Source: Flavobacteriales bacterium (GTDB taxonomy: Bacteria > Bacteroidota > Bacteroidia > Flavobacteriales_F > PHOS-HE28). Taken from it: a stretch of 64,000 nt of DNA. Made by a program: the position numbers and the translations under genes. Where the stretch lies: contig JANOPI010000575.1 of the NCBI GenBank assembly GCA_031421755.1, positions 891 through 64,890 of the forward strand, given 5' to 3'. The notes beneath the pieces were generated by a model. That model was not told where the DNA came from. It did no database searches and saw only the letters and a list, made by a program, of their open reading frames with translations. Shown here one piece after another: positions 1 through 64,000 of the stretch. Within the stretch, counting starts at the first letter, position 1; every line of letters begins with the position of its first letter.

Positions 1-402
1 CAAAGCACCGAGGTGACCAGCGCCGAGATGATCGAGCGCGTGATCCGGTACGAGGTTACCGACGTGTTCATTTCGGAGATGGAATTGCTGGAGGAGAACA
101 TTCCTCCGTTGATCGAGGTAGGTATCAATATCGATCCTATCGAATTCAACTATCCACCGGATCCAGCCGACCCGGATCCTGGATCCTGCCAGCCGGTGCG
201 CATACTGAACAGCGATAGCACGTACGACCAAACAGCCGCGTCAGGTTCGACGCACGCACTGCCGAACGTTGTACACACGGATAGTGACGGTTCCCCGGTA
301 TCGCGTCCAGGCATGGTGCCGTTCGTGGCCACCCTTTGCTCGGGCGGAGGCGGACCAGCACCGGTTGATTACTACTACGCCATAGCAATGGGCCACCCAT
401 GA
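1..402 (+). CDS. hypothetical protein, 5'-truncated by the window edge
   Basis: The frame of ORF 13..402 stays open back to nt 1. It ends in an ATGA overlap with the next gene (399-402). No recognisable motif. Confidence 0.4.
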   Translation, partial: QSTEVTSAEMIERVIRYEVTDVFISEMELLEENIPPLIEVGINIDPIEFNYPPDPADPDPGSCQPVRILNSDSTYDQTAASGSTHALPNVVHTDSDGSPVSRPGMVPFVATLCSGGGGPAPVDYYYAIAMGHP

Positions 403-3116
403 GAGACCTGATAACCGCATACACTTTCGACAAGGCCGCCGGCACGGTGACTTTCACCGATATCGGTACCGTGGTGAAAGAGAAGATCCTGGGCATCTGG
501 AATGCCCAGACCGGTACCAAGCTGTACGATCCCCACTTGCCGGGGTTCGGTGGAACTGTTGCGACGAACGTGCTCACCCTGGCGGTGGACACTTCGGCGA
601 TGAACAACAGCGACACGCTGACGATCTTCTACGAGGGCCTGGAGTCGAATGCCCTGGCACAGCAGGCCACGTTAGCGGGCGTGCTCAGTGCGCTGGGCCA
701 AGTGGCGACCAACACGAACCTGATCAACCTGTTGATCGGCCTGGGTAACCCTGGTGATGTGGTGGCCAACACGGACACGGGGTTGCACAACCTGATCGCG
801 CTCACCAAGCGACTTGCCGTCCACCTCTCTACGCTGATCGCGAACCAGAGCACGGACGCGAGCCAGTTGGCGGGCAACGCGATCCTGTCCAACCTGTTGA
901 CCGAGCTGGGGCAGAAATTGGAGCCCGCGGATCTGGCGGCATTGGCCACAAGTGCCAAGCAAGACACGAGCAACACCGCACTGGCCGATATCCTGGCCGA
1001 ACTGCGGGATGATGTGTTCGTGTCCCAGATGATATGGGAGAACCCCACTACGCAGATCTTCTACCGAGAGGAGCGAGTGCGGTCCCAGAACGATGGATCG
1101 ATCACCACGGTGTACACCCGTTTGAGTGATCAAGTAGTAGTGGTGTCTCTCCCTGCTGGAGTGGTGCCGGTGGAAACCAGCGACGTGCGCACGGTGGAGT
1201 ACACCCGCTGGCGTGTGATCAACAACGGCACGGGATACTCCACCAACGACTGGTTGTTACAGACCACGATCGTTGATACCACAGGGTCGGGATCCATTGT
1301 AGGGACGTTCTGGTACAACGTCAACACCAGCTCCAGCATAGCTGCCCCGTTGTCGGCCGATATCGTGAGCCCGGACACGGAGGCGCTTAACGATATCGAG
1401 GCCCACACCCAGGACACGGTGACTCTCCTGGGCAACCTGATCACGGACACGGTAGCGGTATTGAACGCCATAGGGCCGGTGACGGATACCGCGCCGCTGA
1501 CGGATACCGCATCGGCCGCTTTGAACGGTAGGCTTCAGCGTATCGCCCAGCGCCTGACCACACTGATGGGGTTGTTGCCGACTGCACTGGGGGCCGGTGG
1601 CGGCCTGAAGGTGGATGGGAGCGGAACACCTTTGCCTGTTTCACTTTCCACTGTACCGCTACCAACAGGTGCGGCCACAGCAGCCAGACAGGATACGGGG
1701 AACACTTCCCTGGGGAGCATTGACACAAAGTTGCCGGCGGCACTGGTCGGAGGTAAGTTGTCCGTCACAGATCCGACCGCGCTACCCCTTCCTGCCGGTG
1801 CAGCTACCTCGGTCAAACAGGATACGATCATCACAGCACTGTCCGACCTGTTGGCCGAACTTCGGGATGATGTATTCGTGTCCCAGATGATCTGGGAGAA
1901 CCCGAGCACGCAGATCTTCTATCGCGAAGAGCGCATCCGTTCCCAGAATGATGGGACTCTTTCCACGGTGTACACGCGACTCAGCGATCAAGTAGTAGTG
2001 GGCTCTTTGCCTGCTGGAGTGGTACCGGTGGAGACGAGTGATGTTCGTAGTATCCAGCATGTGCGCTGGCGGGCAAGCGCGGGGGGCACCGGTTTCTCTA
2101 TCAACGATTGGATCATTGAGACAGTCATTATAGATACCACAGGTACCGGATCACTGGTAGGAACTTTTTGGTACAACTTGACCACGAGCGCGAGCATCGC
2201 CGCGCCGTTGTCTTCCTCCATTGTTAGCCCGGATACCGATGCGCTGAACAATTTGGTAGCTCGGACACCCGCTGCCCTGGGTTCCACCGGTGGCCTGAAA
2301 GTGGAGGTGATGAACAGTGCTGTTATCGCCGTCAGCATCAATGAGACTCAGCGGGAAGACGACAAGGCCAATAGCGCCACGAAGGGCTTTCCGGCGCTGA
2401 TCATGCGGAAAGACTCGCCGGTGAACATGTCCGATACGGATGAGGACTTTGAGTTTCCTCAAATGTCTGGCGGGGCTATTTGGGTAAGGCAGTCAGTAGC
2501 AATACCGGCTGGAACGAACCTTATCGGAAAGTTCGGCATCGATCAGACCACTCCGGGTACTACGAACCATGTGGCGATCATCCCAGGCCAGAACGGTGTG
2601 GCATCGAATGCGGGCACCAACAGTGCGCTGGTGCAGCGGGTCACCATCGCAACGGATGACGGCTTGCACACGAAGCTGGGGGAGGTGCAGACGACTCCTA
2701 CAGCGAACACGGTACTGGGACGGCTGAAGGATCTGATGACCGGTATAGTGCTGGCCGCCGGCACCGCCACCATCGGGAAGATCTACGCCGCTTTCCAGAG
2801 CACAAAGGCACTGACCAACGCCAACGTGTCCGTATCATCAAGCGGTGAGAACACGATCGTTGCTGCTGTTGCTGCGCAAACTACCCGCGTGTTCCGTGGC
2901 AGCTTCACTGCTGCGTCAGCGGTCACGCTCACGTTCAAGAGTTCAGCCGGCGGTACTACCCTGGCCACCATTCCACTGGCTGCTGGTGCAACGTTCGCCT
3001 TCGACTGTGCTGATGGTGGGGAACCTTTATGGGTCACCACCACGAACGGGGCCTTCATCCTTTCCCTGAGCGGTGCGGTGTCAGTCACTGGCTTCGTTCA
3101 ATACATCACGGCATGA
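399..3116 (+). CDS. large virion structural protein (fiber-like) with an internal ~149-aa duplication
   Basis: 905-aa ORF upstream of the sheath gene. Ser/Thr/Ala/Gly-rich, beta-rich C-terminus. Two ~80%-identical modules (LAELRDDVFVSQMIWENP..FYREER..). The function is only a positional guess. Confidence 0.5.
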   Translation: MRDLITAYTFDKAAGTVTFTDIGTVVKEKILGIWNAQTGTKLYDPHLPGFGGTVATNVLTLAVDTSAMNNSDTLTIFYEGLESNALAQQATLAGVLSALGQVATNTNLINLLIGLGNPGDVVANTDTGLHNLIALTKRLAVHLSTLIANQSTDASQLAGNAILSNLLTELGQKLEPADLAALATSAKQDTSNTALADILAELRDDVFVSQMIWENPTTQIFYREERVRSQNDGSITTVYTRLSDQVVVVSLPAGVVPVETSDVRTVEYTRWRVINNGTGYSTNDWLLQTTIVDTTGSGSIVGTFWYNVNTSSSIAAPLSADIVSPDTEALNDIEAHTQDTVTLLGNLITDTVAVLNAIGPVTDTAPLTDTASAALNGRLQRIAQRLTTLMGLLPTALGAGGGLKVDGSGTPLPVSLSTVPLPTGAATAARQDTGNTSLGSIDTKLPAALVGGKLSVTDPTALPLPAGAATSVKQDTIITALSDLLAELRDDVFVSQMIWENPSTQIFYREERIRSQNDGTLSTVYTRLSDQVVVGSLPAGVVPVETSDVRSIQHVRWRASAGGTGFSINDWIIETVIIDTTGTGSLVGTFWYNLTTSASIAAPLSSSIVSPDTDALNNLVARTPAALGSTGGLKVEVMNSAVIAVSINETQREDDKANSATKGFPALIMRKDSPVNMSDTDEDFEFPQMSGGAIWVRQSVAIPAGTNLIGKFGIDQTTPGTTNHVAIIPGQNGVASNAGTNSALVQRVTIATDDGLHTKLGEVQTTPTANTVLGRLKDLMTGIVLAAGTATIGKIYAAFQSTKALTNANVSVSSSGENTIVAAVAAQTTRVFRGSFTAASAVTLTFKSSAGGTTLATIPLAAGATFAFDCADGGEPLWVTTTNGAFILSLSGAVSVTGFVQYITA
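948..1394 (+). repeat. intragenic duplication, copy 1 (aa 184-332)
   Basis: TSAKQDT..SPDTEALN aligns residue for residue with aa 470-618 of the same protein. The offset is 286 aa (858 nt). Confidence 0.85.
1806..2252 (+). repeat. intragenic duplication, copy 2 (aa 470-618)
   Basis: TSVKQDT..SPDTDALN. The DNA differences from copy 1 are of all substitution types. Confidence 0.85.
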
Positions 3117-4024
3117 TCAGCGTAACAGTTCCAGGCACACCCGCAGTTGCCAACGTTCAGATCAACTATGGGAGCAGTGGCACATGGACCAAGCCAAGTG
3201 GCTTGAAGGCTGTCCTGGTCGCGTGCGTTGGTGCTGGTGGTGGATCGGGTTCAGGCCGGCGTGGGGCTTCATCCAGCAGTCGGGCAGGCGGTGGGGGAGG
3301 CGGGGGCGGTGCCATCGTGTGGAAGTACATACCGGCGGCTTCGCTCGGTGCGACTGAGACGGTCACGATAGGTGCTGGCGGTGTTGGTGGGGCTGCTGTA
3401 ATGGTGGACTCCACGAACGGCAACTCAGCGGGCGGTGGAGGTGATACCCTTTTCGGGGCACACATTGACGCGGCCGGCGGTGGAGCTGGGGCCGGTGGAA
3501 CAACAACCTCTGGAACCGGCGGAGTGAACGGTGGACTTGCATCGGCTTGTACGCCGGCCTTCGGACCGAACGCACTGAGCGGCAACCAGCGCACAACTCC
3601 TTCCACCACAACAACGGCTGGGGGCAACGGTATGAACGGATCCTCTGCTTGTCCCAGTGGGGGAACCGGTGGAGGACTTACAGGCGGCAATGCTACCAGT
3701 GCCGGTGGAGACGGTGGTGGGGTTTACAACAATGGGACGTTGACAAACGGTCCGACCGGCGGGGCCGCAGGTGTAGCAGGTACCGCCGGCACATCGAACG
3801 TGAGCCTGATGCTGTTGCTGGACGGCGTGGCCCTTGCGTTGGGCCTTGGTACAGCGGGGTCCGGTGGGGGCAGCAGTACCACAGCAGCAGCGGGTGCCGG
3901 TGCCAATGGCGGGAACTATGGAGCGGGTGCGGGAGGTGGTGGAGCATCGGCCAACGGTTTCAATAGTGGCGCTGGAGCCAACGGTGGTGGAGGGCTTTGC
4001 GTTGTTTTGGAGATCTACGATTAA
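3113..4024 (+). CDS. glycine-rich protein (probable virion/fiber-associated)
   Basis: I placed the start at ATG 3113 (MISVTVPG...), which forms an ATGA overlap with the upstream stop, rather than at the track start 3029. Long G/A/T/S/N-rich sequence with GGGGGGGG runs. Confidence 0.55.
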   Translation: MISVTVPGTPAVANVQINYGSSGTWTKPSGLKAVLVACVGAGGGSGSGRRGASSSSRAGGGGGGGGAIVWKYIPAASLGATETVTIGAGGVGGAAVMVDSTNGNSAGGGGDTLFGAHIDAAGGGAGAGGTTTSGTGGVNGGLASACTPAFGPNALSGNQRTTPSTTTTAGGNGMNGSSACPSGGTGGGLTGGNATSAGGDGGGVYNNGTLTNGPTGGAAGVAGTAGTSNVSLMLLLDGVALALGLGTAGSGGGSSTTAAAGAGANGGNYGAGAGGGGASANGFNSGAGANGGGGLCVVLEIYD

Positions 4025-4033
4025 GCCGCTGAC

Positions 4034-4042
4034 AAGTCACTT
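4034..4042. repeat. AAGTSACTT palindrome copy (cAAGTCACTTg), intergenic
   Basis: Read directly. It lies 7 nt upstream of the TTTG of the sheath promoter-like element. Confidence 0.9.
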
Positions 4043-4049
4043 GGCTGCG

Positions 4050-4095
4050 TTTGTTGCATCGGAGAAAATTGTTCCTACTATTGCCCACGCAAACC
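4050..4095 (+). promoter_or_regulatory. class-B promoter-like element upstream of the sheath gene
   Basis: TTTG(4050)-N22-TACTATTG(4076-4083)-cccacgcaaac. It aligns with the 51137 copy (..aaattgttccTAcaCTTGcgctgcccagac). Confidence 0.35.
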
Positions 4096-4105
4096 CGACC
4101 ACATC

Positions 4106-5668
4106 ATGAGCCTCACCGGACTCGCACACTCTGAGATCGAAGTCATCAACCGATCTGTGATCGTGGGCACGGGCCTACGGGGGATCATCGGAGTACAAGG
4201 CCCCACCGATATGGGGCCGATCAACACTCCCATGCTCGTGGGATCATGGTCCGAGTTCAAACGCATTTTCGGCGGGTTGATCACCACGGATGACTTCCCC
4301 CTGTATTGCCGGCGTATGCTGGAGGCCGGGGCGAAGTTGCGGGTGAACCGTCTGGGGCACTACACAACGATCGGCGATGCCACCACTCTGGTGGGAGTGA
4401 AGGCCACCATCACGGCCGGCTCCGGTGGTAACACCGCAGTGTTCACCGCGAAGAACATCGGTACCTGGGCCAACGGTGCCGTGGTGACCATCACCGCAGC
4501 GGCAAGTGGCTTGGCGGGCAGGGTCGATATCAAGTTCACGTTCGCCGATGCGAACATGAACCAGACGATCTACAACGTGAAGAACACGGCCATGACAGCT
4601 ACCGACAAGGAGCTGTTCAATGTGGCATCCCAGTACATCGATATCGGTGCAACGGCCGGCACGTTGGCCCCTGGTACGGCAACGCTCGCGAGCGGTACGT
4701 ACGTGGTGGGAGCTATCGTAGCCGCTGACTACACCGGTGATGTGGTGGGCAAGAACGGCTGGCACGCCTTCGATGAGATCGTTGACATCATCAAACTGTG
4801 CGCACCGTCGAAAGCGGATCCCGCGATCGACCTGTCACTGTCCGTCTATGTGGACAGCCGCCCCGATATCATGGGCCTTGTGCGCACCCCCATCGGTCTG
4901 AGCGATGCCGTAGCAGTGGAGTACCGCGAGGCCACGGGTGCCTACGCCGGTGGCACCGCGCTCGACAACTGGCGCATGGGCATGTTCACCGGCGGCCTCC
5001 GCGTGCTGAACCCTGAGACGCAGGTGCCCCTGGACCTGAGCGAGATCGGTGACGCAGCGGCCTGCTTCAGCCGTCGCGACAACAATGATCCCGACCAGTT
5101 CAAAGCCGCAGCAGGTCCCAAGCGCGGCCGCATCAAGAACACCTTGGGTGTCCTCTTCAACGTGGGCACTCCTGCACGCCAGACGAACGGAGACAACTTG
5201 ATCGCCCACGGTATCAACCCAGTGATCCTGCATCAACAGTATGGCCCGGTACTGTGGGGTAACAAGACCCTGACCAAGACCTACGCGGGCACGTTGCTGG
5301 AGGGCTTCAACGTTGCGGAGCTGATCGTGCAGATCTACCGCGAGATCAAGCCGCTGATCGATTTCGAGCTGTTCGATCCGAACGACCCCATCACCTGGAA
5401 GAACATCTACCGCAAGGTGCGGGAGCTGATGAACGTGGTGCAGGAGAAGCGTGGCGTGTACGGCTGGGTCTACCAAGGTGACCAGGACGTGGATGATATC
5501 ACGCAGATCGTGATCAACACGCCGAACGACGTGGCCGCAGGTCGCTACGTGTTCCACCTGTATTTCAAGCCCATCCGGGCCATGGAGTACATCGGCGCGA
5601 AGTTCATCGTGGACAACAACAACGTGGACTACGAGGCGCTGTTGACGCAGCCCGATGCGCAGCCCTAA
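4106..5668 (+). CDS. contractile tail sheath protein
   Basis: 520 aa. Sheath-like N-terminus (GVQGPTDMGPINTPMLVGSWSEFKRIFGG) and C-terminal region (PVLWGNKTL..). A tube gene follows immediately. Confidence 0.85.
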   Translation: MSLTGLAHSEIEVINRSVIVGTGLRGIIGVQGPTDMGPINTPMLVGSWSEFKRIFGGLITTDDFPLYCRRMLEAGAKLRVNRLGHYTTIGDATTLVGVKATITAGSGGNTAVFTAKNIGTWANGAVVTITAAASGLAGRVDIKFTFADANMNQTIYNVKNTAMTATDKELFNVASQYIDIGATAGTLAPGTATLASGTYVVGAIVAADYTGDVVGKNGWHAFDEIVDIIKLCAPSKADPAIDLSLSVYVDSRPDIMGLVRTPIGLSDAVAVEYREATGAYAGGTALDNWRMGMFTGGLRVLNPETQVPLDLSEIGDAAACFSRRDNNDPDQFKAAAGPKRGRIKNTLGVLFNVGTPARQTNGDNLIAHGINPVILHQQYGPVLWGNKTLTKTYAGTLLEGFNVAELIVQIYREIKPLIDFELFDPNDPITWKNIYRKVRELMNVVQEKRGVYGWVYQGDQDVDDITQIVINTPNDVAAGRYVFHLYFKPIRAMEYIGAKFIVDNNNVDYEALLTQPDAQP

Positions 5669-5719
5669 GAGCTGAACGCAGAGCAACAAGAGCACCAAAC
5701 AGGATAACGACCTACCCAC

Positions 5720-6178
5720 ATGCCCGCACACGTTCCGAACGCCCGGAAGGGGTTCAACTTCAAGATCGAGATCAACGGCCTCGATGCGTTCGAGTGCCAG
5801 AAGGTCACGCTGCCCGAGGTAGAGATCGAGGGCGTGGAGCACGGCGACACCAACTACAAGGTGAAGACCGCCGGACAGGTCAAGGTCGGCGATATCAAGA
5901 TCGAGAAGCTGAAGCGGCTCCCCGGTTCCGATACGTGGGCCTGGAACTGGCTGAAGCAGGCGCAGAACATGACCACCGGAGCCGGCGGTCTGGCCAGCGA
6001 CTACAAGCGCACGGTGATCATCAAGGAGATGACACCTTCCGGCCTGGGCACCTTGAACAAGTGGGTGTGCGATGGTTGCTTCGTGAAGAAGGTCAGCCAG
6101 AGCGACTTCAGCCGGATGGACAGTGAGAACATCATCCAAACGGTGGAGCTGTCCGTTGACACCATCGAGAACCTTTAG
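5720..6178 (+). CDS. tail tube protein (T4 gp19 / phage tail-region protein family)
   Basis: 152 aa. KGFNFKIEINGLDAFECQKVTLPEVEIEGVEHGD matches the usual tube-family N-terminal pattern. Its position after the sheath fits. Confidence 0.8.
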   Translation: MPAHVPNARKGFNFKIEINGLDAFECQKVTLPEVEIEGVEHGDTNYKVKTAGQVKVGDIKIEKLKRLPGSDTWAWNWLKQAQNMTTGAGGLASDYKRTVIIKEMTPSGLGTLNKWVCDGCFVKKVSQSDFSRMDSENIIQTVELSVDTIENL

Positions 6179-6226
6179 GAACGACCTGCGCCCGTAACAA
6201 GGCCAGCTTTCCGCCATGGAAAGACC

Positions 6227-6256
6227 ACAGCAGCCCTCCGGGGCTGTTGTCGTTTT
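6227..6256 (+). terminator. rho-independent terminator-like hairpin after the tube gene
   Basis: acagcagccc-tccg-gggctgttgt (10-bp stem with one G-U pair, 4-nt loop), followed by cgtttt. Confidence 0.6.
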
Positions 6257-6398
6257 CAATACCTTCGGTGGACCTTAACACTCACCAACACCAGCAAACC
6301 GACTATGGTATAACGAAGGCTGCACGCACTCTTGAACCTGTGACAACACACACCCGCAACGGTGTGCGTTGTTGCTTTCAACAGGCACTGGTAGGAAA

Positions 6399-6407
6399 AA
6401 GTCACTT
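6399..6407. repeat. AAGTSACTT palindrome copy (aAAGTCACTTg), intergenic
   Basis: Read directly. It lies about 40 nt upstream of the lipoprotein ATG. Confidence 0.9.
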
Positions 6408-6435
6408 GACCGCGTGCGGATGTCTGGGCGGATCC

Positions 6436-6443
6436 TACATTTG
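6436..6443 (+). promoter_or_regulatory. TACATTTG, a perfect TAnnTTTG (-7 box-like) motif
   Basis: It ends 4 nt before ATG 6448. No well-spaced -33 TTTG is present, so this is weak. Confidence 0.25.
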
Positions 6444-6447
6444 GGCC

Positions 6448-6867
6448 ATGCGATCCCAGATGGTTCTCCTTTCCCTTGCGCTCATGTCCACGAGCGTATT
6501 GGCGTGCTCCACGAGCACCGGAGACAATGCACGTGATGCTGCGGTACAGCGAACCAGCGAAGCCCCCCAGCAGGAGGCCGTGCTGGTGAGCATGCCCGTG
6601 GTGGCCTTGCACAGTGTGGACATGGTGAGCTGTGACGTGATCACCCTGAACGACGCGGCCAGTCCGCCGTACTACGGGGGAGCTATCGCACAGCAGGTGA
6701 ACAACGATCGTTGCCTCGTGCCCAGCCCTGACGGGTCGGCATTGCACCGAACGTGCCACCAGCAACCTTCCGGTGATACCGGTGCGAACATTACAGCCTA
6801 CAGGCAACCACCTCCAGCGGCACCCAGGGACCACTCCAGTGGCGGGGTAGGCGACTGGCGGCAGTGA
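6448..6867 (+). CDS. putative lipoprotein (moron between the tube and chaperone genes)
   Basis: An internal ATG of track ORF 6247..6867 gives MRSQMVLLSLALMSTSVLAC|STST, a signal peptide plus lipobox Cys. Hairpins at 6227 and 6918 bracket it. The antisense ORF is R/G/H-rich junk. Confidence 0.5.
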   Translation: MRSQMVLLSLALMSTSVLACSTSTGDNARDAAVQRTSEAPQQEAVLVSMPVVALHSVDMVSCDVITLNDAASPPYYGGAIAQQVNNDRCLVPSPDGSALHRTCHQQPSGDTGANITAYRQPPPAAPRDHSSGGVGDWRQ

Positions 6868-6917
6868 CCACCACCGAAGCAAGCAGCCGACGCTACAGAA
6901 GCAAGGAGCGGCACTAA

Positions 6918-6950
6918 GAAGGCCCGAGGACTTGAAACCCTCGGGCCTTC
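6918..6950 (+). terminator. terminator-like hairpin after the lipoprotein gene
   Basis: gaaggcccgagg-acttgaaac-cctcgggccttc, a perfect 12-bp stem. Confidence 0.6.
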
Positions 6951-6980
6951 GTCACTTTCAACCCCTCAACTCAACTTTCC

Positions 6981-7793
6981 ATGGCAAGCACACACAAGTT
7001 CACCTTACCCAGCGGCCGCATGTGCGAGGTCCGCGAAATGACCGGTAAGCACCAGAAGATCCTCACCGAGAAGAAGAGCGGCAACTATGCCGACAAGCTG
7101 AACATCATCCTGGCTGATATCATCGTGCGCGTAGGCGACGAGACGGATATCAACGAGGGGTTCGTCACTGACATGCTCAGTGTGGATCGCAAGGCCGCGC
7201 TGGTTCAATGCCGGCACTTCAGTCTCGGGTTCCCCGAAACGTTCAAGTTCACCTACACCTTCAAGGGGGAGTTCACTTTGCGGGATGTGGATCCTGAAAC
7301 CGGTGACGTGAAGAAGACCACGTACCACGAGATCAAGGAAGAGATCGAGGTGCCCACACCGGAGTTCAAGATCACGCCGTACCCAGGCAGCGCCGAGTGG
7401 CCGGCTGGTGCATACAAGGACATTGATCGCAAGCGGACCATCATCCTGCCCCGTAGTGAGAAGAAGGTGGTGTTCACACTGATGGACGGTAGGGCTGAAG
7501 CTCGTGCTGTGGGCCTCACCGATACCAACAGCCACACCCAGCTACAGCTCCGTACCCCGGTGTACATGCACAAGGGGGCGAATGCTGAAGTCCCGATCCA
7601 ACTGGATCTGGATGATCTTTCGCTGATGGACATCGAAGCCTTGCGCAAAGCGATCACGGACGCTGAAGGTGATATCGATACCGGGATCCCGTTGGTGCAT
7701 CCGCACAAGGATCTCGTGGAAGAGAAGTTCGCAACGGTCCGCCTGGATCTGATCCAGGAGGTCAGTTTTTTCTTCCCTTCTCAGGCTACTTAG
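6981..7793 (+). CDS. tail assembly chaperone (gpG/gpE analogue)
   Basis: 270-aa ORF between the tube and tape-measure genes. A slippery heptamer near its 3' end opens a -1 extension that stops just before the tape-measure start. Confidence 0.6.
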   Translation: MASTHKFTLPSGRMCEVREMTGKHQKILTEKKSGNYADKLNIILADIIVRVGDETDINEGFVTDMLSVDRKAALVQCRHFSLGFPETFKFTYTFKGEFTLRDVDPETGDVKKTTYHEIKEEIEVPTPEFKITPYPGSAEWPAGAYKDIDRKRTIILPRSEKKVVFTLMDGRAEARAVGLTDTNSHTQLQLRTPVYMHKGANAEVPIQLDLDDLSLMDIEALRKAITDAEGDIDTGIPLVHPHKDLVEEKFATVRLDLIQEVSFFFPSQAT

Positions 7794-7948
7794 AGGACTT
7801 GTATTGCTACCTGTCCGTAGGTGGCTTGCAGGGACTGACGTTGACTGAGATGGAGCATTTGAGTTTGGTGAGCCTGACGCGCTTGTACGAGAACATCAAA
7901 GAGCTGAAGGCCCGAGAGCAAGAAGAACTGGATCGGATAAAAAGGTAG
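6981..7948 (+). CDS. chaperone -1 frameshift fusion product (gpGT/E+E' analogue)
   Basis: After a slip at 7766-7772, the -1 frame is open from 7772 to TAG 7946-7948 (..LPFSGYLEDLYCYLSVGGLQGLTLTEMEHLSLVSLTRLYENIKELKAREQEELDRIKR). It ends 5 nt before the tape-measure ATG. Confidence 0.55.
7766..7772 (+). other. programmed -1 frameshift slippery heptamer T_TTT_TTC
   Basis: In the zero frame the sequence reads AGT TTT TTC, an X_XXY_YYZ pattern. It lies 19 nt before the zero-frame TAG (7791-7793). Confidence 0.6.
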
Positions 7949-7953
7949 GAACC

Positions 7954-10900
7954 ATGCCTCTACTCGGTGGACTTTCCGGTGGCAACCTCGCGATGGGGGT
8001 GGCCTTCCAACTGAAGGATGAGTTCAGCGGCACCGCTGCTGGCATCCAGAAGTCCATGCAACAGCTCGATCAGTACACTGATCGTATGGCCCAGAAGATC
8101 GATACGGCCATGACACAGATCCGCACCGGCTTCGCTATGGCAGCGGCCGGTGCGGTGTTGCTTGCGCCTTCGTTCATGGCGCTGGAAAAGGCCGGTGAGT
8201 ACGAACAGCTCGAGGTGGCCATGGAGACGATGCTGAAGAGCCGCGAGAAAGCGCAGGCCCTGATGCGCGAGATGGATCAGTTCGCCAAGACCACACCCTT
8301 TGAGATCGGTCCCGTACGTGACAGCGGGCGCATGCTTGTGGCGTTCGGGAAGCAGGCAGAGCAAGTGGTGCCAACGCTGAAGCTGTTGGGCAACGTGGCC
8401 GCCGGCGTTGGCATGGATATCAAGGAGCTGGCGGAGCTGTACGGCAAGAACCTCCAGCAGCCGAACCTTGCCATGCGTGACATCTGGCAAATGACGAACC
8501 GGGGTATACCGATCCTGGAGGCGCTGGCCGAGGTGATGGGTGTGCAGAAGGACAAGATCCGCGAGATGGTGGAGGCCGGACAGGTCGGGGTGCCGCAAAT
8601 GGAAGCCGCGTTCCGTGCCATGGGTGAGGGCACCGGACGGTTCGCCGGCCTGATGGGTAAGCAGGCCCTCACGATGAAAGGGATGTGGTCCAACGCGCTG
8701 GACAGCATCTCGCTCGGGCTCCAGAGCTGGGGCATGCAACTGCTACCCCTGGCAAAGAAGGTTATCGGTGCGCTACAAGGGATCCTGGACGCCTTCCGCG
8801 CGTTCGCCGAGAGCAAGGTCGGATCCTTCATCCTGAAGTCCGTGACCATCCTCGGTGCGTTGCTCGTTGTTGGCGGGCTCGTGCTGATCCTCATGGGCGG
8901 TATGCGCTTCGCCGTGTACAAGATGGCCGGTGCGTTCGGTGATATGACAAAGGCCACGATCCTCAACACCATCGCCCAGAAGGGGATGATCGCCGGCCTC
9001 CGTCAAATGGCTGTTGCTGCCTGGGCATCGATCGGTCCCTACGCATTGATCGCCGCCGGCATCATGGCCCTGGTCTTCATCATCAAGAAGGCCAAGGACA
9101 TGCTCCAAAGTGCGAACCCGATCATCTTCGCCTTCGGTGCGGCGCTGATGTTCGCCATGGGTCCGATAGGGTGGATCATCGGCGGTATCGTTCTGCTGAA
9201 GCGCGCGGTGTCCGAGTTCAACAAGGTCGGAGAGGACGGCAGCGGACTGAAGGGCGGCTTCATCGGCGTGCTCCAGAAGATCGGCGGCATCATCCAGGGC
9301 GTGATCGAACTGTGGCGCTCGTGGAACGAAGAGACGCAGACCTTCAGCCTCGGTGAGTCGATGTACAAGAAGCTGGAGAAGATGGGCCTGCTTCAAACCG
9401 TCCTGAACATCGGTACCTATATCGCCCGCATCAAGGCGTTCCTGGTCGGTGTGAAGGAGGGGTTCATGGAAGTGATGAACTGGGGCAAGCGCGCGATCAT
9501 GTCCATCTGGAACGCGCTCCAGCCGGCTGAAGAAAAGTTCACCAAGTGGGGCACCCTGGTGGACAAGGCCACCAGCTCCCTGGAACGATGGAAGAAAGCC
9601 GGCAAGGTGATCGGTATCGTGCTCGGGGTAGCATTGCTCGGACTGATCAGCTTGTTCGTGGTCCTGGGCATCGTGTCCGTGATCGCGCTCGCTGCCATCA
9701 TCATCGGCATGGCTCTGATCATCGCACCGTTCATCTTGCTCGGGTACATCCTCAAAAAGATCTGGGACGGGCTCGTGTACCTGTACGAAGCGGCGCTACA
9801 GGTGTGGCGTGGCTTCAAGTTGTTCGTGAGCGATGCGGTGACCTGGACCACTGAGCTGTGGGCATCGATCACCAGCGGTGTCCGTGGTATGTGGGACAGT
9901 GTGGTGAGCGCCTTCGATGCCATGACCAGCGCTGTGGGCAACTTCATCACGAGTGCCGGCAACTGGTTCGCTGGCCTGTGGGAAGCGATCAAGCAAGGCC
10001 CTTCCGCCGTGTGGGACTACATGGTGGCCGGCGCAGCCACGGCCTGGGCCTACATCACGAACATGTTCACCGCGATCGGTGCGACCATCTCCGGCTGGGT
10101 GGCCAGCGCAACGGGTTGGTTCTCCGGCGTATGGGACGGGATCACGCGCGGGGCCTCTGCCCTATGGTCGGACATAGTTGACGGCGCTATGGGCATCCTG
10201 GCCCCCATCCTGGCCACGTTCGCCGCGATCGGTGCTGCGGTGTCCGGCTTTGTCCAGGGTGCATTGGCTTGGGCGGGGTCGCTGTGGGCATCCCTGACGG
10301 GCGGTGCTGCGGCCGCATGGGACTACCTTACCTCCGGGGCAAGCGGGGCACTTGACGCGATCACGGGCCTTTTTTCCGGCATCGGTGACACCATCTCCGG
10401 ATGGGTGGACAGTGCCACCGCTGCTGTAGGTGGACTGTGGGACCGGATCAAGAGCGGGCAGGCGTGGGATGACTTCGTGAACGCGCACGTGCGGGCCAAG
10501 GACAGCCTCGTGTCAGCGGTGCGCGATATGGACAACGCCACGGGCGGTTACCTCCAGCGCGGTGTAGCGGGCCTGCGGCAACTGTGGGCAGCGGTGGAGA
10601 ACGGTACCATCTGGAGCACGCTGAAAGATCGGGCTGTGGCTACCTGGGATGCCATCCGCAACGGGGTGGAACAGGTGAGCCCGACCGTTGCCCGTTTCAT
10701 GGACGGGGTGAAGTCCCAGGGCCGTGATCTGTGGAACGCGTTCCAGACGGGCAACCTGTGGGAGACATTGAAGGCCAAGGCCGGCAGCGCCTTTGACACC
10801 ATCGTGGGAGGTGTGGCCAAGGTGAGCCCGACGCTCGCGAGCTTCATCACCAACGTGAAGGATCAGGCCGTGGGCCTGTGGGACGCGTTCCGTGCCGGCA

Positions 10901-12432
10901 ATTTGTGGGACACGTTGAGGGACAAGGCCACCACTGCCTGGAACGCCATACGTGAAGGCGTGCAGCGGGTAGGCCCAGCGATCACCAGCTTCATGAGCGG
11001 AGTGAAGTCCCAGGGCGTGGACCTGTGGAACGCATTCCAGACCGGTACACTGTGGGACACCCTGAAGAGCAAGGCCACCAGCGCATGGAACGCTATACGC
11101 GACGGCGTGGCCAGTGTGAGCCCTGTTGCAGCCGGCTGGATGGATACGTTGAGGGACAAGGCCGTGAGCCTTTGGAACGCGTTCGAGTCCGGTAGTATTT
11201 GGGACACCCTGAAGAACAAAGCAGCGGCCGCGTGGGATACCATCTCCGGCGGCATCGCCAAGGTGAGCCCCACCCTTGCAAGCTGGATGAACAGCGCCAA
11301 GTCACAAGCCGCGGATCTGTGGGCAGCGTTCCAGAACGGTACGCTGTGGGACACCCTGAAGAGCAAGGCCAGCTCCGCACTGGCCGCGATAGGGGAACCG
11401 CTCAACGGTATCCGTGAGCGGATCGTGGGCCTGTTCCAAAGCGGTCAAGCCTGGGCCGGTGAGTTCTTCAGCACGCTGCGCAATGATCCGGGTGCGGCCT
11501 GGGACATGCTGAAGGAAGCGGCATCGAGCGTGGCCACCCGTGTGCGTTCGGCGTTCAGTGATATGAAGGACGCCGTAGGCGGATGGGTTCGTACCTCCAT
11601 GCCCTGGCTCGCTGATCTGTGGGAGAGTGCCAAGGCCGGCGCAGCTTCGATGTGGGCAGGTGTTACCGGTGCGGTGTCCGGTATGCGCGCCGCGTTCGAT
11701 GGCTGGATCCAAAGTGCCCTTGCATGGACCAGCTCACTGTGGGCATCGGTCACCTCGGGAGCTGCTGCCATGTGGTCCAGCGTAACGGGTGCCGTCTCCG
11801 GCATGGCCAGCGCGATCGCCTCCTGGATCGGTGGAGCGATCACCACGGTATCGAATGGCTTCGCGGCAATGGGCAACGCCATCTGGTCCTGGATCACCAA
11901 CGCGGTGAGCTGGGTGTCAAGTGGCTTTGCCGCCATGTACAACGCGGTGACGGGCTGGGTGAACAGCGTGATAGGCTGGATCACTCAACTGCCTTCAGCG
12001 ATCTACAACGCCGGCGCGAACATGGTGACCGGTCTATGGGACGGGATGAAGAGCAAATGGGCAGCGTTCAAGGACTGGCTGGCCTCCGCTGTTGGTGGCA
12101 TACCACTGCTGGGCTCCGCGCTGAAGTTCATGACCGGTGCGGCGGGTTGGGCCGGCGGCTTGCTCGGTGAACAGGGCAAGGAAGAACAGGGCACCGCCGG
12201 CGTTGCCGAAACGGGACCGAAGCGGGCCGATCTGTTGGGCGCTACTGCACAGAACAACGTGAACAAAGCACGCGGTCCGATGCTTCAGCCGGCGATGGCA
12301 CAGAGCCCAGGCGCTGCGCTCATGCAACCGGTTATCCACAGGACGAACATCATCAAGATCGGTGACCGTGAGATGGGCCGCTTCATGGAGGATGAACAGG
12401 AGGACGGTCTGTCCCGCAACAACGGTATCTGA
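7954..12432 (+). CDS. tail tape measure protein
   Basis: 1492 aa. TMP core-like region (FAKTTPFEIGP..LLGNVAAGVGMDIKELAELYGK..NRGIPILEAL), hydrophobic segments, and Trp-periodic Ala/Gly-rich repeats. Its position after the chaperone fits. Confidence 0.9.
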   Translation: MPLLGGLSGGNLAMGVAFQLKDEFSGTAAGIQKSMQQLDQYTDRMAQKIDTAMTQIRTGFAMAAAGAVLLAPSFMALEKAGEYEQLEVAMETMLKSREKAQALMREMDQFAKTTPFEIGPVRDSGRMLVAFGKQAEQVVPTLKLLGNVAAGVGMDIKELAELYGKNLQQPNLAMRDIWQMTNRGIPILEALAEVMGVQKDKIREMVEAGQVGVPQMEAAFRAMGEGTGRFAGLMGKQALTMKGMWSNALDSISLGLQSWGMQLLPLAKKVIGALQGILDAFRAFAESKVGSFILKSVTILGALLVVGGLVLILMGGMRFAVYKMAGAFGDMTKATILNTIAQKGMIAGLRQMAVAAWASIGPYALIAAGIMALVFIIKKAKDMLQSANPIIFAFGAALMFAMGPIGWIIGGIVLLKRAVSEFNKVGEDGSGLKGGFIGVLQKIGGIIQGVIELWRSWNEETQTFSLGESMYKKLEKMGLLQTVLNIGTYIARIKAFLVGVKEGFMEVMNWGKRAIMSIWNALQPAEEKFTKWGTLVDKATSSLERWKKAGKVIGIVLGVALLGLISLFVVLGIVSVIALAAIIIGMALIIAPFILLGYILKKIWDGLVYLYEAALQVWRGFKLFVSDAVTWTTELWASITSGVRGMWDSVVSAFDAMTSAVGNFITSAGNWFAGLWEAIKQGPSAVWDYMVAGAATAWAYITNMFTAIGATISGWVASATGWFSGVWDGITRGASALWSDIVDGAMGILAPILATFAAIGAAVSGFVQGALAWAGSLWASLTGGAAAAWDYLTSGASGALDAITGLFSGIGDTISGWVDSATAAVGGLWDRIKSGQAWDDFVNAHVRAKDSLVSAVRDMDNATGGYLQRGVAGLRQLWAAVENGTIWSTLKDRAVATWDAIRNGVEQVSPTVARFMDGVKSQGRDLWNAFQTGNLWETLKAKAGSAFDTIVGGVAKVSPTLASFITNVKDQAVGLWDAFRAGNLWDTLRDKATTAWNAIREGVQRVGPAITSFMSGVKSQGVDLWNAFQTGTLWDTLKSKATSAWNAIRDGVASVSPVAAGWMDTLRDKAVSLWNAFESGSIWDTLKNKAAAAWDTISGGIAKVSPTLASWMNSAKSQAADLWAAFQNGTLWDTLKSKASSALAAIGEPLNGIRERIVGLFQSGQAWAGEFFSTLRNDPGAAWDMLKEAASSVATRVRSAFSDMKDAVGGWVRTSMPWLADLWESAKAGAASMWAGVTGAVSGMRAAFDGWIQSALAWTSSLWASVTSGAAAMWSSVTGAVSGMASAIASWIGGAITTVSNGFAAMGNAIWSWITNAVSWVSSGFAAMYNAVTGWVNSVIGWITQLPSAIYNAGANMVTGLWDGMKSKWAAFKDWLASAVGGIPLLGSALKFMTGAAGWAGGLLGEQGKEEQGTAGVAETGPKRADLLGATAQNNVNKARGPMLQPAMAQSPGAALMQPVIHRTNIIKIGDREMGRFMEDEQEDGLSRNNGI
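10582..11463 (+). repeat. six tandem 147-bp (49-aa) repeats inside the tape measure gene
   Basis: LW(N/D)AFxxGxxWDTLKxKAxxAWxxIxxGVxxVSPxxxxxxxxxKxQxxx units start exactly at 10582, 10729, 10876, 11023, 11170 and 11317. The last unit is diverged. Confidence 0.85.
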
Positions 12433-12908
12433 TGGCAGGAATATCCACCACCGGCGGCCGCTGGTACTTCGTGGCCCTCAGCTCCCTGGAACGGCTTGAA
12501 ATGCAATTCGTGCCGGAGAAGTTGAGCATCAACCGCCAACCCAGTGTGCAACAGGTCGAGATCGTTGGTGCGAACCTGCCGAAGCTCCAGCACCAGGGCG
12601 GTGAACGCACGCTCAGTTTTGAGCTGGACTTCTACGCACAGGACGCGAACCGAGAAGACGTGATCAAAAAGTGCCTGTGGATGGAAAGTCTCACCTACCG
12701 TGATGGGTCCGACAAGCCGGCGGAAAAGGTGCGCATGATCGCTGGCCGCCTCTTCAACAAGGATATCTGGATGGTCAAGACCGTCCAGTACGATCTGAAG
12801 ATGTTCAATAAGAAGTTCGGTTACCTACCGTCCCAAGCGTACATCCAGGTGACGCTCGTGCAGGACGGTGACCTGGAGCCCAAGGCACGTGACGTGAAAC
12901 GGTTCTGA
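12432..12908 (+). CDS. tube-fold protein (putative tube initiator / baseplate-tube junction)
   Basis: 158 aa. MQFVPEKLSINRQPSVQQVEIVG..GGERTLSFELDFYA resembles the N-terminal pattern of the contractile-system tube family. It follows the tape measure gene. Confidence 0.45.
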   Translation: MAGISTTGGRWYFVALSSLERLEMQFVPEKLSINRQPSVQQVEIVGANLPKLQHQGGERTLSFELDFYAQDANREDVIKKCLWMESLTYRDGSDKPAEKVRMIAGRLFNKDIWMVKTVQYDLKMFNKKFGYLPSQAYIQVTLVQDGDLEPKARDVKRF

Positions 12909-12910
12909 TC

Positions 12911-13237
12911 ATGGCAGACAATACCACCATCGAGCTGCGCCGTACGAACCTGTACGGCAACGCGTTCTTCCTCCAGTTCCCCGATGGCACCCAGCAAGTG
13001 GTGCGCGAGCGCGTGGAGTGGGTGGGGGGCACCGGTGACCAGTACCACACCGTGCTTGAAGGTGACGAGCTGCCGTTCATCGCCTGGAAATACTACGGAC
13101 GCCGTACCGAGAACGCCGGAGAACTGTGGTGGGTTATCGCCGACGTGAACGGCATCGTGAACCCCTTCGGCATGGATGAACTGATCGGCACTCAGCTTTT
13201 GATCCCGAACTATGACAAGTTCCAGATGCGGCTATGA
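12911..13237 (+). CDS. LysM-like tail protein (P2 gpX-like)
   Basis: 108 aa. YHTVLEGDELPFIAWKYYG..WWVIADVNGIVNPF..GTQLLIP is a LysM-like motif. Confidence 0.6.
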   Translation: MADNTTIELRRTNLYGNAFFLQFPDGTQQVVRERVEWVGGTGDQYHTVLEGDELPFIAWKYYGRRTENAGELWWVIADVNGIVNPFGMDELIGTQLLIPNYDKFQMRL

Positions 13238-14499
13238 GATCCCCGTTTCTCCGTGTGTACCTGGGTAAGCAGGACGGGAAAGAGATCTCGTCCTGGGTGC
13301 GCTCGTTGAAGTTCGAGGACTCGATCGGCAAGGACAACAAGGTGACCATCTCCGTGTTCCAGCGTCACGTGATGGACCTGCTGGATGACAAAGTGATCAA
13401 GGAGAAGGGTGAGGTGTGGTTCCAGTTCGGGTTCGTGGAAGGGGCCGCCAGTGAGATGCACCGCGCCAAGATCGCGGACGTGAACGTGACCTATGGGGCC
13501 ACCATTGACCTGGAGATATCGGCGGTGGACAAGGGGAACATCATGAAGAAGTCCACATCCACCAAGGTGTGGAGCGGAAAAACTACCAAGCAGATAGTGA
13601 CCGAGATCGCTCATCGGTACGGTATGGAGGTGGAGATGAACTTCAACGGGCAGGTGTGGAAGAGCCTTCCACAAGGCAACAAGAACGATCTGGAGTTCCT
13701 TCAGTTCCTGGCCAAACGTGAAGAGGGCGGCAAGTACAGCGTGTTCGTGCGCGGTAACACGCTGTACTTCGTTGAGCGTGGGCTGTCAAAGACGAGCACC
13801 TGGACGATCATCTACAAGCAGGACAGTGAGCTGATCAGCTTCAAGCCACGGTGGAAGGAACAGGCCGCGAGCGGTGCCCCGAACAGTGTGACCGTTGCCG
13901 GCAACAACGTGGCCGGCGAAGAGGTGAACCCGAAGAAGGACCAGAGCGATACCAGCCTGGGGGAAAAGCGGGTGATCATCGACACCAGCGCCAACGTGCT
14001 GGGCATCGTGCAGGACGGTGTGGCCACCGCGTACACTGGCCACGATGCCAACGGTGAGGTGACCAGTGTATCGCCGGCCTCCGCGATCAAGACCACGGGG
14101 AAGAAGATCGTGACCGCCGTGGAGAACGCCGGCGAAGCCAAGGCACTTGGCCACCATGAACAGAACAAGGCGGCGCTGAAAGTCTTGACCGCTACCCTGG
14201 AGCTGAACGGGAACGCGCTGATCAAGCCGGATCAGATCATCACCATCGGCGGGGTACACCCATCGCACGAGGGGAACTGGTACGTGGAAAGCATCACGCA
14301 CTCCCTGGACGGCAACAAGTACACGTGCAGCCTGGAGCTGAACCGCAACGCGAGCAAGACGGGCAAGACCGAGGCGAAGAAGAAGAACAAGACCGAGGGT
14401 CCGGAACAGCCGAAGAACGTGACCAAGAAGGTGATCATCGACGCCAGCACGGGCAAGCCACTTGGTTTGCAGAGCGGTGACAACGTGAGCAAACTATGA
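13234..14499 (+). CDS. baseplate hub protein (late control gpD / VgrG-N-like)
   Basis: 421 aa. GKTTKQIVTEIAHRYGMEV..NDLEFLQFLAKREEGGKYSVFVRGNTLYF is gpD-family-like. Synteny fits. Confidence 0.7.
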   Translation: MRSPFLRVYLGKQDGKEISSWVRSLKFEDSIGKDNKVTISVFQRHVMDLLDDKVIKEKGEVWFQFGFVEGAASEMHRAKIADVNVTYGATIDLEISAVDKGNIMKKSTSTKVWSGKTTKQIVTEIAHRYGMEVEMNFNGQVWKSLPQGNKNDLEFLQFLAKREEGGKYSVFVRGNTLYFVERGLSKTSTWTIIYKQDSELISFKPRWKEQAASGAPNSVTVAGNNVAGEEVNPKKDQSDTSLGEKRVIIDTSANVLGIVQDGVATAYTGHDANGEVTSVSPASAIKTTGKKIVTAVENAGEAKALGHHEQNKAALKVLTATLELNGNALIKPDQIITIGGVHPSHEGNWYVESITHSLDGNKYTCSLELNRNASKTGKTEAKKKNKTEGPEQPKNVTKKVIIDASTGKPLGLQSGDNVSKL

Positions 14500-15200
14500 G
14501 CCTGCTGCACGACTTCCGCATGATGCTGGCCAACTACGGGCTGGAACACTTCAACCGGTACTATGCTACCTACAAGGGTGTAGTGGTGGACAACAAGGAT
14601 CCGGAGTTCATCGGTCGGCTCATGCTGAAGGTCACCCAGGTGTGGGGGAACGATATCCACCGCTACTGGGCACCGAGCGTGGGCATGCCGGCGGGGGCCA
14701 AGGGCCTGGGCCTGTTCATGGTGCCGAACGTGGGGGATATCGTCTGGGTCAGGTTCGAGGCCGGTGATATACGTTTCCCCATCTGGGAGTATGGACCGCT
14801 CACCAGGGCGAAGACATCCATCCACGCCAAGACAGGTCACCCCGATCAGGCCAAGGCCGTGGTGCTTCAGCACACCAACGGCTACCGCATCGTGATGGAT
14901 GATGTGAAGAAGAAGATCGTGATCGAAAGCGGTTCACTGCACATGATCATCGACGGCCTGACCAACAGCATCCGGTTCGAGAGTACCACCGGGGTGGCGA
15001 TCCAACCCGCTGTGCTGGGAACTACTCTTGTGGCTGACCTGAACGAACTGATAGCCGATATCGGGATGATAGCGGGCATCGTGGTCCCTGGGGCCAGTGC
15101 CACGTTGCCCATCGCTTCCTCCCCGCAATTCGCACCTTTGGTGGCGAAGTGGGCCGCCAAGTTCCCGCTCGCACTCAGTCAGATAGTGAAGCTCCAATGA
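14496..15200 (+). CDS. baseplate spike / assembly protein V (gp5 OB-fold-like)
   Basis: 234 aa. YKGVVVDNKDPEFIGRLMLKV..PNVGDIVWVRFEAGDIRFPIW is a typical gpV/gp5 N-terminal motif. Confidence 0.7.
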   Translation: MSLLHDFRMMLANYGLEHFNRYYATYKGVVVDNKDPEFIGRLMLKVTQVWGNDIHRYWAPSVGMPAGAKGLGLFMVPNVGDIVWVRFEAGDIRFPIWEYGPLTRAKTSIHAKTGHPDQAKAVVLQHTNGYRIVMDDVKKKIVIESGSLHMIIDGLTNSIRFESTTGVAIQPAVLGTTLVADLNELIADIGMIAGIVVPGASATLPIASSPQFAPLVAKWAAKFPLALSQIVKLQ

Positions 15201-15583
15201 TCCAGCAAGACTACCTCGGTATCGGCCTGCGTGACCCGCTGCTGTTGCAGAACGGGGAAGGTGTGACCATCACCGGCGCGGGGTTGATCGAACAAAGCAT
15301 CGGCCGCATCCTGGGTGAACAGGTGGGGGAACGGTTCTTCGGTTACGACTTCGGATCCAGGATCGACGAGATACTGTTCGAGCCCAACGACGAGGTGCTG
15401 ATCGACCTGTTGCAGATGTTCGTGTTCGAGGCCGTGGCACGGTGGGAGAAGCGAGTGAAGATCGACACGGTGAACATCGTGCAGGACGGAGCCAAGATCT
15501 ACGCGGAGGTAACCGTGCTGATCCTCGGTAGCAATGAGATCACCACCTACGTGTACCCCTGGTACCGCAAACTGATGGACTGA
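15197..15583 (+). CDS. baseplate wedge protein, gp25/gpW-like
   Basis: I placed the start at ATG 15197 (ATGA overlap). GAGLIEQSIGRILGEQVGERFFGYDFGSRIDEILFEPND is a GPW_gp25-like motif. Confidence 0.75.
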   Translation: MIQQDYLGIGLRDPLLLQNGEGVTITGAGLIEQSIGRILGEQVGERFFGYDFGSRIDEILFEPNDEVLIDLLQMFVFEAVARWEKRVKIDTVNIVQDGAKIYAEVTVLILGSNEITTYVYPWYRKLMD

Positions 15584-17244
15584 TGGCACTACAGAACCCG
15601 TGGGTGGGCTACTTCACCCGGACATACGAGCAGATCAAGGATCAGGTGCTCACCACCATGCAAACGCTGGTGCCTGAGATCACGGACCACACGCCCAGCA
15701 ACATCTTCGTGAAGATGGTGGGTATCTGGGCCGGCATCGCCGAAATGCTCGGGTACTACGTGGATGCCATGGCGCGCGAGGCATACATCGGAACCTGCCG
15801 CCGGCTATCGAGCGCCCTGGCCATCGCCAACCAGCTTGACTACCGCGTACACGCATGGGTAGCGGGAACCGGTGAAGTGACCTTCAGCTCTGACCTTCCG
15901 GTGACGGCTGACTTCCTGATCCCCGCCGGCACCCAGGTTGAAACTGCGGACGGCGTTCGTTTCTCTACCACCCAGGACTGCACGATCCTCAACGGCCAGT
16001 CAACGGTGGATGTACCGGTAAGGCAGCATAGTGATGTGCTCCTGATCGCGTCCTTCGTGGCCACCGGTGCAACGTTCCAGGAATACCAACTGCCTACGGA
16101 CCTTGCGGACGGACAGGTGACCGTGAAGGTGAACGGCATCACATGGCTGGGACAAGAAACCCTGGCCTACAGCATCGCCGGCTCGCGCCACTACGTGCAA
16201 ACGGTGAACCGCAACGAGATACCCGTGGTCCGTTTCGGTGATGATGTGATGGGTGCAGCTCCACCAACGGGCCAACCGATCCAGGTGTATTACTACCAGA
16301 CCCAGGGTGCGGACGGCAACGTAGGTCAGGGGTCCATCATCACTATCGTTACCCCGATCGGAGTGCCTTCAGGTGCTACCAACGTGTTCGTGACCAACCA
16401 AGTGCGCGTCTCCGGTGGAACGTTCAACGAAGACCTGGAGAGCCTGCGCAAGCGGATCCCCATGTCCCTGCGCGTGATGGACCGCGCTGTGACCCGTCAG
16501 GACTACATCGATAGCGCGGAGCTGGTGGACGGTGTAGCAAAGGCCGGTGTGGTGTACGAGTGCGGCAAGACGGTGGACATTTACATCGTGCCCGAAGGCG
16601 GAGGTATCGCCAGCGATGCGCTGTGCTCTGACACGTTCGACTACCTGGATCCGCGGCGAATGATCACCACCCAGGTACGCGTGTTCCCCGCCGGTGAGGA
16701 CCGGACCACGATCCTGATGGACCTGCACGTGTTGCCGGGGTACAACGTGGCCTTCGTGGTGTCCGAGGTGAAGGCGGCACTGGCCCTGTTCCTGAGCTAC
16801 CAGAACCAGGAGATCCAAGGTGCGCTGTACCTCTCCGATCTGTACGAAGTGATCGAAGCGGTGGATGGTGTAGGCCATAGCTTGATCAACTCGGTGCTCG
16901 TGAAGCCGTACGCGCACCGCGTGCCGCCCACTACGCTCAACCTCAACTGGACGGTGAACGCGCTCTTCCCATCCACCCAGACGATCAAGTGGGATCTCAT
17001 AGCGATCAGCGGTACACAGTTCCACCTGATGCGCAATGGTGAGTTCTGGAGCACCGTAGATGTGGCCGTGGCCGAAGTCACTCCTGAGATCAATTTCACG
17101 ATCAACGCTGCGGCATACACCGTGGGCGATACGTGGCTCTGGTATACCTACCCGAGCAATATCGATGACGTGGGACAGGTCCAGCTTGAAGATCCGAGCA
17201 TCTTCGTTTCCCTCTTGACGGATATCACCATCATCACCGTCTGA
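15583..17244 (+). CDS. baseplate J-like protein (gp6/gpJ family)
   Basis: 553 aa, directly after the gp25-like gene and before the gpI-like gene. It starts with a TGATG overlap. Confidence 0.7.
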   Translation: MALQNPWVGYFTRTYEQIKDQVLTTMQTLVPEITDHTPSNIFVKMVGIWAGIAEMLGYYVDAMAREAYIGTCRRLSSALAIANQLDYRVHAWVAGTGEVTFSSDLPVTADFLIPAGTQVETADGVRFSTTQDCTILNGQSTVDVPVRQHSDVLLIASFVATGATFQEYQLPTDLADGQVTVKVNGITWLGQETLAYSIAGSRHYVQTVNRNEIPVVRFGDDVMGAAPPTGQPIQVYYYQTQGADGNVGQGSIITIVTPIGVPSGATNVFVTNQVRVSGGTFNEDLESLRKRIPMSLRVMDRAVTRQDYIDSAELVDGVAKAGVVYECGKTVDIYIVPEGGGIASDALCSDTFDYLDPRRMITTQVRVFPAGEDRTTILMDLHVLPGYNVAFVVSEVKAALALFLSYQNQEIQGALYLSDLYEVIEAVDGVGHSLINSVLVKPYAHRVPPTTLNLNWTVNALFPSTQTIKWDLIAISGTQFHLMRNGEFWSTVDVAVAEVTPEINFTINAAAYTVGDTWLWYTYPSNIDDVGQVQLEDPSIFVSLLTDITIITV

Positions 17245-19433
17245 TGCCTACGTTCCAGTCCCGCATCTTCAACCTGTTCGGCCGGTACGATAAACGTACC
17301 GACACCTATAAGAACGGTGCCGGCAAGGGACTGAACGAACGCTTCCAAGAGTCCATCGGGAAGAGCATCGATGATGAACTGATGGGACTGATCGATCAGT
17401 TCCTGGCCAACACCATCGAGCCGCAGACGGTGTTCGATGAACTGCTTCCGTTGGCCGAGAGGATGCTGGGCTATGACGTGAAGAACCAGACCCTTCAGCT
17501 CGGGGAGACGGTCGCGTGGCATCGCCGGATCCTGGCGCACATGATCCGGTACTACCACATCAAGGGTACCAAGCGGTGCTATGAACTGCTGTTCGAGATC
17601 ATGGGCCTGGAGGTGATCATCGAAGAGTTCTGGACCCTGCCCACCTTCGATAGCAGCAACCCGGATCTGACCTTCGATAGCGAGGACCGCCCGCTCCTGG
17701 ACCTGGGCAAATGCACGCCGTGCTCGCGGTACGAGATCACCATAGTGGGCGGGCCGCCCTGGAGCGAGGTACAGGCCGGCGTGGACAGCATCATCGTGTT
17801 CAACGAACCGATCAACGCCTACCGTGGCCTGCTGGCATACAACGGGCAAGAGATCATCGATGATGATCCGCAAGGTGATGCGTGCCCCATCCCGAACTAT
17901 ACCATCACGATCGTGGACACCAACGTAGGTGCTGGCACGTTCGAGGTGCGCGTGCTTCTCAGTGGAACCCAGCCCGGACTGTGGACCTTCGGCGAAGGCA
18001 CCTACACGGTGAACAACGGGGCACCCATCGATATCGTGGGCCTCACTCCTGGCGGATCGGCCATAGACATCGGACCGTTCCCCGCCGGCACGATGATCGA
18101 TATCGCGCTGACCAACACCCAACGGCCGCTGTGCATCACGTACAGCAACAACCACACGTGGTACCCGCCTTGCCCAGTGCTGGATGTGGACGTGATCGTG
18201 GAGCCACCGTTGGTGTACGTCGAAGTAGCGAGCTTCCCTGCCGGCTTCGCCACGGACAGCCTGCGTTACTCGATCGATGGGGCTCCGCAGATCGAGGTAG
18301 CATTCGACGGTTCATCGATCGCTATCGGTCCGTTCCTGGAGGGTGGATCGCTGGAGATATGGATCAACAACTACCTCAACGAAGCGTGCGCGTTCCATGT
18401 CGGTCCGTTCATACTGCCGGCACAGCCGCCGGACATCATGGCATCGTTCGAGCTGTTGCCGGACTGTCTCACACTCACACCCGAGTACAGCATGGAGTGG
18501 ACGCTGTACCCATCTTTCCCCGGAGGCCCTGCGTTCATTCCGGGCATGTGCCGTTACCGTGTGAACAACGGATCCTGGATCAACTACGGCGTTGTGGTAT
18601 GGGGTCAAGTGATAACGATCGGTCCTTTCACCTCGGGCGACGAAGTGGATATCGAGGTGGCCAACACCCAGGTGCCCGCCAACCCGTGGCTGTATCACGA
18701 CTACGTGTATACGTGCCCATGTGAGATCACCGGCCGGTTCCCGACCCCGCCGATAGATGTGGAGTGGTTGGTACGTCCGAGCGACTACGCGGGCATGGTG
18801 GCCGGTACCATACCGATCGGGCAGAAGTTCTTCATGCACGATCATGACAGCATCACACCGGGCACTTCCCTACCGGAGCTGAACGTGGGAAGGCTGTTCA
18901 CGCGCGTGGCCATGGGTCACACCGATGCTGACTTCACCATCACGGATCTGGCCAACAATGAGCTGATCCGTGACCTGAACGCGGTGGGCACGCCGTATGA
19001 GTTCTATCAGGTGCGACAAGACACAGGTGGGACTTCGTTCTATGCCACCGATGGACGCAGTGGCAAGTACGGAGAGATCTACCTGTTCGGTGTGGGGCTG
19101 CTGGATCCTGGTCCTCCTGGCCCCACCACAAGCTGGCCACCAACGTCCGCCTACCTGGAGCAGTCGGTTCCATGGAACGGTTGGGATGATTGCCGGATCA
19201 TGGTGGTACAGTACACTGAGAACCCGGACTACAATGATCCAGGTGCGGTGTGGGTGGATGCTCCGATGCCGCCGGTTCCACCAGCGCAAGGGTTCGACTT
19301 CGATCCAAGCTGGACACCGTACGTAGGAGCGTTCAATGCGGACTTCCCAGTGACAGCCACCGGCCTGCGGGCCGCGTGGTACCGCAGTGCCATCTTGCAG
19401 GGATACAGCCGACCAGGAGCCGCAACAGCATGA
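17244..19433 (+). CDS. baseplate/tail protein I-like with a triple-repeat C-terminal extension
   Basis: The N-terminus (LPLAERMLGYDV..HRRILAHMIRYYHIKGTKRCYELLFEIMGLEV) is P2 gpI-like. The C-terminus has three ~90-aa modules, each ending in I(D/A/T)IGPF..G..(I/L/V)(D/E)I..(T/N/A)N. Confidence 0.65.
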   Translation: MPTFQSRIFNLFGRYDKRTDTYKNGAGKGLNERFQESIGKSIDDELMGLIDQFLANTIEPQTVFDELLPLAERMLGYDVKNQTLQLGETVAWHRRILAHMIRYYHIKGTKRCYELLFEIMGLEVIIEEFWTLPTFDSSNPDLTFDSEDRPLLDLGKCTPCSRYEITIVGGPPWSEVQAGVDSIIVFNEPINAYRGLLAYNGQEIIDDDPQGDACPIPNYTITIVDTNVGAGTFEVRVLLSGTQPGLWTFGEGTYTVNNGAPIDIVGLTPGGSAIDIGPFPAGTMIDIALTNTQRPLCITYSNNHTWYPPCPVLDVDVIVEPPLVYVEVASFPAGFATDSLRYSIDGAPQIEVAFDGSSIAIGPFLEGGSLEIWINNYLNEACAFHVGPFILPAQPPDIMASFELLPDCLTLTPEYSMEWTLYPSFPGGPAFIPGMCRYRVNNGSWINYGVVVWGQVITIGPFTSGDEVDIEVANTQVPANPWLYHDYVYTCPCEITGRFPTPPIDVEWLVRPSDYAGMVAGTIPIGQKFFMHDHDSITPGTSLPELNVGRLFTRVAMGHTDADFTITDLANNELIRDLNAVGTPYEFYQVRQDTGGTSFYATDGRSGKYGEIYLFGVGLLDPGPPGPTTSWPPTSAYLEQSVPWNGWDDCRIMVVQYTENPDYNDPGAVWVDAPMPPVPPAQGFDFDPSWTPYVGAFNADFPVTATGLRAAWYRSAILQGYSRPGAATA

Positions 19434-19984
19434 CCGATCAACCCGAAGCACCGAAGCAGTTCACCTGGAAGGGCATGGTGGAGCTGGTGAACACCTACAA
19501 GGTGCTCGCGGCCGTGCTCACCGCGTTGTCCGTGTTCATCGCATGGAACAACAAGCAGGTGACCGCCGGCACCATGACGGTGAAGGAGTTCGATGAGTGG
19601 AAAAAGACCGTGCCCACCATCGATCAGATGGACAGTGCCCTGGGCGCTAGGTTCGAGGAGCGTGATGCACAGCTACAGCAGCAGGGCCGCGTGTTCGTGC
19701 GCGACTACGTGCAGCCGATGATGGCCACCGATGAACAGGTCACCAGGGATATCTCGGGCCTGACTTCCACCATGCGCGATGTGATCAACGCACAGAACAG
19801 TGTGAGCAAGGACATGCGCGTGACCCTCCTGGAGCGCATGAAGCGCGATAGTATTGTGGAGGAGAACGCGCGCCTGAAAGCGGAGATGCGGGTGACCGCA
19901 ACGGTGGAGGAGATCATGAGGGAGATCAAGAAGGGACAGCCGACGGATCCCCCTAAAAAGCGCCGCAAGGACAAAGTAGAATGA
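19430..19984 (+). CDS. membrane-anchored coiled-coil protein
   Basis: Start at ATG 19430 (ATGA overlap). One TM segment (VLAAVLTALSVFIAW), a charged helical region, and a basic tail (PPKKRRKDKVE). Confidence 0.5.
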   Translation: MTDQPEAPKQFTWKGMVELVNTYKVLAAVLTALSVFIAWNNKQVTAGTMTVKEFDEWKKTVPTIDQMDSALGARFEERDAQLQQQGRVFVRDYVQPMMATDEQVTRDISGLTSTMRDVINAQNSVSKDMRVTLLERMKRDSIVEENARLKAEMRVTATVEEIMREIKKGQPTDPPKKRRKDKVE

Positions 19985-20448
19985 GAACCCTAGCCCTATT
20001 CTGCCTGTTGTCCGTGGTGGCATGCCGTACCAACCAGCAGGTGATCACACCCGACTGGGAGTGGACGGAAACCAAGTGGGAACGATGCAACTACGGGGAA
20101 GAGCGCCTGTTCCTCACGGGCAAGTTCCTGGATGCCGATACGGTGTACATCCAGGTATATCACGATGGGGAGAACGCCGTGGATCCGATCGTGGCTTACG
20201 GCACATTCCACATGGAGCTGGGGGAGTTCGCCCAGTACGAGATAGTGTTCACGGATACGTACAACAGGGAGAAGCGTATAAGCATACACGAACTGGGGGA
20301 TCGTTTGATCGAGTGGTACCCGCCGATGGAAATTGACTTCGACCGGCTGGGCAACTACATCCTGATCAAGCCGGACGCCAAGTTGCCACAGTATGCCGAG
20401 ATACATGTGGGGATGAGCAGAAAAGCTGGAACAACACTGCTGCACTGA
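19981..20448 (+). CDS. putative lipoprotein
   Basis: MRTLALFCLLSVVAC|RTNQQ gives a signal peptide plus lipobox Cys. ATGA overlap with the upstream gene. Confidence 0.55.
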   Translation: MRTLALFCLLSVVACRTNQQVITPDWEWTETKWERCNYGEERLFLTGKFLDADTVYIQVYHDGENAVDPIVAYGTFHMELGEFAQYEIVFTDTYNREKRISIHELGDRLIEWYPPMEIDFDRLGNYILIKPDAKLPQYAEIHVGMSRKAGTTLLH

Positions 20449-20474
20449 TCTAACCAAACCAAGACCGTGAAGCC

Positions 20475-21251
20475 GTGGGAGCCATTGATATCGCGTTTCA
20501 AGAACTGCTGATCTTCAAGGAAGCATTCCATGCGGCCAAGCAACGCTTCCTCGGGATCATGCCTGCGACCGCTGCCATGGAGGTAGCGTTCAAGGGCAAT
20601 TTCGTGTACTTCAAACCTCGCGACGGTATGGGAGGCGACTTCTACACCTTGCACCACAACGGTGAGACTATCCTTGTGGTGGCTGACTGTTCTGGCCACA
20701 GCGTGGAGGGCGCGCTGATGGCGATGATCACGAGCGGTGAGGTCGATAGCATTGTGAAGAGCCGGGGGATCACGGAGCCCCGAGACATCATCCGCTACCT
20801 CCACAAGAGCATGGTGCAACGGTGGGGTGAGCGCAAGCTGGGTGTGAGCATGGAGGTGTCCATCATCAACATCTCCAGCAACCATCGGCAAATGCGGTTC
20901 TGTGGGGCCATGCGGCCGCTGTACGTGGTACGCGATGGCAAGCTGATCCAGTATGAGAAGAGCAATATGAGCGTAGGCGATGAACGCTACAACGCCCAGG
21001 TGCGCGAGCTGGTCCAGCACGATATCGACCTGGAGTCCGGTGATCTGATCTACATGTTCACCGATGGCTACGAGACGCAGACCGGTGTGGGAGAAAAGCC
21101 ACTTGGCACCAAACGCTTCCGCGAGCTGATCGAGCAGGCCAGCATACTACCGATAGATGAACAGCGCCAGTTCCTGGATGACAAGCTGGAGGAGTGGCGC
21201 GGCAGACAACCTCAGCTTGACGACATTTGCCTGATCGCAGTAACCGTTTAG
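20475..21251 (+). CDS. PP2C-family (SpoIIE/RsbU-type) serine/threonine phosphatase domain protein
   Basis: GTG start. GGDFYTL..ILVVADCSGHSVEGALMAM..MFTDGYETQ..G..RF..QLDDICLIAVTV matches the SpoIIE-domain motif order. Confidence 0.7.
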   Translation: MGAIDIAFQELLIFKEAFHAAKQRFLGIMPATAAMEVAFKGNFVYFKPRDGMGGDFYTLHHNGETILVVADCSGHSVEGALMAMITSGEVDSIVKSRGITEPRDIIRYLHKSMVQRWGERKLGVSMEVSIINISSNHRQMRFCGAMRPLYVVRDGKLIQYEKSNMSVGDERYNAQVRELVQHDIDLESGDLIYMFTDGYETQTGVGEKPLGTKRFRELIEQASILPIDEQRQFLDDKLEEWRGRQPQLDDICLIAVTV

Positions 21252-21255
21252 AACC

Positions 21256-23055
21256 ATGGCACAAAGACGCTTTTTCCAGTGGCTGGATGATGACTTGACA
21301 CGGCTCATGAACCAGCGAGACGTGGGGCTGATCGAGCCCAGCGTGTACCGTGGCTTCGATGCTCCGGCGCTTCCCCCAGGCATGAACCTGATCCTGAGCC
21401 ACACTCCGGACTGGTACGGTCCGAACGGGGCCACTGAGAGCACGTACGATGAAACTCCTGGCGGGGAAACCAGCATCGGGGTACTGATGACGCGGCAAGG
21501 CGTGGTGGTCAAGGAGACGAACGCTATCAGCTTGCCCATCGCTCCGGGTGATGCGACCTATCCCCGGATCGATCGCATCGTGTGCCGGAGCAAGTACCTG
21601 TACGCCCCCGGCGGTGAGCCAGCGACATACGTTGTGTATACAGGGATCCCCTCGGTGAGCCCCACGGCACCGGTGTTGAGCTTCCCCTACCAGGAGATTC
21701 TCCTGGGTGAGCTGCGCGTGCCGGCGGGATGCACTTCGCTACAAGACGACGGGGTGGTATGGACGCGGAGCTATCCGGCACCGCTTGCCAACCAGCTCTT
21801 CACCATGTACATGAACAAGGTCCAGACCAGTGTGGACCTGAAGATGTTCGAGGAGATCGCGTTCCAGCGCAGCAGTGCCACCACACCGGACGCCACCACG
21901 ATCGACATCGATACGTTCGATCCTGTGACCCAGCTATGGGACGAAGCGAACGGTACAGAGATCATCGTGAACATCGGGGCGGAGGCCGCTTACACCTTCA
22001 ACCTGATCAACGCGAAGCTGCCACAGAGCCGGTTCTTCATACTGAAGTTCACCGGCATCGGCAGCAAGGTGGTCCAGTTCCACTATGACAACTTCCAGAA
22101 CGCGGAGCCGATGCACGATCCGCCCTGGAACAGTGGCGCTGTATCGCGCAAGCACCTGCGGGTGTACGATGGTGACACCCTGGCCATCATCGGCAACTCC
22201 AGCAACGGCACGGCGTGGAAAGTCTTGTGGCACCATTGCACCAAGACCCCGCGTGTCGATCGCCGCCTGACCATGGAGAACAGCGTCCTATGGGGGCGCG
22301 GAGGTGTGATGATCGACTCCGGCGGAGAGATCTATTTCGACTGGAAGGCGAACGTGATCGAGATACCTTGTACCGGTGCCCTGGACCTGTTCAGCTTGAA
22401 GCCTTCGGACGGGGTGGTACAGGAGAATATCCTACCGTTCGGTTATGAGATCCACGTGATACCGCGCTACACCGGGGCACAGATCCATGTGGACGTGTTC
22501 AAGCTGATCGCCGGCGGGAACATCATCATGCTGAACGACCTGCCCTTGCCGCTCCCATGGAACAGGCCCTTTACCCTGGTATCGGTACCATCACCGAACG
22601 GGGCGGCCGCTGCCAAGTGGATGCTGAAGGAGCACATGAGCGGCATGCGCCATGACATCACCACGAGCTACATGGCTGACGCGGGCAACGTGGAGACTTC
22701 AAGCGTGGGCTCTGTGACCTGGGATCCGGCCGTGGCCAACCCCCTGGTGTGCTACTGGATGGAAGGCGTACGGTGCCACATGTCCCTGAAGGTGGGGGTG
22801 GTGATCACCGGCGTGGTGAGCGATATCCGCTTCCAGCTCCCGCCCGGACTGACCGCGCGCAACGTGGGCAGCTCCGCCAAGTACGAGGTGTCCGGTTATG
22901 GTGAGCTACAGACCGGGGAGTTCCTGATCGTGGGCTCGGGCAACACCGGTGCCGGCAACTTCGGATGGGTGACCATGCCGGTGTTCGCCGTGTTCCCCCC
23001 AGGCACCTACACCGTGCGCGTGCGCATGGACATCGAAGTGTTCCCGTCCTTCTAA
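21256..23055 (+). CDS. putative tail fiber / receptor-binding structural protein
   Basis: 599 aa, the last gene of the late operon, followed by a strong terminator. The function is inferred from position only. Confidence 0.4.
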   Translation: MAQRRFFQWLDDDLTRLMNQRDVGLIEPSVYRGFDAPALPPGMNLILSHTPDWYGPNGATESTYDETPGGETSIGVLMTRQGVVVKETNAISLPIAPGDATYPRIDRIVCRSKYLYAPGGEPATYVVYTGIPSVSPTAPVLSFPYQEILLGELRVPAGCTSLQDDGVVWTRSYPAPLANQLFTMYMNKVQTSVDLKMFEEIAFQRSSATTPDATTIDIDTFDPVTQLWDEANGTEIIVNIGAEAAYTFNLINAKLPQSRFFILKFTGIGSKVVQFHYDNFQNAEPMHDPPWNSGAVSRKHLRVYDGDTLAIIGNSSNGTAWKVLWHHCTKTPRVDRRLTMENSVLWGRGGVMIDSGGEIYFDWKANVIEIPCTGALDLFSLKPSDGVVQENILPFGYEIHVIPRYTGAQIHVDVFKLIAGGNIIMLNDLPLPLPWNRPFTLVSVPSPNGAAAAKWMLKEHMSGMRHDITTSYMADAGNVETSSVGSVTWDPAVANPLVCYWMEGVRCHMSLKVGVVITGVVSDIRFQLPPGLTARNVGSSAKYEVSGYGELQTGEFLIVGSGNTGAGNFGWVTMPVFAVFPPGTYTVRVRMDIEVFPSF

Positions 23056-23079
23056 GGTCGCTGCGGAGCAACCAGCGAT

Positions 23080-23109
23080 GAACGCCTCGGGGGAAACCTC
23101 GGGGCGTTC
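23080..23109 (+). terminator. strong terminator hairpin at the end of the structural module
   Basis: gaacgcctcgggg-gaaa-cctcggggcgttc: a 13-bp stem (two G-U pairs) with a GAAA tetraloop. Confidence 0.65.
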
Positions 23110-23154
23110 GCCTTTCCATCAACAGCACTTTGTTGAAAGTTGCCCGGACAAATT

Positions 23155-23197
23155 TTTACAATTTGTCAAATTTGCTCTACCATTGCACCGCCCAGAC
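23155..23197 (+). promoter_or_regulatory. class-B promoter-like element (B1)
   Basis: TTTA-N19-TACCATTG(23178-23185)-caccgcccagac, with the ATG 11 nt downstream. Preceded by the palindrome ACAAATT-tttac-AATTTGT. Confidence 0.4.
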
Positions 23198-23208
23198 AAT
23201 GAGAGCCG

Positions 23209-23493
23209 ATGCCATCACATACCTCGAACGGGGATAACCATCCCCCCAACAGGCCACGGCTGTACGTGGTCTATGCCATCATCCCCGATACCCTGGAAGG
23301 CGCACAAGCCGGTGAGTGGGCGGTGGCCTACAGCGAGAGCACCCAACAGCGCGGCCCCACTACGCACGCCGTTTCACGGGGACCGGCCGTGTACGGCATG
23401 GACCTGAACCGAGCCCTGGAGTGCGTGGAGTACGCAACGCGGCACTGGCGCGCTACGTCCGTGATCATCGAGAAAGCAACCCCGAACGCATGA
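23209..23493 (+). CDS. hypothetical protein
   Basis: 94-aa ORF. Its ATG sits at the conserved distance from the class-B element. Confidence 0.5.
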   Translation: MPSHTSNGDNHPPNRPRLYVVYAIIPDTLEGAQAGEWAVAYSESTQQRGPTTHAVSRGPAVYGMDLNRALECVEYATRHWRATSVIIEKATPNA

Positions 23494-23729
23494 ACAAGAA
23501 AGAAGCGCGCACCGTGGGAGAGTTCCCCAGTGCCTTGGATGCCGCCGTGATCGCACGGTTCGGCAAAGTCACCCAGTGCAAGACCACGTTCCGACTGTTC
23601 GGAGACATGAACCACGTGACGACCTTCAAGGCCACTGGTCCCAAGCGCAAGGAGATCAAGCAGTTCATCGCCGGATGGATGGCGGGGAACCTGGAGCTGC
23701 GCGAACGTTTGCAACGCGCCAACGACTGA
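23490..23729 (+). CDS. hypothetical protein
   Basis: Internal ATG 23490 (MNKKEARTV..), with an ATGA overlap upstream and a TGATG overlap downstream. Confidence 0.5.
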   Translation: MNKKEARTVGEFPSALDAAVIARFGKVTQCKTTFRLFGDMNHVTTFKATGPKRKEIKQFIAGWMAGNLELRERLQRAND

Positions 23730-25417
23730 TGTTCGATCCCGAGCTGTACCCCACGCCGCCCGAGGTAATCAAGCGCATGCTGAAGCCATGGCAGCGCAGC
23801 GAGTTCTTTCCTGACCTGGACCTGGGGGATATTACCATCCTGGAGCCCAGCGCCGGCAGCGGGTCCATCTTGGACTACATCAAGGAGAACCATAGCTGGG
23901 CGCGCAACCGTGGCCCCAACGAACGCGGCCCGAAGCTGCACGCCATCGAGCACAACCCGGAACTGCGGGCAATGCTCACCGGCAAGGGGTACTCGGTCGT
24001 GCATGATGACTTCCTGGACTACCAGACCGATATCATCTACGATCTGATCATCATGAACCCACCTTTCAGCAACGGTGAACGGCACCTGTTGAAAGCGTGG
24101 GACATCCTGAAGACCGGCACCGTGGTGTGCTTGCTCAACGCGGAGACACTGAAGAACCCGCACACCATTTTCCGCAAGCACCTGTTGAAGCTGATCGGTG
24201 AACACGGCAAGGTGAACCTGATCGGGAAAGCGTTCGCCAAGGCCATGCGCAGCACCCAGGTTGACGTGGTGATGGTCACGCTCCACAAGAAGGAAGCTGC
24301 CCACGTGTTCGACTGGTGGAAGGATGATGCGTTCGCGGGGGAACCGGTCAAGGAGTTCCAGTTCGGCCCGGAGACGGTCAGCAACCAAGTGGCTTTGTAC
24401 GACTTCCTGGACGGGCTCGTTGGCCACTACGAACAGGCCAAGGGTGCGTTCGAGCGGTACCTGAAGGCACACTATGAGCTGGGCCACGTGCTCGCGGGGT
24501 TGGTGCCCGCCGGACAGAACATCGTGGGACAGGCCAAGGAAGCGAGCGGAGGACCAGCAGGCCAGAACGCGGTGTACCGTTCACTGCTACAGAAGGCGGC
24601 ATGGTCCCAGGTGATGAGCAAGACCAAGCTGAACAACTTCGCCACCGAAGGCGTGCGGCGCAACCTGGACGCGCTCACCGAGCAACAGGGCGGGATGGCC
24701 TTCACCAAGCCGAACATCCAGGCGTTGCTTGAAATGCTGTTCACCAACCGGCACGAGATCCTGCACCAGTCGGTTGTGGAGGTGTTCGACCTGATGACCA
24801 AGTACCACGACAAGAACCGGTGCCACTGGGAAGGATGGAAGAGCAACGATGCCTTCCAGGTCAACCGCAAGGTGATCATCCCGGACTACGGTGTACAATG
24901 GGAGCCGAAGTACGGCGGGGAGTTCAGCCTTGACTACCGTTTGGAGAACCGGCTGGATGATATCGATCGCGCCATTGCTTCGCTGGAGAACCGCCGACTG
25001 GATAGCCCCACACGGTTAACGCACCTGAAGCCTGAACCGCGTTGGAACGGTGACACCGGCAACAAGGAACCGGTGAAGCTGGTGACCATCGGCACGGCAC
25101 TGAAGCGCAAGTTCCGTGCGCTCGGAAAGGTCGGACACCTGAAGATGCAAGGCGGAGTGGACAACACGGCGGAGTCCGAGTATTTCTACCTCAAATTCTG
25201 GAAGAAAGGCACGGTGCATCTCGTGTTCAAGGATGAAGCCCTTTGGCAGTTGTTCAATCGCACGGCCGCCAAGGGCAAGAAGTGGCTCCCCATGGACCAC
25301 GAGCGTGAACCCGAACCTACGCAGACGAAAACGGATCGGGACTATGTAAAGGAGCTGGCCACAATCGCAGCGCTCAACCGCGCCCTGGCCTTGCAACCTG
25401 TTGAAGACGACTACTGA
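23729..25417 (+). CDS. N6-adenine-type DNA methyltransferase with a large C-terminal domain
   Basis: Start at MFDPELYPTP. Motif I is ILEPSAGSGSIL and motif IV is IIMNPPFS. The C-terminal half has no catalytic motif I can name. Confidence 0.75.
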   Translation: MFDPELYPTPPEVIKRMLKPWQRSEFFPDLDLGDITILEPSAGSGSILDYIKENHSWARNRGPNERGPKLHAIEHNPELRAMLTGKGYSVVHDDFLDYQTDIIYDLIIMNPPFSNGERHLLKAWDILKTGTVVCLLNAETLKNPHTIFRKHLLKLIGEHGKVNLIGKAFAKAMRSTQVDVVMVTLHKKEAAHVFDWWKDDAFAGEPVKEFQFGPETVSNQVALYDFLDGLVGHYEQAKGAFERYLKAHYELGHVLAGLVPAGQNIVGQAKEASGGPAGQNAVYRSLLQKAAWSQVMSKTKLNNFATEGVRRNLDALTEQQGGMAFTKPNIQALLEMLFTNRHEILHQSVVEVFDLMTKYHDKNRCHWEGWKSNDAFQVNRKVIIPDYGVQWEPKYGGEFSLDYRLENRLDDIDRAIASLENRRLDSPTRLTHLKPEPRWNGDTGNKEPVKLVTIGTALKRKFRALGKVGHLKMQGGVDNTAESEYFYLKFWKKGTVHLVFKDEALWQLFNRTAAKGKKWLPMDHEREPEPTQTKTDRDYVKELATIAALNRALALQPVEDDY

Positions 25418-25420
25418 GCC

Positions 25421-25765
25421 ATGAACAACGAGATCAAAATAGAACTGCGGAAGGCAGTGCTGGAGAACACTTTCCGCTGCACCAAGGAAACGTATGCCAA
25501 GCTGCACGTGGGCCAAGTCGTGCAGGCCATCACGGACCTGAAGTTTAAGAACCCGAACCCCCATGGACGAAAGCCCTACATAGAGGCCGTTCACGGTGGG
25601 GAGAAGATGGTGATCATGATGTTCGTACGCAACCCGAACGATGAGGCCAGCACGCGGTACATGATCTACGCCAAGTCACTTGAGACGGGCAAGGAAATAC
25701 ACTGCCATGTAACCGACGTGCTACCGTGTGCCTTCGCTGAAACCTTCACCCTCTTCCGGAACTGA
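25421..25765 (+). CDS. hypothetical protein
   Basis: 114-aa ORF with coding-like composition and tight spacing. Confidence 0.55.
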   Translation: MNNEIKIELRKAVLENTFRCTKETYAKLHVGQVVQAITDLKFKNPNPHGRKPYIEAVHGGEKMVIMMFVRNPNDEASTRYMIYAKSLETGKEIHCHVTDVLPCAFAETFTLFRN

Positions 25766-26301
25766 TGGGCATCCGTGTGACCGAGTTCCATTTCGATGGG
25801 CTCTACTTTTTGATCGCCGATAACGGTACCGTGATCGGTGTATTCTGCGACACGGGCTACTACGGGGCGAAGGTGAAGCCGGAACACCGCAACGACTGGC
25901 GCTCACAAGATGCCGGCCCAGCGAGGTGGGCCTATGTGGGCAAGAAGAGTCTCGCGGGCTGGGCCGGCAAGATGGACACGCTCTTTCTGGATGAAGAGTC
26001 CACCATGATATGGAAGCTGCTGCGCGGTGAGGGGTTCAAGGATCTGCCCACACCTACATCCCAGGATGAGATGGTGGAAGTGCTGGCCGAGTTACAGCAG
26101 CGGTTCAATGGCATGGGCATCGCGCTGTTCGTGTTCGACACGGCGCTATCGATCGGTGGGAAGTTCAACTACATCTCGAACGTCGAACGCGCCGACTTCA
26201 TCAACACCACGCGCGTGATGCTGGATGATCTTGAAACCCGTGTTCCACGTGGAACACACAACACAAACGCTGATGCACAAGAAGACAAAGGAGGGGTATG
26301 A
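25765..26301 (+). CDS. hypothetical protein
   Basis: 178-aa ORF with a TGATG-type junction. Confidence 0.55.
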   Translation: MGIRVTEFHFDGLYFLIADNGTVIGVFCDTGYYGAKVKPEHRNDWRSQDAGPARWAYVGKKSLAGWAGKMDTLFLDEESTMIWKLLRGEGFKDLPTPTSQDEMVEVLAELQQRFNGMGIALFVFDTALSIGGKFNYISNVERADFINTTRVMLDDLETRVPRGTHNTNADAQEDKGGV

Positions 26302-26731
26302 TATCGCTGCGGAGCACATGCCGCACGGTATCGATGGTCAGCCAGCCGGCTGGTACTACCTGCTGACCAATGAGGAAGGTGATGACATGTCCTCGTGGGA
26401 AGGCCCGTACGATGATCAGGCCACATGCGAGTGGGCGGCCATGTTCCCGATCCAGGACAAGATTAAGGACCGCACCGGAGAGCACGCAGCGATCAAGCGG
26501 TTCCTGTCCTTCCTCTGGGACCAGGGCTACACACCGAAGAACGCCTTCGACAAGCCACTTGAAGATGATGAGCTGATCGCCGGCTTCTTCAATATCGACA
26601 TGGCGGCCTACCAGGAGGAACAGGTGCGCATGCTACAGCACATGCGCGACACCGCCGGCGCTCCTCTACCACCACACCGGGAGCTTACTGTGGTACGCCC
26701 CGCTGATGCTTCACTCGACAAACTCAACTAA
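26273..26731 (+). CDS. hypothetical protein (start uncertain)
   Basis: In-frame ATGs at 26273 (29-nt overlap with the upstream gene) and 26318 (16-nt gap). The track start 26225 is unlikely. Confidence 0.45.
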   Translation: MHKKTKEGYDIAAEHMPHGIDGQPAGWYYLLTNEEGDDMSSWEGPYDDQATCEWAAMFPIQDKIKDRTGEHAAIKRFLSFLWDQGYTPKNAFDKPLEDDELIAGFFNIDMAAYQEEQVRMLQHMRDTAGAPLPPHRELTVVRPADASLDKLN

Positions 26732-26743
26732 ACCACCAACACC

Positions 26744-27115
26744 ATGCACAAGCTGAACAAGTACGAAGTGCCGCCGATCTTCGGCATGATCTCACAGGAC
26801 GGCAAGACGTTCTCGTGGCAGGGGAAGAACCCGAACACCCAGGTGTCCTGCACCAAGAGCGCACCCGAGCCGGGGATCTTCACGGAATGCTCACCAACGA
26901 TGCCGGTGATGGACATGCGCGAGATGAGCGATCACGATGCGTTGTTCAACCTGATGATGAACCACACCGTGGAGGAAGTCCTACCGCGTCAACAGTGGAC
27001 CAAGAACACGGTGTGCCTGGAGGAGTTCCTGGCCACACCGCGCCGGCGCGGTGTGGCCATCACCACCGTGCAACAGGTCCAGGAGCAAATGACCGCGGAT
27101 CTTCACACGCACTGA
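26744..27115 (+). CDS. hypothetical protein
   Basis: 123-aa ORF. Confidence 0.55.
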   Translation: MHKLNKYEVPPIFGMISQDGKTFSWQGKNPNTQVSCTKSAPEPGIFTECSPTMPVMDMREMSDHDALFNLMMNHTVEEVLPRQQWTKNTVCLEEFLATPRRRGVAITTVQQVQEQMTADLHTH

Positions 27116-27116
27116 C

Positions 27117-27419
27117 ATGGCGGACCACAAGGAGATCCTGGATGCCGTTGTGAAACGGCTGATGGACGAAGGCAAGTTGATCGATGCGGGGTTCGAGGCC
27201 CTGATGATCAACGCCTACAGCGGGAAGGTGATCGATGAACGAACGCGCAACGCCATGCGGGATGTGTTCTTCGCCGGCGCGCAGCACCTGCACGGTTCCA
27301 TCTTCCAAGTGCTGGAGGAGGGCATCGAGCCCACCGAGAACGATATGCGCCGCATGACCAACGTGGCCAATGAACTGAGCGCCTTCATTGACGACTATAA
27401 GAAGCGCCACGGACTGTGA
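27117..27419 (+). CDS. hypothetical protein
   Basis: 100-aa ORF, 1 nt after the upstream stop. Confidence 0.55.
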   Translation: MADHKEILDAVVKRLMDEGKLIDAGFEALMINAYSGKVIDERTRNAMRDVFFAGAQHLHGSIFQVLEEGIEPTENDMRRMTNVANELSAFIDDYKKRHGL

Positions 27420-28024
27420 GCCAGAACCTCAACACGCTAATGGACCTGGAGCGGTGGCTTACGCTCGGGGCGAAGAACCGCTTCTGGTACCAGGAGACGC
27501 ACGCCGATATCCAGCGCATCCTTCCGGATGAACGGATCGACTTGGTGATAGACCTGCTGGCGGCTACGAGCATCCGGGCATCGATCAGCAGCAACGTGAA
27601 GTACATGTTCAGTGCGTTGCTCCAGTACAAGCTGGGCCTACCGTTCACCGGGTATCTCGGTACCGTGATCCAGAAGCTGGACCTTGTACGCGCCGGCATC
27701 GAGCTGGACAGCTTGAAGATTCGCAGCTTCGCACGTGCGATGAAGGGTGACGAGCGGGCCGTGGTGGTGGACGTGTGGATGTGCAGAGCCTTCGGCATCA
27801 CAGTGGACACGCGCGGCCCATCCGATGCGGAATACATCCACACCACGAACATGGTGCAGGAGCTGGCCCAGCAACGCGGTGTGATGCCCCGCGAGTATCA
27901 AGCGATGCTGTGGGACGGCATCCGTCAGGAGCAGAGCCAGTACCGGATCCAGGTGCGATATCGTGACCTGTTGCTGAAGTACAAACCGTGGTACGATAAC
28001 CAGCTCCAGTTTTCAACCCCTTGA
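27416..28024 (+). CDS. hypothetical protein
   Basis: 202-aa ORF with a GTGA overlap. Confidence 0.55.
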   Translation: MSQNLNTLMDLERWLTLGAKNRFWYQETHADIQRILPDERIDLVIDLLAATSIRASISSNVKYMFSALLQYKLGLPFTGYLGTVIQKLDLVRAGIELDSLKIRSFARAMKGDERAVVVDVWMCRAFGITVDTRGPSDAEYIHTTNMVQELAQQRGVMPREYQAMLWDGIRQEQSQYRIQVRYRDLLLKYKPWYDNQLQFSTP

Positions 28025-28145
28025 AATTTGCCCGCTGCTGCGTTTGACCCCCCTCCCAAGTGGTACACACCACCCAAACCCTCTGAACGCAGGAGGATCA
28101 AATCCAGGTGGCAAGGATGACCTTTTACGAACCTACTTAGACCCC

Positions 28146-28508
28146 ATGACAGACAACACCCCCACTGAAGGCCCAACGATGCGCGAAAAGTCCGACAAGA
28201 TGGCCAGCATCATGAAAATGTTCCTGCCCATCGTGGATATGACCCTGGATGAGTTCGACCTGGATCATGCAACCGAGATGGTGGAAGACATGTTCGCCAA
28301 TGCTTCACGCTATGACTCCATGGCGATAGTCACACCCTCGGGCTGGCAGAAAACCCAAAGTGACTTGCTGAAGTTGCAAGCCGAGAACGTCAAGGCCATC
28401 ATCGCGTTGTACAGATCCAGGATCGACATGCGAGCCAACGCACTGGAACGAGCATCACGCTCGGAGACACAGAACGAGTTCAATAAAATTTTCGGTATCA
28501 ATTCCTGA
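28146..28508 (+). CDS. hypothetical protein
   Basis: First ATG (MTDNTPTEGP..) of track ORF 28044..28508. The TTG start at 28044 is unlikely. Confidence 0.45.
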   Translation: MTDNTPTEGPTMREKSDKMASIMKMFLPIVDMTLDEFDLDHATEMVEDMFANASRYDSMAIVTPSGWQKTQSDLLKLQAENVKAIIALYRSRIDMRANALERASRSETQNEFNKIFGINS

Positions 28509-28512
28509 CCCC

Positions 28513-28863
28513 ATGAACCTAACCAACGATGAACTGAACCGGATGGAACTGCTGGAGGATCGCCTGCTGGTAGTCGAACAAGAACTGCCCATCACTCCGG
28601 GTGGCATCCAACTGATCAGCAACGATCACAAGTGGGACATGTACGCCACGGTGATCAAGACCGGTCCAGGATACAAGCACATCGGAATGCCTGTTGAGGT
28701 CGGACAGAAGATCGTGATCGGCAAACAAGCTGGTCAGCCGGTTGTGTTCGATCTTCCCACCGGTGATGACGGCGAACTGAAAGAGATCCCCATGCTGGTG
28801 ATCCGCTTGTCCGCTGTCCTGGGGATCGTTGTCCCGAACAGTGAAACAACTCCCACTCAATAA
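28513..28863 (+). CDS. GroES/Cpn10-like co-chaperonin
   Basis: 116 aa. LEDRLLVVEQELPITPGGIQL..ATVIKTGPGY..PVEVGQKIVIGKQAG follows the Cpn10 pattern (DRVLV..T.GGI.L..G.V.AVG.G..V..GD.V). Confidence 0.6.
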   Translation: MNLTNDELNRMELLEDRLLVVEQELPITPGGIQLISNDHKWDMYATVIKTGPGYKHIGMPVEVGQKIVIGKQAGQPVVFDLPTGDDGELKEIPMLVIRLSAVLGIVVPNSETTPTQ

Positions 28864-28881
28864 CCCTCAGCGGGGGTGGTT

Positions 28882-28905
28882 AACCCTCCCCCTAAAGGGG
28901 AGGTT
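28882..28905 (+). terminator. hairpin after the GroES-like gene
   Basis: aaccctcccc-ctaaa-ggggaggtt (9 bp with one bulge), nested in an outer G/C-rich imperfect stem. No T-tract follows. Confidence 0.35.
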
Positions 28906-28954
28906 ACCCCCCTGCGTGTGTAGCAGGCGCGTATACACGGCGACCGGTATATTG

Positions 28955-29025
28955 TTAGGCATCGCCGCACGCGCACATACGCGACGGTCGGATAGGATGC
29001 TTGCCGATGCTTAGGCAGCGCCGCA
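28955..29025 (+). repeat. direct repeats TTAGGCA(T/G)CGCCGCA, two copies 56 bp apart
   Basis: Copies at 28955-28969 and 29011-29025. The same 240-bp spacer also holds GATGCTT x2 and several CGCATACGCG-like or ACGCGT/GTATAC palindromes. Confidence 0.5.
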
Positions 29026-29084
29026 TACGCGTACGCACGAGAGGACAAGTTTTGAACGATCCGACCAAAAGACGCCTTAGCGCA

Positions 29085-29103
29085 TACTATTGCACGCCCA
29101 GAC
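29085..29103 (+). promoter_or_regulatory. class-B downstream box only (B6)
   Basis: TACTATTG-cacgcccagac abuts ATG 29104. No TTTG lies at 17-23 nt upstream. Confidence 0.25.
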
Positions 29104-29721
29104 ATGACAGCCATACCCACCTCCGCCTTCCCATTGGCGTGGCCACAGCGCCAGCTCCGTACAAAGTCACCGGCCCGCAGCCGCTTCAAGGATCCATCCA
29201 TTGCGGTGGCCACCAAGAAGCTGAAGGACGAACTGGACCGCATGCGCTGCACCCATGTGGTGATCAGCAGCAACCTGCGACTGAAGCCCAACGGTGACCC
29301 GTACAGCGACCAGCGGTTACTGGCTACGGACTGCGGTGTGGCCTTGTACTTCCTGCGTCAAGGCACTCCGATGGTGATCGCCGCCGATCAGTACGACCGC
29401 CCAGGATGCAACCTCCAGGCGCTCGCGTACACCGTCGAAGCGATGCGCGGGATCGAGCGGTGGGGCTGTACCGAAATGCTCAACCAGATGTTCACGGGCT
29501 TCAAGCTGCTTGGCCCCGCTACGTATCCTGCCACCACCAACGGGCGACCCTGGCACGAGGTGCTGGGATGTGAGCCCACTGATAACGCCTTCGCCGTGAA
29601 GGAATGCTACCGCAACCTTGTGACCAAGTACCACCCCGACAAACCTGGGACCGGTGATGCCGCCAAGTTCCACGAGGTTCAAGTGGCTTGGGAAACTTTC
29701 AAGGCATCCACCAACGGATGA
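29104..29721 (+). CDS. J-domain (DnaJ-like) co-chaperone protein
   Basis: The C-terminus WHEVLGCEPTDNAFAVKECYRNLVTKYHPDKPGTGDAAKFHEVQVAWETF carries the HPD motif. The N-terminal ~140 aa are of unknown function. Confidence 0.8.
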   Translation: MTAIPTSAFPLAWPQRQLRTKSPARSRFKDPSIAVATKKLKDELDRMRCTHVVISSNLRLKPNGDPYSDQRLLATDCGVALYFLRQGTPMVIAADQYDRPGCNLQALAYTVEAMRGIERWGCTEMLNQMFTGFKLLGPATYPATTNGRPWHEVLGCEPTDNAFAVKECYRNLVTKYHPDKPGTGDAAKFHEVQVAWETFKASTNG

Positions 29722-31088
29722 AGACGGTCAAGTTCCAGAAGAAAGTCCTGCGCTTCCTGTACCGCAAAGAGAACAAGCGGTATGTGGAACTGGTGGATGA
29801 TAAATGCTTCGACACTGCGGAGCTGAAGCTGGGCCATGAAGTGCTCCGCGCCTACGTCAAGGAGTTCGGTGCGGTGCCCGATGTGATCAGCGCGGTAGAA
29901 TATCTCACCCGCTTCGCCCTGGGCAAGCAGATGAAGCCCGACGTGGTGACCGAGATGGTGGGCTACGTCGAAGGACTTTTCGAGGCCCGCGAGGAGGACA
30001 GCGGGCTCGTGGTCAAGTCGATCCTGGACTACGCCGGCACCAAGCGCGCGTCCGAGCTGATGAAGAACAGCATCGGCAAAATGAAGGACGGTGGTATCGC
30101 TGCGGTGCAGGCCATGCACCTGGAGCTGGGCAAGATCGCGCAGCTCGATCAACGGACCCTGGAACTGGAGACGAACAAGGGCGGGTTCCTGCTGGCCGAT
30201 CACCTCAGATCGATCAACGATATCGTTCCGGGCCGTCCGTGCTTCCTGCCCAAAGTGAACCGCATGACGGCCGCCGGCGGGTTCCATACGCCACAGCTCG
30301 TGATCCTGCTGTCAGCCCCCAAGGGGTTCAAGACCGGTCTGGCGCTGAACATGGCCGTGGAGTACGTCCGTGATGGGCTCAATGTGTACTACGTGGACTG
30401 TGAGAACGGGTACAAGTCGATCAAGACACGGGCGCAGCAGGTCATGATGGAATGCGCACGGCACGAGCTGACCGAGAGCGAAACGCTGAAGACGCTCCGC
30501 CAAGTGGTCAAGCGCATGCGGCTCCAGGGCGGTGACATGGTGGTGGACCACTACCCCGCCTACAATTCTACCGTCGCTGATGTAGAACAGAACCTGCGCG
30601 AGCTATACGAGGAAAAGGCTTGGCGGCCTGACGTGATCGTGTGGGACTATCCGGACCTGATGAAGCCGATCGTGCCCCAGAAGGAGGACAACAAAGCGAT
30701 CAGCCGCGTCTACTTCGACATCATCAACCTGAACAACCGCCTGGGCTGCTTCAGCATCGGGGTGTCACAGGTCAACCGCGCGGCCGTGACCAAGGACGTG
30801 TTCACCATCACGGACTTCGCCGCCGACTTCGGCAAGGCGATGAACTGCCACAGCTCCTGGGCGCTGTGCCGTACGGACAAGGAAGTGGAGGCCGGCGTTG
30901 GTCGCATCGTTCCCGTGGCACAGCGCGAAGGCGTGCGCTACAAAGGGCGCAACGTGTGTTTCGTGAGGATCGACGAGGAGAAGATGTTCATGCGTGAGAT
31001 CGACCCGCGCGAAGCCGCGCGACTGGTGGAGGGCCTGGGGGCCACTGTCAAGAGCACCAAACGGGCCAAAGCCCTAACCGATGACTGA
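29718..31088 (+). CDS. DnaB/gp41-like replicative DNA helicase
   Basis: Start at ATG 29718 (ATGA overlap). RecA-like C-domain: Walker A LSAPKGFKTGLALN, Walker B DVIVWDYPDLM, and SIGVSQVNRAA. Confidence 0.7.
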   Translation: MKTVKFQKKVLRFLYRKENKRYVELVDDKCFDTAELKLGHEVLRAYVKEFGAVPDVISAVEYLTRFALGKQMKPDVVTEMVGYVEGLFEAREEDSGLVVKSILDYAGTKRASELMKNSIGKMKDGGIAAVQAMHLELGKIAQLDQRTLELETNKGGFLLADHLRSINDIVPGRPCFLPKVNRMTAAGGFHTPQLVILLSAPKGFKTGLALNMAVEYVRDGLNVYYVDCENGYKSIKTRAQQVMMECARHELTESETLKTLRQVVKRMRLQGGDMVVDHYPAYNSTVADVEQNLRELYEEKAWRPDVIVWDYPDLMKPIVPQKEDNKAISRVYFDIINLNNRLGCFSIGVSQVNRAAVTKDVFTITDFAADFGKAMNCHSSWALCRTDKEVEAGVGRIVPVAQREGVRYKGRNVCFVRIDEEKMFMREIDPREAARLVEGLGATVKSTKRAKALTDD

Positions 31089-31411
31089 TGAGAGCACGAG
31101 CTGACAAGACCGTGAAGTGGGGCGTTGAGGCCATGGCCAAGCACCTGGAGGAGACGCACAGCCTTTCCACGGCCAAGGCCCAGGAGATCGCCGCGCGCTT
31201 CCCGAAGAAGATCATGGAGGTGCTGCTTGCCGGCAAGACCGTTGTGATCCGTGGCGTGGTGACCATCCGCGCCGTGAAGGTGCCGGCCAAGGAGAGCCAC
31301 GTGTTCGGTGTGTGGCAGAATGTGCCCGAACACATCGGCATCCGGACCACCACGAGCAAGGCGATCGCCAAGTCACGTGAGCGCAAACGCCGCAAGCAAC
31401 TGCTGGGATGA
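31088..31411 (+). CDS. HU/IHF-like DNA-binding protein
   Basis: 107 aa. LSTAKAQEIAARFPKKIMEVLLAGKTVVIRGVVTIRAVKVPAKE fits the HU-fold pattern. Basic C-terminal tail. Confidence 0.5.
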   Translation: MRARADKTVKWGVEAMAKHLEETHSLSTAKAQEIAARFPKKIMEVLLAGKTVVIRGVVTIRAVKVPAKESHVFGVWQNVPEHIGIRTTTSKAIAKSRERKRRKQLLG

Positions 31412-32370
31412 TACCGGCCACCAACGCATACAAGTACATCGGGGATCGATACCCGCTGAAGCGTACCACCAACGGGTGGTGGACTTCGGACTGTCCCTTT
31501 TGCGGCAAGCGTGGCAAGCTGGCGTTCCATTTCGCCTGGAGCTATTCCAAGTGCTGGAGCTGCAACTGGCGGGACTCGATCGCGGACTTCGTGATGGAAA
31601 GCGAGGCCCTGACCTACACCCAGGCCCATCACACCATCATGGAGGCGGACGGTGCCGGCATCGATCCGGACATGTTCGTGATGGCGCGCTCGATGGACGT
31701 GGCCGAGGTGGACCTACCAGCCGGTTACACGCCACTGATCGAGGGGCGCGGCAAGACCGTGGGCAAGCGTGCCATCGCTTACTTGGAGGGGCGCGGCTTC
31801 GACATTGAAAAGCTGGACGCGCAAGGGTTCGGCTACGTGGGCACTCACGCCGGCGATGGCCAGGATGATTACTTCGGCTACATCATCATGCCTATCCAAC
31901 AGGACGGCCGCTTGCGGTACTTCATCGGTCGGGACTTCGTGGATGGTTTCCCCAAGTACAAGAACCCCCAGCGCGAGGTGTGCGGTACAGGCAAGGATCA
32001 GGTGATCTTCAACGCCGATGCCTTCAATATCCACCGCAACGTCTACGTGATGGAAGGGATCTTTGACGCGCTTACATTGGGCAGGAAGGCCGCTGCCACC
32101 TTGGGCTGGTCCTGGAGCGCCGAACAGTTGGGCTGGATGATCGGCAGCGCGTGCGAGTCCATCACCATCGTAGCGGACAAAGGCTTCTACCCGATGGCCG
32201 TGAAGAACGCGGTGAAGCTGATCGATCACAAGGAGGTGCGTGTGGTCAACTTCGATCACCAGGAGTACGGCAAGGATGTGAACGATATCGGCCGCGTCCG
32301 TACGATGCGACTGGTGAAGGCCACGGAACCGCTGACCATGGAACATGCCTTTGAAGTGCTGGGCCAATGA
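31408..32370 (+). CDS. DNA primase (zinc finger + TOPRIM)
   Basis: A CPFCGKRGK..(x17)..CWSCNW zinc ribbon and a TOPRIM-like YVMEGIFDALTL. It sits next to the helicase. Confidence 0.7.
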   Translation: MIPATNAYKYIGDRYPLKRTTNGWWTSDCPFCGKRGKLAFHFAWSYSKCWSCNWRDSIADFVMESEALTYTQAHHTIMEADGAGIDPDMFVMARSMDVAEVDLPAGYTPLIEGRGKTVGKRAIAYLEGRGFDIEKLDAQGFGYVGTHAGDGQDDYFGYIIMPIQQDGRLRYFIGRDFVDGFPKYKNPQREVCGTGKDQVIFNADAFNIHRNVYVMEGIFDALTLGRKAAATLGWSWSAEQLGWMIGSACESITIVADKGFYPMAVKNAVKLIDHKEVRVVNFDHQEYGKDVNDIGRVRTMRLVKATEPLTMEHAFEVLGQ

Positions 32371-33245
32371 CGCGCGATCCTGCCATCCACATCCTGAAAA
32401 GTGACTTGTTCCGGATCTTCATGGAGATCCAGGACTGGCCCGAGGGCGCGCAGGACATGACCGATACGGTCTTCCGCCATGCCAAGAAGTACCAGATACG
32501 TACGCGGTCCATCGTTGCCGGCAATGCCACCCAGCGCAAACGCGTGGAGCGCCGCAGCACGGCTGTGTGCCCATTGACACCCGAGCGCCTGGGCCGCATC
32601 CTCTACGCTGAACGTGTACGGCACCAGCACCAAGTGATCACCGCTATCAACAAGGGGGATAGCGCATGGACCACGCTGATGGAAGTGGCGCGCGATGCGT
32701 ACGAGTTCGGTGAGCTGTTCGGGATCATGCCCAGGGATGAAGCGTACCGTCAGTATGTGGACCTGGGGCTCCAGCTCATGGGACGGAAGTACGCGATAGG
32801 CAAGTTCAAGTACCACAAGGAAAGGATCTTCGAGCGCAAGGGTTCGCACGTGCTGATCGCCGATGATCCCGACACCGAAGGCACGGACAGGTTCCAGCGT
32901 ATCTGGCGCAAGGCCATGGAGCGCCACAGCCGGATGGCCATGAAGCTGGACCCGCTGGACCGCGTGCATTTCATCTATGCCCGCATCGAAGCCGAACAGG
33001 AAGGGGCCAAGTTCAGCGTGTGGATCGAGGCCCAGTTCGAGCGGCTTGCTTTCCTCAGCGCGGTGCCGAACCTCAACCAGTTCTATGGTGATGGTGCGTT
33101 GAAACGTTACCGTGAGCATGCCCTGAAAGGCTCGCACAAGAAGGCCGGTGAAGTGTCGCACGAGCTGCCCACGGAGTCCACCGGTGACGAGGCGACGGAT
33201 GCCTACTATGCCATGCTACTCAAACTGAAAAACGCCGGCGAATGA
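32367..33245 (+). CDS. hypothetical protein
   Basis: 292-aa ORF with ATGA overlaps at both ends. Confidence 0.55.
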   Translation: MTRDPAIHILKSDLFRIFMEIQDWPEGAQDMTDTVFRHAKKYQIRTRSIVAGNATQRKRVERRSTAVCPLTPERLGRILYAERVRHQHQVITAINKGDSAWTTLMEVARDAYEFGELFGIMPRDEAYRQYVDLGLQLMGRKYAIGKFKYHKERIFERKGSHVLIADDPDTEGTDRFQRIWRKAMERHSRMAMKLDPLDRVHFIYARIEAEQEGAKFSVWIEAQFERLAFLSAVPNLNQFYGDGALKRYREHALKGSHKKAGEVSHELPTESTGDEATDAYYAMLLKLKNAGE

Positions 33246-34723
33246 AGATCCTGATCGGGAACGTGAAGAGCACCCTTGTGATCGGTGGCAAGGACCACCT
33301 GATCCAAGGCGTGGATCTGGAAAAGGAGCTGCGCGAGTACCTGCGGGTACGTCCGGACGGGTACCACCACAGCCGCGCGTTCAAGATGCGCAAGTGGGAC
33401 GGGTGGAAGAACTTCATCACCACGAAGGGCGACTTCGCTACGGGGTTCGTTCCGCTGGTGACCCAGTTCGCGGAAAGTCTGGGCGCGGTGGTGGAGCTGG
33501 TCGATCAGCGTCCCGAGGTGTTGACCGTGGCCAGTGAGATCGCTACCGACGTTCGGCATCACGAGATGATGGAACACCAGACGCGCACGGTGGGGAAGCT
33601 GGGGGGCAACTTCCGGGGCCTTGGCTGGCCGCGTGGGGTGTTCTACTGTTCCACCAACAGCGGCAAGACCACCATGGCGGCCGGCGTGCAGCTCAACCTT
33701 CGCAAGAAGCGCGGAGCGGTCAAGTCACTTTTCATCGTTCACACCAAGGAGATCTATGCCCAGGCTGTGGAGTTTTTCCAGGGTGCCGGCATACCTACCG
33801 GTGGTATCAATAGTGGCAGCTATGACACTGGGGGCGCGATAACGGTCGGGATGGTCAGGACCATGGAGAACCTGCTTGACGCGAAGGATATGACGTTCCT
33901 GCGCGATCTGGCGGGGTTCGATGTGGTGTTCATCGATGAAGGCCACCACGCCGGTGCTCCGGGGTACAGCAAGCTGCTACAGGCCATGACGAACGCCTCC
34001 GTGCGGATCGTGCTATCGGGCACCGCGCTGGAGAACGAGGACAAGGTGAAGAACATGACCATCGTTGGCCTGTCCGGGCTCGTGCTGGCCAGGATCAAGA
34101 ACGTGGAGATGTTCGACGCCGGCGTATCGCTCAAACCTTGCGTGAAGGTGGTACTGAACCCGCGTCGGCAGGGAAAGGTGATGACCTACGCCGAGGAACA
34201 GCACGCGTTGATCCACGAGTGCGAGGAGCGCATGCACGCTATCACGCAAAAGATGCTGGAGACACCGGGGCTCTACACCGTGGTCACGTTCGAGGAGATC
34301 GCGCACGGCAAGTTCATGTTCGAGTACCTGGAGCAAGCCTTTGCGTGGAAGACCGTCGAATGGACGCACGGCACGGACCCGCACCGCACGGACAAGCTGC
34401 GGCTCTTCAAGGAGAAGAAGATCGATATCTTGATCGTGTCCATGATCTTGCAGGAGGGGGTTAACCTACCGGGCATCCAGCGCATGGTGCTGGCCCAGGG
34501 TGGAAAGTCAGCCATCCGCCTGAAGCAACTATCGGGGCGCGGTATGCGCAAGGACAAGGACGATCCCGATGCCACCACGTTCGAGATCATCGAGGTGTGG
34601 GACCAGGGCCTCTACACGGAAAAGCACAGTAGGGCACGGATGAAGATCTACCTGGGCGAAGGCTTTGACGTGGAGTATTGCTTCGACCACAAGCGGGGCA
34701 AACCCGCCGAGGCGAAAAAATGA
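33242..34723 (+). CDS. SF2 DNA helicase (UvsW-like, DExH box)
   Basis: Motif I STNSGKTTMAA, motif II VVFIDEGHHAG, motif VI QLSGRGMRK. Confidence 0.75.
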   Translation: MKILIGNVKSTLVIGGKDHLIQGVDLEKELREYLRVRPDGYHHSRAFKMRKWDGWKNFITTKGDFATGFVPLVTQFAESLGAVVELVDQRPEVLTVASEIATDVRHHEMMEHQTRTVGKLGGNFRGLGWPRGVFYCSTNSGKTTMAAGVQLNLRKKRGAVKSLFIVHTKEIYAQAVEFFQGAGIPTGGINSGSYDTGGAITVGMVRTMENLLDAKDMTFLRDLAGFDVVFIDEGHHAGAPGYSKLLQAMTNASVRIVLSGTALENEDKVKNMTIVGLSGLVLARIKNVEMFDAGVSLKPCVKVVLNPRRQGKVMTYAEEQHALIHECEERMHAITQKMLETPGLYTVVTFEEIAHGKFMFEYLEQAFAWKTVEWTHGTDPHRTDKLRLFKEKKIDILIVSMILQEGVNLPGIQRMVLAQGGKSAIRLKQLSGRGMRKDKDDPDATTFEIIEVWDQGLYTEKHSRARMKIYLGEGFDVEYCFDHKRGKPAEAKK

Positions 34724-34733
34724 TCGGTGAAAT

Positions 34734-34776
34734 TTTGCACTTGGTGAAAAGTGTGCTACACTTGCACCGCCCAGAC
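34734..34776 (+). promoter_or_regulatory. class-B promoter (B2)
   Basis: TTTG(34734)-N19-TACACTTG(34757-34764)-caccgcccagac, with the ATG 11 nt downstream. Confidence 0.5.
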
Positions 34777-34787
34777 GATCGAAGAGC

Positions 34788-35237
34788 ATGAAGCGGATAC
34801 CGCACAAGGAGAAGTTGGCCGTGGAACTGAACAAGCCACTTGACCTGTCCACCGTGAAGGCGGATGATGGGACGTGCTTCGGGAAGATGTGGGATCCCAG
34901 CACCGAGGAGTGCCAAGGGTGCGCGGACAGTGACGTGTGCGGCATCCTCAAAGAGCGCACGGTGAAAAGCACAGCCACCCAGGTGGATGATGACGAAGGG
35001 CCGTTCCTGGACACCGCCGGCATGCACCGCCTGATCGATCAGGATATCACCTTGTGGATCAAGAAGGCCATCCGTGCCGGCGATGGGGAACTGAGTTCGG
35101 CCGAGCTGGTGGATGGCGTGATGCAACTGGGTGGCACCAGGGACCGCCAGTCCGCTATCGAACGGATCAAACGCTACAAGGCTACGGGCGTGATCACGAT
35201 CAAGCAGGGGCAAGTGAAATGGATCGGCAAGCGATGA
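34788..35237 (+). CDS. hypothetical protein with a Cys cluster
   Basis: 149 aa. CFGKMWDPSTEECQGCADSDVCG is a possible metal-binding knuckle. Confidence 0.55.
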   Translation: MKRIPHKEKLAVELNKPLDLSTVKADDGTCFGKMWDPSTEECQGCADSDVCGILKERTVKSTATQVDDDEGPFLDTAGMHRLIDQDITLWIKKAIRAGDGELSSAELVDGVMQLGGTRDRQSAIERIKRYKATGVITIKQGQVKWIGKR

Positions 35238-38200
35238 AGAAGCACCTGTGGATCGTTGGTGACTTCCCGTCCATCACGGACCTGGAGCGCGGTACGCCGT
35301 TCCAGAGCAAGCGGGACGGCATGCTCCGCAAGGTGTTGTTCGAGGCCGTTGGTGCCACACCGGAGCTGGTCCATTACGATGTGCTGTTCCCCGATATCAC
35401 ACGCAACGACTGGGAGAAGACGCCGGCCAACAAACAGGGCAGCGATATCGAGGCCCACGTGCTCGCGTTGCACGCCCGCATCATAGAGGCCGCACCGCGC
35501 TGCGTGGTGGCCGTTGGGGGCGTGGCCATGCAAGCACTTTCCGGCATGAAGTCCGACCGCTTGAAGGACCACCGGGGCAAGATCCTGGACTTCCTGGGCG
35601 ATGCGCGGATCAAGGTGGTACCGGTGTGGGATAGCTACTTCGTGGAGCGTGTACGCACCCAGGTGACCCCGTACGCGAACGACCTGATGCGGGCCTGGAA
35701 CATCACCACGGGCAAGACCAGCGGGATCGGCAAGACCAACGTGGTCCTGGTGGACACCGAGGAAAAGTTCTATGAGCTGCTGAAGCACGTGGTGGACACC
35801 GGGGAGTTCTGTTTCGACTTTGAAACCACGGGGCTGGACGTGAACGCTGACGGCTTCGCAGCTACCGTGCTGTCTGTAGCATTCCAGCACGGGGGCGCGT
35901 GGATCATCCCATTGTCCCACAAGGACAGTCCCTTTACCGAGGTGCAGACGCACGCCTTCATGAACACGCTGCGCACGCGGGTGTTCATGAACCCGAACAT
36001 CCGCAAGACAGGTCACAACCTGAAGTATGACCTGCGGGTAGCGTGGAAGCTGTACGGGATCAACGACTGGTGCGGCCGCATGGATGACACCATGCTGATG
36101 AAGCATCTCTATGATGATACCACACCCAACGGCCTGAAGGATATCGTTGGCCAGTATTTCCCCGCGTTCGCCGGCTACGAGGATGAAGTGGGCCGGTACC
36201 AGTGGAACGATGTTCCGTTCAATGTGCTGATCGAGTACGCGGCATGTGATACGGATCTCACCTTCCGCATCCGCACGTTCCTGGAGGAACGGTTGCTGAA
36301 GGACATGAAATTGTACCGGCTCTACCGGAACCTTTCCATGGGCCTGTTGCCGGTGTTGACCGATATCGAGATGCGCGGCATCCTGATCGACCGCAAGAAG
36401 CTGATCAAGAACATCGGCCGCGCGGAGGAACTGATCGATGCGAAGATCAAGAAGCTGCAACGCTACCCGGAGGTGCGTGCAGTGTCGAAGGTGGCCGTGG
36501 AACGTGCCAAGGAAAAGGAGATAGCCAAGATCCGCGAGACGTTGGCGACGATCAAACCGTTGAAGGATGGGGGCAAGGGTGCCCGTGAAACAAAGCTGCG
36601 GGGCAGACTCACCGGGCTAAAGAGTGGCGCGTTACAGGTTGACGTGGAAGCGTTCAATTTCAATAGCCCTCCGCAGCTCGGTGAGCTGCTTTACACCAAG
36701 GCCGGCTTCGGATACAAGGAAGTGTGGGACGATCAGAAGAAAGGCCCCGCCCGCAAGACGGACAAGGACACGCTGACGCGGTTCGAGGATCCGAGCGGGT
36801 TCATCACCGACCTGTTGACGTTGCGATCGCTGACCAAAGTGAAGAGCACTTACCTCGTGGGGATCCTGGAGCGCCTGGACCGCGAGGACATGCTACACTC
36901 AACGTACCTCCAGCACGGGACATTTACCGGCCGCCTGAGCAGCAGGGATCCCAACCTCCAGAACATCCCGGACCCAGGCCGCGTGAAGTGGGAAGAGGCC
37001 CAACAGGTCAGTGCCTTTGTCAAAAACGCTTTCATTGTTCCGGAGGGGTTCACGATGTTACAGGTTGACTACAGCCAAGCGGAATTGCGCCTGATGGCCA
37101 TGTACGCGGGGGAGACTACCATGCTGGAGGCGTATGCCAACGGGGAGGATATCCACGCGCTCACTGCCGCGAAGTTGAACGGCATGACTCTTGAAAAGTT
37201 CAAGTCACTTGACCCGGACAAGATGAAGACGCTCCGGTACCATGCCAAGGCCGGCAACTTCGGGTTGATCTACGGCATGAGCGCCGAGGGGTTCAAGGAA
37301 TATGCGCAGAACGATTATGGGATCATCATGTCGCTGGAGGAGGCGACCCGCATCCGCAACACGTTTTTCCGCACGTATCCCGGCATCTTGGACTATCACG
37401 ATCTGTATGTGGCCAAGGCCCAGAAGTTCGGCTATGTCCGTACGTTCCTGGGCCGCATGCGTCACACCCCGGATATCCACGATCCCAACGAGTTTAAGCG
37501 GGCCATGGATGAACGTGTGGCCGTGAACTGTGTGACGGATGACACAAAGGCCCTCACACAACGGGGCTGGTTGTCCGTGGACGAACTACGAGAAGGCGAT
37601 CAGTTGTACACGGCGGATCCCGAAACGGGTATGGTGGAAGTGCAGCCTTGTCTGAAGGTTAACACAGGGCAGTGGGATGGTGATATGGTGGCCATTGAAA
37701 ACAATGCCATTAGTGTGGTGTCTACCCCCAACCACCGGTGGTTGGTGGATAGGAACAATGGCGGGAATATCACGCACAGGTTCACTGAGAGTTCCAAGCT
37801 GTCCAACCACGGTGATGACAGGATATGGGTCAGTGCCCCAAGTGACTTGAAGGGAAACGGCAAGTGGACTGATGCTGAAGTTGAGGTGATCGGGTGGGTG
37901 CTGACCGATGGGTATTACAAGAAAGCCAAAGGCAAGAACTGTTCAACCATCGCATTGACCCAATGCAAGGCGAAGAATTTTGAAGCCATTGCAAACTGTG
38001 TGGCAGCGGTGCCGGGGTCCAAGGGCGGCTATGTATCAAAGCGCGGTCAGCACCACTGGACTATCAGCGGTAATTTTGCGCGGCGTGTACGGTACATGAT
38101 GCCTGACAAGACGCTCACCCCAGCGTTCCTTGTGCAGTTGAGCACCAAGCAACTGGAATTGTTGTACAACACCATGTTGCTTGGTGATGGTAGCTACGAT

Positions 38201-38797
38201 GCGCATGCCGGTAGGTATCGCAGGTTCACGGCTGGAACTGAGGCACGTGCTGACGCTTTTCTGATGCTCTGCGCGATGATGGGGCAACCAGCGCATGCGT
38301 TTCCACGAGACATGAGCATGTATACACCCAAGTCCGACAAGCTGACTAACGTTCCTGTGATGGGTACAGTGTGGTTGGTGGAGTTGAAGCAGAGGGACAG
38401 GGCCTACGCCAACATTGGGAAGAGCACAGTGAAGTACACCGGCCGTGTGTGGTGCCCCACTGTTTTGAACGGCACGTGGATAGCCAAGCGGAATGGGAAG
38501 GTGTTCATCACAGGAAATTCACCCATACAAGGAGCGGCCGCCGAACTGACTTTGCTGGCCATCGTGATGCTGCGCCAGCGGCTCGATCCCCGGATCCGTA
38601 TGGTGAACACCGTGCATGACTCGATCTTTTTCTATGTGCCGGATGAACTGGTGGCCGATGCCGTGGGTACTATCCGCGCAACCTGTACGGATTTGCCTAC
38701 CGAGATGTATTTCGGCAAGCGCATCGAAGGCGTGACCATGGCGGTGGACGTGGAGTTCACCAAAGAAAATTGGGGATCAATGAAACCACTGCAATGA
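35234..38797 (+). CDS. family-A DNA polymerase with a UDG-family-4-like N-domain and 3'-5' exonuclease, interrupted by an intein
   Basis: Start MKKHLWIVGDFPS (ATGA overlap). UDG-like GDFPSITDLERGTPFQSKRDGML; Exo I FCFDFETTGLD; motif A DYSQAELRLMA; motif B RYHAKAGNFGLIYGMS; motif C VHDSIFF. Confidence 0.9.
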   Translation: MKKHLWIVGDFPSITDLERGTPFQSKRDGMLRKVLFEAVGATPELVHYDVLFPDITRNDWEKTPANKQGSDIEAHVLALHARIIEAAPRCVVAVGGVAMQALSGMKSDRLKDHRGKILDFLGDARIKVVPVWDSYFVERVRTQVTPYANDLMRAWNITTGKTSGIGKTNVVLVDTEEKFYELLKHVVDTGEFCFDFETTGLDVNADGFAATVLSVAFQHGGAWIIPLSHKDSPFTEVQTHAFMNTLRTRVFMNPNIRKTGHNLKYDLRVAWKLYGINDWCGRMDDTMLMKHLYDDTTPNGLKDIVGQYFPAFAGYEDEVGRYQWNDVPFNVLIEYAACDTDLTFRIRTFLEERLLKDMKLYRLYRNLSMGLLPVLTDIEMRGILIDRKKLIKNIGRAEELIDAKIKKLQRYPEVRAVSKVAVERAKEKEIAKIRETLATIKPLKDGGKGARETKLRGRLTGLKSGALQVDVEAFNFNSPPQLGELLYTKAGFGYKEVWDDQKKGPARKTDKDTLTRFEDPSGFITDLLTLRSLTKVKSTYLVGILERLDREDMLHSTYLQHGTFTGRLSSRDPNLQNIPDPGRVKWEEAQQVSAFVKNAFIVPEGFTMLQVDYSQAELRLMAMYAGETTMLEAYANGEDIHALTAAKLNGMTLEKFKSLDPDKMKTLRYHAKAGNFGLIYGMSAEGFKEYAQNDYGIIMSLEEATRIRNTFFRTYPGILDYHDLYVAKAQKFGYVRTFLGRMRHTPDIHDPNEFKRAMDERVAVNCVTDDTKALTQRGWLSVDELREGDQLYTADPETGMVEVQPCLKVNTGQWDGDMVAIENNAISVVSTPNHRWLVDRNNGGNITHRFTESSKLSNHGDDRIWVSAPSDLKGNGKWTDAEVEVIGWVLTDGYYKKAKGKNCSTIALTQCKAKNFEAIANCVAAVPGSKGGYVSKRGQHHWTISGNFARRVRYMMPDKTLTPAFLVQLSTKQLELLYNTMLLGDGSYDAHAGRYRRFTAGTEARADAFLMLCAMMGQPAHAFPRDMSMYTPKSDKLTNVPVMGTVWLVELKQRDRAYANIGKSTVKYTGRVWCPTVLNGTWIAKRNGKVFITGNSPIQGAAAELTLLAIVMLRQRLDPRIRMVNTVHDSIFFYVPDELVADAVGTIRATCTDLPTEMYFGKRIEGVTMAVDVEFTKENWGSMKPLQ
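37529..38518 (+). mobile_element. intein (330 aa) with a LAGLIDADG homing endonuclease, inserted in ..ERVAVN|SPIQGAAAE..
   Basis: Starts CVTDDTKAL. Block B is STPNHRWLV. LAGLIDADG-like motifs GWVLTDGYY and LLGDGSY. Ends VFITGN followed by +1 Ser. Visibly more AT-rich than the flanks. The insertion splits the conserved N-x-P-(I/V)-Q-G pol motif. Confidence 0.85.
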
Positions 38798-39261
38798 GCG
38801 GACGGAGCCCATACAAGACGAAGCGGTTGGCATTTGAGGCCAATGTGACGAAGCACGAAAACGGGTGCTGGTTGTGGAATGGCGCGGTAGTCAATGGCTA
38901 TCCTGTTTTCACTCATAGACCATCGGGCCTTGTGAAAGTCAGTGCCACCAGACTCTCCTGGAGTTTGTACAAAGGCAAGAAGTTGAAGTCCCACGAGTGG
39001 GCATTGCACAAGTGTGATACACCACGTTGTGTTAACCCTGAGCATTTGTTCAAGGGCGACCACGTAAGCAATATGTTGGACATGGTAGCCAAGGGTCGAT
39101 TCTTGAAGGGGGAGAAGAATCCCGGTGTGAAACTGACAGCCGAGAAGGTTGTAGCGATACGCGTGGACAACAGAAGCCGATCGGTTATAGCCGGGCAGTA
39201 TGGTATAGCTGCCAACACGGTGGGCATGATAAAAAGGAAAGAACGTTGGGCACACGTGTAG
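38794..39261 (+). CDS. free-standing HNH homing endonuclease
   Basis: Start at ATG 38794 (ATGA overlap with the polymerase stop). GCWLWNGAVVNGYP..HKCDTPRCVNPEHLFKGDHVSN plus a C-terminal HTH-like IAGQYGIAANTVGMIKRKERW. AT-richer. Confidence 0.8.
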   Translation: MSGRSPYKTKRLAFEANVTKHENGCWLWNGAVVNGYPVFTHRPSGLVKVSATRLSWSLYKGKKLKSHEWALHKCDTPRCVNPEHLFKGDHVSNMLDMVAKGRFLKGEKNPGVKLTAEKVVAIRVDNRSRSVIAGQYGIAANTVGMIKRKERWAHV

Positions 39262-39278
39262 CCCTTTCAAATAGAAAC

Positions 39279-39296
39279 CAACAACAACAACAACAA
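39279..39296 (+). repeat. (CAA)6 microsatellite in the SSB leader
   Basis: caacaacaacaacaacaa read directly. The surrounding leader is A/C-only up to ATG 39316. Confidence 0.9.
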
Positions 39297-39315
39297 CCAA
39301 CACCCGCAGCACAAA

Positions 39316-40548
39316 ATGGCACTGAACATGGCGGCCCTGAACAAGATCCAGAAGGGCATGGATGAAGAGGCAGGAGGGGGGAACCTCTTCTTCCCTCAAA
39401 AGAAGATCGGCGCGGAGACGAGCATCCGCATCCTTCCACCGTTACCTATCCTGAACGGGATGTATTTCCGTCCAGCGGTGAAGTGGTGGATCAACAAGAA
39501 ACCCTACCAGTCGCTGGAGACGTTCGGTGAGGAGTGTCCCATCACCGCGTACATCGCGGAGATGACCGAGAAGCTGGCCAAGAAAGAGAACCCCGAGCTG
39601 CACGCGCTGTTGAGCAACAAGCGCCTGTTGAAGAAGTCGCGGGAGTTCTACATGCCCATCCTCCTGCTGGATGATGATGGCAAGCCGAGCGGCCCCGCCA
39701 AGGTGTTCCAGTGCGGCCCCGTGGTGATGCGCGAGATCAACAAGATCATCACGCACCGCTTCAACCAGAACGACACGGAGAACGGACCCCTTGACCGCAA
39801 GCTGGGCAAGAACATCATGCTGTCCAAGACCGGTGAGGAACTGAACACCGAGTACAAGGCGATGGCATGGCCGGAGGCAGCGGTGATGCCGAAGGAATAC
39901 TACCAGACCGACAAGATCCCGAACGTTCACGAGATCATCGAGAAGCAGCGCAAGAGCGAGGAGTATCTGTTGAGCGTGATCAAGAACTACTTCCACGGTA
40001 CCCCGATCCTGGAGGAGGACGGTGACGAGGATGATGACGCACCGCGTGCCAAGAAGAGCACCACGGTGGTGAAGGGCAAGGCCACGAGCGCCGGCACCAG
40101 CAAACGCGATCCAGTGGCAGATATGGCGCGCATGGCCCAGGTGGACGAGGATGATGAAGATGATGCGCCCAAGGCCAAGAAAAAGGCCGCTCCTGCCGAC
40201 GATGATGACGAGGACGATGATGCGCCGAAGCCGAAAAAGAAGGCTGCACCGGTGGACGATGATGATGACGAGGACACGGCCAAGGATGACGACGAGGACG
40301 ATGATGACGAGCCCGTGAAGCCGAAGAAGAAAGCTGCGCCCGTTGACGACGACGACGAGGACGAAGATGATGCACCGAAAAAGCCGGCGAAGAAGGCCGC
40401 GCCGGTGGATGATGACGACGATGATGATGACGAAGCAGATGCGAAGCCCAAGAAAAAGGCCGCCGCAGCATCTACGCCAGCCAAGTCAGCAACCAAGCCG
40501 AAGGGCGGCAAAGGCAAGTCCGACATCGCTGATCTGGACGACGAGTGA
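39316..40548 (+). CDS. gp32-like single-stranded DNA-binding protein with a repetitive acidic/basic tail
   Basis: TSIRILPP.., KWWINKKPYQSLETFGEECPITAYI, FYMPILLL and AKVFQCGPVVMREINKII parallel T4 gp32 blocks ([49 protein letters not shown]). Confidence 0.65.
   Translation: MALNMAALNKIQKGMDEEAGGGNLFFPQKKIGAETSIRILPPLPILNGMYFRPAVKWWINKKPYQSLETFGEECPITAYIAEMTEKLAKKENPELHALLSNKRLLKKSREFYMPILLLDDDGKPSGPAKVFQCGPVVMREINKIITHRFNQNDTENGPLDRKLGKNIMLSKTGEELNTEYKAMAWPEAAVMPKEYYQTDKIPNVHEIIEKQRKSEEYLLSVIKNYFHGTPILEEDGDEDDDAPRAKKSTTVVKGKATSAGTSKRDPVADMARMAQVDEDDEDDAPKAKKKAAPADDDDEDDDAPKPKKKAAPVDDDDDEDTAKDDDEDDDDEPVKPKKKAAPVDDDDEDEDDAPKKPAKKAAPVDDDDDDDDEADAKPKKKAAAASTPAKSATKPKGGKGKSDIADLDDE
40141..40470 (+). 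repeat. about 5 tandem degenerate ~60-bp units encoding poly-D/E followed by APKxKKKAAP(V/A)
   Basis: DEDDEDDAPKAKKKAAPA / DDDDEDDDAPKPKKKAAPV / ..DDDEDDDDEPVKPKKKAAPV / DDDDEDEDDAPKKPAKKAAPV / DDDDDDDDEADAKPKKKAAAA. Confidence 0.8.
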
Positions 40549-40572
40549 TCCCAACAAAGGACACCAAGCAAC

Positions 40573-41046
40573 GTGGCTGACACGAGGATCATCGACTGGA
40601 GCGGGTTTGCCTCGGGCAACTTCCGAACCCTGGACCTGGAGCACCCCGCACTCGCTGCGAGGGTGCTCCGGCCCTGGGTGGGCAAGCGACTGCTGATCAA
40701 TATCAGCATCTTCCGCAAGCGCCGCAGTCTTCAGCAGAACCGGTACATGTGGGGGCCGTTCATCACTTGCGTGCGCACGTGGCTGCTTGAAAAGGATGGG
40801 CACGCTCCCAGCAAGGAGGGGGTGTACGTTCGGCTACGTGAGATCGTGGGGCACGAGGTGCGCATTGAAAAGATCCTGGGAAAAGATACCATCTCCATGA
40901 CGGGGAAGAGCTTTTCCCAGATGAACACGGTGGAGTTCAACGAAGCGATCGAGTTCCTGCGGGAGTGGTTCCGCTTGAAGGGTTGCGATATACCAGAGCC
41001 CAAGGGTGACTGCCTTTGGAGCGATTACGCAGAGGAATATGACTAA
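40573..41046 (+). CDS. NinB/Orf-like recombination mediator
   Basis: GTG start. RKRRSLQQNRYMWGPF..TGKSFSQMNTVEFNEAIEFLREW parallels lambda NinB RNRSLDQNRKLWACL..GQSTSRMRVGEFAELLELIQAF. Confidence 0.55.
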   Translation: MADTRIIDWSGFASGNFRTLDLEHPALAARVLRPWVGKRLLINISIFRKRRSLQQNRYMWGPFITCVRTWLLEKDGHAPSKEGVYVRLREIVGHEVRIEKILGKDTISMTGKSFSQMNTVEFNEAIEFLREWFRLKGCDIPEPKGDCLWSDYAEEYD

Positions 41047-42046
41047 GGAAAAAGGGAAGAGGATCCTGGTGGTGGCCGATCCGCACATCCACAACTACAG
41101 TGCCTTCGACAAGGACGGTAGCCGGCTGGCGAACTGTATCCGCTTGATCGAAGAGGTGATCGAACGCGCACGGATCGAACGTATCGATACCATCGTGTGC
41201 TGCGGTGACTTCTTCGACAAACCGGTGATGCCAGCGGCGGTGGTCAATGCTGCGGCCAAGGTGATCAACTCACTGCCCGAGGCCGTGACATTCCTCACGA
41301 TCAGCGGGAACCATGACATGTACACCACGCCCCGCTTCGGTGAGAAGAAGGGCACCGCCGTTGATTACTTGGCGGAGCTGTGCCCACGGTTCAAGGTGTT
41401 CGATGATCTGAGCGTGCAGGTGAGCGAGGACTGTGTGCTGTTCGGTATACCTTACTACGATGATGCTGGGGAGTTCAGCAAGGCCCTGGACAGCGCATGT
41501 GATGAAGCGCGCGCTATGTGGGCTACGGACATCTACAAGATCCTGGTGATACACCAGACCCCGGTGGGCCTGGACAATACCATGATCCAAACGGATACGG
41601 ACCCCAACGATCCCCGCTATGACCAGTTCGACCTTGTGCTGTGTGGTCACATACACATGCGCCAGTTCATCACGCCTACGTTCGTTGTGGCCGGCACGCC
41701 GATACATCGGAGCGCGGAGGACGCTGGCCAGGAGAAAGGCTACTTCATCGTGGAGACAGGTCGCGCGGTCAAGGGCATGCCGGCGAAAGAGGTGATGCAC
41801 TTTGTGAGCACGCGCGGCCGCTACCCGGAGTTCAAGGTGATCAACGAGGGTGAAGAGACGAAGGTGGGGGCTACCGACTTCGTGATAGTCAAGCCCCAGA
41901 AGGTGGAGTTCAAGACCAAGGCCGCGAGCGCCGCCGACTTCGGTGCCGGCGTGTCACCGATGGACCTTGTGACGGCGTACTGGAAAGAGGTAGGCCAGGG
42001 TGACGAGCAACTGTTGAAGGTCGGGTTGAAACTCCTACAGGCATGA
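41039..42046 (+). CDS. Mre11/SbcD-like nuclease (T4 gp47-like)
   Basis: Start MTKEKGKRILVVADPHIHN. Calcineurin-like motifs DPH, CCGDFFD and SGNHD. Confidence 0.85.
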   Translation: MTKEKGKRILVVADPHIHNYSAFDKDGSRLANCIRLIEEVIERARIERIDTIVCCGDFFDKPVMPAAVVNAAAKVINSLPEAVTFLTISGNHDMYTTPRFGEKKGTAVDYLAELCPRFKVFDDLSVQVSEDCVLFGIPYYDDAGEFSKALDSACDEARAMWATDIYKILVIHQTPVGLDNTMIQTDTDPNDPRYDQFDLVLCGHIHMRQFITPTFVVAGTPIHRSAEDAGQEKGYFIVETGRAVKGMPAKEVMHFVSTRGRYPEFKVINEGEETKVGATDFVIVKPQKVEFKTKAASAADFGAGVSPMDLVTAYWKEVGQGDEQLLKVGLKLLQA

Positions 42047-42465
42047 TGGAAGGGTTGAGCAAGGAGATCGAGGCGCTGTATGTGCTGCTGTCCGAAGAGG
42101 TCCACAAGGCGGATCCCGTGGGCAAGGTGCTGCAAACGGTCAATGCCGAGTGGCCCAACGTGGCCACCATGCACCTGAGCTACACCCTGGGCAAGCGGCC
42201 GCGCATCATCGCCATCGTGGTGGAACTGGAGGCCAAGCCGACGCTGTACAGCATCTATTGGCCGTGCGAGGTGAACCCCGCCAAGGTGGAGAAGGCCATG
42301 ATGACAACAGGGAAAGTTCCCGCTGAGATGCGACTGGTCGCGAGCGACCTGCGCGAAGCGGTCAGCATAGTACGATCGATAGTTCTGACGGAGTTCATAA
42401 ACCAAAAAGCCCAAGATGGCAACGAAGAAGAAAGGCCCGCCGGCGGCGAAAAAGCCGGCACATAA
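42043..42465 (+). CDS. hypothetical protein
   Basis: 140-aa ORF with an ATGA overlap upstream. Its 3' end overlaps the ParB-like start by 50 nt. Confidence 0.5.
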   Translation: MMEGLSKEIEALYVLLSEEVHKADPVGKVLQTVNAEWPNVATMHLSYTLGKRPRIIAIVVELEAKPTLYSIYWPCEVNPAKVEKAMMTTGKVPAEMRLVASDLREAVSIVRSIVLTEFINQKAQDGNEEERPAGGEKAGT

Positions 42466-43345
42466 GGTGCCTACCAAGAAGAAGGTAGCACCGGTGAAAA
42501 AGGAGGCACCTGTGAAGGATGAAGCCCCCGCGCCCGCAGAGGATCGTGACCGCCCAAAGCGCACGGACCTGCTACAGCTCACCCTGGATGATCTTGTGAT
42601 CATTGACGGCTTCAATGTCCGTTATGATATGGGCGACATCCCAGGGTTGGCCGAGTCCATCCGCGAAGTGGGTATCAAAGTCCCGCTGCGTGGCTACAAG
42701 ATCCCGAAGGGTGAGGAGAACGCCGGCAAGTATGCCATCGTGAACGGGCATCGCCGGTTCGAGGCCGCCAAGATCGTCGGTAAGACGAACCCGGACCTGC
42801 GTATCCCATTGCAACCCGAGAGCAACGGGTACAGCGAGGAGATGCGCACGCTGGACATGATCGTGACCAACGAGGGCAACAAGCTGAAGATGCTGGAGGA
42901 GGCCGAGGTGGTCCAGCGCATGCTTGCCTTCGGGTGGGACCGCCAACGCATCGCCAGCAGCATCGGCAAGACGGATCAGCACGTGGCCGACTGTGAGGTA
43001 CTGCTGACCATCCCCAAGAAGCTGAAGACGGCGATCAAGAAGAACGAAGTCGCTGCCACCACAGTGGTGCAGACCGTGCGCGAGTACAACGGTGACATGG
43101 AAGCCGTGGAAGGCGCGTTCTTCAAGGCCCAGGAGAAGGCCGGCCCCAAGAAAAAGGTGACGCCGAAGCACATCCCCAAGAAGAAGAGCAAGCCCACACT
43201 GGCCACGTTGAAGGACTTGATACCTGAGATCGAGGCCGCCAACCCCGGCAACAAGGGCAAGCGCATCGCCACGGTCCAACTGGTGATCGACTTCTTGGAC
43301 AACAAGCTGACCAGCGAGGACTTCATCGCCAAGCTGTACGAGTAG
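42416..43345 (+). CDS. ParB N-terminal-domain (ParB/Srx-like) protein
   Basis: Lys/Pro/Ala-rich N-tail, then LVIIDGFNVRYDMGDIPGLAESIREVGIKVPL..IVNGHRRFEAAK (GHRR box) and an HTH-like IASSIGKTDQHVADC. Confidence 0.7.
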   Translation: MATKKKGPPAAKKPAHKVPTKKKVAPVKKEAPVKDEAPAPAEDRDRPKRTDLLQLTLDDLVIIDGFNVRYDMGDIPGLAESIREVGIKVPLRGYKIPKGEENAGKYAIVNGHRRFEAAKIVGKTNPDLRIPLQPESNGYSEEMRTLDMIVTNEGNKLKMLEEAEVVQRMLAFGWDRQRIASSIGKTDQHVADCEVLLTIPKKLKTAIKKNEVAATTVVQTVREYNGDMEAVEGAFFKAQEKAGPKKKVTPKHIPKKKSKPTLATLKDLIPEIEAANPGNKGKRIATVQLVIDFLDNKLTSEDFIAKLYE

Positions 43346-43358
43346 ACCAACCTACCCC

Positions 43359-45296
43359 ATGAAGAGGATCAACATCGAGAAGGTCGTGGTACAGGGGTTC
43401 GGAACCTTTGTGCAGCCCTTCGTTTTCGAGATGGATCGTGGAGGCGTGAACATCGTTCGCGGAGTGAACGGCGCGGGTAAAACCACGCTGTTCTCCGCGC
43501 TCGTGTGGTGTCTCTATCAGATCAACTTGAAAGGCAGCTTGAACGATGCCGTTGCCACCTGGAAGAAGGAACGGCCGAAGGACTTCAAGGGCACTCGCGT
43601 GGTCACCACGTTGACAGTGGACGGTGAGAAGTACGCGATAGCGCGGCACCTGAAGTTCGACGGCAAGACCTACGGTGTGCCCGGAGAAAGCGACCTGTTG
43701 ATCTTCAAGGAAAATGCTGAGGGGGAACTGACCAAGGGGTGTCTGGTGTCCGACGTTCGTGGGAAAGCGGACAGCCAGATCCTGGTGGACAAGTTGATCG
43801 GTGTGGACTCGCGCACGTTCCTGAACAGCGTGATGTTCGTGCAACGGTCGAAGCGGTTCATCGAAGCCGATGCCGCAGAGAAGCGCAAGTTGCTGGAGGA
43901 GCTGTTCGATCTCGGGTTCGTTGAAGGCATGAAGGCCAAGGCGGACACCAAGTCCAAGGAGCTGCGCACCGAGCTGGACGAACAGACCAACGAGCGCGGC
44001 CGTATTGAGATCCGCAAGCAGGGGATCCAGGAGCGCATCGATGATGCGGAGAACGTGATTACGCAATGGAAGGAGCGCCAGAAGACTGCGCTCCAGCAAC
44101 TGGTCACCGAGGCCAAGGGCGTGCAGGACGAACATGACCGGAAGGAGAACGCTATCCGTGAGTGCGATGCCACGATCAAAGAGCTGAAGGCCGAATGTGG
44201 TGACACCAAGGCGACCAAGGCCATCACCACAACGATCAACACCACATGGCAAACGGCCCTGGACCTTGTGAGCGCGTCCAAGGCGTACGTGAACGATGTG
44301 AACCGAGAGATCAACCGGCTCGGGGAACAGATCAAGGACAAGGAACTTGATATCAAGAACGTCAAGACCGACTGCCCCACGTGCGGCTCCGCATTGAAGC
44401 CGATGGTGATCGCCGACGTGAAGAAGAAGCTGGGTGGTGAGCTGACCCGCCTGCGTACAGCCCTGGATCACCAAAAGGCCCTGCTGGTCACAGCAACGCA
44501 GAAGGCGACGGATGCCGGTACCGCGTACGAGCTGGCCACCAAGCGCAAGGAAAAGGAGGGCAACGTGCTCCAGCAGAAGTTGACCAAGTACACCCAGGCG
44601 GTACAGCAGCGGGACATTTACGCCGCGGATCTTCCTGGGCTCCAGCAACGGCACACGAAGCTCACCGAACAGATCGCCGCGAACAAGCGCGGTGATGGCA
44701 AGCCGGAGGTGGATGTGGCCGGCCTGGAGAAGCAGGCCCTGGAGCTGGCCGGCACCATCGTGGAACTGAACGAGGGCATCCTGAAGCTGGAGCGCCGGTT
44801 GGCCCGCTATGACTGGTGGAGGACCACCGGCCTTGGTTCCAAGGGGTTGAAGGCTTACGTGTTCTCCGCGATGCTGGAGCAACTGAACGTGTTCATCGAG
44901 AAGTACGCCGAGCGCATGGGCCTTGGCATCCGGTTCTCGGTGGACCTGACCAAGACCAGCGCACCGTTCGTGACCGAGTGCTACAAGGACGGCAACGTGG
45001 TGGACTACCGCGACCTGTCAGGCGGTGAAAAGCAGCGCATCGATATCGCGATGCTGTTCGCTATGCACGATCTTGTCAGTGGCCTCGTGAAGTTCAACGT
45101 GCTGATCATGGATGAAGTGTTCGAGGGGCTGGACCAGGAGGGCATGGAACAGGCGTTCGACATGATCCGCGTCAAGGGTGGTAAGGAGACGACCGTGTAC
45201 GTGATCACGCACAGCAGCCGCGTTGATACGCTCGGATGCCGCAGTATCGATGTGGTGAAGACGGACGGCCAGAGCAGTCTTCAAACCGCAGCGTGA
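43359..45296 (+). CDS. Rad50/SbcC-like ATPase (T4 gp46-like)
   Basis: Walker A GVNGAGKTTLFSAL, long coiled coil with a CPTCG zinc hook, signature LSGGEKQRIDIA, Walker B LIMDEVFEGLD. Confidence 0.85.
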   Translation: MKRINIEKVVVQGFGTFVQPFVFEMDRGGVNIVRGVNGAGKTTLFSALVWCLYQINLKGSLNDAVATWKKERPKDFKGTRVVTTLTVDGEKYAIARHLKFDGKTYGVPGESDLLIFKENAEGELTKGCLVSDVRGKADSQILVDKLIGVDSRTFLNSVMFVQRSKRFIEADAAEKRKLLEELFDLGFVEGMKAKADTKSKELRTELDEQTNERGRIEIRKQGIQERIDDAENVITQWKERQKTALQQLVTEAKGVQDEHDRKENAIRECDATIKELKAECGDTKATKAITTTINTTWQTALDLVSASKAYVNDVNREINRLGEQIKDKELDIKNVKTDCPTCGSALKPMVIADVKKKLGGELTRLRTALDHQKALLVTATQKATDAGTAYELATKRKEKEGNVLQQKLTKYTQAVQQRDIYAADLPGLQQRHTKLTEQIAANKRGDGKPEVDVAGLEKQALELAGTIVELNEGILKLERRLARYDWWRTTGLGSKGLKAYVFSAMLEQLNVFIEKYAERMGLGIRFSVDLTKTSAPFVTECYKDGNVVDYRDLSGGEKQRIDIAMLFAMHDLVSGLVKFNVLIMDEVFEGLDQEGMEQAFDMIRVKGGKETTVYVITHSSRVDTLGCRSIDVVKTDGQSSLQTAA

Positions 45297-45559
45297 TGGC
45301 CTTCAAGTCCGGGTTCAAGATCAGGAAGGCCCCCGAACGTCGGGAGAGCGAACCGGATGAGGTGGTGGAGTACATCGAGCTGAAGGCCACCACGGACAAG
45401 GCGATCCTGTTCACGTTCGAGGTGATCGACAAGGAGCGGCACAAGGTGCTCGTTGATCGGTGGATCCCGAAAAAGTTCGTGCAGGTGGACACTGAGAAAA
45501 AGGAAGTCAGCATCCCGCGCTGGCTTTACCTACGCGAATGGGGGCATCAATATGGGTAA
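45296..45559 (+). CDS. hypothetical protein
   Basis: Internal ATG 45296 (MAFKSGFKIRK..), TGATG overlap. Confidence 0.5.
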   Translation: MAFKSGFKIRKAPERRESEPDEVVEYIELKATTDKAILFTFEVIDKERHKVLVDRWIPKKFVQVDTEKKEVSIPRWLYLREWGHQYG

Positions 45560-46142
45560 CCGACTGATAGAGCATGATCTGTTCGGTACGGAGCCGAGGC
45601 CCAAGCGCGTGAACGGTGACGCCAAGGGGAAGAACAACGAGCGCACGTGCGCTCGCTGGCTTTCCAAGTGGACCGGTGCGCAGTTCAACCGCACGCCCCA
45701 GAGCGGTGGCATGCACCTGAAGAACCAGCTTTTCTGTGGTGATCTTGTTTGCATCACCGAGGGGTTCTACTTCCCCTTCGTGATCGAGACGAAGCACCTG
45801 AAGAACCTGCACGTGACGCCGGACCTGCGGGATAATTCCAAGCTGTTCACCATCTTCAGGCAGGCCAAGCGTGATGCGGACCGCATCGGCAAGCGGCCCA
45901 TGTGCTTGATCCGGTGCAACCGTATGGCCGCCGGTGAGTACGTGCTGATCCTGGAGGACGAGTTCAGCTACAAGCTGGCCGCCGATGCGTTTACCAGGGG
46001 GATCGAGCATATCGCCTATGGCCAGAGCCGAGCCGATGACTTGACGATCAGGGCGTGGATCGCTACGGACCTGCGGGATGTGTACAAGTGGGAACGTTTC
46101 TGCCGGCTGTTGGGTATAACAGGGTCTAAGCTCCCTGCCTGA
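45552..46142 (+). CDS. PD-(D/E)xK nuclease, Hjc-like putative Holliday junction resolvase
   Basis: GKNNERTCARWLSKWTGAQFNRTPQSGG..CGDLVC..FVIETKHLKN follows the archaeal Hjc pattern (ER..L..G..R.P.S..D...E.K). Confidence 0.55.
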   Translation: MGNRLIEHDLFGTEPRPKRVNGDAKGKNNERTCARWLSKWTGAQFNRTPQSGGMHLKNQLFCGDLVCITEGFYFPFVIETKHLKNLHVTPDLRDNSKLFTIFRQAKRDADRIGKRPMCLIRCNRMAAGEYVLILEDEFSYKLAADAFTRGIEHIAYGQSRADDLTIRAWIATDLRDVYKWERFCRLLGITGSKLPA

Positions 46143-46555
46143 TGGAACCTGAAACGTCGATCTTTTCCGCCATTGTAGCTGCCTTCGTTGGTGGTATGCA
46201 AGGCTTTTTCGCCCTTGTGGACTGGCCCTTTCTCATGGCGCTGATCGTGGCCGTGTTCCTTTCCAACCTCGTACTGCCAGCGACCGCGGATCTGCCCCGC
46301 ATGCTGCGCTGGGTGGGCATGCACCGTTACCGTGTGCCCACCATCGCCTTCGGTATGGCCTGGGTGTTCCTGGTGTTCCGGGACTATGCGGATATCAACC
46401 GCGCCCTGGTGCTCACGTACTTCCTCACGCTGATCTTCAGCATGTGCCTCAATATCTGGTTCCTGGACAAGCCGGCGGACCACTTCGCCCGCAAGTACCC
46501 GTGGCTGAAGCTGCTGTTGAAAGGCCGCGATCCCGAGCCCGCCCCATGCAAGTGA
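46142..46555 (+). CDS. putative holin (4 predicted TM segments)
   Basis: 137 aa with four hydrophobic stretches, two genes upstream of the endolysin. Confidence 0.45.
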   Translation: MEPETSIFSAIVAAFVGGMQGFFALVDWPFLMALIVAVFLSNLVLPATADLPRMLRWVGMHRYRVPTIAFGMAWVFLVFRDYADINRALVLTYFLTLIFSMCLNIWFLDKPADHFARKYPWLKLLLKGRDPEPAPCK

Positions 46556-47211
46556 AAAAGGGCTGGATCGAGAACGGCATCGTGGTGGTGCTGGCGGTCA
46601 TGTGTTTTCTTGCTATGCGCCAGTGTGCCAGCAATGGCCAGGAACGCGATGATGCTATCCGCACCATCGGCCATCGTGATACCGTCATAGATGTATTCTG
46701 GGACAAGATGGGCCGCCAGCACAATATCATCCGCGAGCGCGAGATGAGCGTGCAGGTGTTGGAAGAGTCCCACGATAGCGAGCTGGTGGCCCTGCGTGCT
46801 GATTACGAGGGCAAGTTGAAGAACCTCCAGAGCCGTACCGTTGTGCGCGTGGTGACCACGGACACCGTGCAAACGGTAGTGCATGACACCATCCGCCCCG
46901 ATGGGGAGAAGGGCCGCACGTTCGAGTACAGCGATGAGTGGGCCAGGATCCACGGTTCCCTGTTCGATACCACCGCATCGCTGGCTTACGCTTTCCGTAC
47001 CGGTGTAACGCTGGATCGCATGTGGAAGCGGCCCAAGTGGTACAAGCGCAAAGAGCTGTACCTGGATGTGCGCATGGACAACCCGCATGCGATGCTCCAG
47101 AACGTGCAGACGTTCGTGATCACCCCCGAGCGCAAGAAGTGGTGGCAGACGGACCTTGCGAAATGCCTTGGATCCTTCGCACTCGGGCAATACCTTGGCA
47201 CCCGCAAATGA
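46546..47211 (+). CDS. N-terminally membrane-anchored protein (lysis accessory / spanin-like?)
   Basis: Start MQVKKGWIENGIVVVLAVMCFLAM (signal anchor). It lies between the holin-like gene and the endolysin. Confidence 0.4.
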   Translation: MQVKKGWIENGIVVVLAVMCFLAMRQCASNGQERDDAIRTIGHRDTVIDVFWDKMGRQHNIIREREMSVQVLEESHDSELVALRADYEGKLKNLQSRTVVRVVTTDTVQTVVHDTIRPDGEKGRTFEYSDEWARIHGSLFDTTASLAYAFRTGVTLDRMWKRPKWYKRKELYLDVRMDNPHAMLQNVQTFVITPERKKWWQTDLAKCLGSFALGQYLGTRK

Positions 47212-48056
47212 ACCCGACGCACGCAATAGGTCAGGAGATCCTGAAGCAGCTCGGGTACTACACCGGCCGCATTGACGGTGAAGTGGGGCCGGCCACCATG
47301 CGCGCGCTCGCTGCGGTGAACGGCAACAAGGGGGAGGTGCCGGTGCATGCCATCCTGAAAGAGCCCTGGAGCGATGAGCGCAAGCTGGTAGCATTTGTCC
47401 AGAGCTACGCCACGATGCTGGACCTGGATGCCGGCGAAGTGGACGGGCTCGTGGGACCGCAAACGCTGTTCGTGGTCGATCAACTGGAGGAGCTGGTGCG
47501 CACCGGAAAGTTCCCGGACCCGTGGCGTGATGATGCCAAGGCACCCGACGCGCGAACGAAGAAGCTGATCACCGTCAACCCGAACGGGTGGCCAATGATG
47601 GATGAGAAGTCCATGTTCGCTTTCTATGGGCAGGTGGGCAGCGACCAAGTGACTTTGGAACTTCCGTACCCCATGCGTCTGGCGTGGGAGGAGAAGCACG
47701 TGGTGAAGGCCCTGACATGCCACCGCAAGGTCCATGACAGCATGGGCCGCGTCCTTGCCGGCGTGCTGGGCCAGTACGGGGCCAAGGCGATCACGGAGCT
47801 GGGCCTGGACCTGTTCGGTGGATGCTTGAACGTCCGTAAGCAACGGGGCGGTTCTCAGTGGTCTATACACGCCTGGGGCGCGGCCCTGGACATTGACCCG
47901 CTGCGCAACCAGTTGAAGTGGGGGCGCGACAAGGCAACGCTGGACGCGGCCGCTTACGATACTTGGTGGAAGCTGTGGGAGAAAGAGGGCTGGGTCAGCC
48001 TTGGCCGAAACAAGAATTTTGACTGGATGCACGTCCAGGCAGCAAAACTGAAGTGA
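47208..48056 (+). CDS. endolysin: PG-binding domain + M15 (VanY-like) peptidase
   Basis: Start MNPTHA (ATGA overlap). LGYYTGRIDGEVGPATMRAL resembles PG_binding_1. SQWSIHAWGAALDIDP and NFDWMHVQ look like M15 zinc-ligand motifs. Confidence 0.75.
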   Translation: MNPTHAIGQEILKQLGYYTGRIDGEVGPATMRALAAVNGNKGEVPVHAILKEPWSDERKLVAFVQSYATMLDLDAGEVDGLVGPQTLFVVDQLEELVRTGKFPDPWRDDAKAPDARTKKLITVNPNGWPMMDEKSMFAFYGQVGSDQVTLELPYPMRLAWEEKHVVKALTCHRKVHDSMGRVLAGVLGQYGAKAITELGLDLFGGCLNVRKQRGGSQWSIHAWGAALDIDPLRNQLKWGRDKATLDAAAYDTWWKLWEKEGWVSLGRNKNFDWMHVQAAKLK

Positions 48057-48307
48057 TGGCGAACCTGAAGAAGAAGACCAAGGCCCTGGTTGACGGCATC
48101 GCCGAACCGGTGGCCATTGAGAGCCAGCGCGCGTTCTGCAAGCGTCACAAGGGCCTCACGCCTTCGGCGCTGCGGTACGCGCGCCTGCACAATATGATCG
48201 ACGTGTGGCAGGACGGCTACACCCTGGTGGTCCTGTTGACCGAGAAGACTTTGGCCTACGCGCCGAACAAACACAAGAACCGCCGCGTACGAAAGGCCGT
48301 CAGGTAG
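48053..48307 (+). CDS. hypothetical basic protein
   Basis: 84-aa ORF with an ATGA overlap. Confidence 0.5.
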   Translation: MMANLKKKTKALVDGIAEPVAIESQRAFCKRHKGLTPSALRYARLHNMIDVWQDGYTLVVLLTEKTLAYAPNKHKNRRVRKAVR

Positions 48308-48333
48308 TGTTAGTGGTTCATCTGAAGGGTCAG

Positions 48334-48370
48334 GAAAGGGGTCGCAGGCAGCGGCCCCTTTCCGCGTTTT
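48334..48370 (+). terminator. rho-independent terminator-like hairpin
   Basis: ggaaaggggtcgc-aggca-gcggcccctttcc followed by gcgtttt. Confidence 0.6.
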
Positions 48371-48413
48371 GTCACTTTGTGTAAATTTCTGCGTAGTATT
48401 GCCCTGCCCAAAC
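48368..48413 (+). promoter_or_regulatory. class-B promoter-like element (B3)
   Basis: TTTG(48368)-N22-TAGTATTG(48394-48401)-ccctgcccaaac, with the ATG 12 nt downstream. GTCACTT lies in the spacer. Confidence 0.35.
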
Positions 48414-48425
48414 AAGCAGAGCAAC

Positions 48426-48947
48426 ATGAACACAGAGATCCGTTACGTTGACAAGAGAGGTGCGCACGATACGCCTTCCTACCCCATGCACCCAGGGGCC
48501 GTTCACGATCCAAAGGATCCTGAGTTCAAGGCGTGGAACTTCGGTGCGTACGTTATCGATCGTGCCGGTATCCAGTGGTTGCTCACCGAGCACAGCACGT
48601 ATGCCTCCGCAGTGGATGCCCAGGCCGAGTTCTGGACCAACTACGCGGAGCTGGTGGCACGGCTCACCGATGCCATCACTGGAACGCATACCCAGAACAT
48701 GGGGCGCGCTATGCGATACCACCAAACGGTCGGTGATCACACCGAACGCATCCAGCGCATCCTCTCTGTGGCTGAAGCGTTCACGTGGAAGCATTTCGGG
48801 TTCGTGTGGGGAGTCGATGACTTCATCCGTTACGGTGAACGTCAGGAGCTGCCGCCCTTCGGTGCGGACTTCAACAAGGCCGTGATGCGTTGCGGCGAAG
48901 CGTTCGAGCTGTCCGGCTTCAAGGTGCCCACGCTGCTGCTGGACTGA
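48426..48947 (+). CDS. hypothetical protein
   Basis: First ATG after the promoter-like element (MNTEIRYVDKRG..). Confidence 0.55.
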   Translation: MNTEIRYVDKRGAHDTPSYPMHPGAVHDPKDPEFKAWNFGAYVIDRAGIQWLLTEHSTYASAVDAQAEFWTNYAELVARLTDAITGTHTQNMGRAMRYHQTVGDHTERIQRILSVAEAFTWKHFGFVWGVDDFIRYGERQELPPFGADFNKAVMRCGEAFELSGFKVPTLLLD

Positions 48948-49501
48948 TGCCATACCGTTCGAGCATATCGGTTTACACCGATGGCGCTTGCGATAACACC
49001 GGCTCCGGCAATGTCGGGCGCGCTATCGGCCTGGGGATCGTGCTCCAGGTCGGTAGCGAGTACCGGATCCTGGAGGCCGTACACGGCGAACCCGGCACGT
49101 CGAACGTGGCCGAATGGTTGGCACTGTACCGAGGACTTGCCCATGTCGCAGCATTGGCCAACACGCCCGAGTTCCGTGAACCCGGAGCCACCATCGTGAT
49201 GCGCCTGGACAGTCAGCTCGTGGTGAACCAGATGAACCGCGTTTGGTTGGTGAACGATCCGACACTGGCCAACTACTTCCGTGGCTGCGTGGAGATGGAG
49301 TCGATGATCGCCAAGCTGGGGCATCACATTTCGTTCGTGTGGATCCCGCGCGAGCAGAACGACATAGCGGACCAGCTCAGTAAGATCGGCCGCAGGACAC
49401 TGGACGTGAAGCGCCCGAGCTGGGAGCGTTTCAATACCCTGGATGATGTACGCACACGCCTTGAAAGCCTCTACCGATATGCAACCGCAAGTGATGACTG
49501 A
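48947..49501 (+). CDS. RNase H (RNase HI fold)
   Basis: Start MPYRSSISVYTDGAC. NVAEWLALYRGL, RLDSQLVVNQM and IPREQNDIADQLSK match the D-E-D-D motif layout. Confidence 0.75.
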   Translation: MPYRSSISVYTDGACDNTGSGNVGRAIGLGIVLQVGSEYRILEAVHGEPGTSNVAEWLALYRGLAHVAALANTPEFREPGATIVMRLDSQLVVNQMNRVWLVNDPTLANYFRGCVEMESMIAKLGHHISFVWIPREQNDIADQLSKIGRRTLDVKRPSWERFNTLDDVRTRLESLYRYATASDD

Positions 49502-51035
49502 CCGCGAGACGTTCCTGTTGACACTGCCCGAGCCCAAGGACCGCCCAACACGTACCGCCAAGGCGTACGTCCAGGGCATGCCGGATGTATCGATGCTCAA
49601 CGCTGATCAGGCCACCGCGTACACGGGCCTTCAGCAGTTTTTCACGATCAGCGAGCAGGCCCTGACCAGTGGCCAGCTCCAGTTGCTCACCAAGAAGTAC
49701 AAATGGGCGCTGCCCGAGCCCGGTCAAACGGCCGCGCGGTTCGCATTGCTGAAAGGCTACGCCGGCACCGGCAAGACTTTCCTCGTGGGCAAGGCGGTGC
49801 ATTACTACCTCTCAGCATCGCGCACCAGGAAGGTTTGCATGACCGCGCCAACGAACAAGGCCGTGAAGATCATGCGCGAGCAGGCCACGTACGCGCACAC
49901 GAACCTGGAGTACATGACGGTGCATAGCCTGCTGGCCCTGCGTGAACAGATCACCAACGACGGCAAGCAGGTGTTCGTGCGCGATCAAAAGCGGGAGCCC
50001 CAGGTCCAGGAGTTCGATCTGATCATCATCGACGAGGTGTCCATGCTGGACGATAGCCTGTTCGATATGCTGTTCGATGAGATGCAAGCGTGCAACGTGC
50101 AGGTGCTGTTCGTTGGTGACCCGTGCCAGATACCACCGGTGAACCGCGTGGACTGTATCCCGTTCAATACCGAGAAGCAGGCACAGTATGGCATCCAGGT
50201 GTTCGAGCTGACCACCATCGTGCGCCAAGCTGAAGGCAACCCGTTGATAGTGGCAACGCTGAAGATCCGCAACGGCCTGCGGTTCGAGGAGCTGGACCTG
50301 GGCGGTGACCGCATCACGGACCAGGGCGGGGTGATCGAGCTATCGAGTGCCGACCCCGACGATATGGGGCTGGCCATGACCACCATGCGCACCTACTTCA
50401 CCAGCGAGAATTTCACGCGGGATCCCGACTTCTTCAAGGTGATCGCATGGACCAACAAGACGGTGGACGCGACGAACGACTTGGTGCGCACGTTCCTCTA
50501 CGGTAAGAAGCGTCGGCTACTTGAGATAGGTGAACGCCTGATCGCCAATACGCCGGTGATGCGGAGAGAAACGATCCAGCACAACACGAACGACGAGCTG
50601 CTGGTGTTGTCCTTCATCGTGAAAGAGGATCCGATCAATGACGGGCTCTACAAGATCAAATACTACGAGGTCCAGGTGGAACACTTGGGCAAGAACGGCA
50701 CAACGCAGCAGAGCGTGATATGGGTGGTACACGAGGACAGCGTGCCCGAGTTCGGCACCATCGTGAAAGAGCTGGCCGCACACGCCAAGCGTCAACCGAA
50801 GGGCAGCGTGCTCAGTGGTCAGGCGTGGCGTGAGTTCTTCCAGTTCCAGCGGCGCTATGCCGATGTGAAGTACAATTATGCCATCACCGCGCACAAGTCC
50901 CAGGGCAGCACGTACGACAACGTGATGGTGATGCTGTACGATGTGGCCAAGAACCCCCGCGTGGTGGAACGCAACCGCATCCTCTACACCGCGTGCAGCC
51001 GGCCACGGAAGAAGTTGGTGTTGGTCGGATGGTAG
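49494..51035 (+). CDS. SF1 helicase, Dda/RecD-like
   Basis: GYAGTGKTFLVGKAV, LIIIDEVSMLD, FVGDPCQIPPV, TAHKSQGSTYDNV. An alternative start is at 49479. Confidence 0.8.
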   Translation: MTDRETFLLTLPEPKDRPTRTAKAYVQGMPDVSMLNADQATAYTGLQQFFTISEQALTSGQLQLLTKKYKWALPEPGQTAARFALLKGYAGTGKTFLVGKAVHYYLSASRTRKVCMTAPTNKAVKIMREQATYAHTNLEYMTVHSLLALREQITNDGKQVFVRDQKREPQVQEFDLIIIDEVSMLDDSLFDMLFDEMQACNVQVLFVGDPCQIPPVNRVDCIPFNTEKQAQYGIQVFELTTIVRQAEGNPLIVATLKIRNGLRFEELDLGGDRITDQGGVIELSSADPDDMGLAMTTMRTYFTSENFTRDPDFFKVIAWTNKTVDATNDLVRTFLYGKKRRLLEIGERLIANTPVMRRETIQHNTNDELLVLSFIVKEDPINDGLYKIKYYEVQVEHLGKNGTTQQSVIWVVHEDSVPEFGTIVKELAAHAKRQPKGSVLSGQAWREFFQFQRRYADVKYNYAITAHKSQGSTYDNVMVMLYDVAKNPRVVERNRILYTACSRPRKKLVLVGW

Positions 51036-51097
51036 GATGTACGTATACTTGCGGCTCGGATAGGCTCCGCTCTCCCGAGCGTATCTTGTCTGGGCAA

Positions 51098-51130
51098 GGA
51101 AGCACCCGCGAGGGTGCTTCTTCCGTTTGT
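51098..51130 (+). terminator. rho-independent terminator-like hairpin
   Basis: ggaagcaccc-gcga-gggtgcttc followed by ttccgtttgt. Confidence 0.6.
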
Positions 51131-51136
51131 AGGAAT

Positions 51137-51179
51137 TTTGCACTTCGTGAAATTGTTCCTACACTTGCGCTGCCCAGAC
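51137..51179 (+). promoter_or_regulatory. class-B promoter (B4)
   Basis: TTTG(51137)-N19-TACACTTG(51160-51167)-cgctgcccagac. Confidence 0.5.
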
Positions 51180-51201
51180 CAAGAGCCTTTAACCCCACAT
51201 C

Positions 51202-51687
51202 ATGATGGACACGAAACTGTTGACACTGAACTTGAACGGTGAACGCACCCTTGCTGCGATCACGGAGATGATCGGCACGCGCCCGCTCGATGCGGATAGC
51301 CTTGCCATGGACTTGCAAACCAAGATGCGCGCAGGCCCGGTGCTGTTCGTGTTCGAGAAAGCGGACGGCACCGCACGTATGGCCCTGGGCACGCTGGACC
51401 CCAAGCACATCCCCCAGAAGACGGCGGAGCTGTTCAGTGAACTGATGACCACGGTGGAAGCCGTCGAACGCGTACACACCGAACTGATCAACGGCAACAA
51501 GAGCCAGGAGGCCCTGGTGGAACCGATCAAGGCCATGCAACTGGCCAGGGTCGCAATGGTCCAGGAGCGCGTGGAACGCATCGAACAAGGCGATACCAAG
51601 CCGGGGAACGTCACGTACTTCGATCTGGGGGCAATGGCTTGGCGCTCGTGCCTGAAAGCCAAGCTGCTGCTGGTTATCTCAGCGTAA
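51202..51687 (+). CDS. hypothetical protein
   Basis: 161-aa ORF downstream of B4. Confidence 0.55.
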   Translation: MMDTKLLTLNLNGERTLAAITEMIGTRPLDADSLAMDLQTKMRAGPVLFVFEKADGTARMALGTLDPKHIPQKTAELFSELMTTVEAVERVHTELINGNKSQEALVEPIKAMQLARVAMVQERVERIEQGDTKPGNVTYFDLGAMAWRSCLKAKLLLVISA

Positions 51688-51788
51688 GCGCGAACTGCGA
51701 ACGACATTCCCATCCTTGTCGCACTTGCGACCCTCAACGAACATCACTCCCCCCTACAATACGATAGTATTGTAATGAAAGCAAGCCC

Positions 51789-52337
51789 ATGACCGCAACA
51801 ACCAGAGTTCAAGCCTTCGTGATCAAGTACGCGATGGCCGAGCGCGCGGAGAAGAAAAGTGACTTGGCGCGCAGCATTTACCTGGAGCTGTTACGTGACC
51901 CCGACATGAAGGGCCTGCCCACTGGGGAGCTGTTGGGGCGTGCAGTGGACAAAGCCACCGAGGTGGAAGGGGAGATAGATGCGCACTTCGGGAAGGGTGC
52001 CCGCTTCGGTACCCGTGCCATGCTTCCGCAGCTAACGGGTGTTACCCGCGATGAAGCCCAGGCCATGGAGTTCGTTCTGGACGCGATGGAGGAGCACGGT
52101 GTGGAAGTTGTGGCGAACCGTCACGCCGAACTACTGGGCCAACTGCTTACCCCTCAGAACATCACGCCAAAACCGCTACCCGATGCAAAAGCTACACAAC
52201 AGCGCCATGATCAACTCTTGCAAGATCAACAGGCCCTGGATGAACGCCGAAAGGAGCCAAGCCCGGATGAGGGCGGTGAAACACCTCCTGATCCTGAGCC
52301 AACTGGGTCTGATGGTGGCGAAGGTGATAAGCCCTGA
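51789..52337 (+). CDS. hypothetical acidic protein
   Basis: 182-aa ORF. The palindrome TACAATAC-gata-GTATTGTA lies about 15 nt upstream. Confidence 0.5.
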   Translation: MTATTRVQAFVIKYAMAERAEKKSDLARSIYLELLRDPDMKGLPTGELLGRAVDKATEVEGEIDAHFGKGARFGTRAMLPQLTGVTRDEAQAMEFVLDAMEEHGVEVVANRHAELLGQLLTPQNITPKPLPDAKATQQRHDQLLQDQQALDERRKEPSPDEGGETPPDPEPTGSDGGEGDKP

Positions 52338-52491
52338 CGCGGTGCAATGGGGGCACGTGTTCTGGCCGCTGTACGTGTTCCTGGGAGTACCGGGGATGCT
52401 GTATGTATCGACCCTCACGCTGATGTGGTGCCAAGGTGCCACGTTGCACGACTTTAACCCGAAGATGACGCCGGCGCATGGGACCAGTTAA
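52312..52491 (+). CDS. possible small membrane protein (start uncertain)
   Basis: MVAKVISPDAVQWGHVFWPLYVFLGVPGMLYVSTLTLMWC.. has one clear TM segment. An alternative start is at 52267. Confidence 0.3.
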   Translation: MVAKVISPDAVQWGHVFWPLYVFLGVPGMLYVSTLTLMWCQGATLHDFNPKMTPAHGTS

Positions 52492-53008
52492 CGAGGAATA
52501 CAAAGGGTTCAAGATCTACCAGACAGGCAAGGCCCCGGTGTACGGTGGCGATGGGTCATGGAAAACCTACCTGCTGGTGCGCAGGTCGGGAGCAGCTACA
52601 GCCGAGCATCGTTTCCATTATTCGCTGGGCAATGGTGACTCCAAACGCAAGGCATTGGCTGATGCTAAGAAGTGGATCGATGACAAGGTGCGCGGAGTGG
52701 TGATCCCGGAGGCCATTGTGGTGGGCACCAGCCCCGGCAAGAAGCGGTTCAAGGGCACCATGGCCCTGCCCGCCGAGAAGATCACGGACGCAGTGCTCGT
52801 GGATGATGCCAAGCCGCCGGCGCTGGACATGCGCAAGCTGGAGGCCCTGGACTTCGGGCAAGAGCCTGACACTGAGGGGAAACTGAAGTGGAAGGACAAC
52901 CTGGACACCTTCAACAAGGGCAAAACGCCCCCCAGGAAGGCCCCAAAAGGTGCCCGTAGCGCCCCGAAGTCGGCACGAGCCCCATCCTTGCCCGAGGATG
53001 ACTACTGA
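52478..53008 (+). CDS. hypothetical protein
   Basis: 176-aa ORF with a Lys/Pro-rich C-terminus. Confidence 0.5.
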   Translation: MGPVNEEYKGFKIYQTGKAPVYGGDGSWKTYLLVRRSGAATAEHRFHYSLGNGDSKRKALADAKKWIDDKVRGVVIPEAIVVGTSPGKKRFKGTMALPAEKITDAVLVDDAKPPALDMRKLEALDFGQEPDTEGKLKWKDNLDTFNKGKTPPRKAPKGARSAPKSARAPSLPEDDY

Positions 53009-53747
53009 GCGCAGCACGCGGCGCAGGATCAAGGTTGTGGAGCTGTTCGCGGGCTCATGCACCCTGTCCGAATTGGCCGAGCACAAGCTCGGGATGGAAG
53101 TCCTGAGCACGGACAGCCACCAGTACGGCAAGGTGAAACTGGTAGGTGACCTGCTGGATGACAAGGTGCTACGCGCTATCGTGAAGTTCGCCCCGGATGT
53201 GCTGTGGGCATCATCACCATGCACGGGGTTCAGCATCGCGTCCTGTGGTACCCACTTCCGCATCATGGACGGTGAACGCGTACCGCAGACATCGGAGGCC
53301 GCCATCGGCATGGCGCTCGCGCTCCGCGTGTTCGAGGTGCTGCGTGCGATCAAGAAGAAGCACGGCCACATGCCCGTCTGGTTCATGGAGAACCCCGTGG
53401 GCATGCTGGGCAAGATGAAGTTCATGGATCAGGCCCCGATACGGCACACGGTGACGTACTGCCGCTATGGTCACACGTCCATGAAACCTACCCACATCTG
53501 GACCAACTGCAAAGGCTGGACACCGCGTAATCCATGCCGCAAGGGTGGATGGGGCAAGACCACGATCGACGGTGTAGTGTGGATCCTGGACGAACAGGGC
53601 AACCCGTGCCACCTGGAGGCAAGGCGTGGCCAGAAGTCCGGCACCCAGGGCCTGAGCAATGCACATGACCGCGCCAAGCTGCCCAAGCAGTTGTGCCGTG
53701 AGATCCTGAAGGCCGCTCGTGATCGGGTGTTGGAGCGCCGCAAATAA
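52998..53747 (+). CDS. DNA (cytosine-5) methyltransferase-like
   Basis: Start MTTERSTRRR. Motif I VELFAGSC, motif IV SSPCTGFS, ENV-like FMENPVG. Confidence 0.7.
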   Translation: MTTERSTRRRIKVVELFAGSCTLSELAEHKLGMEVLSTDSHQYGKVKLVGDLLDDKVLRAIVKFAPDVLWASSPCTGFSIASCGTHFRIMDGERVPQTSEAAIGMALALRVFEVLRAIKKKHGHMPVWFMENPVGMLGKMKFMDQAPIRHTVTYCRYGHTSMKPTHIWTNCKGWTPRNPCRKGGWGKTTIDGVVWILDEQGNPCHLEARRGQKSGTQGLSNAHDRAKLPKQLCREILKAARDRVLERRK

Positions 53748-53749
53748 AT

Positions 53750-53792
53750 TTTGCACTTGGTGAAAAGTGCTGTACACTTGTCCCGCCCAGAC
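53750..53792 (+). promoter_or_regulatory. class-B promoter (B5)
   Basis: TTTG(53750)-N19-TACACTTG(53773-53780)-tcccgcccagac, with ATG 53804 exactly 11 nt downstream, as in B1 and B2. Confidence 0.5.
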
Positions 53793-53873
53793 AAGTCAGA
53801 GCGATGCAACCTTCAAAGTCCGATGCCTGTGTGCGGGTTGCTTGCTACATTGTAGGCCCAGCCAGCATGCCAC

Positions 53874-54320
53874 TTGGAACATCTCACGATCACAGCCCAG
53901 TTGATATGGGAGCCCGTGTACACCGGACCGAGCCCACGAGGGAAGCGGTGGAACACGGACGAACCGCAACGCTGGGGCTGTACGCGCGGATACAAGCAGG
54001 CCGGCGTGTACATCATCCGCGAGGACCAGCGCGTGGTGTACGTGGGACTGAGCAAGCAGGACGTGCGCAAGCGTATGTACCGCAAGTTCGAGGTGACCAG
54101 GAACTACCGCTACGATCGGGTGTGCTATCGGGACCGCATCACACTGCACACGTACGAGGTGGCCATCGTGATCGCACCCGACCAGGAGGAGCGCGAGCTG
54201 ATCGAGGCCCACTTGATCGCGCTCTTCAACCCGAGGGACAACAAGCAAACGGAGATCATCGAACTGCTGGAGGTGCCGGAAGAGTTCCGGCGCATTCCGG
54301 ACGAGGATGTGCCGTTCTAA
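53874..54320 (+). CDS. GIY-YIG nuclease-domain protein (start/frame problem)
   Basis: GVYIIREDQRVVYVGLS..E..LI..FNPRDN matches GIY-YIG. The only in-frame starts are TTG 53874 and GTG 53916, and the promoter-proximal ATG 53804 is in another frame. Confidence 0.55.
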   Translation: MEHLTITAQLIWEPVYTGPSPRGKRWNTDEPQRWGCTRGYKQAGVYIIREDQRVVYVGLSKQDVRKRMYRKFEVTRNYRYDRVCYRDRITLHTYEVAIVIAPDQEERELIEAHLIALFNPRDNKQTEIIELLEVPEEFRRIPDEDVPF

Positions 54321-54386
54321 TGCACACTGCTGCGTGAGCCCGAGCGCAGTGGTCAACCAAGGGCACAACCAACAAACAGCACTGCA

Positions 54387-54620
54387 ATGGCAAAGGGACT
54401 GATCTACAAGACGAACGCGACAACCCATGAGCCCGTGATGGACAACGGCAAGATCATGGAGTTCGCCAATGACACCGAAGCGACCGAGTACGCGACGGTG
54501 GACACCAACCGGGGTGATCGCGAGCATGCGATCCTGGACCTGGAGGCGATGAACTGGCAGCTCCTCGCGCCGTACGAGGCCGCGAAGGGCAAGGCCAACG
54601 ACGAGGACGGAAAAGCCTGA
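54387..54620 (+). CDS. hypothetical protein
   Basis: 77-aa ORF. Confidence 0.5.
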   Translation: MAKGLIYKTNATTHEPVMDNGKIMEFANDTEATEYATVDTNRGDREHAILDLEAMNWQLLAPYEAAKGKANDEDGKA

Positions 54621-54708
54621 TGATCCCTTGCTCGTGGCCAGCCCCGTAAGGCTGCGCACGCGAGCACTCCGACCATGAGCCTGATACACATATCGCTGAT
54701 GAGCACCG

Positions 54709-54972
54709 ATGATCTACACGGACGGCATCCACATGGTAGCCACCACGGAGAAGGAACTACACCGCTTCGCCAGTCGGATGGGGATCGGGAGGCACTGGTA
54801 CGAGGGGATAGGCAAGAGGCATCCGCACTACGACCTGCCGAGCAAACGGGTAGCGATGGTGGTGAACCAACCGGAGGTGGAAGTAGTCCACAGCCGGGTG
54901 ATCGTGGTGAGGGCCAAGTGCATGGTGATGGTACCCCGCACGAGCAAGGCCCGGTCTTCACCGACTCCATAG
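54709..54972 (+). CDS. DUF4031-like protein
   Basis: HMVATTEKELHRFASRMGIGRHWYEG..HPHYDLPSKR resembles the DUF4031 pattern (H..sd..eELh.fA..iG..r.W....HYDl). Confidence 0.45.
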   Translation: MIYTDGIHMVATTEKELHRFASRMGIGRHWYEGIGKRHPHYDLPSKRVAMVVNQPEVEVVHSRVIVVRAKCMVMVPRTSKARSSPTP

Positions 54973-55013
54973 CGGAACAGATCCACAAGGCCGGAGGCAC
55001 CGTACAAGCCGGC

Positions 55014-55274
55014 ATGAACAGACAACAGTACCGCGTCAAGCTATTCGAGTTCGGTGCCGGCACCCAGCGTGATGGCCTCGTGGGAGTGCTGGTGATACAT
55101 GCGCACCCTGGATCCTGGGTGGTGTGGGATATCAGCAAGGGCCGCTTCACCACTGATGGTGCGCAACGTGTGGCCATTGGCCGGCACAAGGGGAACAACA
55201 TGCGACTTGCCGCAGTGCAAGCATGCCTGAAGTGGGTGGCCAACCACGTGCCCAAGAACGCCCCAGGGCTATGA
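55014..55274 (+). CDS. hypothetical protein (start uncertain)
   Basis: The distal part of track ORF 54675..55274 looks coding. ATG 55014 or an upstream GTG at 54918 could be the start. Confidence 0.4.
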   Translation: MNRQQYRVKLFEFGAGTQRDGLVGVLVIHAHPGSWVVWDISKGRFTTDGAQRVAIGRHKGNNMRLAAVQACLKWVANHVPKNAPGL

Positions 55275-55366
55275 CCAGGACAACACTGGTGCGCGTGGTG
55301 ATCATCATCGGCTTCGTGGCCTTCATGATCCTCACGCTGTGCCTTTTGCAGCACGCAACGTCATGA
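55271..55366 (+). CDS. 31-aa single-TM micro-protein
   Basis: MTRTTLVRVVIIIGFVAFMILTLCLLQHATS, with ATGA overlaps at both ends (55271-55274 and 55363-55366). Not in the ORF track because it is under 60 aa. Confidence 0.4.
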   Translation: MTRTTLVRVVIIIGFVAFMILTLCLLQHATS

Positions 55367-55773
55367 TCAACAGCATCGAATACAAGGGCTACACCATCCG
55401 CCAGAGCCAAGGTGCCGGCGCAGCGGTGAAGGGCACCAAGAAGACGGCCACCATCCAGGTCCACAAGCGACTTGGCACCGGTACGCAGATGATCTATCAA
55501 ACCGCCTTCAAGGTGGACTGCCCGCCATGCGTGGAGGATGCGGTGAAGCGAGCGAAGGTGTACGTGGACAAGACCACGGACGCGCTCACCGAGTTCGAGC
55601 GTTGCCGTGATGACGTGGGGTACTTCGTGCAGAAGTATTGCACGGTGCCACCGCGCCAGTCCGTAGCACCATCAATACCCAAGGAGCTGGGGCGCAAGGA
55701 CCAACTTGAAAGAATGTACAGTCGGCTCCCGCTGTGGATGCGCATGGACACCCAACTGGTCAAGAAGCCATGA
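55363..55773 (+). CDS. hypothetical protein
   Basis: Start MINSIEYKGYTI (ATGA overlap). Confidence 0.55.
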   Translation: MINSIEYKGYTIRQSQGAGAAVKGTKKTATIQVHKRLGTGTQMIYQTAFKVDCPPCVEDAVKRAKVYVDKTTDALTEFERCRDDVGYFVQKYCTVPPRQSVAPSIPKELGRKDQLERMYSRLPLWMRMDTQLVKKP

Positions 55774-56165
55774 AGCGTGAAACAGACAACGAGATGTTCG
55801 ACCGCATCATGGCCGAGCGCAACAAGGAACTGAGCTTGCCCCTTCCGTTCTTCGAGTACGTGACCACGGACAGCAAGCAGGCCCGCACCTTCCGCGTGGA
55901 TGATGTAGCGCGTATCATCTGGAGCGACACCACGATGGTGGCCACCGTACACCTGCGCAGCGGTGATGTGGAACAGCTCGGACCAGGAGCGTACCACAAA
56001 CTGCGCTACGGGATAGCTGCACACTTCAAGGTGGATGTGATGGCTGTGGACAAGGTGACGAGTGAAAGGCCAGAGCTACCGGACCGCGTGCCTGATGATG
56101 GTGGACTGGTCAAGCATCCGAGAGGGTGCATGTGTTCCAAGTGCATAGACAAGCACGCGCGGTGA
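55770..56165 (+). CDS. hypothetical protein
   Basis: Start MKRETDNEMF (ATGA overlap). Confidence 0.55.
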   Translation: MKRETDNEMFDRIMAERNKELSLPLPFFEYVTTDSKQARTFRVDDVARIIWSDTTMVATVHLRSGDVEQLGPGAYHKLRYGIAAHFKVDVMAVDKVTSERPELPDRVPDDGGLVKHPRGCMCSKCIDKHAR

Positions 56166-56371
56166 GCATTTACGAGCTGGTGCTGAGAGAAACCCGTGAC
56201 CTGTTGAAGAACCAGGATATCACGATGGTGGATGTGCTTGTGGCTGTGGCCAGCAAGGAGAAGGCGGAGCTGTCCCTCGATAACACGATGGTGATGGTGT
56301 ACCTGGAACTGAGCCAGCTATACGTGCTCGTGTTCAAGCAGCATGACCGGCGGCCACCATTCGACGCATGA
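56162..56371 (+). CDS. hypothetical protein
   Basis: GTG 56162 forms a GTGA overlap (VSIYELVLRETRD..). Confidence 0.4.
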   Translation: MSIYELVLRETRDLLKNQDITMVDVLVAVASKEKAELSLDNTMVMVYLELSQLYVLVFKQHDRRPPFDA

Positions 56372-56384
56372 TAACAGGATAACC

Positions 56385-56771
56385 ATGCACGTGTTCGATA
56401 GCCCATGTAAGAATTGCCTGTTCTCAAAGGACAGGATAGTGTCACCCCAGAGGATGAAGAACATCGTGCAAGGTTGTATCGATGAAGGCAAGCATTTCAT
56501 CTGTCACGTCTCGTCGATGGATGATACACCGGGTGAAGGCAATACAATGTGCCACGGGTTCCACGAGAAAATGGTGGATCGTATACCAGGGCTGGCCTTA
56601 TTGAAGCGGATGGGTTTGATCTTCAAACGACCGCAGCCACCATCCAGTAAGCTCATGCCGTGGCGTGAGATGGGCAGGGAGACGCGTGTGGCGAAGAGAA
56701 AAGCGTTGGTGGGTAATGGTGTTGAAACACCGACGCAGCGGCGGTTGAGAATGAGCACGAGCGAACGGTGA
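56385..56771 (+). CDS. hypothetical Cys/His-rich protein
   Basis: Start MHVFDSPCKNCLF..HFICHV..MCHGFH. AT-richer local composition. Confidence 0.5.
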   Translation: MHVFDSPCKNCLFSKDRIVSPQRMKNIVQGCIDEGKHFICHVSSMDDTPGEGNTMCHGFHEKMVDRIPGLALLKRMGLIFKRPQPPSSKLMPWREMGRETRVAKRKALVGNGVETPTQRRLRMSTSER

Positions 56772-56791
56772 GCCCCGTTTCGCATGCCGCC

Positions 56792-56800
56792 AAGTGACTT
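56792..56800. repeat. AAGTSACTT palindrome copy (cAAGTGACTTg), intergenic
   Basis: Read directly, at the left edge of the 330-bp spacer. Confidence 0.9.
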
Positions 56801-56841
56801 GACCGAGGAAAAGATGGCTGGTGTTTGGAAGTGTCGATCCG

Positions 56842-56869
56842 CTGCCCTATAATTGACATTATAGGGCAG
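56842..56869. promoter_or_regulatory. perfect 12-bp inverted repeat CTGCCCTATAAT-tgac-ATTATAGGGCAG
   Basis: Read directly. It contains TATAAT (56848-56853) abutting TTGACA (56853-58). The CCCTATA core is shared with the class-A cassettes. Confidence 0.7.
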
Positions 56870-57013
56870 GCACGTAATGGGGGCAAGAGCGGGCAAGCTG
56901 GCCCTCTGTCCGGTTCCAAGCGGCCCCGGCACCGGTGGCACCCGAAGCACGGCCCCGAACGCGTTACAGTGGCCCTGGTGCCCATGTGCCGAAAGTCACC
57001 GTCCGAGCTGGTC

Positions 57014-57022
57014 AAGTGACTT
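57014..57022. repeat. AAGTSACTT palindrome copy (tcAAGTGACTTt), intergenic
   Basis: Read directly, about 30 nt upstream of the -33 TTG of cassette A1. Confidence 0.9.
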
Positions 57023-57032
57023 TTTCGCCCCC

Positions 57033-57103
57033 TAACGTTCCGTCACTTCGTTCTTGACCGGGTATATAGACCCTATATATTTGCCCCATCAACAACCTAC
57101 CAC
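57033..57103 (+). promoter_or_regulatory. class-A promoter+leader cassette A1
   Basis: TTG(57054)-N19-TATATTTG(57076-57083), palindrome TATATAG-acc-CTATATA, CA-rich leader to ATG 57104. Confidence 0.6.
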
Positions 57104-57508
57104 ATGAACAAGTTCACGACCGTACACAGCTCCGGAGCTATCGCCAACCGGACCAGCAAGAACCGCACGTACACGCATGCCGTGTGGCTTACCCGTAGCC
57201 CCGAGATGGTGCGCGCCGAAGCGGAGCGGAACATCGGCATGCAACGCGCCGAACTGGTGCGCCTGACGCATGAGCTGGAGCATGGGGGATCCAGCGTAAC
57301 GCGCCACGGTGTGGACAAGATCAAGGAGTTCGTGGAACATTACCGGGCAAGCATCGCAAAGAACGAAGCACGCATCGCCAACCCCACACCGGAGAGTTGG
57401 TGCTACGGGTGGAGCGGTTCCAAGCTGTTGGCCGAAAGGAAGGCCACACCCATGGCCCGCTGCGGGTTCGGTACTGAGATCACAGAGGCCATCCTGCACA
57501 ACGCTTGA
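57104..57508 (+). CDS. hypothetical protein
   Basis: 134-aa ORF directly after A1. Confidence 0.6.
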   Translation: MNKFTTVHSSGAIANRTSKNRTYTHAVWLTRSPEMVRAEAERNIGMQRAELVRLTHELEHGGSSVTRHGVDKIKEFVEHYRASIAKNEARIANPTPESWCYGWSGSKLLAERKATPMARCGFGTEITEAILHNA

Positions 57509-57512
57509 ACCC

Positions 57513-57794
57513 ATGGGAACAACGAACAAGGCACCCCTCACCGGACACGCTGACGGGTGCAACTACTGGAAGGCGGGCATGAAGCCTTGCAACTGTGGCT
57601 ACAGCGAAGTGCTGGCCACGGTGACGGATGAAGAGATCGCAGCGGCCCGCGCTATCACCTCTGGGCTCACCGTGGGCAATGCTATGGACGCTGCGGTGAG
57701 GATGCGCCCCGAAGAGAAACGTTGTGCGTGTGGGCTGACCATGGCCGCCTGTGCCATGGATGACTGCCCGAGCGACTGTGATCCGTACGCCTAA
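57513..57794 (+). CDS. hypothetical Cys-rich protein
   Basis: Start MGTTNKAPLTGHADGCNYW..CNCG..CACG..CAMDDCPSDC. Its TAA stop lies inside cassette A2. Confidence 0.5.
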   Translation: MGTTNKAPLTGHADGCNYWKAGMKPCNCGYSEVLATVTDEEIAAARAITSGLTVGNAMDAAVRMRPEEKRCACGLTMAACAMDDCPSDCDPYA

Positions 57795-57871
57795 CGGCTC
57801 GTCACTTCGTTCTTGACGGACTATATAGACCCTATATATTTGTCCTGTCAACAACGAACAACACCTGCCAC
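57792..57871 (+). promoter_or_regulatory. class-A cassette A2
   Basis: TTG(57813)-N19-TATATTTG(57835-57842), ATG 57872. Confidence 0.6.
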
Positions 57872-58054
57872 ATGCACACCTTCACACCCGACACCAAGAC
57901 CTGGATCAACGATCACGTGTACGTCCAGACCCTGGATACCACCATCCGCGTGGGGTTCTCCTGGAGCATGGAGGGCGTACAGTTCGACACGATGGAACAG
58001 GCCCACGCCTTCGCCGCCCAGCCCATCGAAGTGATCAAGGCGCTGTTGGCATAA
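57872..58054 (+). CDS. hypothetical protein
   Basis: 60-aa ORF after A2. Confidence 0.5.
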   Translation: MHTFTPDTKTWINDHVYVQTLDTTIRVGFSWSMEGVQFDTMEQAHAFAAQPIEVIKALLA

Positions 58055-58074
58055 CCCGAAACACCTACCACACC

Positions 58075-58329
58075 ATGGAACTGACTGTGAACATACCGGC
58101 CGAACGTGGCCAACGCCTCCAGCACCTGAGCGACTTGCGCCGCTGGATGCACTACAATGTGCCCGTGATCATCGACGGCCAGAAGGCCCGCGCTACCGTG
58201 TACGGTGGCATACCACGCCGCTCGAACGGCCGCCTGTTCTTGCGCGTATGGTTCGGCAAGCAACGCTGGAGCGGATGGACAGGCAAGACTTGGAACAAGG
58301 CCACACTCACCCCGAGCAAAGCCCTTTGA
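58075..58329 (+). CDS. hypothetical basic protein
   Basis: 84-aa ORF. Confidence 0.5.
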   Translation: MELTVNIPAERGQRLQHLSDLRRWMHYNVPVIIDGQKARATVYGGIPRRSNGRLFLRVWFGKQRWSGWTGKTWNKATLTPSKAL

Positions 58330-58332
58330 GCT

Positions 58333-58848
58333 ATGAACATCGCACACACCGCCGAAGACCTGGGCCTCCTGGGGATCAAGTACCAGGACCACGGGCTGAA
58401 GATCGAGGCCATCAAGGAGGGGGATCTGTTCCTCACCACGCTGTACCAACTGGGCCGACAGACGCACCAGTGGAACGCGCTGACCCATGACGGGCACCGC
58501 CGGCGCATCGAGTGGGCGCTGAAGTACATCGTGCCCCTGGTGGAAGTCGTGGAGCGCGCCAAGTCACTTGCCGTGCATACCGTGCTCGGGTTCACCTTCG
58601 AGCAGTTCACCATTTACACCTGGGAAGGTGTGACCCGGTACCACCGCAGCAACGCGCTCACCGGTGAGCTGATCGGTGAAGCGGACAACAGCACCGAGGA
58701 CGTGGAGGACCATTGGAGCACCCTGCCCAACTACACACCGCACACCGTGGAGTTCCGCATGAGCAGCAAGGTGTTCCCCGGCGTGGTGGTCCGTTGCACC
58801 CTGCGCGAGCTGGTGGAGTATGGCGAACAAGCGAGCATCGGGCTATGA
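58333..58848 (+). CDS. hypothetical protein
   Basis: 171-aa ORF. Confidence 0.55.
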   Translation: MNIAHTAEDLGLLGIKYQDHGLKIEAIKEGDLFLTTLYQLGRQTHQWNALTHDGHRRRIEWALKYIVPLVEVVERAKSLAVHTVLGFTFEQFTIYTWEGVTRYHRSNALTGELIGEADNSTEDVEDHWSTLPNYTPHTVEFRMSSKVFPGVVVRCTLRELVEYGEQASIGL

Positions 58849-59468
58849 GGCGACCGCGTGCCCTGGACCTGTTCTCCGGTGCCGGTGGTGCTGGTATGGG
58901 CCTACATAGGGCTGGGTATGATGTGACCGGGGTGGACATTGCACCGCAGCGCAACTACCCCTTCACCTTCGTGCAAGCTGATGCCTTGACAGTGGACCTA
59001 TCGTCCTACGCCTTCGTGTGGGCATCACCACCCTGCCAACGTCACAGCCGCATGTCTGCCTGCCGTGTGGGACTACGGGACAAGTATCCGGACCTGATCG
59101 CCGTCATGCGTGAGAAGCTGGAACGTTGGGGCGGGCCTTACATCATCGAGAACGTGATGGGTGCCCCATTGATAGACCCCGTGATGCTGTGCGGTGCCAT
59201 GTTCGGCCTGGAAACCTACCGGCATCGGATCTTTGAGAGCAACTATCAACTGAAGGTGCCATCGCACCCACCGCATGCGGTACCCACCAGCAAGGCGGGT
59301 CACTGGGTGCCTGGAACGTTCATAAGCGTAGCGGGCAACTGTGCTCCCATGTCCTTGGCTCGTGCGGCTATGGGCATCGACTGGACCACGAGGGCGGAAC
59401 TGGTTGAGGCCATCCCGCCCGCGTTCAGTGAACACCTGGGCAGGCAGATGATCCGCTTGCATCGCTGA
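58845..59468 (+). CDS. DNA (cytosine-5) methyltransferase
   Basis: Start MRRPRALDLFSGAGGAGMG (motif I). ASPPCQRHS is motif IV and YIIENVMGA is motif VI. ATGA overlap upstream. Confidence 0.75.
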   Translation: MRRPRALDLFSGAGGAGMGLHRAGYDVTGVDIAPQRNYPFTFVQADALTVDLSSYAFVWASPPCQRHSRMSACRVGLRDKYPDLIAVMREKLERWGGPYIIENVMGAPLIDPVMLCGAMFGLETYRHRIFESNYQLKVPSHPPHAVPTSKAGHWVPGTFISVAGNCAPMSLARAAMGIDWTTRAELVEAIPPAFSEHLGRQMIRLHR

Positions 59469-59474
59469 CCGGTC

Positions 59475-59555
59475 TAACGGCTTGTCACTTCCCTCTTGAC
59501 GGAATATATAGACCCTATATATTTGTCCCGTCAACAACGAACAACACCTACCACA
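59475..59555 (+). promoter_or_regulatory. class-A cassette A3
   Basis: TTG(59496)-N19-TATATTTG(59518-59525). The outer arms TTGACGG/CCGTCAA are perfect. ATG 59556. Confidence 0.6.
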
Positions 59556-59963
59556 ATGGCAACCAACGCGACTATCAACGGGATCGAGATCACGGTACTG
59601 TCCGGCACCTTCGGTGACATCCACCAGGGTGTGACGGTGAACGCCGGCGGCACCGAAGTGTACATCGGCAACTTCCACGGCAACGTGCTGTGCGACATGC
59701 GCGCCAAGGTCACCCACCTGGGCACTTACAAACTGAAGCCTGCCCATAGCGTGATCGGAAAGTGTCCGACCGTGGTAACGGTGTCCGTGAAGAACGCGGC
59801 CGCGCGGGTTCGCCGCTTCAGCCCAGGACGCAGCTACGAGGGCGGGTTCATCGAAGCCCTGGCCAACTACAAGTCCGCCAAGGTGAAGGCCGCGATCGAG
59901 TACGCCCGTATGGTGATGGGTGGCCTGCACGATGGCCGGATGATCCCCCACATGCCCAACTGA
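59556..59963 (+). CDS. hypothetical protein
   Basis: Start MATNATINGIEI after A3. The track start 59496 lies inside the repeat. Confidence 0.55.
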   Translation: MATNATINGIEITVLSGTFGDIHQGVTVNAGGTEVYIGNFHGNVLCDMRAKVTHLGTYKLKPAHSVIGKCPTVVTVSVKNAAARVRRFSPGRSYEGGFIEALANYKSAKVKAAIEYARMVMGGLHDGRMIPHMPN

Positions 59964-59970
59964 TCGCACC

Positions 59971-60177
59971 ATGGCCTTCCTCAAAAGCAAGGAGTTCTAT
60001 GAGCTGCTGGACCAGTTCGAGCGCGACTACAAGACCCACGGCTACACCCGCCTGGAACGTGAACAGGACAAGACGTACTGGGAGCGCGGGATCTACTTCC
60101 AACACGGTGACACCAACCTCGCTTTCAAGTGGTACCTGATGGGATACCAGACCGCGAAGAACATCTACCAACCATGA
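59971..60177 (+). CDS. hypothetical protein
   Basis: 68-aa ORF. Confidence 0.5.
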   Translation: MAFLKSKEFYELLDQFERDYKTHGYTRLEREQDKTYWERGIYFQHGDTNLAFKWYLMGYQTAKNIYQP

Positions 60178-60455
60178 ACACCGCAGACATCCGTACCATG
60201 GTGGAACGCGCCATGAGCCCCCAGCGCATCGATACCCGCCATGGGTTGCAATACACCGGCACCCTGCGCGGGGGTGCCTACCGGTTCGCCCTGGCCTATC
60301 TGGTGGACGGGGTGCTATATGATGACCTGGGCTATAAGGTGCGCGGCCGATGGATCACGTACCCCGAGCACGGTGGCCATGGTGTGATCCTGTACACACC
60401 GAACAAGTCCGGCACCCAGGAGCACCACTGGGCCGGCGTGAAAGAGCGCACCTAA
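60174..60455 (+). CDS. hypothetical protein
   Basis: Start MNTADIRTMV (ATGA overlap). Its TAA stop lies inside cassette A4. Confidence 0.5.
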   Translation: MNTADIRTMVERAMSPQRIDTRHGLQYTGTLRGGAYRFALAYLVDGVLYDDLGYKVRGRWITYPEHGGHGVILYTPNKSGTQEHHWAGVKERT

Positions 60456-60534
60456 CCGCTTGTCACTTCCCTCTTGACGGGGTATATAGACCCTATATAT
60501 TTGTCCTGTCAACGAACAACGAACACCTACCACG
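60453..60534 (+). promoter_or_regulatory. class-A cassette A4
   Basis: TTG(60474)-N19-TATATTTG(60496-60503), ATG 60535. Confidence 0.6.

Positions 60535-64000: not shown

Follow-up and report, generated by a model that had tools for sequence, protein, structure and literature searches.

A repeated promoter-like element with a conserved downstream box at DNA-metabolism genes of a phage of Bacteroidota

The locus and the copies of the element

The stretch of DNA analysed here (64,000 nucleotides, referred to below as the window) belongs to a complete phage genome of 80.6 kb, whose host is a high-GC member of the Bacteroidota. Our analysis revealed five to seven copies of a putative promoter in this genome (class B, copies B0 to B6), all on the + strand, which is the coding strand, and at gene starts. 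A first-pass annotation had listed seven such strings as heads of replication and recombination operons, and every one of them was found at its position. The family indeed heads units of DNA metabolism: methyltransferase, J-domain/DnaB, PolA, RNase H/Dda helicase, WYL_2 and GIY-YIG.

B2 (34734..34790, + strand) reads TTTG-N19-TACACTTG-CACC-GCCCAGAC-N11-ATG and heads a 149-aa gene with the gene of a family-A DNA polymerase behind it; L097-L102 carry an orthologous copy. B4 (51137..51204, + strand), with TTTG-N19-TACACTTG-CGCT-GCCCAGAC-N22-ATG, lies upstream of a lone WYL_2 (Sm-like) gene, and this arrangement is identical in the relative. B5 (53750..53806, + strand) reads TTTG-N19-TACACTTG-TCCC-GCCCAGAC-N11-ATG; the ATG after it opens a non-coding frame (GC3 0.39), and the GIY-YIG coding frame nearby (GC3 0.85) starts with TTG at 53874. 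In B1 (23155..23211, + strand) the order is TTTA(-33)-N19-TACCATTG-CACC-GCCCAGAC-N11-ATG, followed by a 94-aa ORF and a 613-aa methyltransferase/DUF4942 gene. B3 (48368..48428, + strand), which reads TTTG-N22-TAGTATTG-CCCT-GCCCAAAC-N12-ATG, precedes a 173-aa gene, RNase H and a Dda-like helicase, and its orthologue uses the same ATG.

Two of these copies adjoin hairpins. A terminator hairpin with a 13-bp stem (48333..48363, + strand; z -4.2) precedes B3, and its T-tract reaches the -33 region of that copy. Directly 5' of B4 lies a terminator-like hairpin (51098..51121, + strand; z -2.4) with a 10-bp stem followed by GTTTGT. Terminator hairpins are also found directly 5' of R3 and R4, the orthologues of B3 and B4 in a related phage, and none at B1, B2 or B5.

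The remaining two copies are more diverged. B6 (29085..29106, + strand), upstream of the J-domain and DnaB genes, reads TACTATTG-CAC-GCCCAGAC-ATG: the box is exact and follows a -7-like box after a gap of 3 nt, the ATG abuts the box, and a -33 element is missing. This copy is not conserved in the relative L098. B0 (4050..4108, + strand), upstream of the sheath gene, reads TTTG-N22-TACTATTG-CCCA-CGCAAACC-N10-ATG. It has 13 nt of spacer and box in common with B4 (AAATTGTTCCTAC); with its 22-nt spacer and degenerate box CGCAAACC, it fails both weight matrices. A AAGTCACTT palindrome precedes B0.

The family stands far above chance for B1, B2, B4, B5 and B3, but B0 and B6 are weaker members. A repeat search grouped B1, B2, B4 and B5 as direct repeats of 47 nt (four copies, 77-100% identical), among which B2 and B5 share 89% identity, spacer included. 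TTTG-N19-TAnnnTTG occurs three times in the window (B2, B4 and B5) vs 0.13 expected. The rest of the 4.8-Mb bin is free of TACNNTTGNNNNGCCCAGAC, of which the phage contig has four copies, each on the + strand. A matrix scan was carried out over both strands of the whole 80.6-kb genome with a matrix built from the four copies of one related phage only. Its top five sites genome-wide were B5, B2, B4, B3 and B1, with scores of 18-29 bits, vs a random maximum with a mean of 13.9 and an sd of 2.5.

Leaders and conservation in related phages

The distance from box to ATG, previously described as fixed at 11 nt, is in fact variable: 11, 11, 12, 22, 11 and 0 nt in the window, and 11, 15, 9 and 14 nt in the relative, and one of the 11-nt cases is the non-coding ATG of B5. 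The inverted repeat reported in the spacer exists in B2 and B5, but it is absent from B1, B3, B4 and all relatives. The AGAGC-like string before the ATG proved to be real and specific to class B. Of the 10 B-type leaders, 8 have GAGC 0-5 nt 5' of the ATG, while only 4 of the 63 other ATG starts of the phage have it within the last 14 nt. We also considered GAGC as a general translation signal and rejected this, as its frequency in front of other genes of the phage is what chance predicts. The B leaders are predicted to be unstructured. No consistent RNA structure was found in them and no covariation support, and Rfam gave no family match in the window.

In related phages whose flanking proteins are 52-68% identical, the element TAYACTTG-YMCY-GCCCAAAC is present at the same gene junctions, and one such relative carries four copies (R2-R5) at orthologous junctions. 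Orthologous copies agree at 91% of positions in the box and at 88% in the -7 box, vs 35% identity in the flank upstream and 25-32% in the flanks formed by leader and coding sequence. This bears out the earlier proposal that selection extends past the -7 box. The sixth position of the box is G in five of six copies here vs A in all four of the relative. In L101, R2 is followed first by a 113-aa gene and R5, the orthologue of B5, by a 275-aa gene; the present phage has neither gene, and the junction of cassette and ATG is retained at both sites despite the differing downstream gene.

TTTG-N19/20-TAnnTTTG stands at the same gene junction in every relative found (GC 32% to 61%); the more distant ones retain it without the box. 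All 12 boxed promoters in the phages compared have an imperfect -7 box, and the box-less promoters of relatives have consensus -7 boxes. The box persists in L353 and L354. In L353 the -7 box is only TTTCTTTA, yet the box and CAGAGC are retained, which leaves room for a function of the box independent of promoter activity.

Exact-pattern scans of IMG/VR and metagenome contigs with TACNNTTGNNNNGCCCAGAC and TAYACTTGNNNNGCCCARAC gave single matches only, which we dismissed as chance because none had TTTG at -33. A search of viral contigs with the Dda helicase as a single protein found no relative, and a search of genome contigs with a helicase alignment gave no match. Against the phage collection, the helicase had only ~30% identity to its matches, the top ones being the Flavobacterium phages Fpv1/Fpv2.

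Relation to host promoters and other known systems

The assignment of the host is based on binning, matching GC content and promoter style, rather than on a spacer match or an isolate. RpoB of the host bin is 84-87% identical to Flavobacteriales/Bacteroidia sequences. Promoters of the Bacteroidota housekeeping sigma factor (sigma-ABfr) have a -33 TTTG and a -7 TAnnTTTG (PMC6847099, PMC9723704, PMC7366714). The -7 box spans -12 to -5 in F. psychrophilum (PMC9723704); in F. johnsoniae the T at -8 is nearly invariant and transcription starts 4-5 nt after the -7 box (PMC6847099). Class B is similar to these promoters in that a TTTG and a TA...TTG box stand 19 nt apart, co-directional with and upstream of genes of a phage with a Bacteroidota host, and in its short leaders without Shine-Dalgarno sequences, which the host itself uses little. 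The identification of the upstream half as a Bacteroidota-type promoter is upheld by the host RpoB and by TTTG-N19/20-TAnnTTTG at the same junction of relatives.

An exact TTTG-N19 is present in B2, B4, B5, R2, R4 and R5. The exceptions are B1 with TTTA, B3 with a 22-nt spacer and B6 without a -33 element, and these count against a reading by host RNA polymerase. The nearly invariant positions of TAnnTTTG are T-12, A-11, T-8, T-7, T-6 and G-5, and B1-B6 and R2-R5 keep five of these six. Class B differs from sigma-ABfr promoters at the remaining one, position 5 of the box (-8), where the T is always replaced by C or A, and in the conservation of a further 12 nt downstream. A promoter of the proteobacterial type was rejected, since a scan for sigma-70-type -35/-10 elements gave 0 matches around B3-B5. 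A search of the phage contig for a sigma-70 region 2 domain found none. The T7-type polymerase model matched nothing anywhere, control genomes included, and is hence uninformative.

The host genus extends the -7 box in a manner of its own. TAYWTTYG-CSSCCC lies upstream of 32 of the 41 host tRNA genes, with 100 occurrences in the host vs 4 for the reversed control and 35-90 in each of 24 congeneric genomes. About 100 host promoters, those of tRNA and protein genes included, read TAnnTT(T/C)G-CSSCCC, which makes a GC block behind the -7 box part of the host grammar. Class B likewise has a GC-rich block after its -7 box, and this block contains the host variant CCGCCC. It departs from the host in two constant ways. 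Position 5 of its -7 box is never the T that is invariant in the host (T in 100 sites vs 1 C and 2 A), and its GC block lies 2 nt further downstream (host register 0 in 100 sites vs +2 in 7) and is followed by a conserved ARAC. The B form itself gave 0 matches in the host genome. The class A cassettes of the phage have a consensus -7 box. Of the earlier view of the downstream box as a selected signal in the transcribed region, the selection stands and the ARAC part is phage-specific, but about half of the box mirrors the CSSCCC block of the host genus; to call the box a signal of the transcribed region peculiar to the phage is thus too simple.

In the middle promoters of T4, a MotA box at -30 replaces the -35 element, and MotA/AsiA appropriate the host sigma factor. 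Like them, class B is a phage-specific class which heads replication genes and joins one host-type and one phage-specific element. Unlike them, it has no activator box near -30 in place of the upstream element: the normal -33 TTTG is kept, and the extra element comes after the -7 box, at the predicted start site. The stable-RNA promoters of E. coli have GC-rich discriminators subject to stringent control. Class B and the host tRNA promoters also have GC-rich sequence between the -10-type element and the predicted start, though in a different phylum and with a different sigma factor. In T4-type phages, PeSL cassettes (Arbiol et al. 2010, PMC2839356) are repeated units in which a strong promoter is joined to a terminator stem-loop. 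Class B likewise consists of repeated promoter cassettes, some copies of which adjoin terminator hairpins, and genes have been gained or lost at the cassette borders between the related phages studied here. Class B differs from PeSLs (PMC2839356) in lying in a conserved replication module instead of hyperplastic regions, in having a hairpin at only two of five copies, and in being conserved at orthologous sites. Our literature search found nothing relevant on promoter classes of Flavobacterium phages or on a Bacteroidota discriminator element.

Proposed function of class B and alternative readings

We propose, with a probability of about 0.7, that the B elements are promoter-plus-leader cassettes for the host RNA polymerase and form a distinct, probably factor-assisted class. 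The host enzyme with the housekeeping Bacteroidota sigma factor would read them and so start the DNA-metabolism transcription units of the phage. The cassette would consist of an A/T-flanked -33 TTTG, an A-rich spacer of 19 nt, a -7 box TAYACTTG, a 12-nt block YMCY-GCCCARAC, and a short unstructured leader closing with (A/C)GAGC just before the ATG. We infer a transcription start at the G of GCCCARAC, because two Flavobacterium species start 4-5 nt after the -7 box; the alternative is the A four bases later. From the predicted start, the leaders of B1 and B2 would be 15-19 nt long. The GC-rich part of the block may be the phage version of the discriminator-like CSSCCC of the host genus, with ARAC as a phage-specific part. 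The two constant breaks with host grammar, and the confinement of the box to promoters with an imperfect -7 box, suggest that the block makes up for a -7 element kept weak on purpose, or else regulates it. Class B would then be under separate control, probably as a delayed-early or middle class, distinct from the consensus-type class A cassettes. The first-pass annotation had suggested two temporal promoter classes, and the consensus -7 box of class A beside the missing T of class B is one indirect hint of this. That the host sigma factor recognises class B unaided is uncertain, since the -7 box is without the base that is invariant in the host.

A tentative addition to this reading, not exclusive of it, is that GCCCARAC is mainly a DNA operator or activator site for a phage protein which switches the class on or off as in T4 middle transcription. 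This would accord with a box conserved as well as the -7 box, with the consensus -7 boxes of class A and of the box-less promoters of relatives, with a host genome free of B-type sequences, and with a WYL_2/Sm-like gene that, in either phage, is the only gene behind a B promoter of its own. The lineage difference at box position 6 is concerted and points the same way, but gene conversion between copies could also produce it. Moreover, no DNA-binding regulator was recognised (Pfam gave nothing in 20 small proteins at 51.7-62 kb), the box is neither palindromic nor repeated, unlike most operators, and half of it resembles the host GC block. Taken further, class B would be a factor-dependent middle-type class, in which a -7 box made defective by the missing T at -8 and a start-site GCCCARAC are read by a phage protein that redirects the host polymerase. 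We consider this rather doubtful in so definite a form; the WYL_2/Sm-like protein is one candidate for the factor. If it is true, class B would be the first described counterpart in the Bacteroidota of sigma appropriation or middle-promoter activation.

The block and (A/C)GAGC might instead act in RNA, as the 5' end and translation-initiation region of the mRNA, read by the ribosome or a phage regulator. T4 RegA, which acts on replication-gene mRNAs, is a model for this. The enrichment of GAGC before the ATG of B leaders, the box and CAGAGC kept in L353 despite its poor -7 box, and the cassette-to-ATG junction kept where the downstream gene differs are all consistent with it, as are the unstructured leaders, which translation initiation in the Bacteroidota prefers (PMC6847099). 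We nevertheless regard it as unlikely: the box is never found before an internal gene without a -7-like box, its distance to the ATG varies from 0 to 22 nt, the ATG of B5 is not a real start, and neither structure nor covariation supports an RNA motif. Far less probable still is that the copies resemble each other only because a mobile cassette was recently duplicated or spread by gene conversion, the bases past the -7 box being functionless. The 89% identity of B2 and B5, the relic ATG after B5, and the gain or loss, relative to L101, of a 113-aa and a 275-aa gene precisely where cassettes end might be so explained, but the box is kept at 91% in orthologues whose neutral sites are saturated and whose spacers and flanks have diverged, and it persists in L353 and L354 as well.

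The timing of gene expression in phages of Bacteroidota has received almost no study. The B family offers a compact and testable model, with two promoter classes in one genome, one of which is off the host grammar in two fixed ways and has a conserved element at the predicted start site. Relatives provide natural variants: boxes with either G or A, consensus promoters that lack the box, and weak -7 boxes with the box kept. The genus-specific -7 extension TAnnTTYG-CSSCCC bears on promoter prediction and expression tools for high-GC Bacteroidota, and the match in promoter style may help to link phages with their hosts.

The B elements and the genes behind them

The window covers bases 891–64890 of the phage contig C575 (80,712 bp). 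The initial 141 bases of this contig are repeated at its other end, and it therefore represents a closed circular genome with a length of about 80,571 bp. Its GC content is 59%, its genes lie on the + strand, and third-position GC is high. It was binned with a 4.8-Mb host genome (GC 59.7%), whose RpoB is 84–87% identical to Flavobacteriales/Bacteroidia sequences and in which Shine-Dalgarno strings are scarce upstream of long ORFs. No tRNA gene was found on the phage, nor any match to the sigma-70 region 2 domain on its contig. A T7-type polymerase model found no match on the phage either, but it also found none in the control genomes and is uninformative.

All B strings listed in the first-pass annotation were present where it had placed them. 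An independent repeat search grouped B1, B2, B4, and B5 into one 47-nt family of four copies (D8). TTTG-N19-TAnnnTTG has three matches in the window where 0.13 are expected, and the 14-base core pattern was found four times on the phage, only on the + strand, and zero times elsewhere in the bin. We then scanned the phage with a weight matrix built only from the four copies of a related phage, which makes it independent of the window. The best five sites genome-wide, on both strands, were B5, B2, B4, B3, and B1, with scores of 18–29 bits (mean random maximum, 13.9), and the class A cassettes, the other promoter family at 57–64 kb, ranked directly after them in the whole phage genome. The scan thus upheld the proposed membership of B1–B5, while B0 and B6 lacked statistical support. 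B6 has the exact box after a 3-nt gap, without a −33 element; B0 has a 22-nt spacer, the box CGCAAACC, and 13 nt in common with B4. Both are plausible as diverged members.

B1 is followed by a 94-aa ORF and a methyltransferase/DUF4942 protein; B6 by a J-domain protein and DnaB; B2 by a 149-aa protein and a family-A DNA polymerase; B3 by a 173-aa protein, RNase H, and a Dda-like helicase; B4 by a WYL_2 (Sm-like) protein alone; and B5 by a GIY-YIG protein. Strong hairpins with T-rich runs after them lie directly upstream of B3 and B4, which are therefore terminator-promoter junctions.

We counted 18 copies of the palindrome AAGTSACTT in the 80.6-kb phage and 10 in the 4.73 Mb of host sequence; the phage copies lie at window positions 4034–63671 and beyond, within as well as between genes. 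One copy lies just upstream of B0, and (T)CACTT half-sites come right after the −33 TTTG in B2–B5 as well as ahead of the class A cassettes.

Host promoter grammar and the class B form

Upstream of 32 of the 41 host tRNA genes we found c-TA(Y)(W)TT(Y)G-C(G/C)(C/G)CCC. A scan of the host with the pattern TANNTTYGCSSCCC gave 100 hits, mostly before protein genes with short leaders, and the reversed control gave four. Counts over 41 genomes gave 35–90 per genome in all 24 congeneric genomes, and the pattern was rare in most other families of the class. A GC block directly following the −7 box thus forms part of the promoter grammar of the host. We know no description of this extended −7 element of the host genus, TAnnTT(T/C)G-CSSCCC. 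Accordingly, the GCCC part of the previously proposed box belongs to this grammar. In the host, TTCG is as frequent as TTTG in this element, which is present on contigs such as C414, C137, and C195; a few other families also have it (81 matches in one, f14).

Class B, however, breaks the host grammar twice. Position 5 of the −7 box is T in 100 host sites, C in one, and A in two, whereas B-type boxes have C in seven copies, A in four, and never T. For the GC block, 100 host sites show register 0 and seven show +2, the register of class B. No host site has the B form. Class A is indeed distinct from class B, as had been suggested, with the consensus TATATTTG and only the following YMCY-G in common.

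These features suggest that the host polymerase uses the B elements as promoter-leader cassettes. Their conserved downstream block would combine a host-type discriminator with a start-site element specific to the phage, and it is coupled to a sub-consensus −7 box. Such a block makes a separately regulated class likely. Class B possibly depends on a factor; none was found with Pfam among 20 small proteins between 51.7 and 62 kb. What is new here is the box, the coupling between it and a weak −7 box, and the GC block of the host genus.

Conservation and gene exchange in related phages

Homologues of the UvsW-like helicase upstream of B2, 54–67% identical, were found on syntenic metagenome contigs. 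In one relative, L101, the element occurs four times: one copy follows the helicase, two precede the RNase H/Dda unit and WYL_2, respectively, and the fourth comes behind the orthologue of the 265-aa gene. All four read TAYACTTG-YMCY-GCCCAAAC-AAC, and the flanking proteins are 52–68% identical between the two phages. Orthologous copies were identical at 35% in the upstream flank, 75% in the −33 element, 47% in the spacer, 88% in the −7 box, 56% in N4, 91% in the box, 32% in the leader, and 25% in the coding start. The suggestion that conservation extends beyond the −7 box was thus borne out, and since the box is as well kept as the −7 box between diverged flanks, it is under purifying selection as strong as that on the −7 box.

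Two further lineages, L354 and L353, keep CCCAAAC or GCCCAAGC after weaker −7 boxes (TTGCTTTG and TTTCTTTA, respectively). L106 (54% identity) and IMG/VR relatives (about 40% identity, 32–43% GC) have retained a consensus promoter at the corresponding junction, in many cases repeated and with its spacer conserved, but without any conserved sequence after the −7 box. The box is thus limited to one clade, always beside an imperfect −7 box in the phages compared. Two IMG/VR relatives, L247 and L248 (32–33% GC), have 3–5 copies of TTTGtttataaacaaaattttt(t)gTA(T/C)CTTTG (in L247, for example, at 3476, 7263, 11491, and 14780), with an almost invariant spacer and no conservation beyond the −7 box. 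This phage group seems to carry repeated promoters as a rule.

Comparison of window 34785–35228 and 53750–53886 with L101 568–909 and 18986–19813 showed extra L101 genes right after R2 and R5, its counterparts of B2 and B5. These genes, of 113 aa and 275 aa, respectively, have no counterpart in this phage. The cassette-ATG junction is kept although the first genes differ, which shows that cassette borders have been places of gene exchange, as they are in the PeSL cassettes of T4-type phages (PMC2839356). The frame opened by the B5 ATG has a GC3 of 0.39, and this ATG may be the relic start of a lost gene.

Start sites, leaders, and other promoter-like sites

The −7 box of F. psychrophilum is located at −12 to −5 (PMC9723704), and in F. 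johnsoniae the start site lies 4–5 nt past the −7 box, with T-8 nearly invariant (PMC6847099). By this Flavobacterium spacing, +1 would be the G of GCCCARAC; should the GC block determine the start, as is possible in the host, +1 would instead be the A four bases downstream. Predicted leaders of B1 and B2 are 15–19 nt long, where Bacteroidota medians are 24–32 nt (PMC9723704, PMC7366714), and B leaders are predicted to be unstructured. The fixed 11-nt distance to the ATG did not hold, the actual range being 0–22 nt. In the leaders (window 23198–23208, 34777–34787, 48414–48425, 51180–51188, and 53793–53803) and the L101 copies, (A/C)GAGC stands 0–5 nt before the ATG in 8 of 10. Of 63 other phage ATG starts, only 4 have it among the 14 nt preceding them, which is chance level. 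It is a second class-specific string.

A palindrome with 8-bp arms, TACAATAC-N3/4-GTATTGTA, occupies window 51755–51774 and is separated by 14 nt from the downstream ATG at 51789. It is kept upstream of the orthologous L101 gene (about 16945–16965), with proteins only 28% identical. Adjoining the WYL_2 gene, it resembles an operator.

Seven clustered tRNA genes (His, Phe, Lys, Asp, Asn, Gln, Leu) on host-bin contig C413 have no upstream host-type promoter and may be part of a different phage or other mobile element in the bin. On C575 beyond the window, TAC(A/T)TTCG-CCCCCGT precedes large structural-region genes at window-scale 71874 and 76125. With scores of 17.4 and 9.9 bits under the host tRNA matrix, they come closer to the host consensus than any other phage site and might constitute a third promoter class. 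At 74388, also outside the window, TACACTTG-CGCCC-ATG combines a B-type −7 box with a host-register GC block abutting the ATG, and the palindrome AAGTCACTT lies 21 nt upstream.

Follow-up and report, generated by a model that had tools for sequence, protein, structure and literature searches.

Why a virus should carry the gene for a phosphoprotein phosphatase among the genes of its tail is the question raised by the window analysed here, the whole 64-kb stretch of DNA, which is that of a myovirus of virulent type. The virus is tailed and uncultured and probably infects Bacteroidota bacteria, its own host probably being a species of that phylum with a high GC content. An earlier note on this DNA had picked out three non-structural-looking genes, a phosphatase gene among them, in an arrangement without a described role; literature searches likewise gave none, and the three products do comprise two envelope-targeted proteins and one apparently cytoplasmic enzyme.

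A tail operon with three embedded genes

The genes concerned, with their two neighbours, are as follows.

17244-19433, + strand: 729-aa protein directly after Baseplate_J, in the gpI/fibre slot by position
19430-19984, + strand: gene 1 (ORF-A), 184-aa membrane-anchored coiled-coil protein
19981-20448, + strand: gene 2 (ORF-B), 155-aa secreted, beta-rich protein with the lipoprotein signal LLSVVAC
20475-21251, + strand: gene 3, 258-aa PPM/PP2C (SpoIIE-family) phosphatase (Pfam PF07228, NCBIfam SiaA NF038263, PDB 6k4e)
21256-23055, + strand: 599-aa fibre-like or virion protein, by PHROG and tblastn similarity

All three open reading frames were confirmed at these coordinates, in the same orientation, between the baseplate genes and the fibre-like gene of about 600 codons. 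Their setting among tail genes was also borne out, with Phage_base_V, gp25 and Baseplate_J (Pfam) upstream and the sheath, tube and tape-measure genes further upstream still. The translational coupling proposed for the three genes holds for part of the series, where ATGA overlaps join the 729-aa gene to gene 1 (19430-19433) and gene 1 to gene 2 (19981-19984), but not for gene 3, whose GTG start codon at 20475 lies 26 nt past the gene 2 stop, making it operonic without overlap coupling. The fibre-like gene starts 4 nt past the gene 3 stop, and a search for internal promoter-like or + strand terminator-like sites within 14-23 kb found none.

In the 729-aa protein a unit of about 90 aa occurs three times in tandem, around GPF at positions 277, 362 and 460; the protein has no match in Pfam, PHROG or the PDB. 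Its C-terminal part is 51% identical in the related lineage L006, with similarity undetectable in L004. A baseplate-distal or receptor-binding role is probable for it; the gpI-like label given to it previously suits its position and is without a profile match. In the 599-aa protein, aa 80-173 match PHROG families annotated as virion structural and head proteins (E ~1e-7), and tblastn pairs residues 83-171 with a putative tail fibre protein from FP_Lugh, a Faecalibacterium phage (E 5e-4); together these matches lend the name of fibre weak support. This protein is 42-54% identical in L002, L004 and L006, its gene always directly downstream of the phosphatase gene.

Gene 3 is embedded in the transcription unit of the tail genes, within which no promoter or terminator was found, and lies immediately upstream of the fibre-like gene in all four sampled lineages. 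This would suit a phosphatase that travels in the tail or baseplate, or enters along with the ejected DNA, and does its work as the next infection begins, in its first minutes. Early action would be biologically more sensible than late, and such delivery is compatible with either a partner switch or a defence system as the target. It is nonetheless unlikely, as gene 3 bears no similarity to any virion protein family and its two envelope-targeted neighbours cannot be virion parts. The PP2C domain of SiaA, the closest characterised enzyme, is moreover a compact dimer (PMC7647112), so that the gene 3 product, as a folded dimer, would make an awkward tail-tube cargo.

Two envelope proteins

Genes 1 and 2 are envelope proteins and not signalling partners of the phosphatase, to whose signalling function no tie of either was detectable. 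The description of gene 1 as a membrane coiled-coil protein is upheld by an N-terminal anchor at about aa 24-38 (hydropathy peak 1.78) and a long charged helical or coiled-coil region, which ends in the basic tail KKRRKDKVE; judged from charge distribution only, an N-in/C-out topology is likely. The motif LVNxYKVLAA...FIAWNN is kept in L002, L006 and L004/L005 and the remainder of the protein diverges (dN/dS 0.47). Beyond these lineages the protein is an orphan, with no further homologue found in Pfam, PHROG or other searches.

Gene 2 is among only two lipobox-bearing open reading frames found on the + strand of the window. The lipobox Cys that led to its being called a lipoprotein is real in this phage, but it is not conserved, the relatives having signals of the signal-peptidase-I type (...VAPAQDW or ...AFGQDW) from which the Cys is missing. 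The protein evolves under dN/dS of 0.07-0.14, is missing from L004/L005 and gave no match in family searches including Pfam, PHROG, PADLOC and NCBIfam; AF2 modelled it poorly (pLDDT 45), placing beta strands past the N-terminal signal helix.

An N-terminally anchored, charged coiled-coil protein whose gene shares an ATGA overlap with that of a lipoprotein recalls the Rz/Rz1 spanins of lambda, and no lipoprotein candidate adjoins the endolysin gene. Genes 1 and 2 could on this basis be an i-spanin and o-spanin, with the phosphatase an unrelated neighbour. This is decidedly unlikely, since the lipobox Cys is absent in all relatives, and L002, L004, L005 and L006, scanned throughout, hold no alternative lipobox open reading frame. 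The would-be o-spanin is altogether missing from one lineage, and its mature form of about 140 aa is large and beta-rich, whereas o-spanins are short and Pro-rich. The pair also has no PHROG spanin match and lies outside a separate lysis cassette (46142-48056), where a holin-like gene and an endolysin are grouped with another N-terminally anchored coiled-coil protein.

T5 Llp and phi80/N15 Cor, lipoproteins whose genes adjoin those for receptor binding, mask receptors or exclude superinfecting phages. Gene 2 resembles them in being small, exported, lipidated here and set between genes of receptor-binding type, and also in being missing from the lineage with an unrelated upstream fibre-like protein. 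It has no sequence similarity to any phage protein, and its lipidation is not conserved. Gene 1 is an inner-membrane-anchored coiled-coil protein and gene 2 a secreted one, lipidated in this phage, both apart from the phosphatase chemistry and probably acting in the envelope, whether in receptor masking, in superinfection exclusion beside the receptor-binding genes, or in an accessory role in lysis.

The position of the three genes between baseplate and fibre genes would also fit a part in tail-fibre assembly or structure for at least one of their products. Signal-peptide and TM proteins are, however, exported and cannot take part in cytoplasmic tail assembly, no chaperone or fibre-assembly family was matched, and no homologue proved to be a fibre assembly factor. 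The companion idea, that the PP2C domain has no catalytic activity and serves as an adaptor in the manner of RssB, draws on the existence of inactive RssB-type PP2C domains and on RssB being among the fold matches of gene 3; the catalytic Asp/Gly motifs of gene 3 are, however, all intact and invariant, and a structural or pseudo-enzyme role of any of these kinds is highly improbable.

A SiaA-like catalytic domain without its sensor

The assignment of gene 3 as a phosphatase is well beyond chance. Pfam SpoIIE PF07228 is matched at E 8.4e-21 (75.2 bits; cut-off 25 bits), and the sole NCBIfam match is SiaA NF038263 (E 2.8e-41), confined to the domain, its 141.8 bits falling below the 700-bit equivalog cut-off. 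The PP2C domain of SiaA from P. aeruginosa (6k4e) is the only PDB chain found by sequence at E <= 0.01 (E 9e-28) and also the best fold match (Foldseek E 3e-15, TM 0.74-0.77). Structures of SpoIIE, RsbX, Rv1364c and RssB follow as weaker matches, as do those of the PF13672 or PstP type. The AF2 model is of moderate quality (pTM 0.76, mean pLDDT 70), and its confidence is low in the stretches around 48-54, 203-207 and 244-249, which lie close to the catalytic motifs.

The SpoIIE-domain motifs quoted in the earlier note, GGDFY, ADCSGHSVEGALMAM, FTDGYETQ and LDDICLIAV, are all found in gene 3, as are all of the metal-binding Asp/Gly motifs, and D55, D71, C72, G74, H75, D197, G198, D249 and D250 are invariant in its clade. 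The PP2C/SpoIIE fold with intact catalytic Asp residues proposed there is thus supported by family and sequence matches, by these invariant residues, and by the predicted structure. The active site of SiaA comprises D457, D474, G477, D600, G601 and D653 together with an unusual C475 (PMC7647112), and by motif these residues correspond to D55, D71, G74, D197, G198, D249/D250 and C72 of gene 3. SiaA D604 and R652, implicated in support of a third metal or in substrate contact (PMC7647112), are replaced in the phage clade by T201 and L248. Gene 3 encodes a genuine PPM/PP2C Ser/Thr phosphoprotein phosphatase, apparently intact and predicted to be active.

What is missing is everything upstream of the catalytic domain. 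The protein is stand-alone, with an N-terminal helix (aa 3-25) leading into the SiaA-like catalytic domain and no sensor, TM or HAMP domain, in effect a SiaA-type sensor phosphatase pared down to its catalytic core, all input domains gone. The idea that such a domain can work without a sensor gains support from the isolated SiaA PP2C construct (aa 386-663), which has been purified and characterised and acts on phospho-SiaC (PMC7647112).

The gene is under purifying selection (dN/dS 0.15-0.23) and is better kept than its neighbour, at 61-73% identity to relatives against 42-54% for the adjacent fibre-like gene. Its GC3 and codon usage are the same as those of the rest of the genome, so its insertion is not recent.

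Relatives of the phosphatase and its probable target

The nearest cellular relatives are 29-36% identical and the best 80 all belong to Bacteroidota, in keeping with the link to that phylum drawn previously; the phage genome itself is without Shine-Dalgarno sites and has promoter repeats of the TAnnTTTG type. These relatives are mostly sensor phosphatases of 500-1100 aa with the architecture signal peptide-TPR-TM-PP2C or 7TM-PP2C (67 of the 79 have at least 525 aa and a C-terminal PP2C domain), and only 2 of the 149 best matches outside the clade in an exhaustive search are shorter than 300 aa. Stand-alone SpoIIE proteins of 273 aa in Bacteroidota (P0007-P0010; locus L003) come nearest in form, being of almost equal size, with a helix followed by the PP2C core and the same invariant motifs. 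Their genes are truly separate, the upstream gene encoding a secreted TPR/beta protein without a TM segment. Unlike gene 3 they are chromosomal, in the company of OmpA, a TPR protein and an AAA_15/AAA_21 ATPase, and at 33% identity they are too distant to have given rise directly to the phage gene.

The architectures of these relatives invite the suggestion that genes 2 and 1 stand in for the periplasmic sensor and TM parts of a split trans-envelope device that controls or localises the phosphatase. Gene 1 lies upstream of the phosphatase gene in every lineage, its juxtamembrane and TM segment is its best-conserved part, and the three proteins would span the periplasm or outer membrane, the inner membrane and the cytoplasm. 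However, a gene 1 profile gave nothing significant against the N-termini of the 79 sensor phosphatases or of the 150 top-ranking relatives, the lowest E being 0.015 in a tiny database. L004/L005 do without gene 2, which is thus dispensable, and gene 1 probably has just 10-23 residues in the cytoplasm. We regard such a device as very improbable.

The phosphatase had been read as of the SpoIIE/RsbU type and tied to partner-switching control of sigma factors. Its SpoIIE family membership stands (Pfam), but its nearest characterised relative is SiaA of the P. aeruginosa SiaABCD partner-switch module (6K4E), not RsbU or SpoIIE. With RsbU, RsbP and SpoIIE of Firmicutes it has PF07228 and the fold in common, an N-terminal helix before the PP2C core that resembles their linker or switch region and, on the present reading, the logic of dephosphorylating a small switch protein. 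It differs from them in having no sequence match at E <= 0.01, no regulatory N-terminal domain, and no STAS or anti-sigma kinase gene in the phage or detected beside its nearest cellular relatives.

The only partner-switch genes found adjoining the cellular relatives are those of SiaB and SiaC. Within five genes, a SiaB-type kinase gene and/or a SiaC-type phosphoprotein gene adjoins 8 of 79 loci (about 10%), both being present in six of the eight, and SiaC (PF09345, E 1e-44) and SiaB-like DUF6272 (E 5e-44) are the commonest neighbour families. No GGDEF gene was seen beside the SiaB/SiaC pairs examined, and the phage clade shows no specific grouping with the loci that bear them. The substrate of SiaA is the phosphoprotein SiaC, which controls a diguanylate cyclase and no sigma factor.

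The likeness to SiaA extends to the active-site pattern, including the D-C-x-G-H motif with its unusual Cys, and to the occasional SiaB- and SiaC-family neighbours of the Bacteroidota relatives. Against it are set an identity of only ~24% (Foldseek structure-based alignment), the loss of the TM/HAMP region, the two substitutions noted above, and its being encoded by a virus whose probable host is of a different phylum. The siaBCD genes are also absent from the window, its six-frame translation giving no match to SiaB or SiaC HMMs, and Pfam found no kinase, STAS or HATPase domain in 46 further open reading frames.

A phosphatase without inputs, in a phage without a kinase, would also fit an antidote supplied by the phage, one that reverses abortive-infection phosphorylation by a host Ser/Thr kinase (Stk2-, KKP- or TerY-P-like), so that proteins of the host or the phage stay unphosphorylated and infection can run to completion. 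Defence modules of kinases and PP2C phosphatases exist, and late expression would shield assembly and lysis. In the prophage kinase-kinase-phosphatase module KKP, the kinases have their antidote in the PP2C enzyme PfpC, whose inhibition triggers defence (PMC11341870). PfpC is likewise a PP2C-fold enzyme encoded by a bacterial virus and acting on host physiology (PMC11341870). It is, however, a PF13672 enzyme that always comes with two Hanks-type kinases, as a toxin-antitoxin and defence module of filamentous and other prophages, whereas gene 3 is of the SpoIIE/SiaA type (PF07228), lacks a partner kinase and is encoded within the tail operon of a myovirus of virulent type. Hanks kinases usually pair with PF13672 or PstP-type enzymes, PADLOC found no defence-system match, kinase-based defence is not known in the Bacteroidota hosts of this phage, and the cellular relatives adjoin SiaB/SiaC genes, with no Pkinase gene among their neighbours. 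Counter-defence is a fairly unlikely reading.

The scarcity of SiaB/SiaC neighbours, the want of a specific grouping with their loci, the two substitutions, the moderate AF2 model and the absence of GGDEF genes beside the pairs examined all weigh against an override of a SiaC-type host switch, and so do two further considerations. The similarity to SiaA may reflect a general subfamily of sensor PP2C phosphatases of Gram-negatives and not substrate specificity, and expression along with the late structural genes would come at a strange moment for reprogramming host signalling. An enzyme of this kind is almost unknown in phages: searches of 50,697 GenBank phage records and of PHROGs gave no match, and the clade forms one cluster among 1.84 billion representative proteins.

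The gene 3 phosphatase probably overrides a host signalling switch. The enzyme would be made from the tail-gene transcript, stay in the cytoplasm and, having no sensor, be constitutively active. Its substrate would be a host partner-switch phosphoprotein, most likely of the SiaC (DUF1987) family and phosphorylated by a SiaB-type kinase. That a constitutively active gene 3 keeps a SiaC-like protein unphosphorylated is a tentative reading, a little short of an even chance, in which we infer the activity, the substrate and the benefit to the phage alike; if it holds, the host switch would be held in the unphosphorylated state regardless of the host's own sensor phosphatases and kinase.

A SiaA-like PP2C phosphatase core in the tail operon

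The three open reading frames that the earlier note had set among the baseplate and fibre genes were found exactly where it had placed them, between two large fibre-like genes:

17244-19433, plus strand, 729-aa post-baseplate (fibre-like) protein
19430-19984, plus strand, gene 1, 184 aa
19981-20448, plus strand, gene 2, 155 aa
20475-21251, plus strand, gene 3 (the phosphatase), 258 aa
21256-23055, plus strand, 599-aa fibre-like protein

Translational coupling of the trio, also claimed there, holds in part: ATGA overlaps join the 729-aa gene to gene 1 and gene 1 to gene 2, whereas gene 3 starts 26 nt past gene 2. Its start codon is GTG, a start confirmed by relatives that open with MSTIDIAFQ, and 4 nt separate its end from the next gene. 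No promoter-like or plus-strand terminator-like site was found within 14-23 kb. The locus genes share their GC3 (0.75-0.82) and codon usage with the rest of the phage genome and are thus long-term residents, on which ground a recent horizontal insertion was rejected. In the 729-aa protein a repeat of about 90 aa occurs three times in tandem, around I.IGPF..G...I motifs at residues 277, 362 and 460, and the C-terminal part of the protein is replaced in the related phage locus L004.

Gene 3 matches the Pfam SpoIIE family (PF07228; E 8.4e-21, 75.2 bits against a cut-off of 25), with residues 63-257 aligned to positions 3-190 of 192. Among all PDB sequences a single chain reached E ≤ 0.01, the SiaA PP2C domain of P. 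aeruginosa (6k4e; E 9e-28), and the sole NCBIfam match was likewise SiaA (NF038263; E 2.8e-41). The AF2 model (pTM 0.76, mean pLDDT 70) gave 129 Foldseek matches in the PDB at E ≤ 0.001, and all 50 of the matches listed are PP2C-type domains; 6k4e is again the best (E 3e-15, TM 0.74-0.77), followed by RssB, Rv1364c, SpoIIE, RsbX and other PP2C structures. The model thus has the alpha-beta-beta-alpha sandwich of PP2C enzymes.

The active site of SiaA comprises D457, D474, G477, D600, G601 and D653, along with an unusual metal-contacting Cys, C475 (PMC7647112). The GGDFY, DCSGH, TDG and DD motifs of gene 3 correspond to the SiaA motifs holding the former residues, and D55, D71, C72, G74, H75, D197, G198, D249 and D250 do not vary across 10 sequences, taken from the phage clade and the cellular proteins nearest to it; the metal-binding Asp residues are all in place. 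The positions of SiaA D604 and R652, discussed for that enzyme as third metal or substrate contacts, are instead occupied by T201 and L248. The earlier note would have abandoned its assignment had profile searches failed to support a PP2C fold or had the catalytic Asp been missing; since the fold is supported and the residues are present, the assignment of a stand-alone PP2C within the tail operon stands. By predicted fold and motifs, gene 3 may be taken as a genuine PP2C phosphatase.

The likeness to SiaA is confined to the catalytic portion. Against NF038263 gene 3 scored 141.8 bits, where the equivalog cut-off is 700, and covered model positions 425-656 of 658 (the C-terminal 232). A SiaA orthologue would match the model over its full length above this cut-off, with two transmembrane (TM) segments, a HAMP domain and a PP2C domain, whereas gene 3 is matched in the PP2C part alone; its 258 residues form an N-terminal helix and then the catalytic core, and hydropathy identified no TM segment. 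Gene 3 is therefore a SiaA-like catalytic core and not a SiaA orthologue. As the only PDB sequence match, the only NCBIfam match and the top fold match, SiaA is nearer to the gene 3 catalytic domain than any other characterised PP2C enzyme.

The phage and the conservation of the locus

The phage is a virulent-type myovirus with a genome of about 81 kb (80.7 kb), of which the window leaves roughly 16 kb outside; the head module within that part was inspected, and terminase and portal genes lie directly upstream of the window. Every sizeable gene in the window is on the plus strand, GC is about 59% and no tRNA genes were found. Profile searches delineate a contractile-tail module:

4106-5668, plus strand, sheath
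5720-6178, plus strand, tube
7954-12432, plus strand, tape measure
13234-14499, plus strand, gpD-like hub
14496-15200, plus strand, gpV-type spike
15197-15583, plus strand, gp25/W
15583-17244, plus strand, Baseplate_J

They also recovered a full replication module of DnaB-type helicase, primase, UvsW-like helicase, gp32, SbcCD-like pair, RecD-like helicase, RNase H and a UDG-exo-PolA fusion, the last a 1247-aa protein (35054-38797) in which a UDG-superfamily domain is joined to a 3'-5' exonuclease and a DNA polymerase of family A. Just 5' of the helicase gene, 28513-29721 codes for a DnaJ-domain protein and a Cpn10-like co-chaperonin, and an HU-like DNA-binding protein occurs among the small open reading frames. 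Directly after the tail module, a DUF4942 and methyltransferase-domain protein (23576-25417) is encoded by the gene best conserved among relatives (78-85% identity).

No close relative of the phage was found among 50,697 GenBank phage records, in which megablast gave no match and the DNA polymerase finds its best match at 31% identity. A tblastn search of gene 3 against these records was equally without a match, no PHROG family matched it, and nearly all PP2C-fold proteins in BFVD come from entomopoxviruses or giant eukaryotic viruses, a single entry being from a phage. The literature searched contained no description of a SpoIIE-type phosphatase in a phage. Only five other members of the gene 3 clade, 62-73% identical, were present in a collection of 5.8 billion proteins; a JGI metagenome scan yielded no further clade member and an IMG/VR pattern scan with the baseplate J protein no close phage relatives, so that synteny rests on four lineages, namely the window and the related phage loci L002, L006 and L004/L005. 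Gene order in these loci runs fibre-like protein, gene 1, (gene 2), phosphatase and a protein of about 600 aa.

Divergence of the locus genes from the window copies
Gene 3: identity 61-73%, dN/dS 0.15-0.23
Gene 2: identity 60-62%, dN/dS 0.07-0.14
Gene 1: identity 47-48%, dN/dS 0.47
599-aa gene: identity 42-54%, dN/dS 0.39-0.41

As a yardstick, the helicase shows 68% identity between relatives and window. The dN/dS of gene 3 indicates clear purifying selection.

The SpoIIE matches in IMG/VR are more distant, comprising sensor-type proteins of 405-692 aa (TPR-TM-PP2C or receiver-PP2C) on low-GC contigs. They were rejected as further tail-operon cases on account of this architecture, the DNA ligase adjoining the gene in contigs L009 and L010, and the ambiguity of contig L020. 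In L009 (9017-10657) and L010, with a GC of 29%, a 546-aa TM-containing SpoIIE phosphatase adjoins an ATP-dependent DNA ligase, with tape-measure and GTP cyclohydrolase genes close by; these are genuine phages of 96-191 kb. They suggest that low-GC phages also carry full sensor-type SpoIIE phosphatases and, taken with the other sensor-type proteins of IMG/VR, that such carriage may be a wider phenomenon that has so far gone without description. The 584-aa protein of L020 (8912-10666; GC 27%) is encoded directly 3' of a gp6-like baseplate gene and shows a signal peptide, a helical region (TPR-like by eye), a TM segment and a SpoIIE domain, the last alone being matched by Pfam; a Metallophos gene and an IS605 OrfB transposase follow. 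L020 could represent a second tail-adjacent case or, given the IS605 OrfB nearby, a prophage edge.

The membrane and secreted neighbours

The gene 1 protein has a single hydrophobic segment, close to its N-terminus, then a long helical region rich in charge and a basic tail. Its juxtamembrane/TM motif, LVNxYKVLAA...FIAWNN, is kept even in L004, where the remaining protein has diverged, and charge bias alone would give it an N-in/C-out topology. Gene 2 carries a signal peptide in every copy. Its description as a lipoprotein fits the window copy, which has the lipobox Cys, but this residue is absent from its relatives P0013 and P0014 and from L002 and L006, and no lipobox open reading frame was found anywhere in L002, L004, L005 or L006. 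The gene as a whole is absent from L004/L005, the lineage with an unrelated upstream fibre-like protein. Neither gene has family or structure matches; PDB sequence searches of both and of the two large flanking genes gave nothing meaningful, and the AF2 model of gene 2 (pLDDT 45) is too poor for a fold search.

Tested as a spanin, gene 1 presents the TM segment and charged helical region with no spanin family match. A spanin pair formed by genes 1 and 2 was rejected as the main reading, given the unconserved lipobox, the lack of gene 2 in L004/L005 and the position of the lysis cassette, 26 kb away:

46142-46555, plus strand, 3-TM holin-like protein, 137 aa
46546-47211, plus strand, N-terminally anchored coiled-coil protein, 221 aa
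46938-48056, plus strand, endolysin with PG_binding and Peptidase_M15_4 domains

No lipoprotein partner was found near this cassette. The only other plus-strand lipoprotein-like open reading frame, at 6448-6867 (MRSQMVLLSLALMSTSVLAC...), is contained in that of 6247-6867, which sits between the tube and tape-measure genes in the slot expected for a tail assembly chaperone and has no Pfam match.

Genes 1 and 2 are regarded here as envelope-acting accessory proteins. Receptor-masking and exclusion proteins such as T5 Llp and Cor are encoded next to receptor-binding genes, and by analogy genes 1 and 2 might conceivably play such a role, a conjecture consistent with where they lie and with gene 2 being lost from the lineage that has a different fibre. 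Alternatively, the three products could make up a split trans-envelope device, one of the main rivals in explaining the phosphatase. What ties genes 1 and 2 to gene 3 is adjacency, to which a profile search with gene 1 added nothing: the possibility that gene 1 is the detached TM/linker of a sensor phosphatase was rejected, as neither 79 cellular sensor phosphatases nor the best 150 relatives gave a significant match to a four-sequence profile.

Cellular relatives and candidate targets

Across 185,579 species genomes scanned, the relatives of gene 3 came from Bacteroidota alone, at 29-36% identity. At least 525 aa long in 67 of 79 cases, with the PP2C domain C-terminal, these cellular relatives display periplasmic TPR-TM or multi-TM sensor architectures; high-GC examples exist, such as locus L039 at 63% GC. 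HMMER detected 31,427 relatives at E ≤ 0.001 in 1.84 billion representative proteins, where the phage clade forms one 50%-identity cluster (370 bits, the next match scoring 195 bits) and only 2 of the other 149 best matches are shorter than 300 aa. At E ≤ 1e-30 the relatives number 1,815. The rare cellular stand-alone form is a truly separate gene of 273 aa, 33% identical to gene 3. On the Bacteroidota chromosome of L003 (7776-13384), a 273-aa SpoIIE gene lies between those of a secreted 654-aa TPR/beta-rich protein and a 772-aa AAA_15/AAA_21 (SMC_N) ATPase, and OmpA-domain genes flank the neighbourhood on either side.

Signals in the phage genome bear on its host. Shine-Dalgarno motifs precede 5 of 43 gene starts (12%, against a background of 15.5%) and are thus not enriched, and the leaders are A/C-rich. 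A promoter-like repeat of about 90 nt is present in seven near-identical copies between 57030 and 63790, every one on the plus strand and ending some 25-30 nt before an ATG:

57076, 57835, 59518, 60496, 61285, 62253 and 63743, plus strand, TATATTTG of the promoter-like repeats

Their consensus, ctaacggcttgtcacttcgttCTTGACgg..tatatagaccctaTATATTTGtcc.gtcaacaacgaacaacacctaccacATG, carries cTTG-N19-TATATTTG and fits TTGAC-17-TATATT as well as cTTG-N19-TAnnTTTG, the -33/-7 promoter type of Bacteroidota. The repeats probably serve as promoters for a block of small early genes. The lack of Shine-Dalgarno enrichment, the repeats that fit Bacteroidota promoters and the exclusively Bacteroidota provenance of the nearest phosphatase relatives together point to a host of this phylum.

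The signalling genes that recur beside the Bacteroidota relatives are of two kinds only, coding for SiaC-family phosphoproteins (PF09345; E 1e-44) or SiaB-like proteins (DUF6272; E 5e-44). One or both adjoin a sensor-SpoIIE gene in 8 of 79 loci (L061, L047, L055, L063, L079, L054, L026 and L027; about 10%), and both occur in 6. In L061 the pair occupies 8847-9398 and 9433-9804, and in L063 it occupies 1786-2337 and 2343-2720. The genes beside these pairs are heterogeneous, including a TerB-ABC transporter fusion (the next gene in L061), a CYTH protein (the next gene in L047) and an aminotransferase. A jackhmmer search of limited sensitivity detected no STAS-like protein among 690 gene neighbours of these 79 relatives.

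In P. aeruginosa, SiaB phosphorylates SiaC at Thr68 and SiaA takes the phosphate off; the isolated PP2C construct of SiaA has been purified and crystallised and is a dimeric phosphatase acting on phospho-SiaC (PMC7647112). SiaA is encoded with siaB (kinase), siaC (phosphoprotein) and siaD (cyclase), whereas no such partner gene was found in the window or in the head module inspected upstream. A phage-encoded partner was rejected, as SiaB and SiaC HMMs matched nothing in the six-frame translation of the window and Pfam scans of its open reading frames, including all the remaining ones, gave no kinase, STAS or GGDEF domain. RsbU/SpoIIE-type sigma-factor switches likewise differ, having a STAS substrate and an anti-sigma kinase nearby, neither of which is among the window's open reading frames.

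The most economical reading is that gene 3 is an input-less SiaA-like enzyme, predicted to be constitutively active, that would hold a host SiaC-type switch protein in its dephosphorylated state. Weighing against it are the proximity of SiaB or SiaC to just ~10% of relatives, the absence of any GGDEF gene beside the Bacteroidota SiaB/SiaC pairs, and expression from a late operon, an odd moment for host reprogramming. Delivery of the gene 3 protein within the virion is another main rival. Phages are known to act on hosts or their defences through protein kinases and a few phosphatases of their own. Gene 3 might counter a kinase-based abortive infection, for which KKP provides a precedent (PMC11341870). 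In KKP modules a PF13672 phosphatase gene stands before two Pkinase genes, whereas gene 3 matches PF07228 only and has no kinase in the window, and PADLOC found no known defence or anti-defence family.

What is new here is a SpoIIE/SiaA-type PP2C, a type essentially absent from known phages. Sensor-PP2C/SiaB/SiaC networks are greatly expanded and largely unstudied in Bacteroidota, and gene 3 offers a clean case: it lacks a sensor, is under purifying selection, has a characterised structural template in SiaA and an obvious candidate substrate family in SiaC. It seems rather unlikely that a small clade of Bacteroidota myoviruses domesticated the bare catalytic core of a sensor phosphatase from a host, possibly gated or localised by its own membrane and secreted partners or virion-delivered, to seize a host SiaB/SiaC-type Ser/Thr switch; if true, this would be the first phage to override a bacterial partner-switch network by a PP2C enzyme of its own, and would open a way to learn which processes the SiaC-family switches of Bacteroidota govern. 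Should gene 3 instead counter a kinase-based defence, it would define a new anti-defence class. If a host partner switch is the target, phages can short-circuit Ser/Thr partner-switch signalling, and gene 3 would be a compact, constitutively active tool for probing these networks.

Follow-up and report, generated by a model that had tools for sequence, protein, structure and literature searches.

The family-A DNA polymerase (PolA) gene of an uncultured myovirus-like phage is interrupted by a 330-residue LAGLIDADG intein, which is probably full-size, apparently intact, capable of splicing by the class 1 route with an arginine compensating for a missing penultimate histidine, and capable of homing. 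A sequence-only reading of the window (the whole stretch of 64,000 nucleotides that was analyzed) had placed such an intein between the N and the xPIQG of the polymerase, and this is borne out by intein-less alleles, by a model with HINT and LAGLIDADG domains, and by homologous inserts with the same boundaries in unrelated host proteins. The features of the locus are as follows.

35234-38797: family-A polymerase host gene, including the intein, with UDG-like, 3'-5' exonuclease and polymerase domains
35234..37528, + strand: N-extein, comprising the UDG-like N-terminal domain, the 3'-5' exonuclease and the polymerase domain until ...MDERVAVN
37529..38518, + strand: intein, Cys1 to Asn330, 330 aa, delimited by translation, family HMM, absence in relatives, AlphaFold and Foldseek
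37529..37531, + strand: codon of Cys1, the N-terminal nucleophile, block A; Cys1 in 117/117 family members
37724..37741, + strand: block B TPNHRW, with Thr66 (B:7), His69 (B:10), Arg70 (B:11) and Trp71 (B:12)
37856..38323, + strand: LAGLIDADG homing-endonuclease domain, approximately intein residues 110-265, with limits taken from the secondary structure of the model
37880..37912, + strand: LAGLIDADG motif 1, VEVIGWVLTDG, with the putative catalytic residue Asp127 at the end of the motif and of the model helix
38159..38191, + strand: LAGLIDADG motif 2, LLYNTMLLGDG, with the putative catalytic residue Asp220 at the end of the motif and of the model helix
38447..38518, + strand: blocks F and G, VWCPTVLNGTWIAKRNGKVFITGN, with Cys309 (F:4), Thr328 (G:5), Gly329 (G:6) and Asn330 (G:7)
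38519-38521, + strand: codon of Ser+1, start of the C-extein, from translation
38519..38797, + strand: C-extein, SPIQGAAAELT... until the stop codon, from translation

The interrupted polymerase gene and its intein-less alleles

The host gene, which is the polymerase gene of the window's replication module, matches the Pfam models DNA_pol_A (3.7e-81), DNA_pol_A_exo1 (4.8e-17) and UDG (1.5e-6). Its reading frame runs ...MDERVAVN↓C...FITGN↓SPIQGAAAELT (arrows mark the junctions), and the insertion point, directly after the Asn, is in the (R)xxxN↓xPxQG helix that family-A polymerases conserve. The segment 37529-38518, exactly as delimited by the sequence-only reading, translates in frame into 330 residues without a stop (CVTDDTKALT...GKVFITGN); the spliced polymerase has a length of 857 aa. 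The hallmarks quoted in that reading are all found at the intein residues given for them: Cys1, STPNHRW (residues 65-71, containing block B), the LAGLIDADG cores GWVLTDG (122-128) and LLGDG (217-221), the block F/G region (VWCP, 307-310, and TGN, 328-330) and Ser+1. The intein signature residues Cys1, T66-P-N-H69, Asn330 and Ser+1 are thus all present, and each of the two LAGLIDADG helices has a terminal acidic residue (VIGWVLTD127G and MLLGD220G). The penultimate His (G:6), common in inteins and non-defining, is absent, with Gly329 in its place.

The insertion is precise and is lacking from the closest orthologues. The four closest polymerases (P0123-P0126), 59-70% identical to the N-extein, carry no insert and have 861-862 aa, compared with the 857 aa of the spliced product; all eleven polymerases nearest to the spliced sequence (37-70% identity) are likewise without it. 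Aligned intein-less relatives run unbroken through ERVAVN(T/S)PIQGAAAELTLL, with N(T/S)PIQG contiguous, and a syntenic contig (L010) has an empty site with 48/60 nt identical around the junction. The intein-less alleles that had been suggested as a check are therefore found both in P0123-P0126 and in L010. A Vibrio Pol I is also contiguous across the insertion site (ERAAINAPMQGTAADII), in agreement with the earlier statement, made with Taq as the example, that uninterrupted polymerases are continuous here.

Intein family and predicted fold

The intein is one of a very large family that is found mainly in phages and ends in Thr-Gly-Asn. The family profile and residue counts were built on 117 members, and 206 further domains were checked separately. 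In the window the profile matches only this ORF (E = 1.5e-109), and the whole 4.8-Mb assembly contains one occurrence of the family; an exhaustive search with the profile retrieved, at E ≤ 1e-30, 9,476 cluster representatives. In unrelated host proteins, namely terminases, portals, DNA methylases and class III RNR, there are homologues that match from end to end and keep the C...TGN↓S/T boundaries, and the same module is also found in glycosyltransferases, family-B polymerases and other PolA genes. Some 30 further PolA proteins from metagenomes have an insert at this position, and the PolA-site inteins, including that of the window, group as a single clade in the tree of the family (SH-aLRT 100). 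The core of the sequence-only reading withstood every test applied.

Cys1 is kept in 117/117 family members and in 205/206 further domains. In block B, His B:10 is found in 117/117 members, Arg B:11 in 114/117 and Trp B:12 in 49/117, the latter being present in 34/34 PolA-clade inteins. An acidic residue (E or D) occupies the motif 1 position in 115/117, accompanied by Trp123 (116/117) and Gly128 (114/117), while motif 2 keeps its Asp in 116/117 and the next Gly in 115/117; Gln145 is found in 116/117. Blocks F and G retain Trp308 (116/117), Cys309 (112/117, with Ser in 5), Thr328 (115/117) and Asn330 (117/117), and the penultimate Gly329 is shared by 116/117 members and most of the 206 further domains. 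At +1, Ser (69 members) is most common, followed by Thr (41) and Cys (7).

The AlphaFold model of the intein is confident throughout (pLDDT 91.3, pTM 0.90) and predicts a HINT splicing domain and, inserted in it, a two-motif LAGLIDADG domain of the pseudo-dimeric alpha-beta-beta-alpha-beta-beta-alpha endonuclease fold. The best Foldseek matches in the PDB are the TliVMA, PhoVMA, PI-PfuI and PI-SceI inteins (E = 1e-16 to 1e-9), and the endonuclease domain matches I-DmoI with a target-normalised TM of 0.57-0.69. Among viral proteins, the intein segments of polymerase, portal, TerL, phosphoesterase and methylase are matched at TMq 0.8-0.86. The family profile aligns both LAGLIDADG motifs with the endonuclease domain of PI-PkoII (4.3e-9). 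TliVMA/PhoVMA (7QSU/7QST), PI-PfuI (1DQ3), PI-SceI (1VDE) and PI-PkoII (2CW7) share the same two-domain architecture, with TM values of ~0.6-0.68. However, the archaeal and yeast LAGLIDADG inteins are only 7-14% identical to that of the window, their last two residues are His-Asn and F:4 is mostly Asp; at 330 aa, the intein of the window is smaller and is devoid of their extra DNA-recognition region.

Closer relatives are carried by phages. The intein of Bethlehem gp51 (RDF/metallophosphoesterase), residues 95-411, aligns end to end with that of the window (E = 4e-12), and those of Bobi, Dorothy, GordTnk2 and Woes are 26-30% identical to it over 100% of the length; the match coordinates of the Bobi gp73 intein, 45006-45986, are those catalogued by Kelley et al. 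(PMC5050341). Bethlehem gp51 and the actinophage DNMT-1/2, portal and TerL inteins (PMC5050341) have, like that of the window, Cys1, TxNHR, two LAGLIDADG motifs, VWC and TGN↓S/T. These actinophage inteins occupy phosphoesterase, methylase, portal and terminase sites, whereas ours lies in the N↓xPIQG of PolA, and the identity is 22-30%. In addition, B:12 is Val in Bethlehem gp51, which therefore has no full Trp-Cys-Thr (WCT) triplet, but Trp in the window's intein. PolA inteins of the same broad family, ending in xGN↓S/C, are present in phage DP SC_2_H4_2017 (MT121960), Pseudomonas phage KIL1, Escherichia phage Mangalyan and phi92-like phages, with just 22-28% identity to ours. That of MT121960 sits three residues upstream of our site (RQ↓STN), and those of KIL1 and Mangalyan are at other polymerase positions (KT↓C...TGN↓CNYASVY and GDAH↓C...CGN↓CNNAKAY, respectively).

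Splicing route and the Gly-Asn ending

The retention of all nucleophiles and block residues suggests that the intein is competent for splicing. After translation, its self-excision would join ...ERVAVN to SPIQG... and restore the polymerase, which, if unspliced, would be left inactive by a broken helix. The class 1 route is the most likely one: formation of a Cys1 thioester would be followed by transfer of the N-extein to Ser+1, cyclisation of Asn330 and an O-to-N shift. Arg70 of block B may stand in for the missing penultimate His by polarising the C-terminal scissile bond, and a His at position 329 would be expected to clash with Arg70. The joint conservation of Arg B:11 (114/117) and Gly G:6 (116/117) argues for such a compensation.

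Working inteins without a penultimate His are on record (PMC5050341, PMC7891396). The Bethlehem gp51 intein, with a TGN ending, splices to completion, while its G316H variant is slower and accumulates precursor (PMC5050341). In the AceL NrdHF intein, the role of the missing penultimate His is taken by Arg69 (B:11), which forms a hydrogen bond with the carbonyl of the C-terminal scissile bond; splicing is slowed by R69A and abolished by G145H, the latter through a modelled clash with Arg69 (PMC7891396). The description of the Gly-Asn ending as unusual therefore holds against the textbook His-Asn but not within the family, where Gly prevails and has already been studied (PMC5050341, PMC7891396).

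A more interesting detail, missed in the sequence-only reading, is a class 3 Trp-Cys-Thr triplet beside Cys1. It is formed by Trp71 (B:12), Cys309 (F:4) and Thr328 (G:5) and is complete in 34/34 PolA-clade inteins, alongside the invariant Cys1. With both present, the initiating nucleophile could be Cys1 or the block F Cys309. This could be a real intein that follows a class 3 route or a two-cysteine relay, where Cys1 would be dispensable or merely the first station of the thioester relay; we consider this unlikely, although several observations point to it. Besides the triplet common to the 34 inteins, the spacing of 21 residues from Cys309 to Asn330 equals that from Cys118 to Asn139 in Msm DnaB-1 (numbers from PMC5222942), and most family members have Ser or Thr at +1, like class 3 inteins (PMC2807308). 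Among solved structures, AceL NrdHF (PDB 6ZGQ, E = 2.2e-7), experimentally a class 3 intein (PMC7891396), gives the best match to the family's splicing domain; SPNHRM corresponds to TPNHRW, and the N-terminal half alone is aligned. AceL NrdHF has HR at B:10-11 (His68-Arg69), Cys124 at F:4 and a Thr144-Gly145-Asn146 end, the C-terminal equivalence being taken from the residue numbers of the paper (PMC7891396). Yet AceL NrdHF is a naturally split mini-intein of 146 aa without endonuclease, with Ala1 and Met at B:12 (PMC7891396), unlike ours, which is contiguous and has a LAGLIDADG domain, Cys1 and Trp at B:12. Likewise, the class 3 inteins MP-Be DnaB and Msm/Mch DnaB-1 (PMC2807308, PMC7664689) share the triplet, Ser/Thr at +1 and the phage association with the window's intein, but their N-terminal nucleophile is absent or unneeded and their penultimate His mostly kept, in contrast to the Cys1 and Gly found here.

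The definitions of class 3 diverge on this point. The original one specifies no N-terminal nucleophile, whereas Cys1 is present here, and that of Hoffmann et al. also demands that there be no Cys at position 1 (PMC7891396). Later definitions state that the N-terminal nucleophile is merely 'not required' (PMC5222942), and Tori et al. listed three WCT inteins starting with Ser1 or Cys1 (PMC2807308). Against a class 3 or relay mechanism, retention of Cys1 as strict as 117/117 and 205/206 would be unexpected for a dispensable residue, and family-wide Trp B:12 is found in only 49/117 members. In class 3 inteins the block F Cys is the obligate initiator and gives rise to a branched intermediate at block F. 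Five NrdD-clade members persist with Ser at F:4 and Cys1 retained, which speaks indirectly against such a role here, while the C320S variant of the prototype class 3 intein is dead (PMC2807308). Finally, the family member Bethlehem gp51 was handled as class 1 by Kelley et al. (PMC5050341), and a WCT triplet grafted onto a class 1 intein gave no class 3 splicing (PMC7664689). We thus favor class 1 over class 3, on the grounds of the invariant Cys1 and of its retention in members with Ser F:4; the assignment is not secure, because the PolA clade has the full triplet with class 3 spacing and AceL NrdHF is proven class 3.

It is also conceivable, with a rather low probability, that the PolA clade, combining Cys1, the WCT triplet, the block B Arg and the penultimate Gly, does not fall plainly into class 1 or class 3. 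Its inteins might use a two-cysteine mechanism that passes the thioester from Cys1 to Cys309 and on to Ser+1, might contain a redox-gated Cys1-Cys309 pair, or might be living representatives of those class 1 inteins of phages that, on losing Cys1, gave rise to class 3 inteins such as AceL NrdHF.

Integrity, homing and acquisition of the intein

A decayed intein, or one that no longer splices, leaving a polymerase that is non-functional or works with the insert kept, is a very unlikely reading. Such a remnant might be suspected from the missing penultimate His and from curated models below threshold: on the insert, Hint_2 scored 17 bits (cut-off 28.4), and no LAGLIDADG Pfam model and no NCBIfam model matched. 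However, all the family-conserved residues are present in a full-length, uninterrupted ORF, the AlphaFold model is confident throughout, the site is inside a conserved helix of the polymerase encoded in the replication module, and efficient splicing is documented for relatives that share the ending (Bethlehem gp51, AceL NrdHF). A further reading takes the 330 residues for a non-mobile accessory domain specific to a polymerase lineage, as the ~30 metagenomic PolA proteins with an insert at the same position might suggest. This reading has a negligible probability and is already contradicted by the terminases, portals, methylases, RNRs, glycosyltransferases and family-B polymerases that carry the module with identical boundaries, by its precise absence from the nearest polymerases, by the HINT and LAGLIDADG fold, and by the discordance between intein and extein similarities.

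For the intact, class 1-splicing intein that we prefer, homing would proceed during co-infection: the endonuclease would cut the joined site of intein-less polymerase alleles, and repair would copy the intein in. The candidate target, predicted from the joined flanks, is ...GTGGCCGTGAAC↓TCACCCATACAAGGAGCGGCC. Homing would account for the spread of the intein among divergent PolA genes, and it is supported, at the level of sequence, by the conserved LAGLIDADG acidic residues and Gln145, by the single PolA-site clade, by the intein identity exceeding that of the exteins (39-53% among PolA-site inteins, 25-36% among their host polymerases) and by the GC3 contrast.

As noticed from the sequence alone, the insert is more AT-rich than the extein, with GC 0.538 and GC3 0.658 compared with 0.586 and 0.813 in the N-extein. 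GC3 drops from ~0.80 to ~0.65 at the 5' junction and is intermediate (0.674) in the short C-extein; only 1.2% of 990-bp windows have a GC as low as the intein, and 4.8% of 330-codon gene windows a GC3 as low. Low GC3 and intein-less nearest relatives are compatible with horizontal acquisition, and this part of the proposed recent invasion stands. Its recency is weakly supported: the closest known intein is only 53% identical to that of the window and a search for co-conversion in the intein flanks found none, so that the acquisition is undatable, and with a nearest intein this distant neither a donor nor a recent transfer can be named.

The Gly-Asn ending is normal, and already tested, in the very large family of phage inteins to which that of the window adds a clean new example. 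What is new is a PolA clade in which the full class 3 Trp-Cys-Thr triplet occurs together with an invariant Cys1.

An intein in the polymerase gene of a myovirus-like phage

Translation of window positions 37529–38518 (+) yields a stop-free stretch of exactly 330 residues, beginning CVTDDTKALT and ending RNGKVFITGN, which lies in frame within a 1,187-codon gene (35234–38797). Pfam recognizes in this gene a UDG-like domain, a 3'-5' exonuclease and a family-A polymerase (PolA) split into two stretches: the 1,187-residue "polymerase" is an 857-residue polymerase plus a 330-residue mobile element. The motifs quoted in the earlier, sequence-only reading (Cys1, STPNHRW, GWVLTDG, LLGDG and TGN followed by Ser) were each found at the place it had assigned to them.

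Sequence elements of the intein (translation, + strand; residues numbered Cys1 to Asn330)
Residue 1 (+): Cys1
Residues 65–71 (+): STPNHRW
Residues 122–128 (+): GWVLTDG
Residues 217–221 (+): LLGDG
Residues 307–310 (+): VWCP
[quoted passage not shown]

Scanned by itself against Pfam and NCBIfam, the insert gave nothing but a sub-threshold Hint_2 match; as these libraries leave the element unflagged, annotation pipelines will mis-size this polymerase gene and those of about 30 metagenomic relatives carrying an intein at the same site.

The precision of the insertion is testified by empty alleles, which the sequence-only reading had proposed to look for. When the conceptually spliced polymerase (857 residues) was searched against 5.8 billion proteins, the four nearest polymerases (59–70% identity, 861–862 residues) were found to read ERVAVN(T/S)PIQGAAAELTLL, the sole gap in the alignment being the 330 residues, and the insert is missing from all eleven nearest polymerases (37–70% identity). 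The 16-kb contig L010, which encodes one of these four, shares the gene order of the window (helicase, two small ORFs, PolA, gp32-like SSB, phosphoesterase and SbcC-like genes) and carries the empty site in its DNA, with 48 of 60 nucleotides identical around the junction. Megablast of window positions 35000–39300 against deposited phages gave no match, indicating no close sequenced relative among them, and a search of IMG/VR with the N-extein recovered only two distant loci (22% identity), unhelpful in the search for empty alleles.

The helix that the intein interrupts, (R)xxxN|xPxQG, is conserved and lies between motifs B and C of the polymerase. In E. coli Pol I, Asn845 and Gln849 of this segment touch the minor groove of the DNA. 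Since this segment is interrupted, the unspliced precursor should be inactive and the phage should depend on splicing. The window genes are those of a myovirus-like phage (tail sheath, baseplate, tape measure protein, helicase, SSB and SbcC-like protein), whose contig, of about 80.7 kb according to the polymerase protein record and covered by the window at positions 891–64,890, is binned in a 4.8-Mb, 587-contig assembly (97.6% complete, 6.3% contamination) where the intein family occurs once.

[quoted passage not shown] Precomputed Pfam lists show no such hit for the four nearest polymerases but do for several more distant ones (metagenomic proteins P0127, P0128, P0130 and others); a UDG-like N-terminal domain also occurs in several intein-bearing PolA proteins.

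Endonuclease domain and acquisition of the element

The AlphaFold2 model of the intein, built with 24 homologues, has a pLDDT of 91.3 and a pTM of 0.90. Compared with the PDB by Foldseek, the whole chain matches the intein-endonucleases TliVMA, PhoVMA, PI-PfuI and PI-SceI (E = 1e-16 to 1e-9, TM 0.6–0.68), and the central domain matches I-DmoI. Among predicted viral structures, the model superimposes with a TMq of 0.8–0.86 on segments within phage DNA polymerase, portal, TerL, phosphoesterase and methylase proteins. A profile built from 117 full-length metagenomic homologues aligns with the endonuclease domain of PI-PkoII (4.3e-9), both LAGLIDADG motifs included; single-sequence PDB searches with the intein gave only a similarity to block A of the RecA mini-intein and chance matches. 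Together with the precise empty alleles, these fold matches and the family homology bear out the initial identification of a LAGLIDADG intein. In the model, Asp127 and Asp220 end two helices; the position of the former is acidic in 115 of the 117 homologues and that of the latter in 116, and Gln145 is kept in 116. Given this conservation and the placement of the helices, the homing endonuclease looks intact.

The insert had also been described as AT-richer than the extein, which was read as consistent with a recent invasion. The composition holds: GC is 0.538 in the intein vs 0.586 in the N-extein, and GC3 0.658 vs 0.813, with a stepwise drop of GC3 at the 5' junction; an equally low GC is reached by only 1.2% of 990-bp windows and an equally low GC3 by 4.8% of 330-codon gene windows. 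Taken with the intein-less relatives and the apparently intact nuclease, the GC3 deficit fits horizontal acquisition by a still-active element. That the invasion was recent is only weakly supported, because the absence of a near-identical donor and of an extein identity dip beside the junction, looked for as the trace of a co-conversion tract, leaves the invasion undatable.

The 92-codon C-extein (38519–38794, +) likewise has a low GC3, 0.674 vs 0.813 in the N-extein, although at the protein level it keeps 68–82% identity with the intein-less relatives; low GC thus extends over the intein, the C-extein and the gene that follows.

38794–39261 (+), alternative TTG start at 38770: free-standing HNH-type homing endonuclease gene, overlapping the polymerase stop codon (ATGA)

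This gene matches the PHROGs endonuclease/HNH endonuclease family (9.5e-22) and, weakly, Pfam zf-His_Me_endon, and its GC of 0.512 is the minimum of the neighbourhood. L010 shows no trace of it, PolA being followed directly by the SSB gene. The intein and the adjoining HNH gene make the polymerase locus the site of two independent mobile endonuclease elements; it has been invaded twice, and the syntenic L010 lacks both. The window phage and L010 thus make up a naturally occurring pair in which homing between co-infecting phages could be studied.

A widespread intein family ending in Thr-Gly-Asn

Tblastn of the insert against deposited phages returned 300 records. The matches that were checked directly start with C(V/L)xxxT and end with TGN|S/T, and lie in hosts as different as the GordTnk2 TerL, a mangrove-phage portal, a mycobacteriophage DNA methylase and a gut-phage DNA polymerase I. 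The match in Bobi gp73 (45006–45986) coincides exactly with the coordinates that Kelley et al. 2016 give for the intein in their Table S2 (PMC5050341), and the window intein can be aligned from end to end with the Bethlehem gp51 "RDF" intein (E = 4e-12). The 117 metagenomic homologues reside in PolA, class III RNR, N4/N6 methylases, portals, terminases, a family-B polymerase, glycosyltransferases and others, and when 1.84 billion cluster representatives were searched exhaustively with the profile, 9,476 matched at E <= 1e-30. Some metagenomic proteins of 2,200–3,300 residues (P0243, P0268, P0273 and P0323) contain 8–10 separate stretches matching the profile, which suggests several family inteins per host protein.

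In a maximum-likelihood tree, the PolA-site inteins form one clade (SH-aLRT 100), the NrdD-site inteins another (98) and those of one methylase site a third. The window intein has no close relative, its best match being 53% identical. Among PolA hosts, the inteins are more similar (39–53% identity) than the exteins (25–36%), the pattern left by an element that homes into one conserved site in genes that have diverged. The insertion point wobbles slightly: it lies one residue downstream in the clade member P0035 (NH|C) and three residues upstream in MT121960 (3001–4023; RQ|STN), which suggests that this helix was invaded more than once independently or that the insertion point has slipped. In phages KIL1 and Mangalyan the inteins occupy other polymerase positions, and papers on phiCbK and crAss-like phages report inteins in other genes. 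Literature searches found no description of a PolA (family A) intein at this site, which is common in metagenomes; the intein is a further case of a known family, at an insertion site undescribed in the searchable literature.

Conservation of splicing-block positions among the 117 homologues
Position 1: Cys, 117/117
B:10: His, 117/117
B:11: Arg, 114/117
F:3: Trp, 116/117
F:4: Cys, 112/117
G:5: Thr, 115/117
G:6: Gly, 116/117
G:7: Asn, 117/117

The penultimate Gly, which the sequence-only reading singled out as unusual, is indeed present but is not peculiar to this copy: it is the family norm, being carried by 116 of 117 homologues, and xGN also ends most of another 206 domains taken from the exhaustive search (Cys1 in 205). 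It has also been studied before. The Bethlehem gp51 intein, with the same penultimate Gly, splices to completion, and precursor accumulates in its G316H variant (Kelley et al., PMC5050341). In the AceL NrdHF intein solved by Hoffmann et al., block B carries His68-Arg69 and the C terminus is Thr144-Gly145-Asn146; Arg69 hydrogen-bonds the C-terminal scissile carbonyl, R69A slows the reaction, and G145H abolishes splicing with a modelled clash against Arg69 (PMC7891396). Among solved structures, this intein best matches the splicing domain of the family profile (2.2e-7, N-terminal half aligned, SPNHRM on TPNHRW), a similarity detected with the profile and not by single-sequence PDB searches. From this homology, and because Arg B:11 and Gly G:6 are conserved together, we infer that Arg70 would stand in for the missing penultimate His in the window intein. 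The Gly-Asn ending itself, as an already tested family norm, adds little to intein chemistry.

Nucleophiles of class 1 and class 3 in one clade

Trp71, Cys309 and Thr328, a triplet that the sequence-only reading had overlooked, occupy positions B:12, F:4 and G:5, where Trp-Cys-Thr defines class 3 inteins (PMC2807308), and the Cys-to-Asn spacing of 21 residues is that of class 3. The full triplet is found together with Cys1 in all 34 PolA-clade inteins. Judged from conservation patterns, the window intein probably splices by the class 1 route: Cys1 is invariant in the 117 homologues and present in all but one of the 206 further domains, Trp at B:12 occurs in only 49 of 117 members family-wide, and five NrdD-site members have Ser at F:4 with Cys1 retained, a change whose equivalent, C320S, kills the prototype class 3 intein (PMC2807308). 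These five (P0044, P0058, P0064, P0067 and P0088) form a subclade at the NrdD GFQ|xPFxNITLD site, with Ser in the IWSV context and TGN also kept, and provide a natural experiment on the need for the block F Cys. A class 3 or two-cysteine route, in which the block F Cys would serve as a nucleophile, draws on the nearest solved relative, AceL NrdHF, which has been proven to be class 3 and whose main difference is Ala1 (PMC7891396), and on later definitions of class 3 that ask only that the N-terminal nucleophile be dispensable (PMC5222942); the same invariance of Cys1, scarcity of Trp at B:12 and Ser-bearing members make it unlikely.

With class 1 splicing as the favoured reading, an abundant and well-defined clade that carries the nucleophiles of both classes is well suited to finding out which cysteine initiates splicing and how class 3 inteins originated. 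Efficient inteins that combine Ser+1 with a small endonuclease domain are also of interest in practice, as tools for protein ligation.
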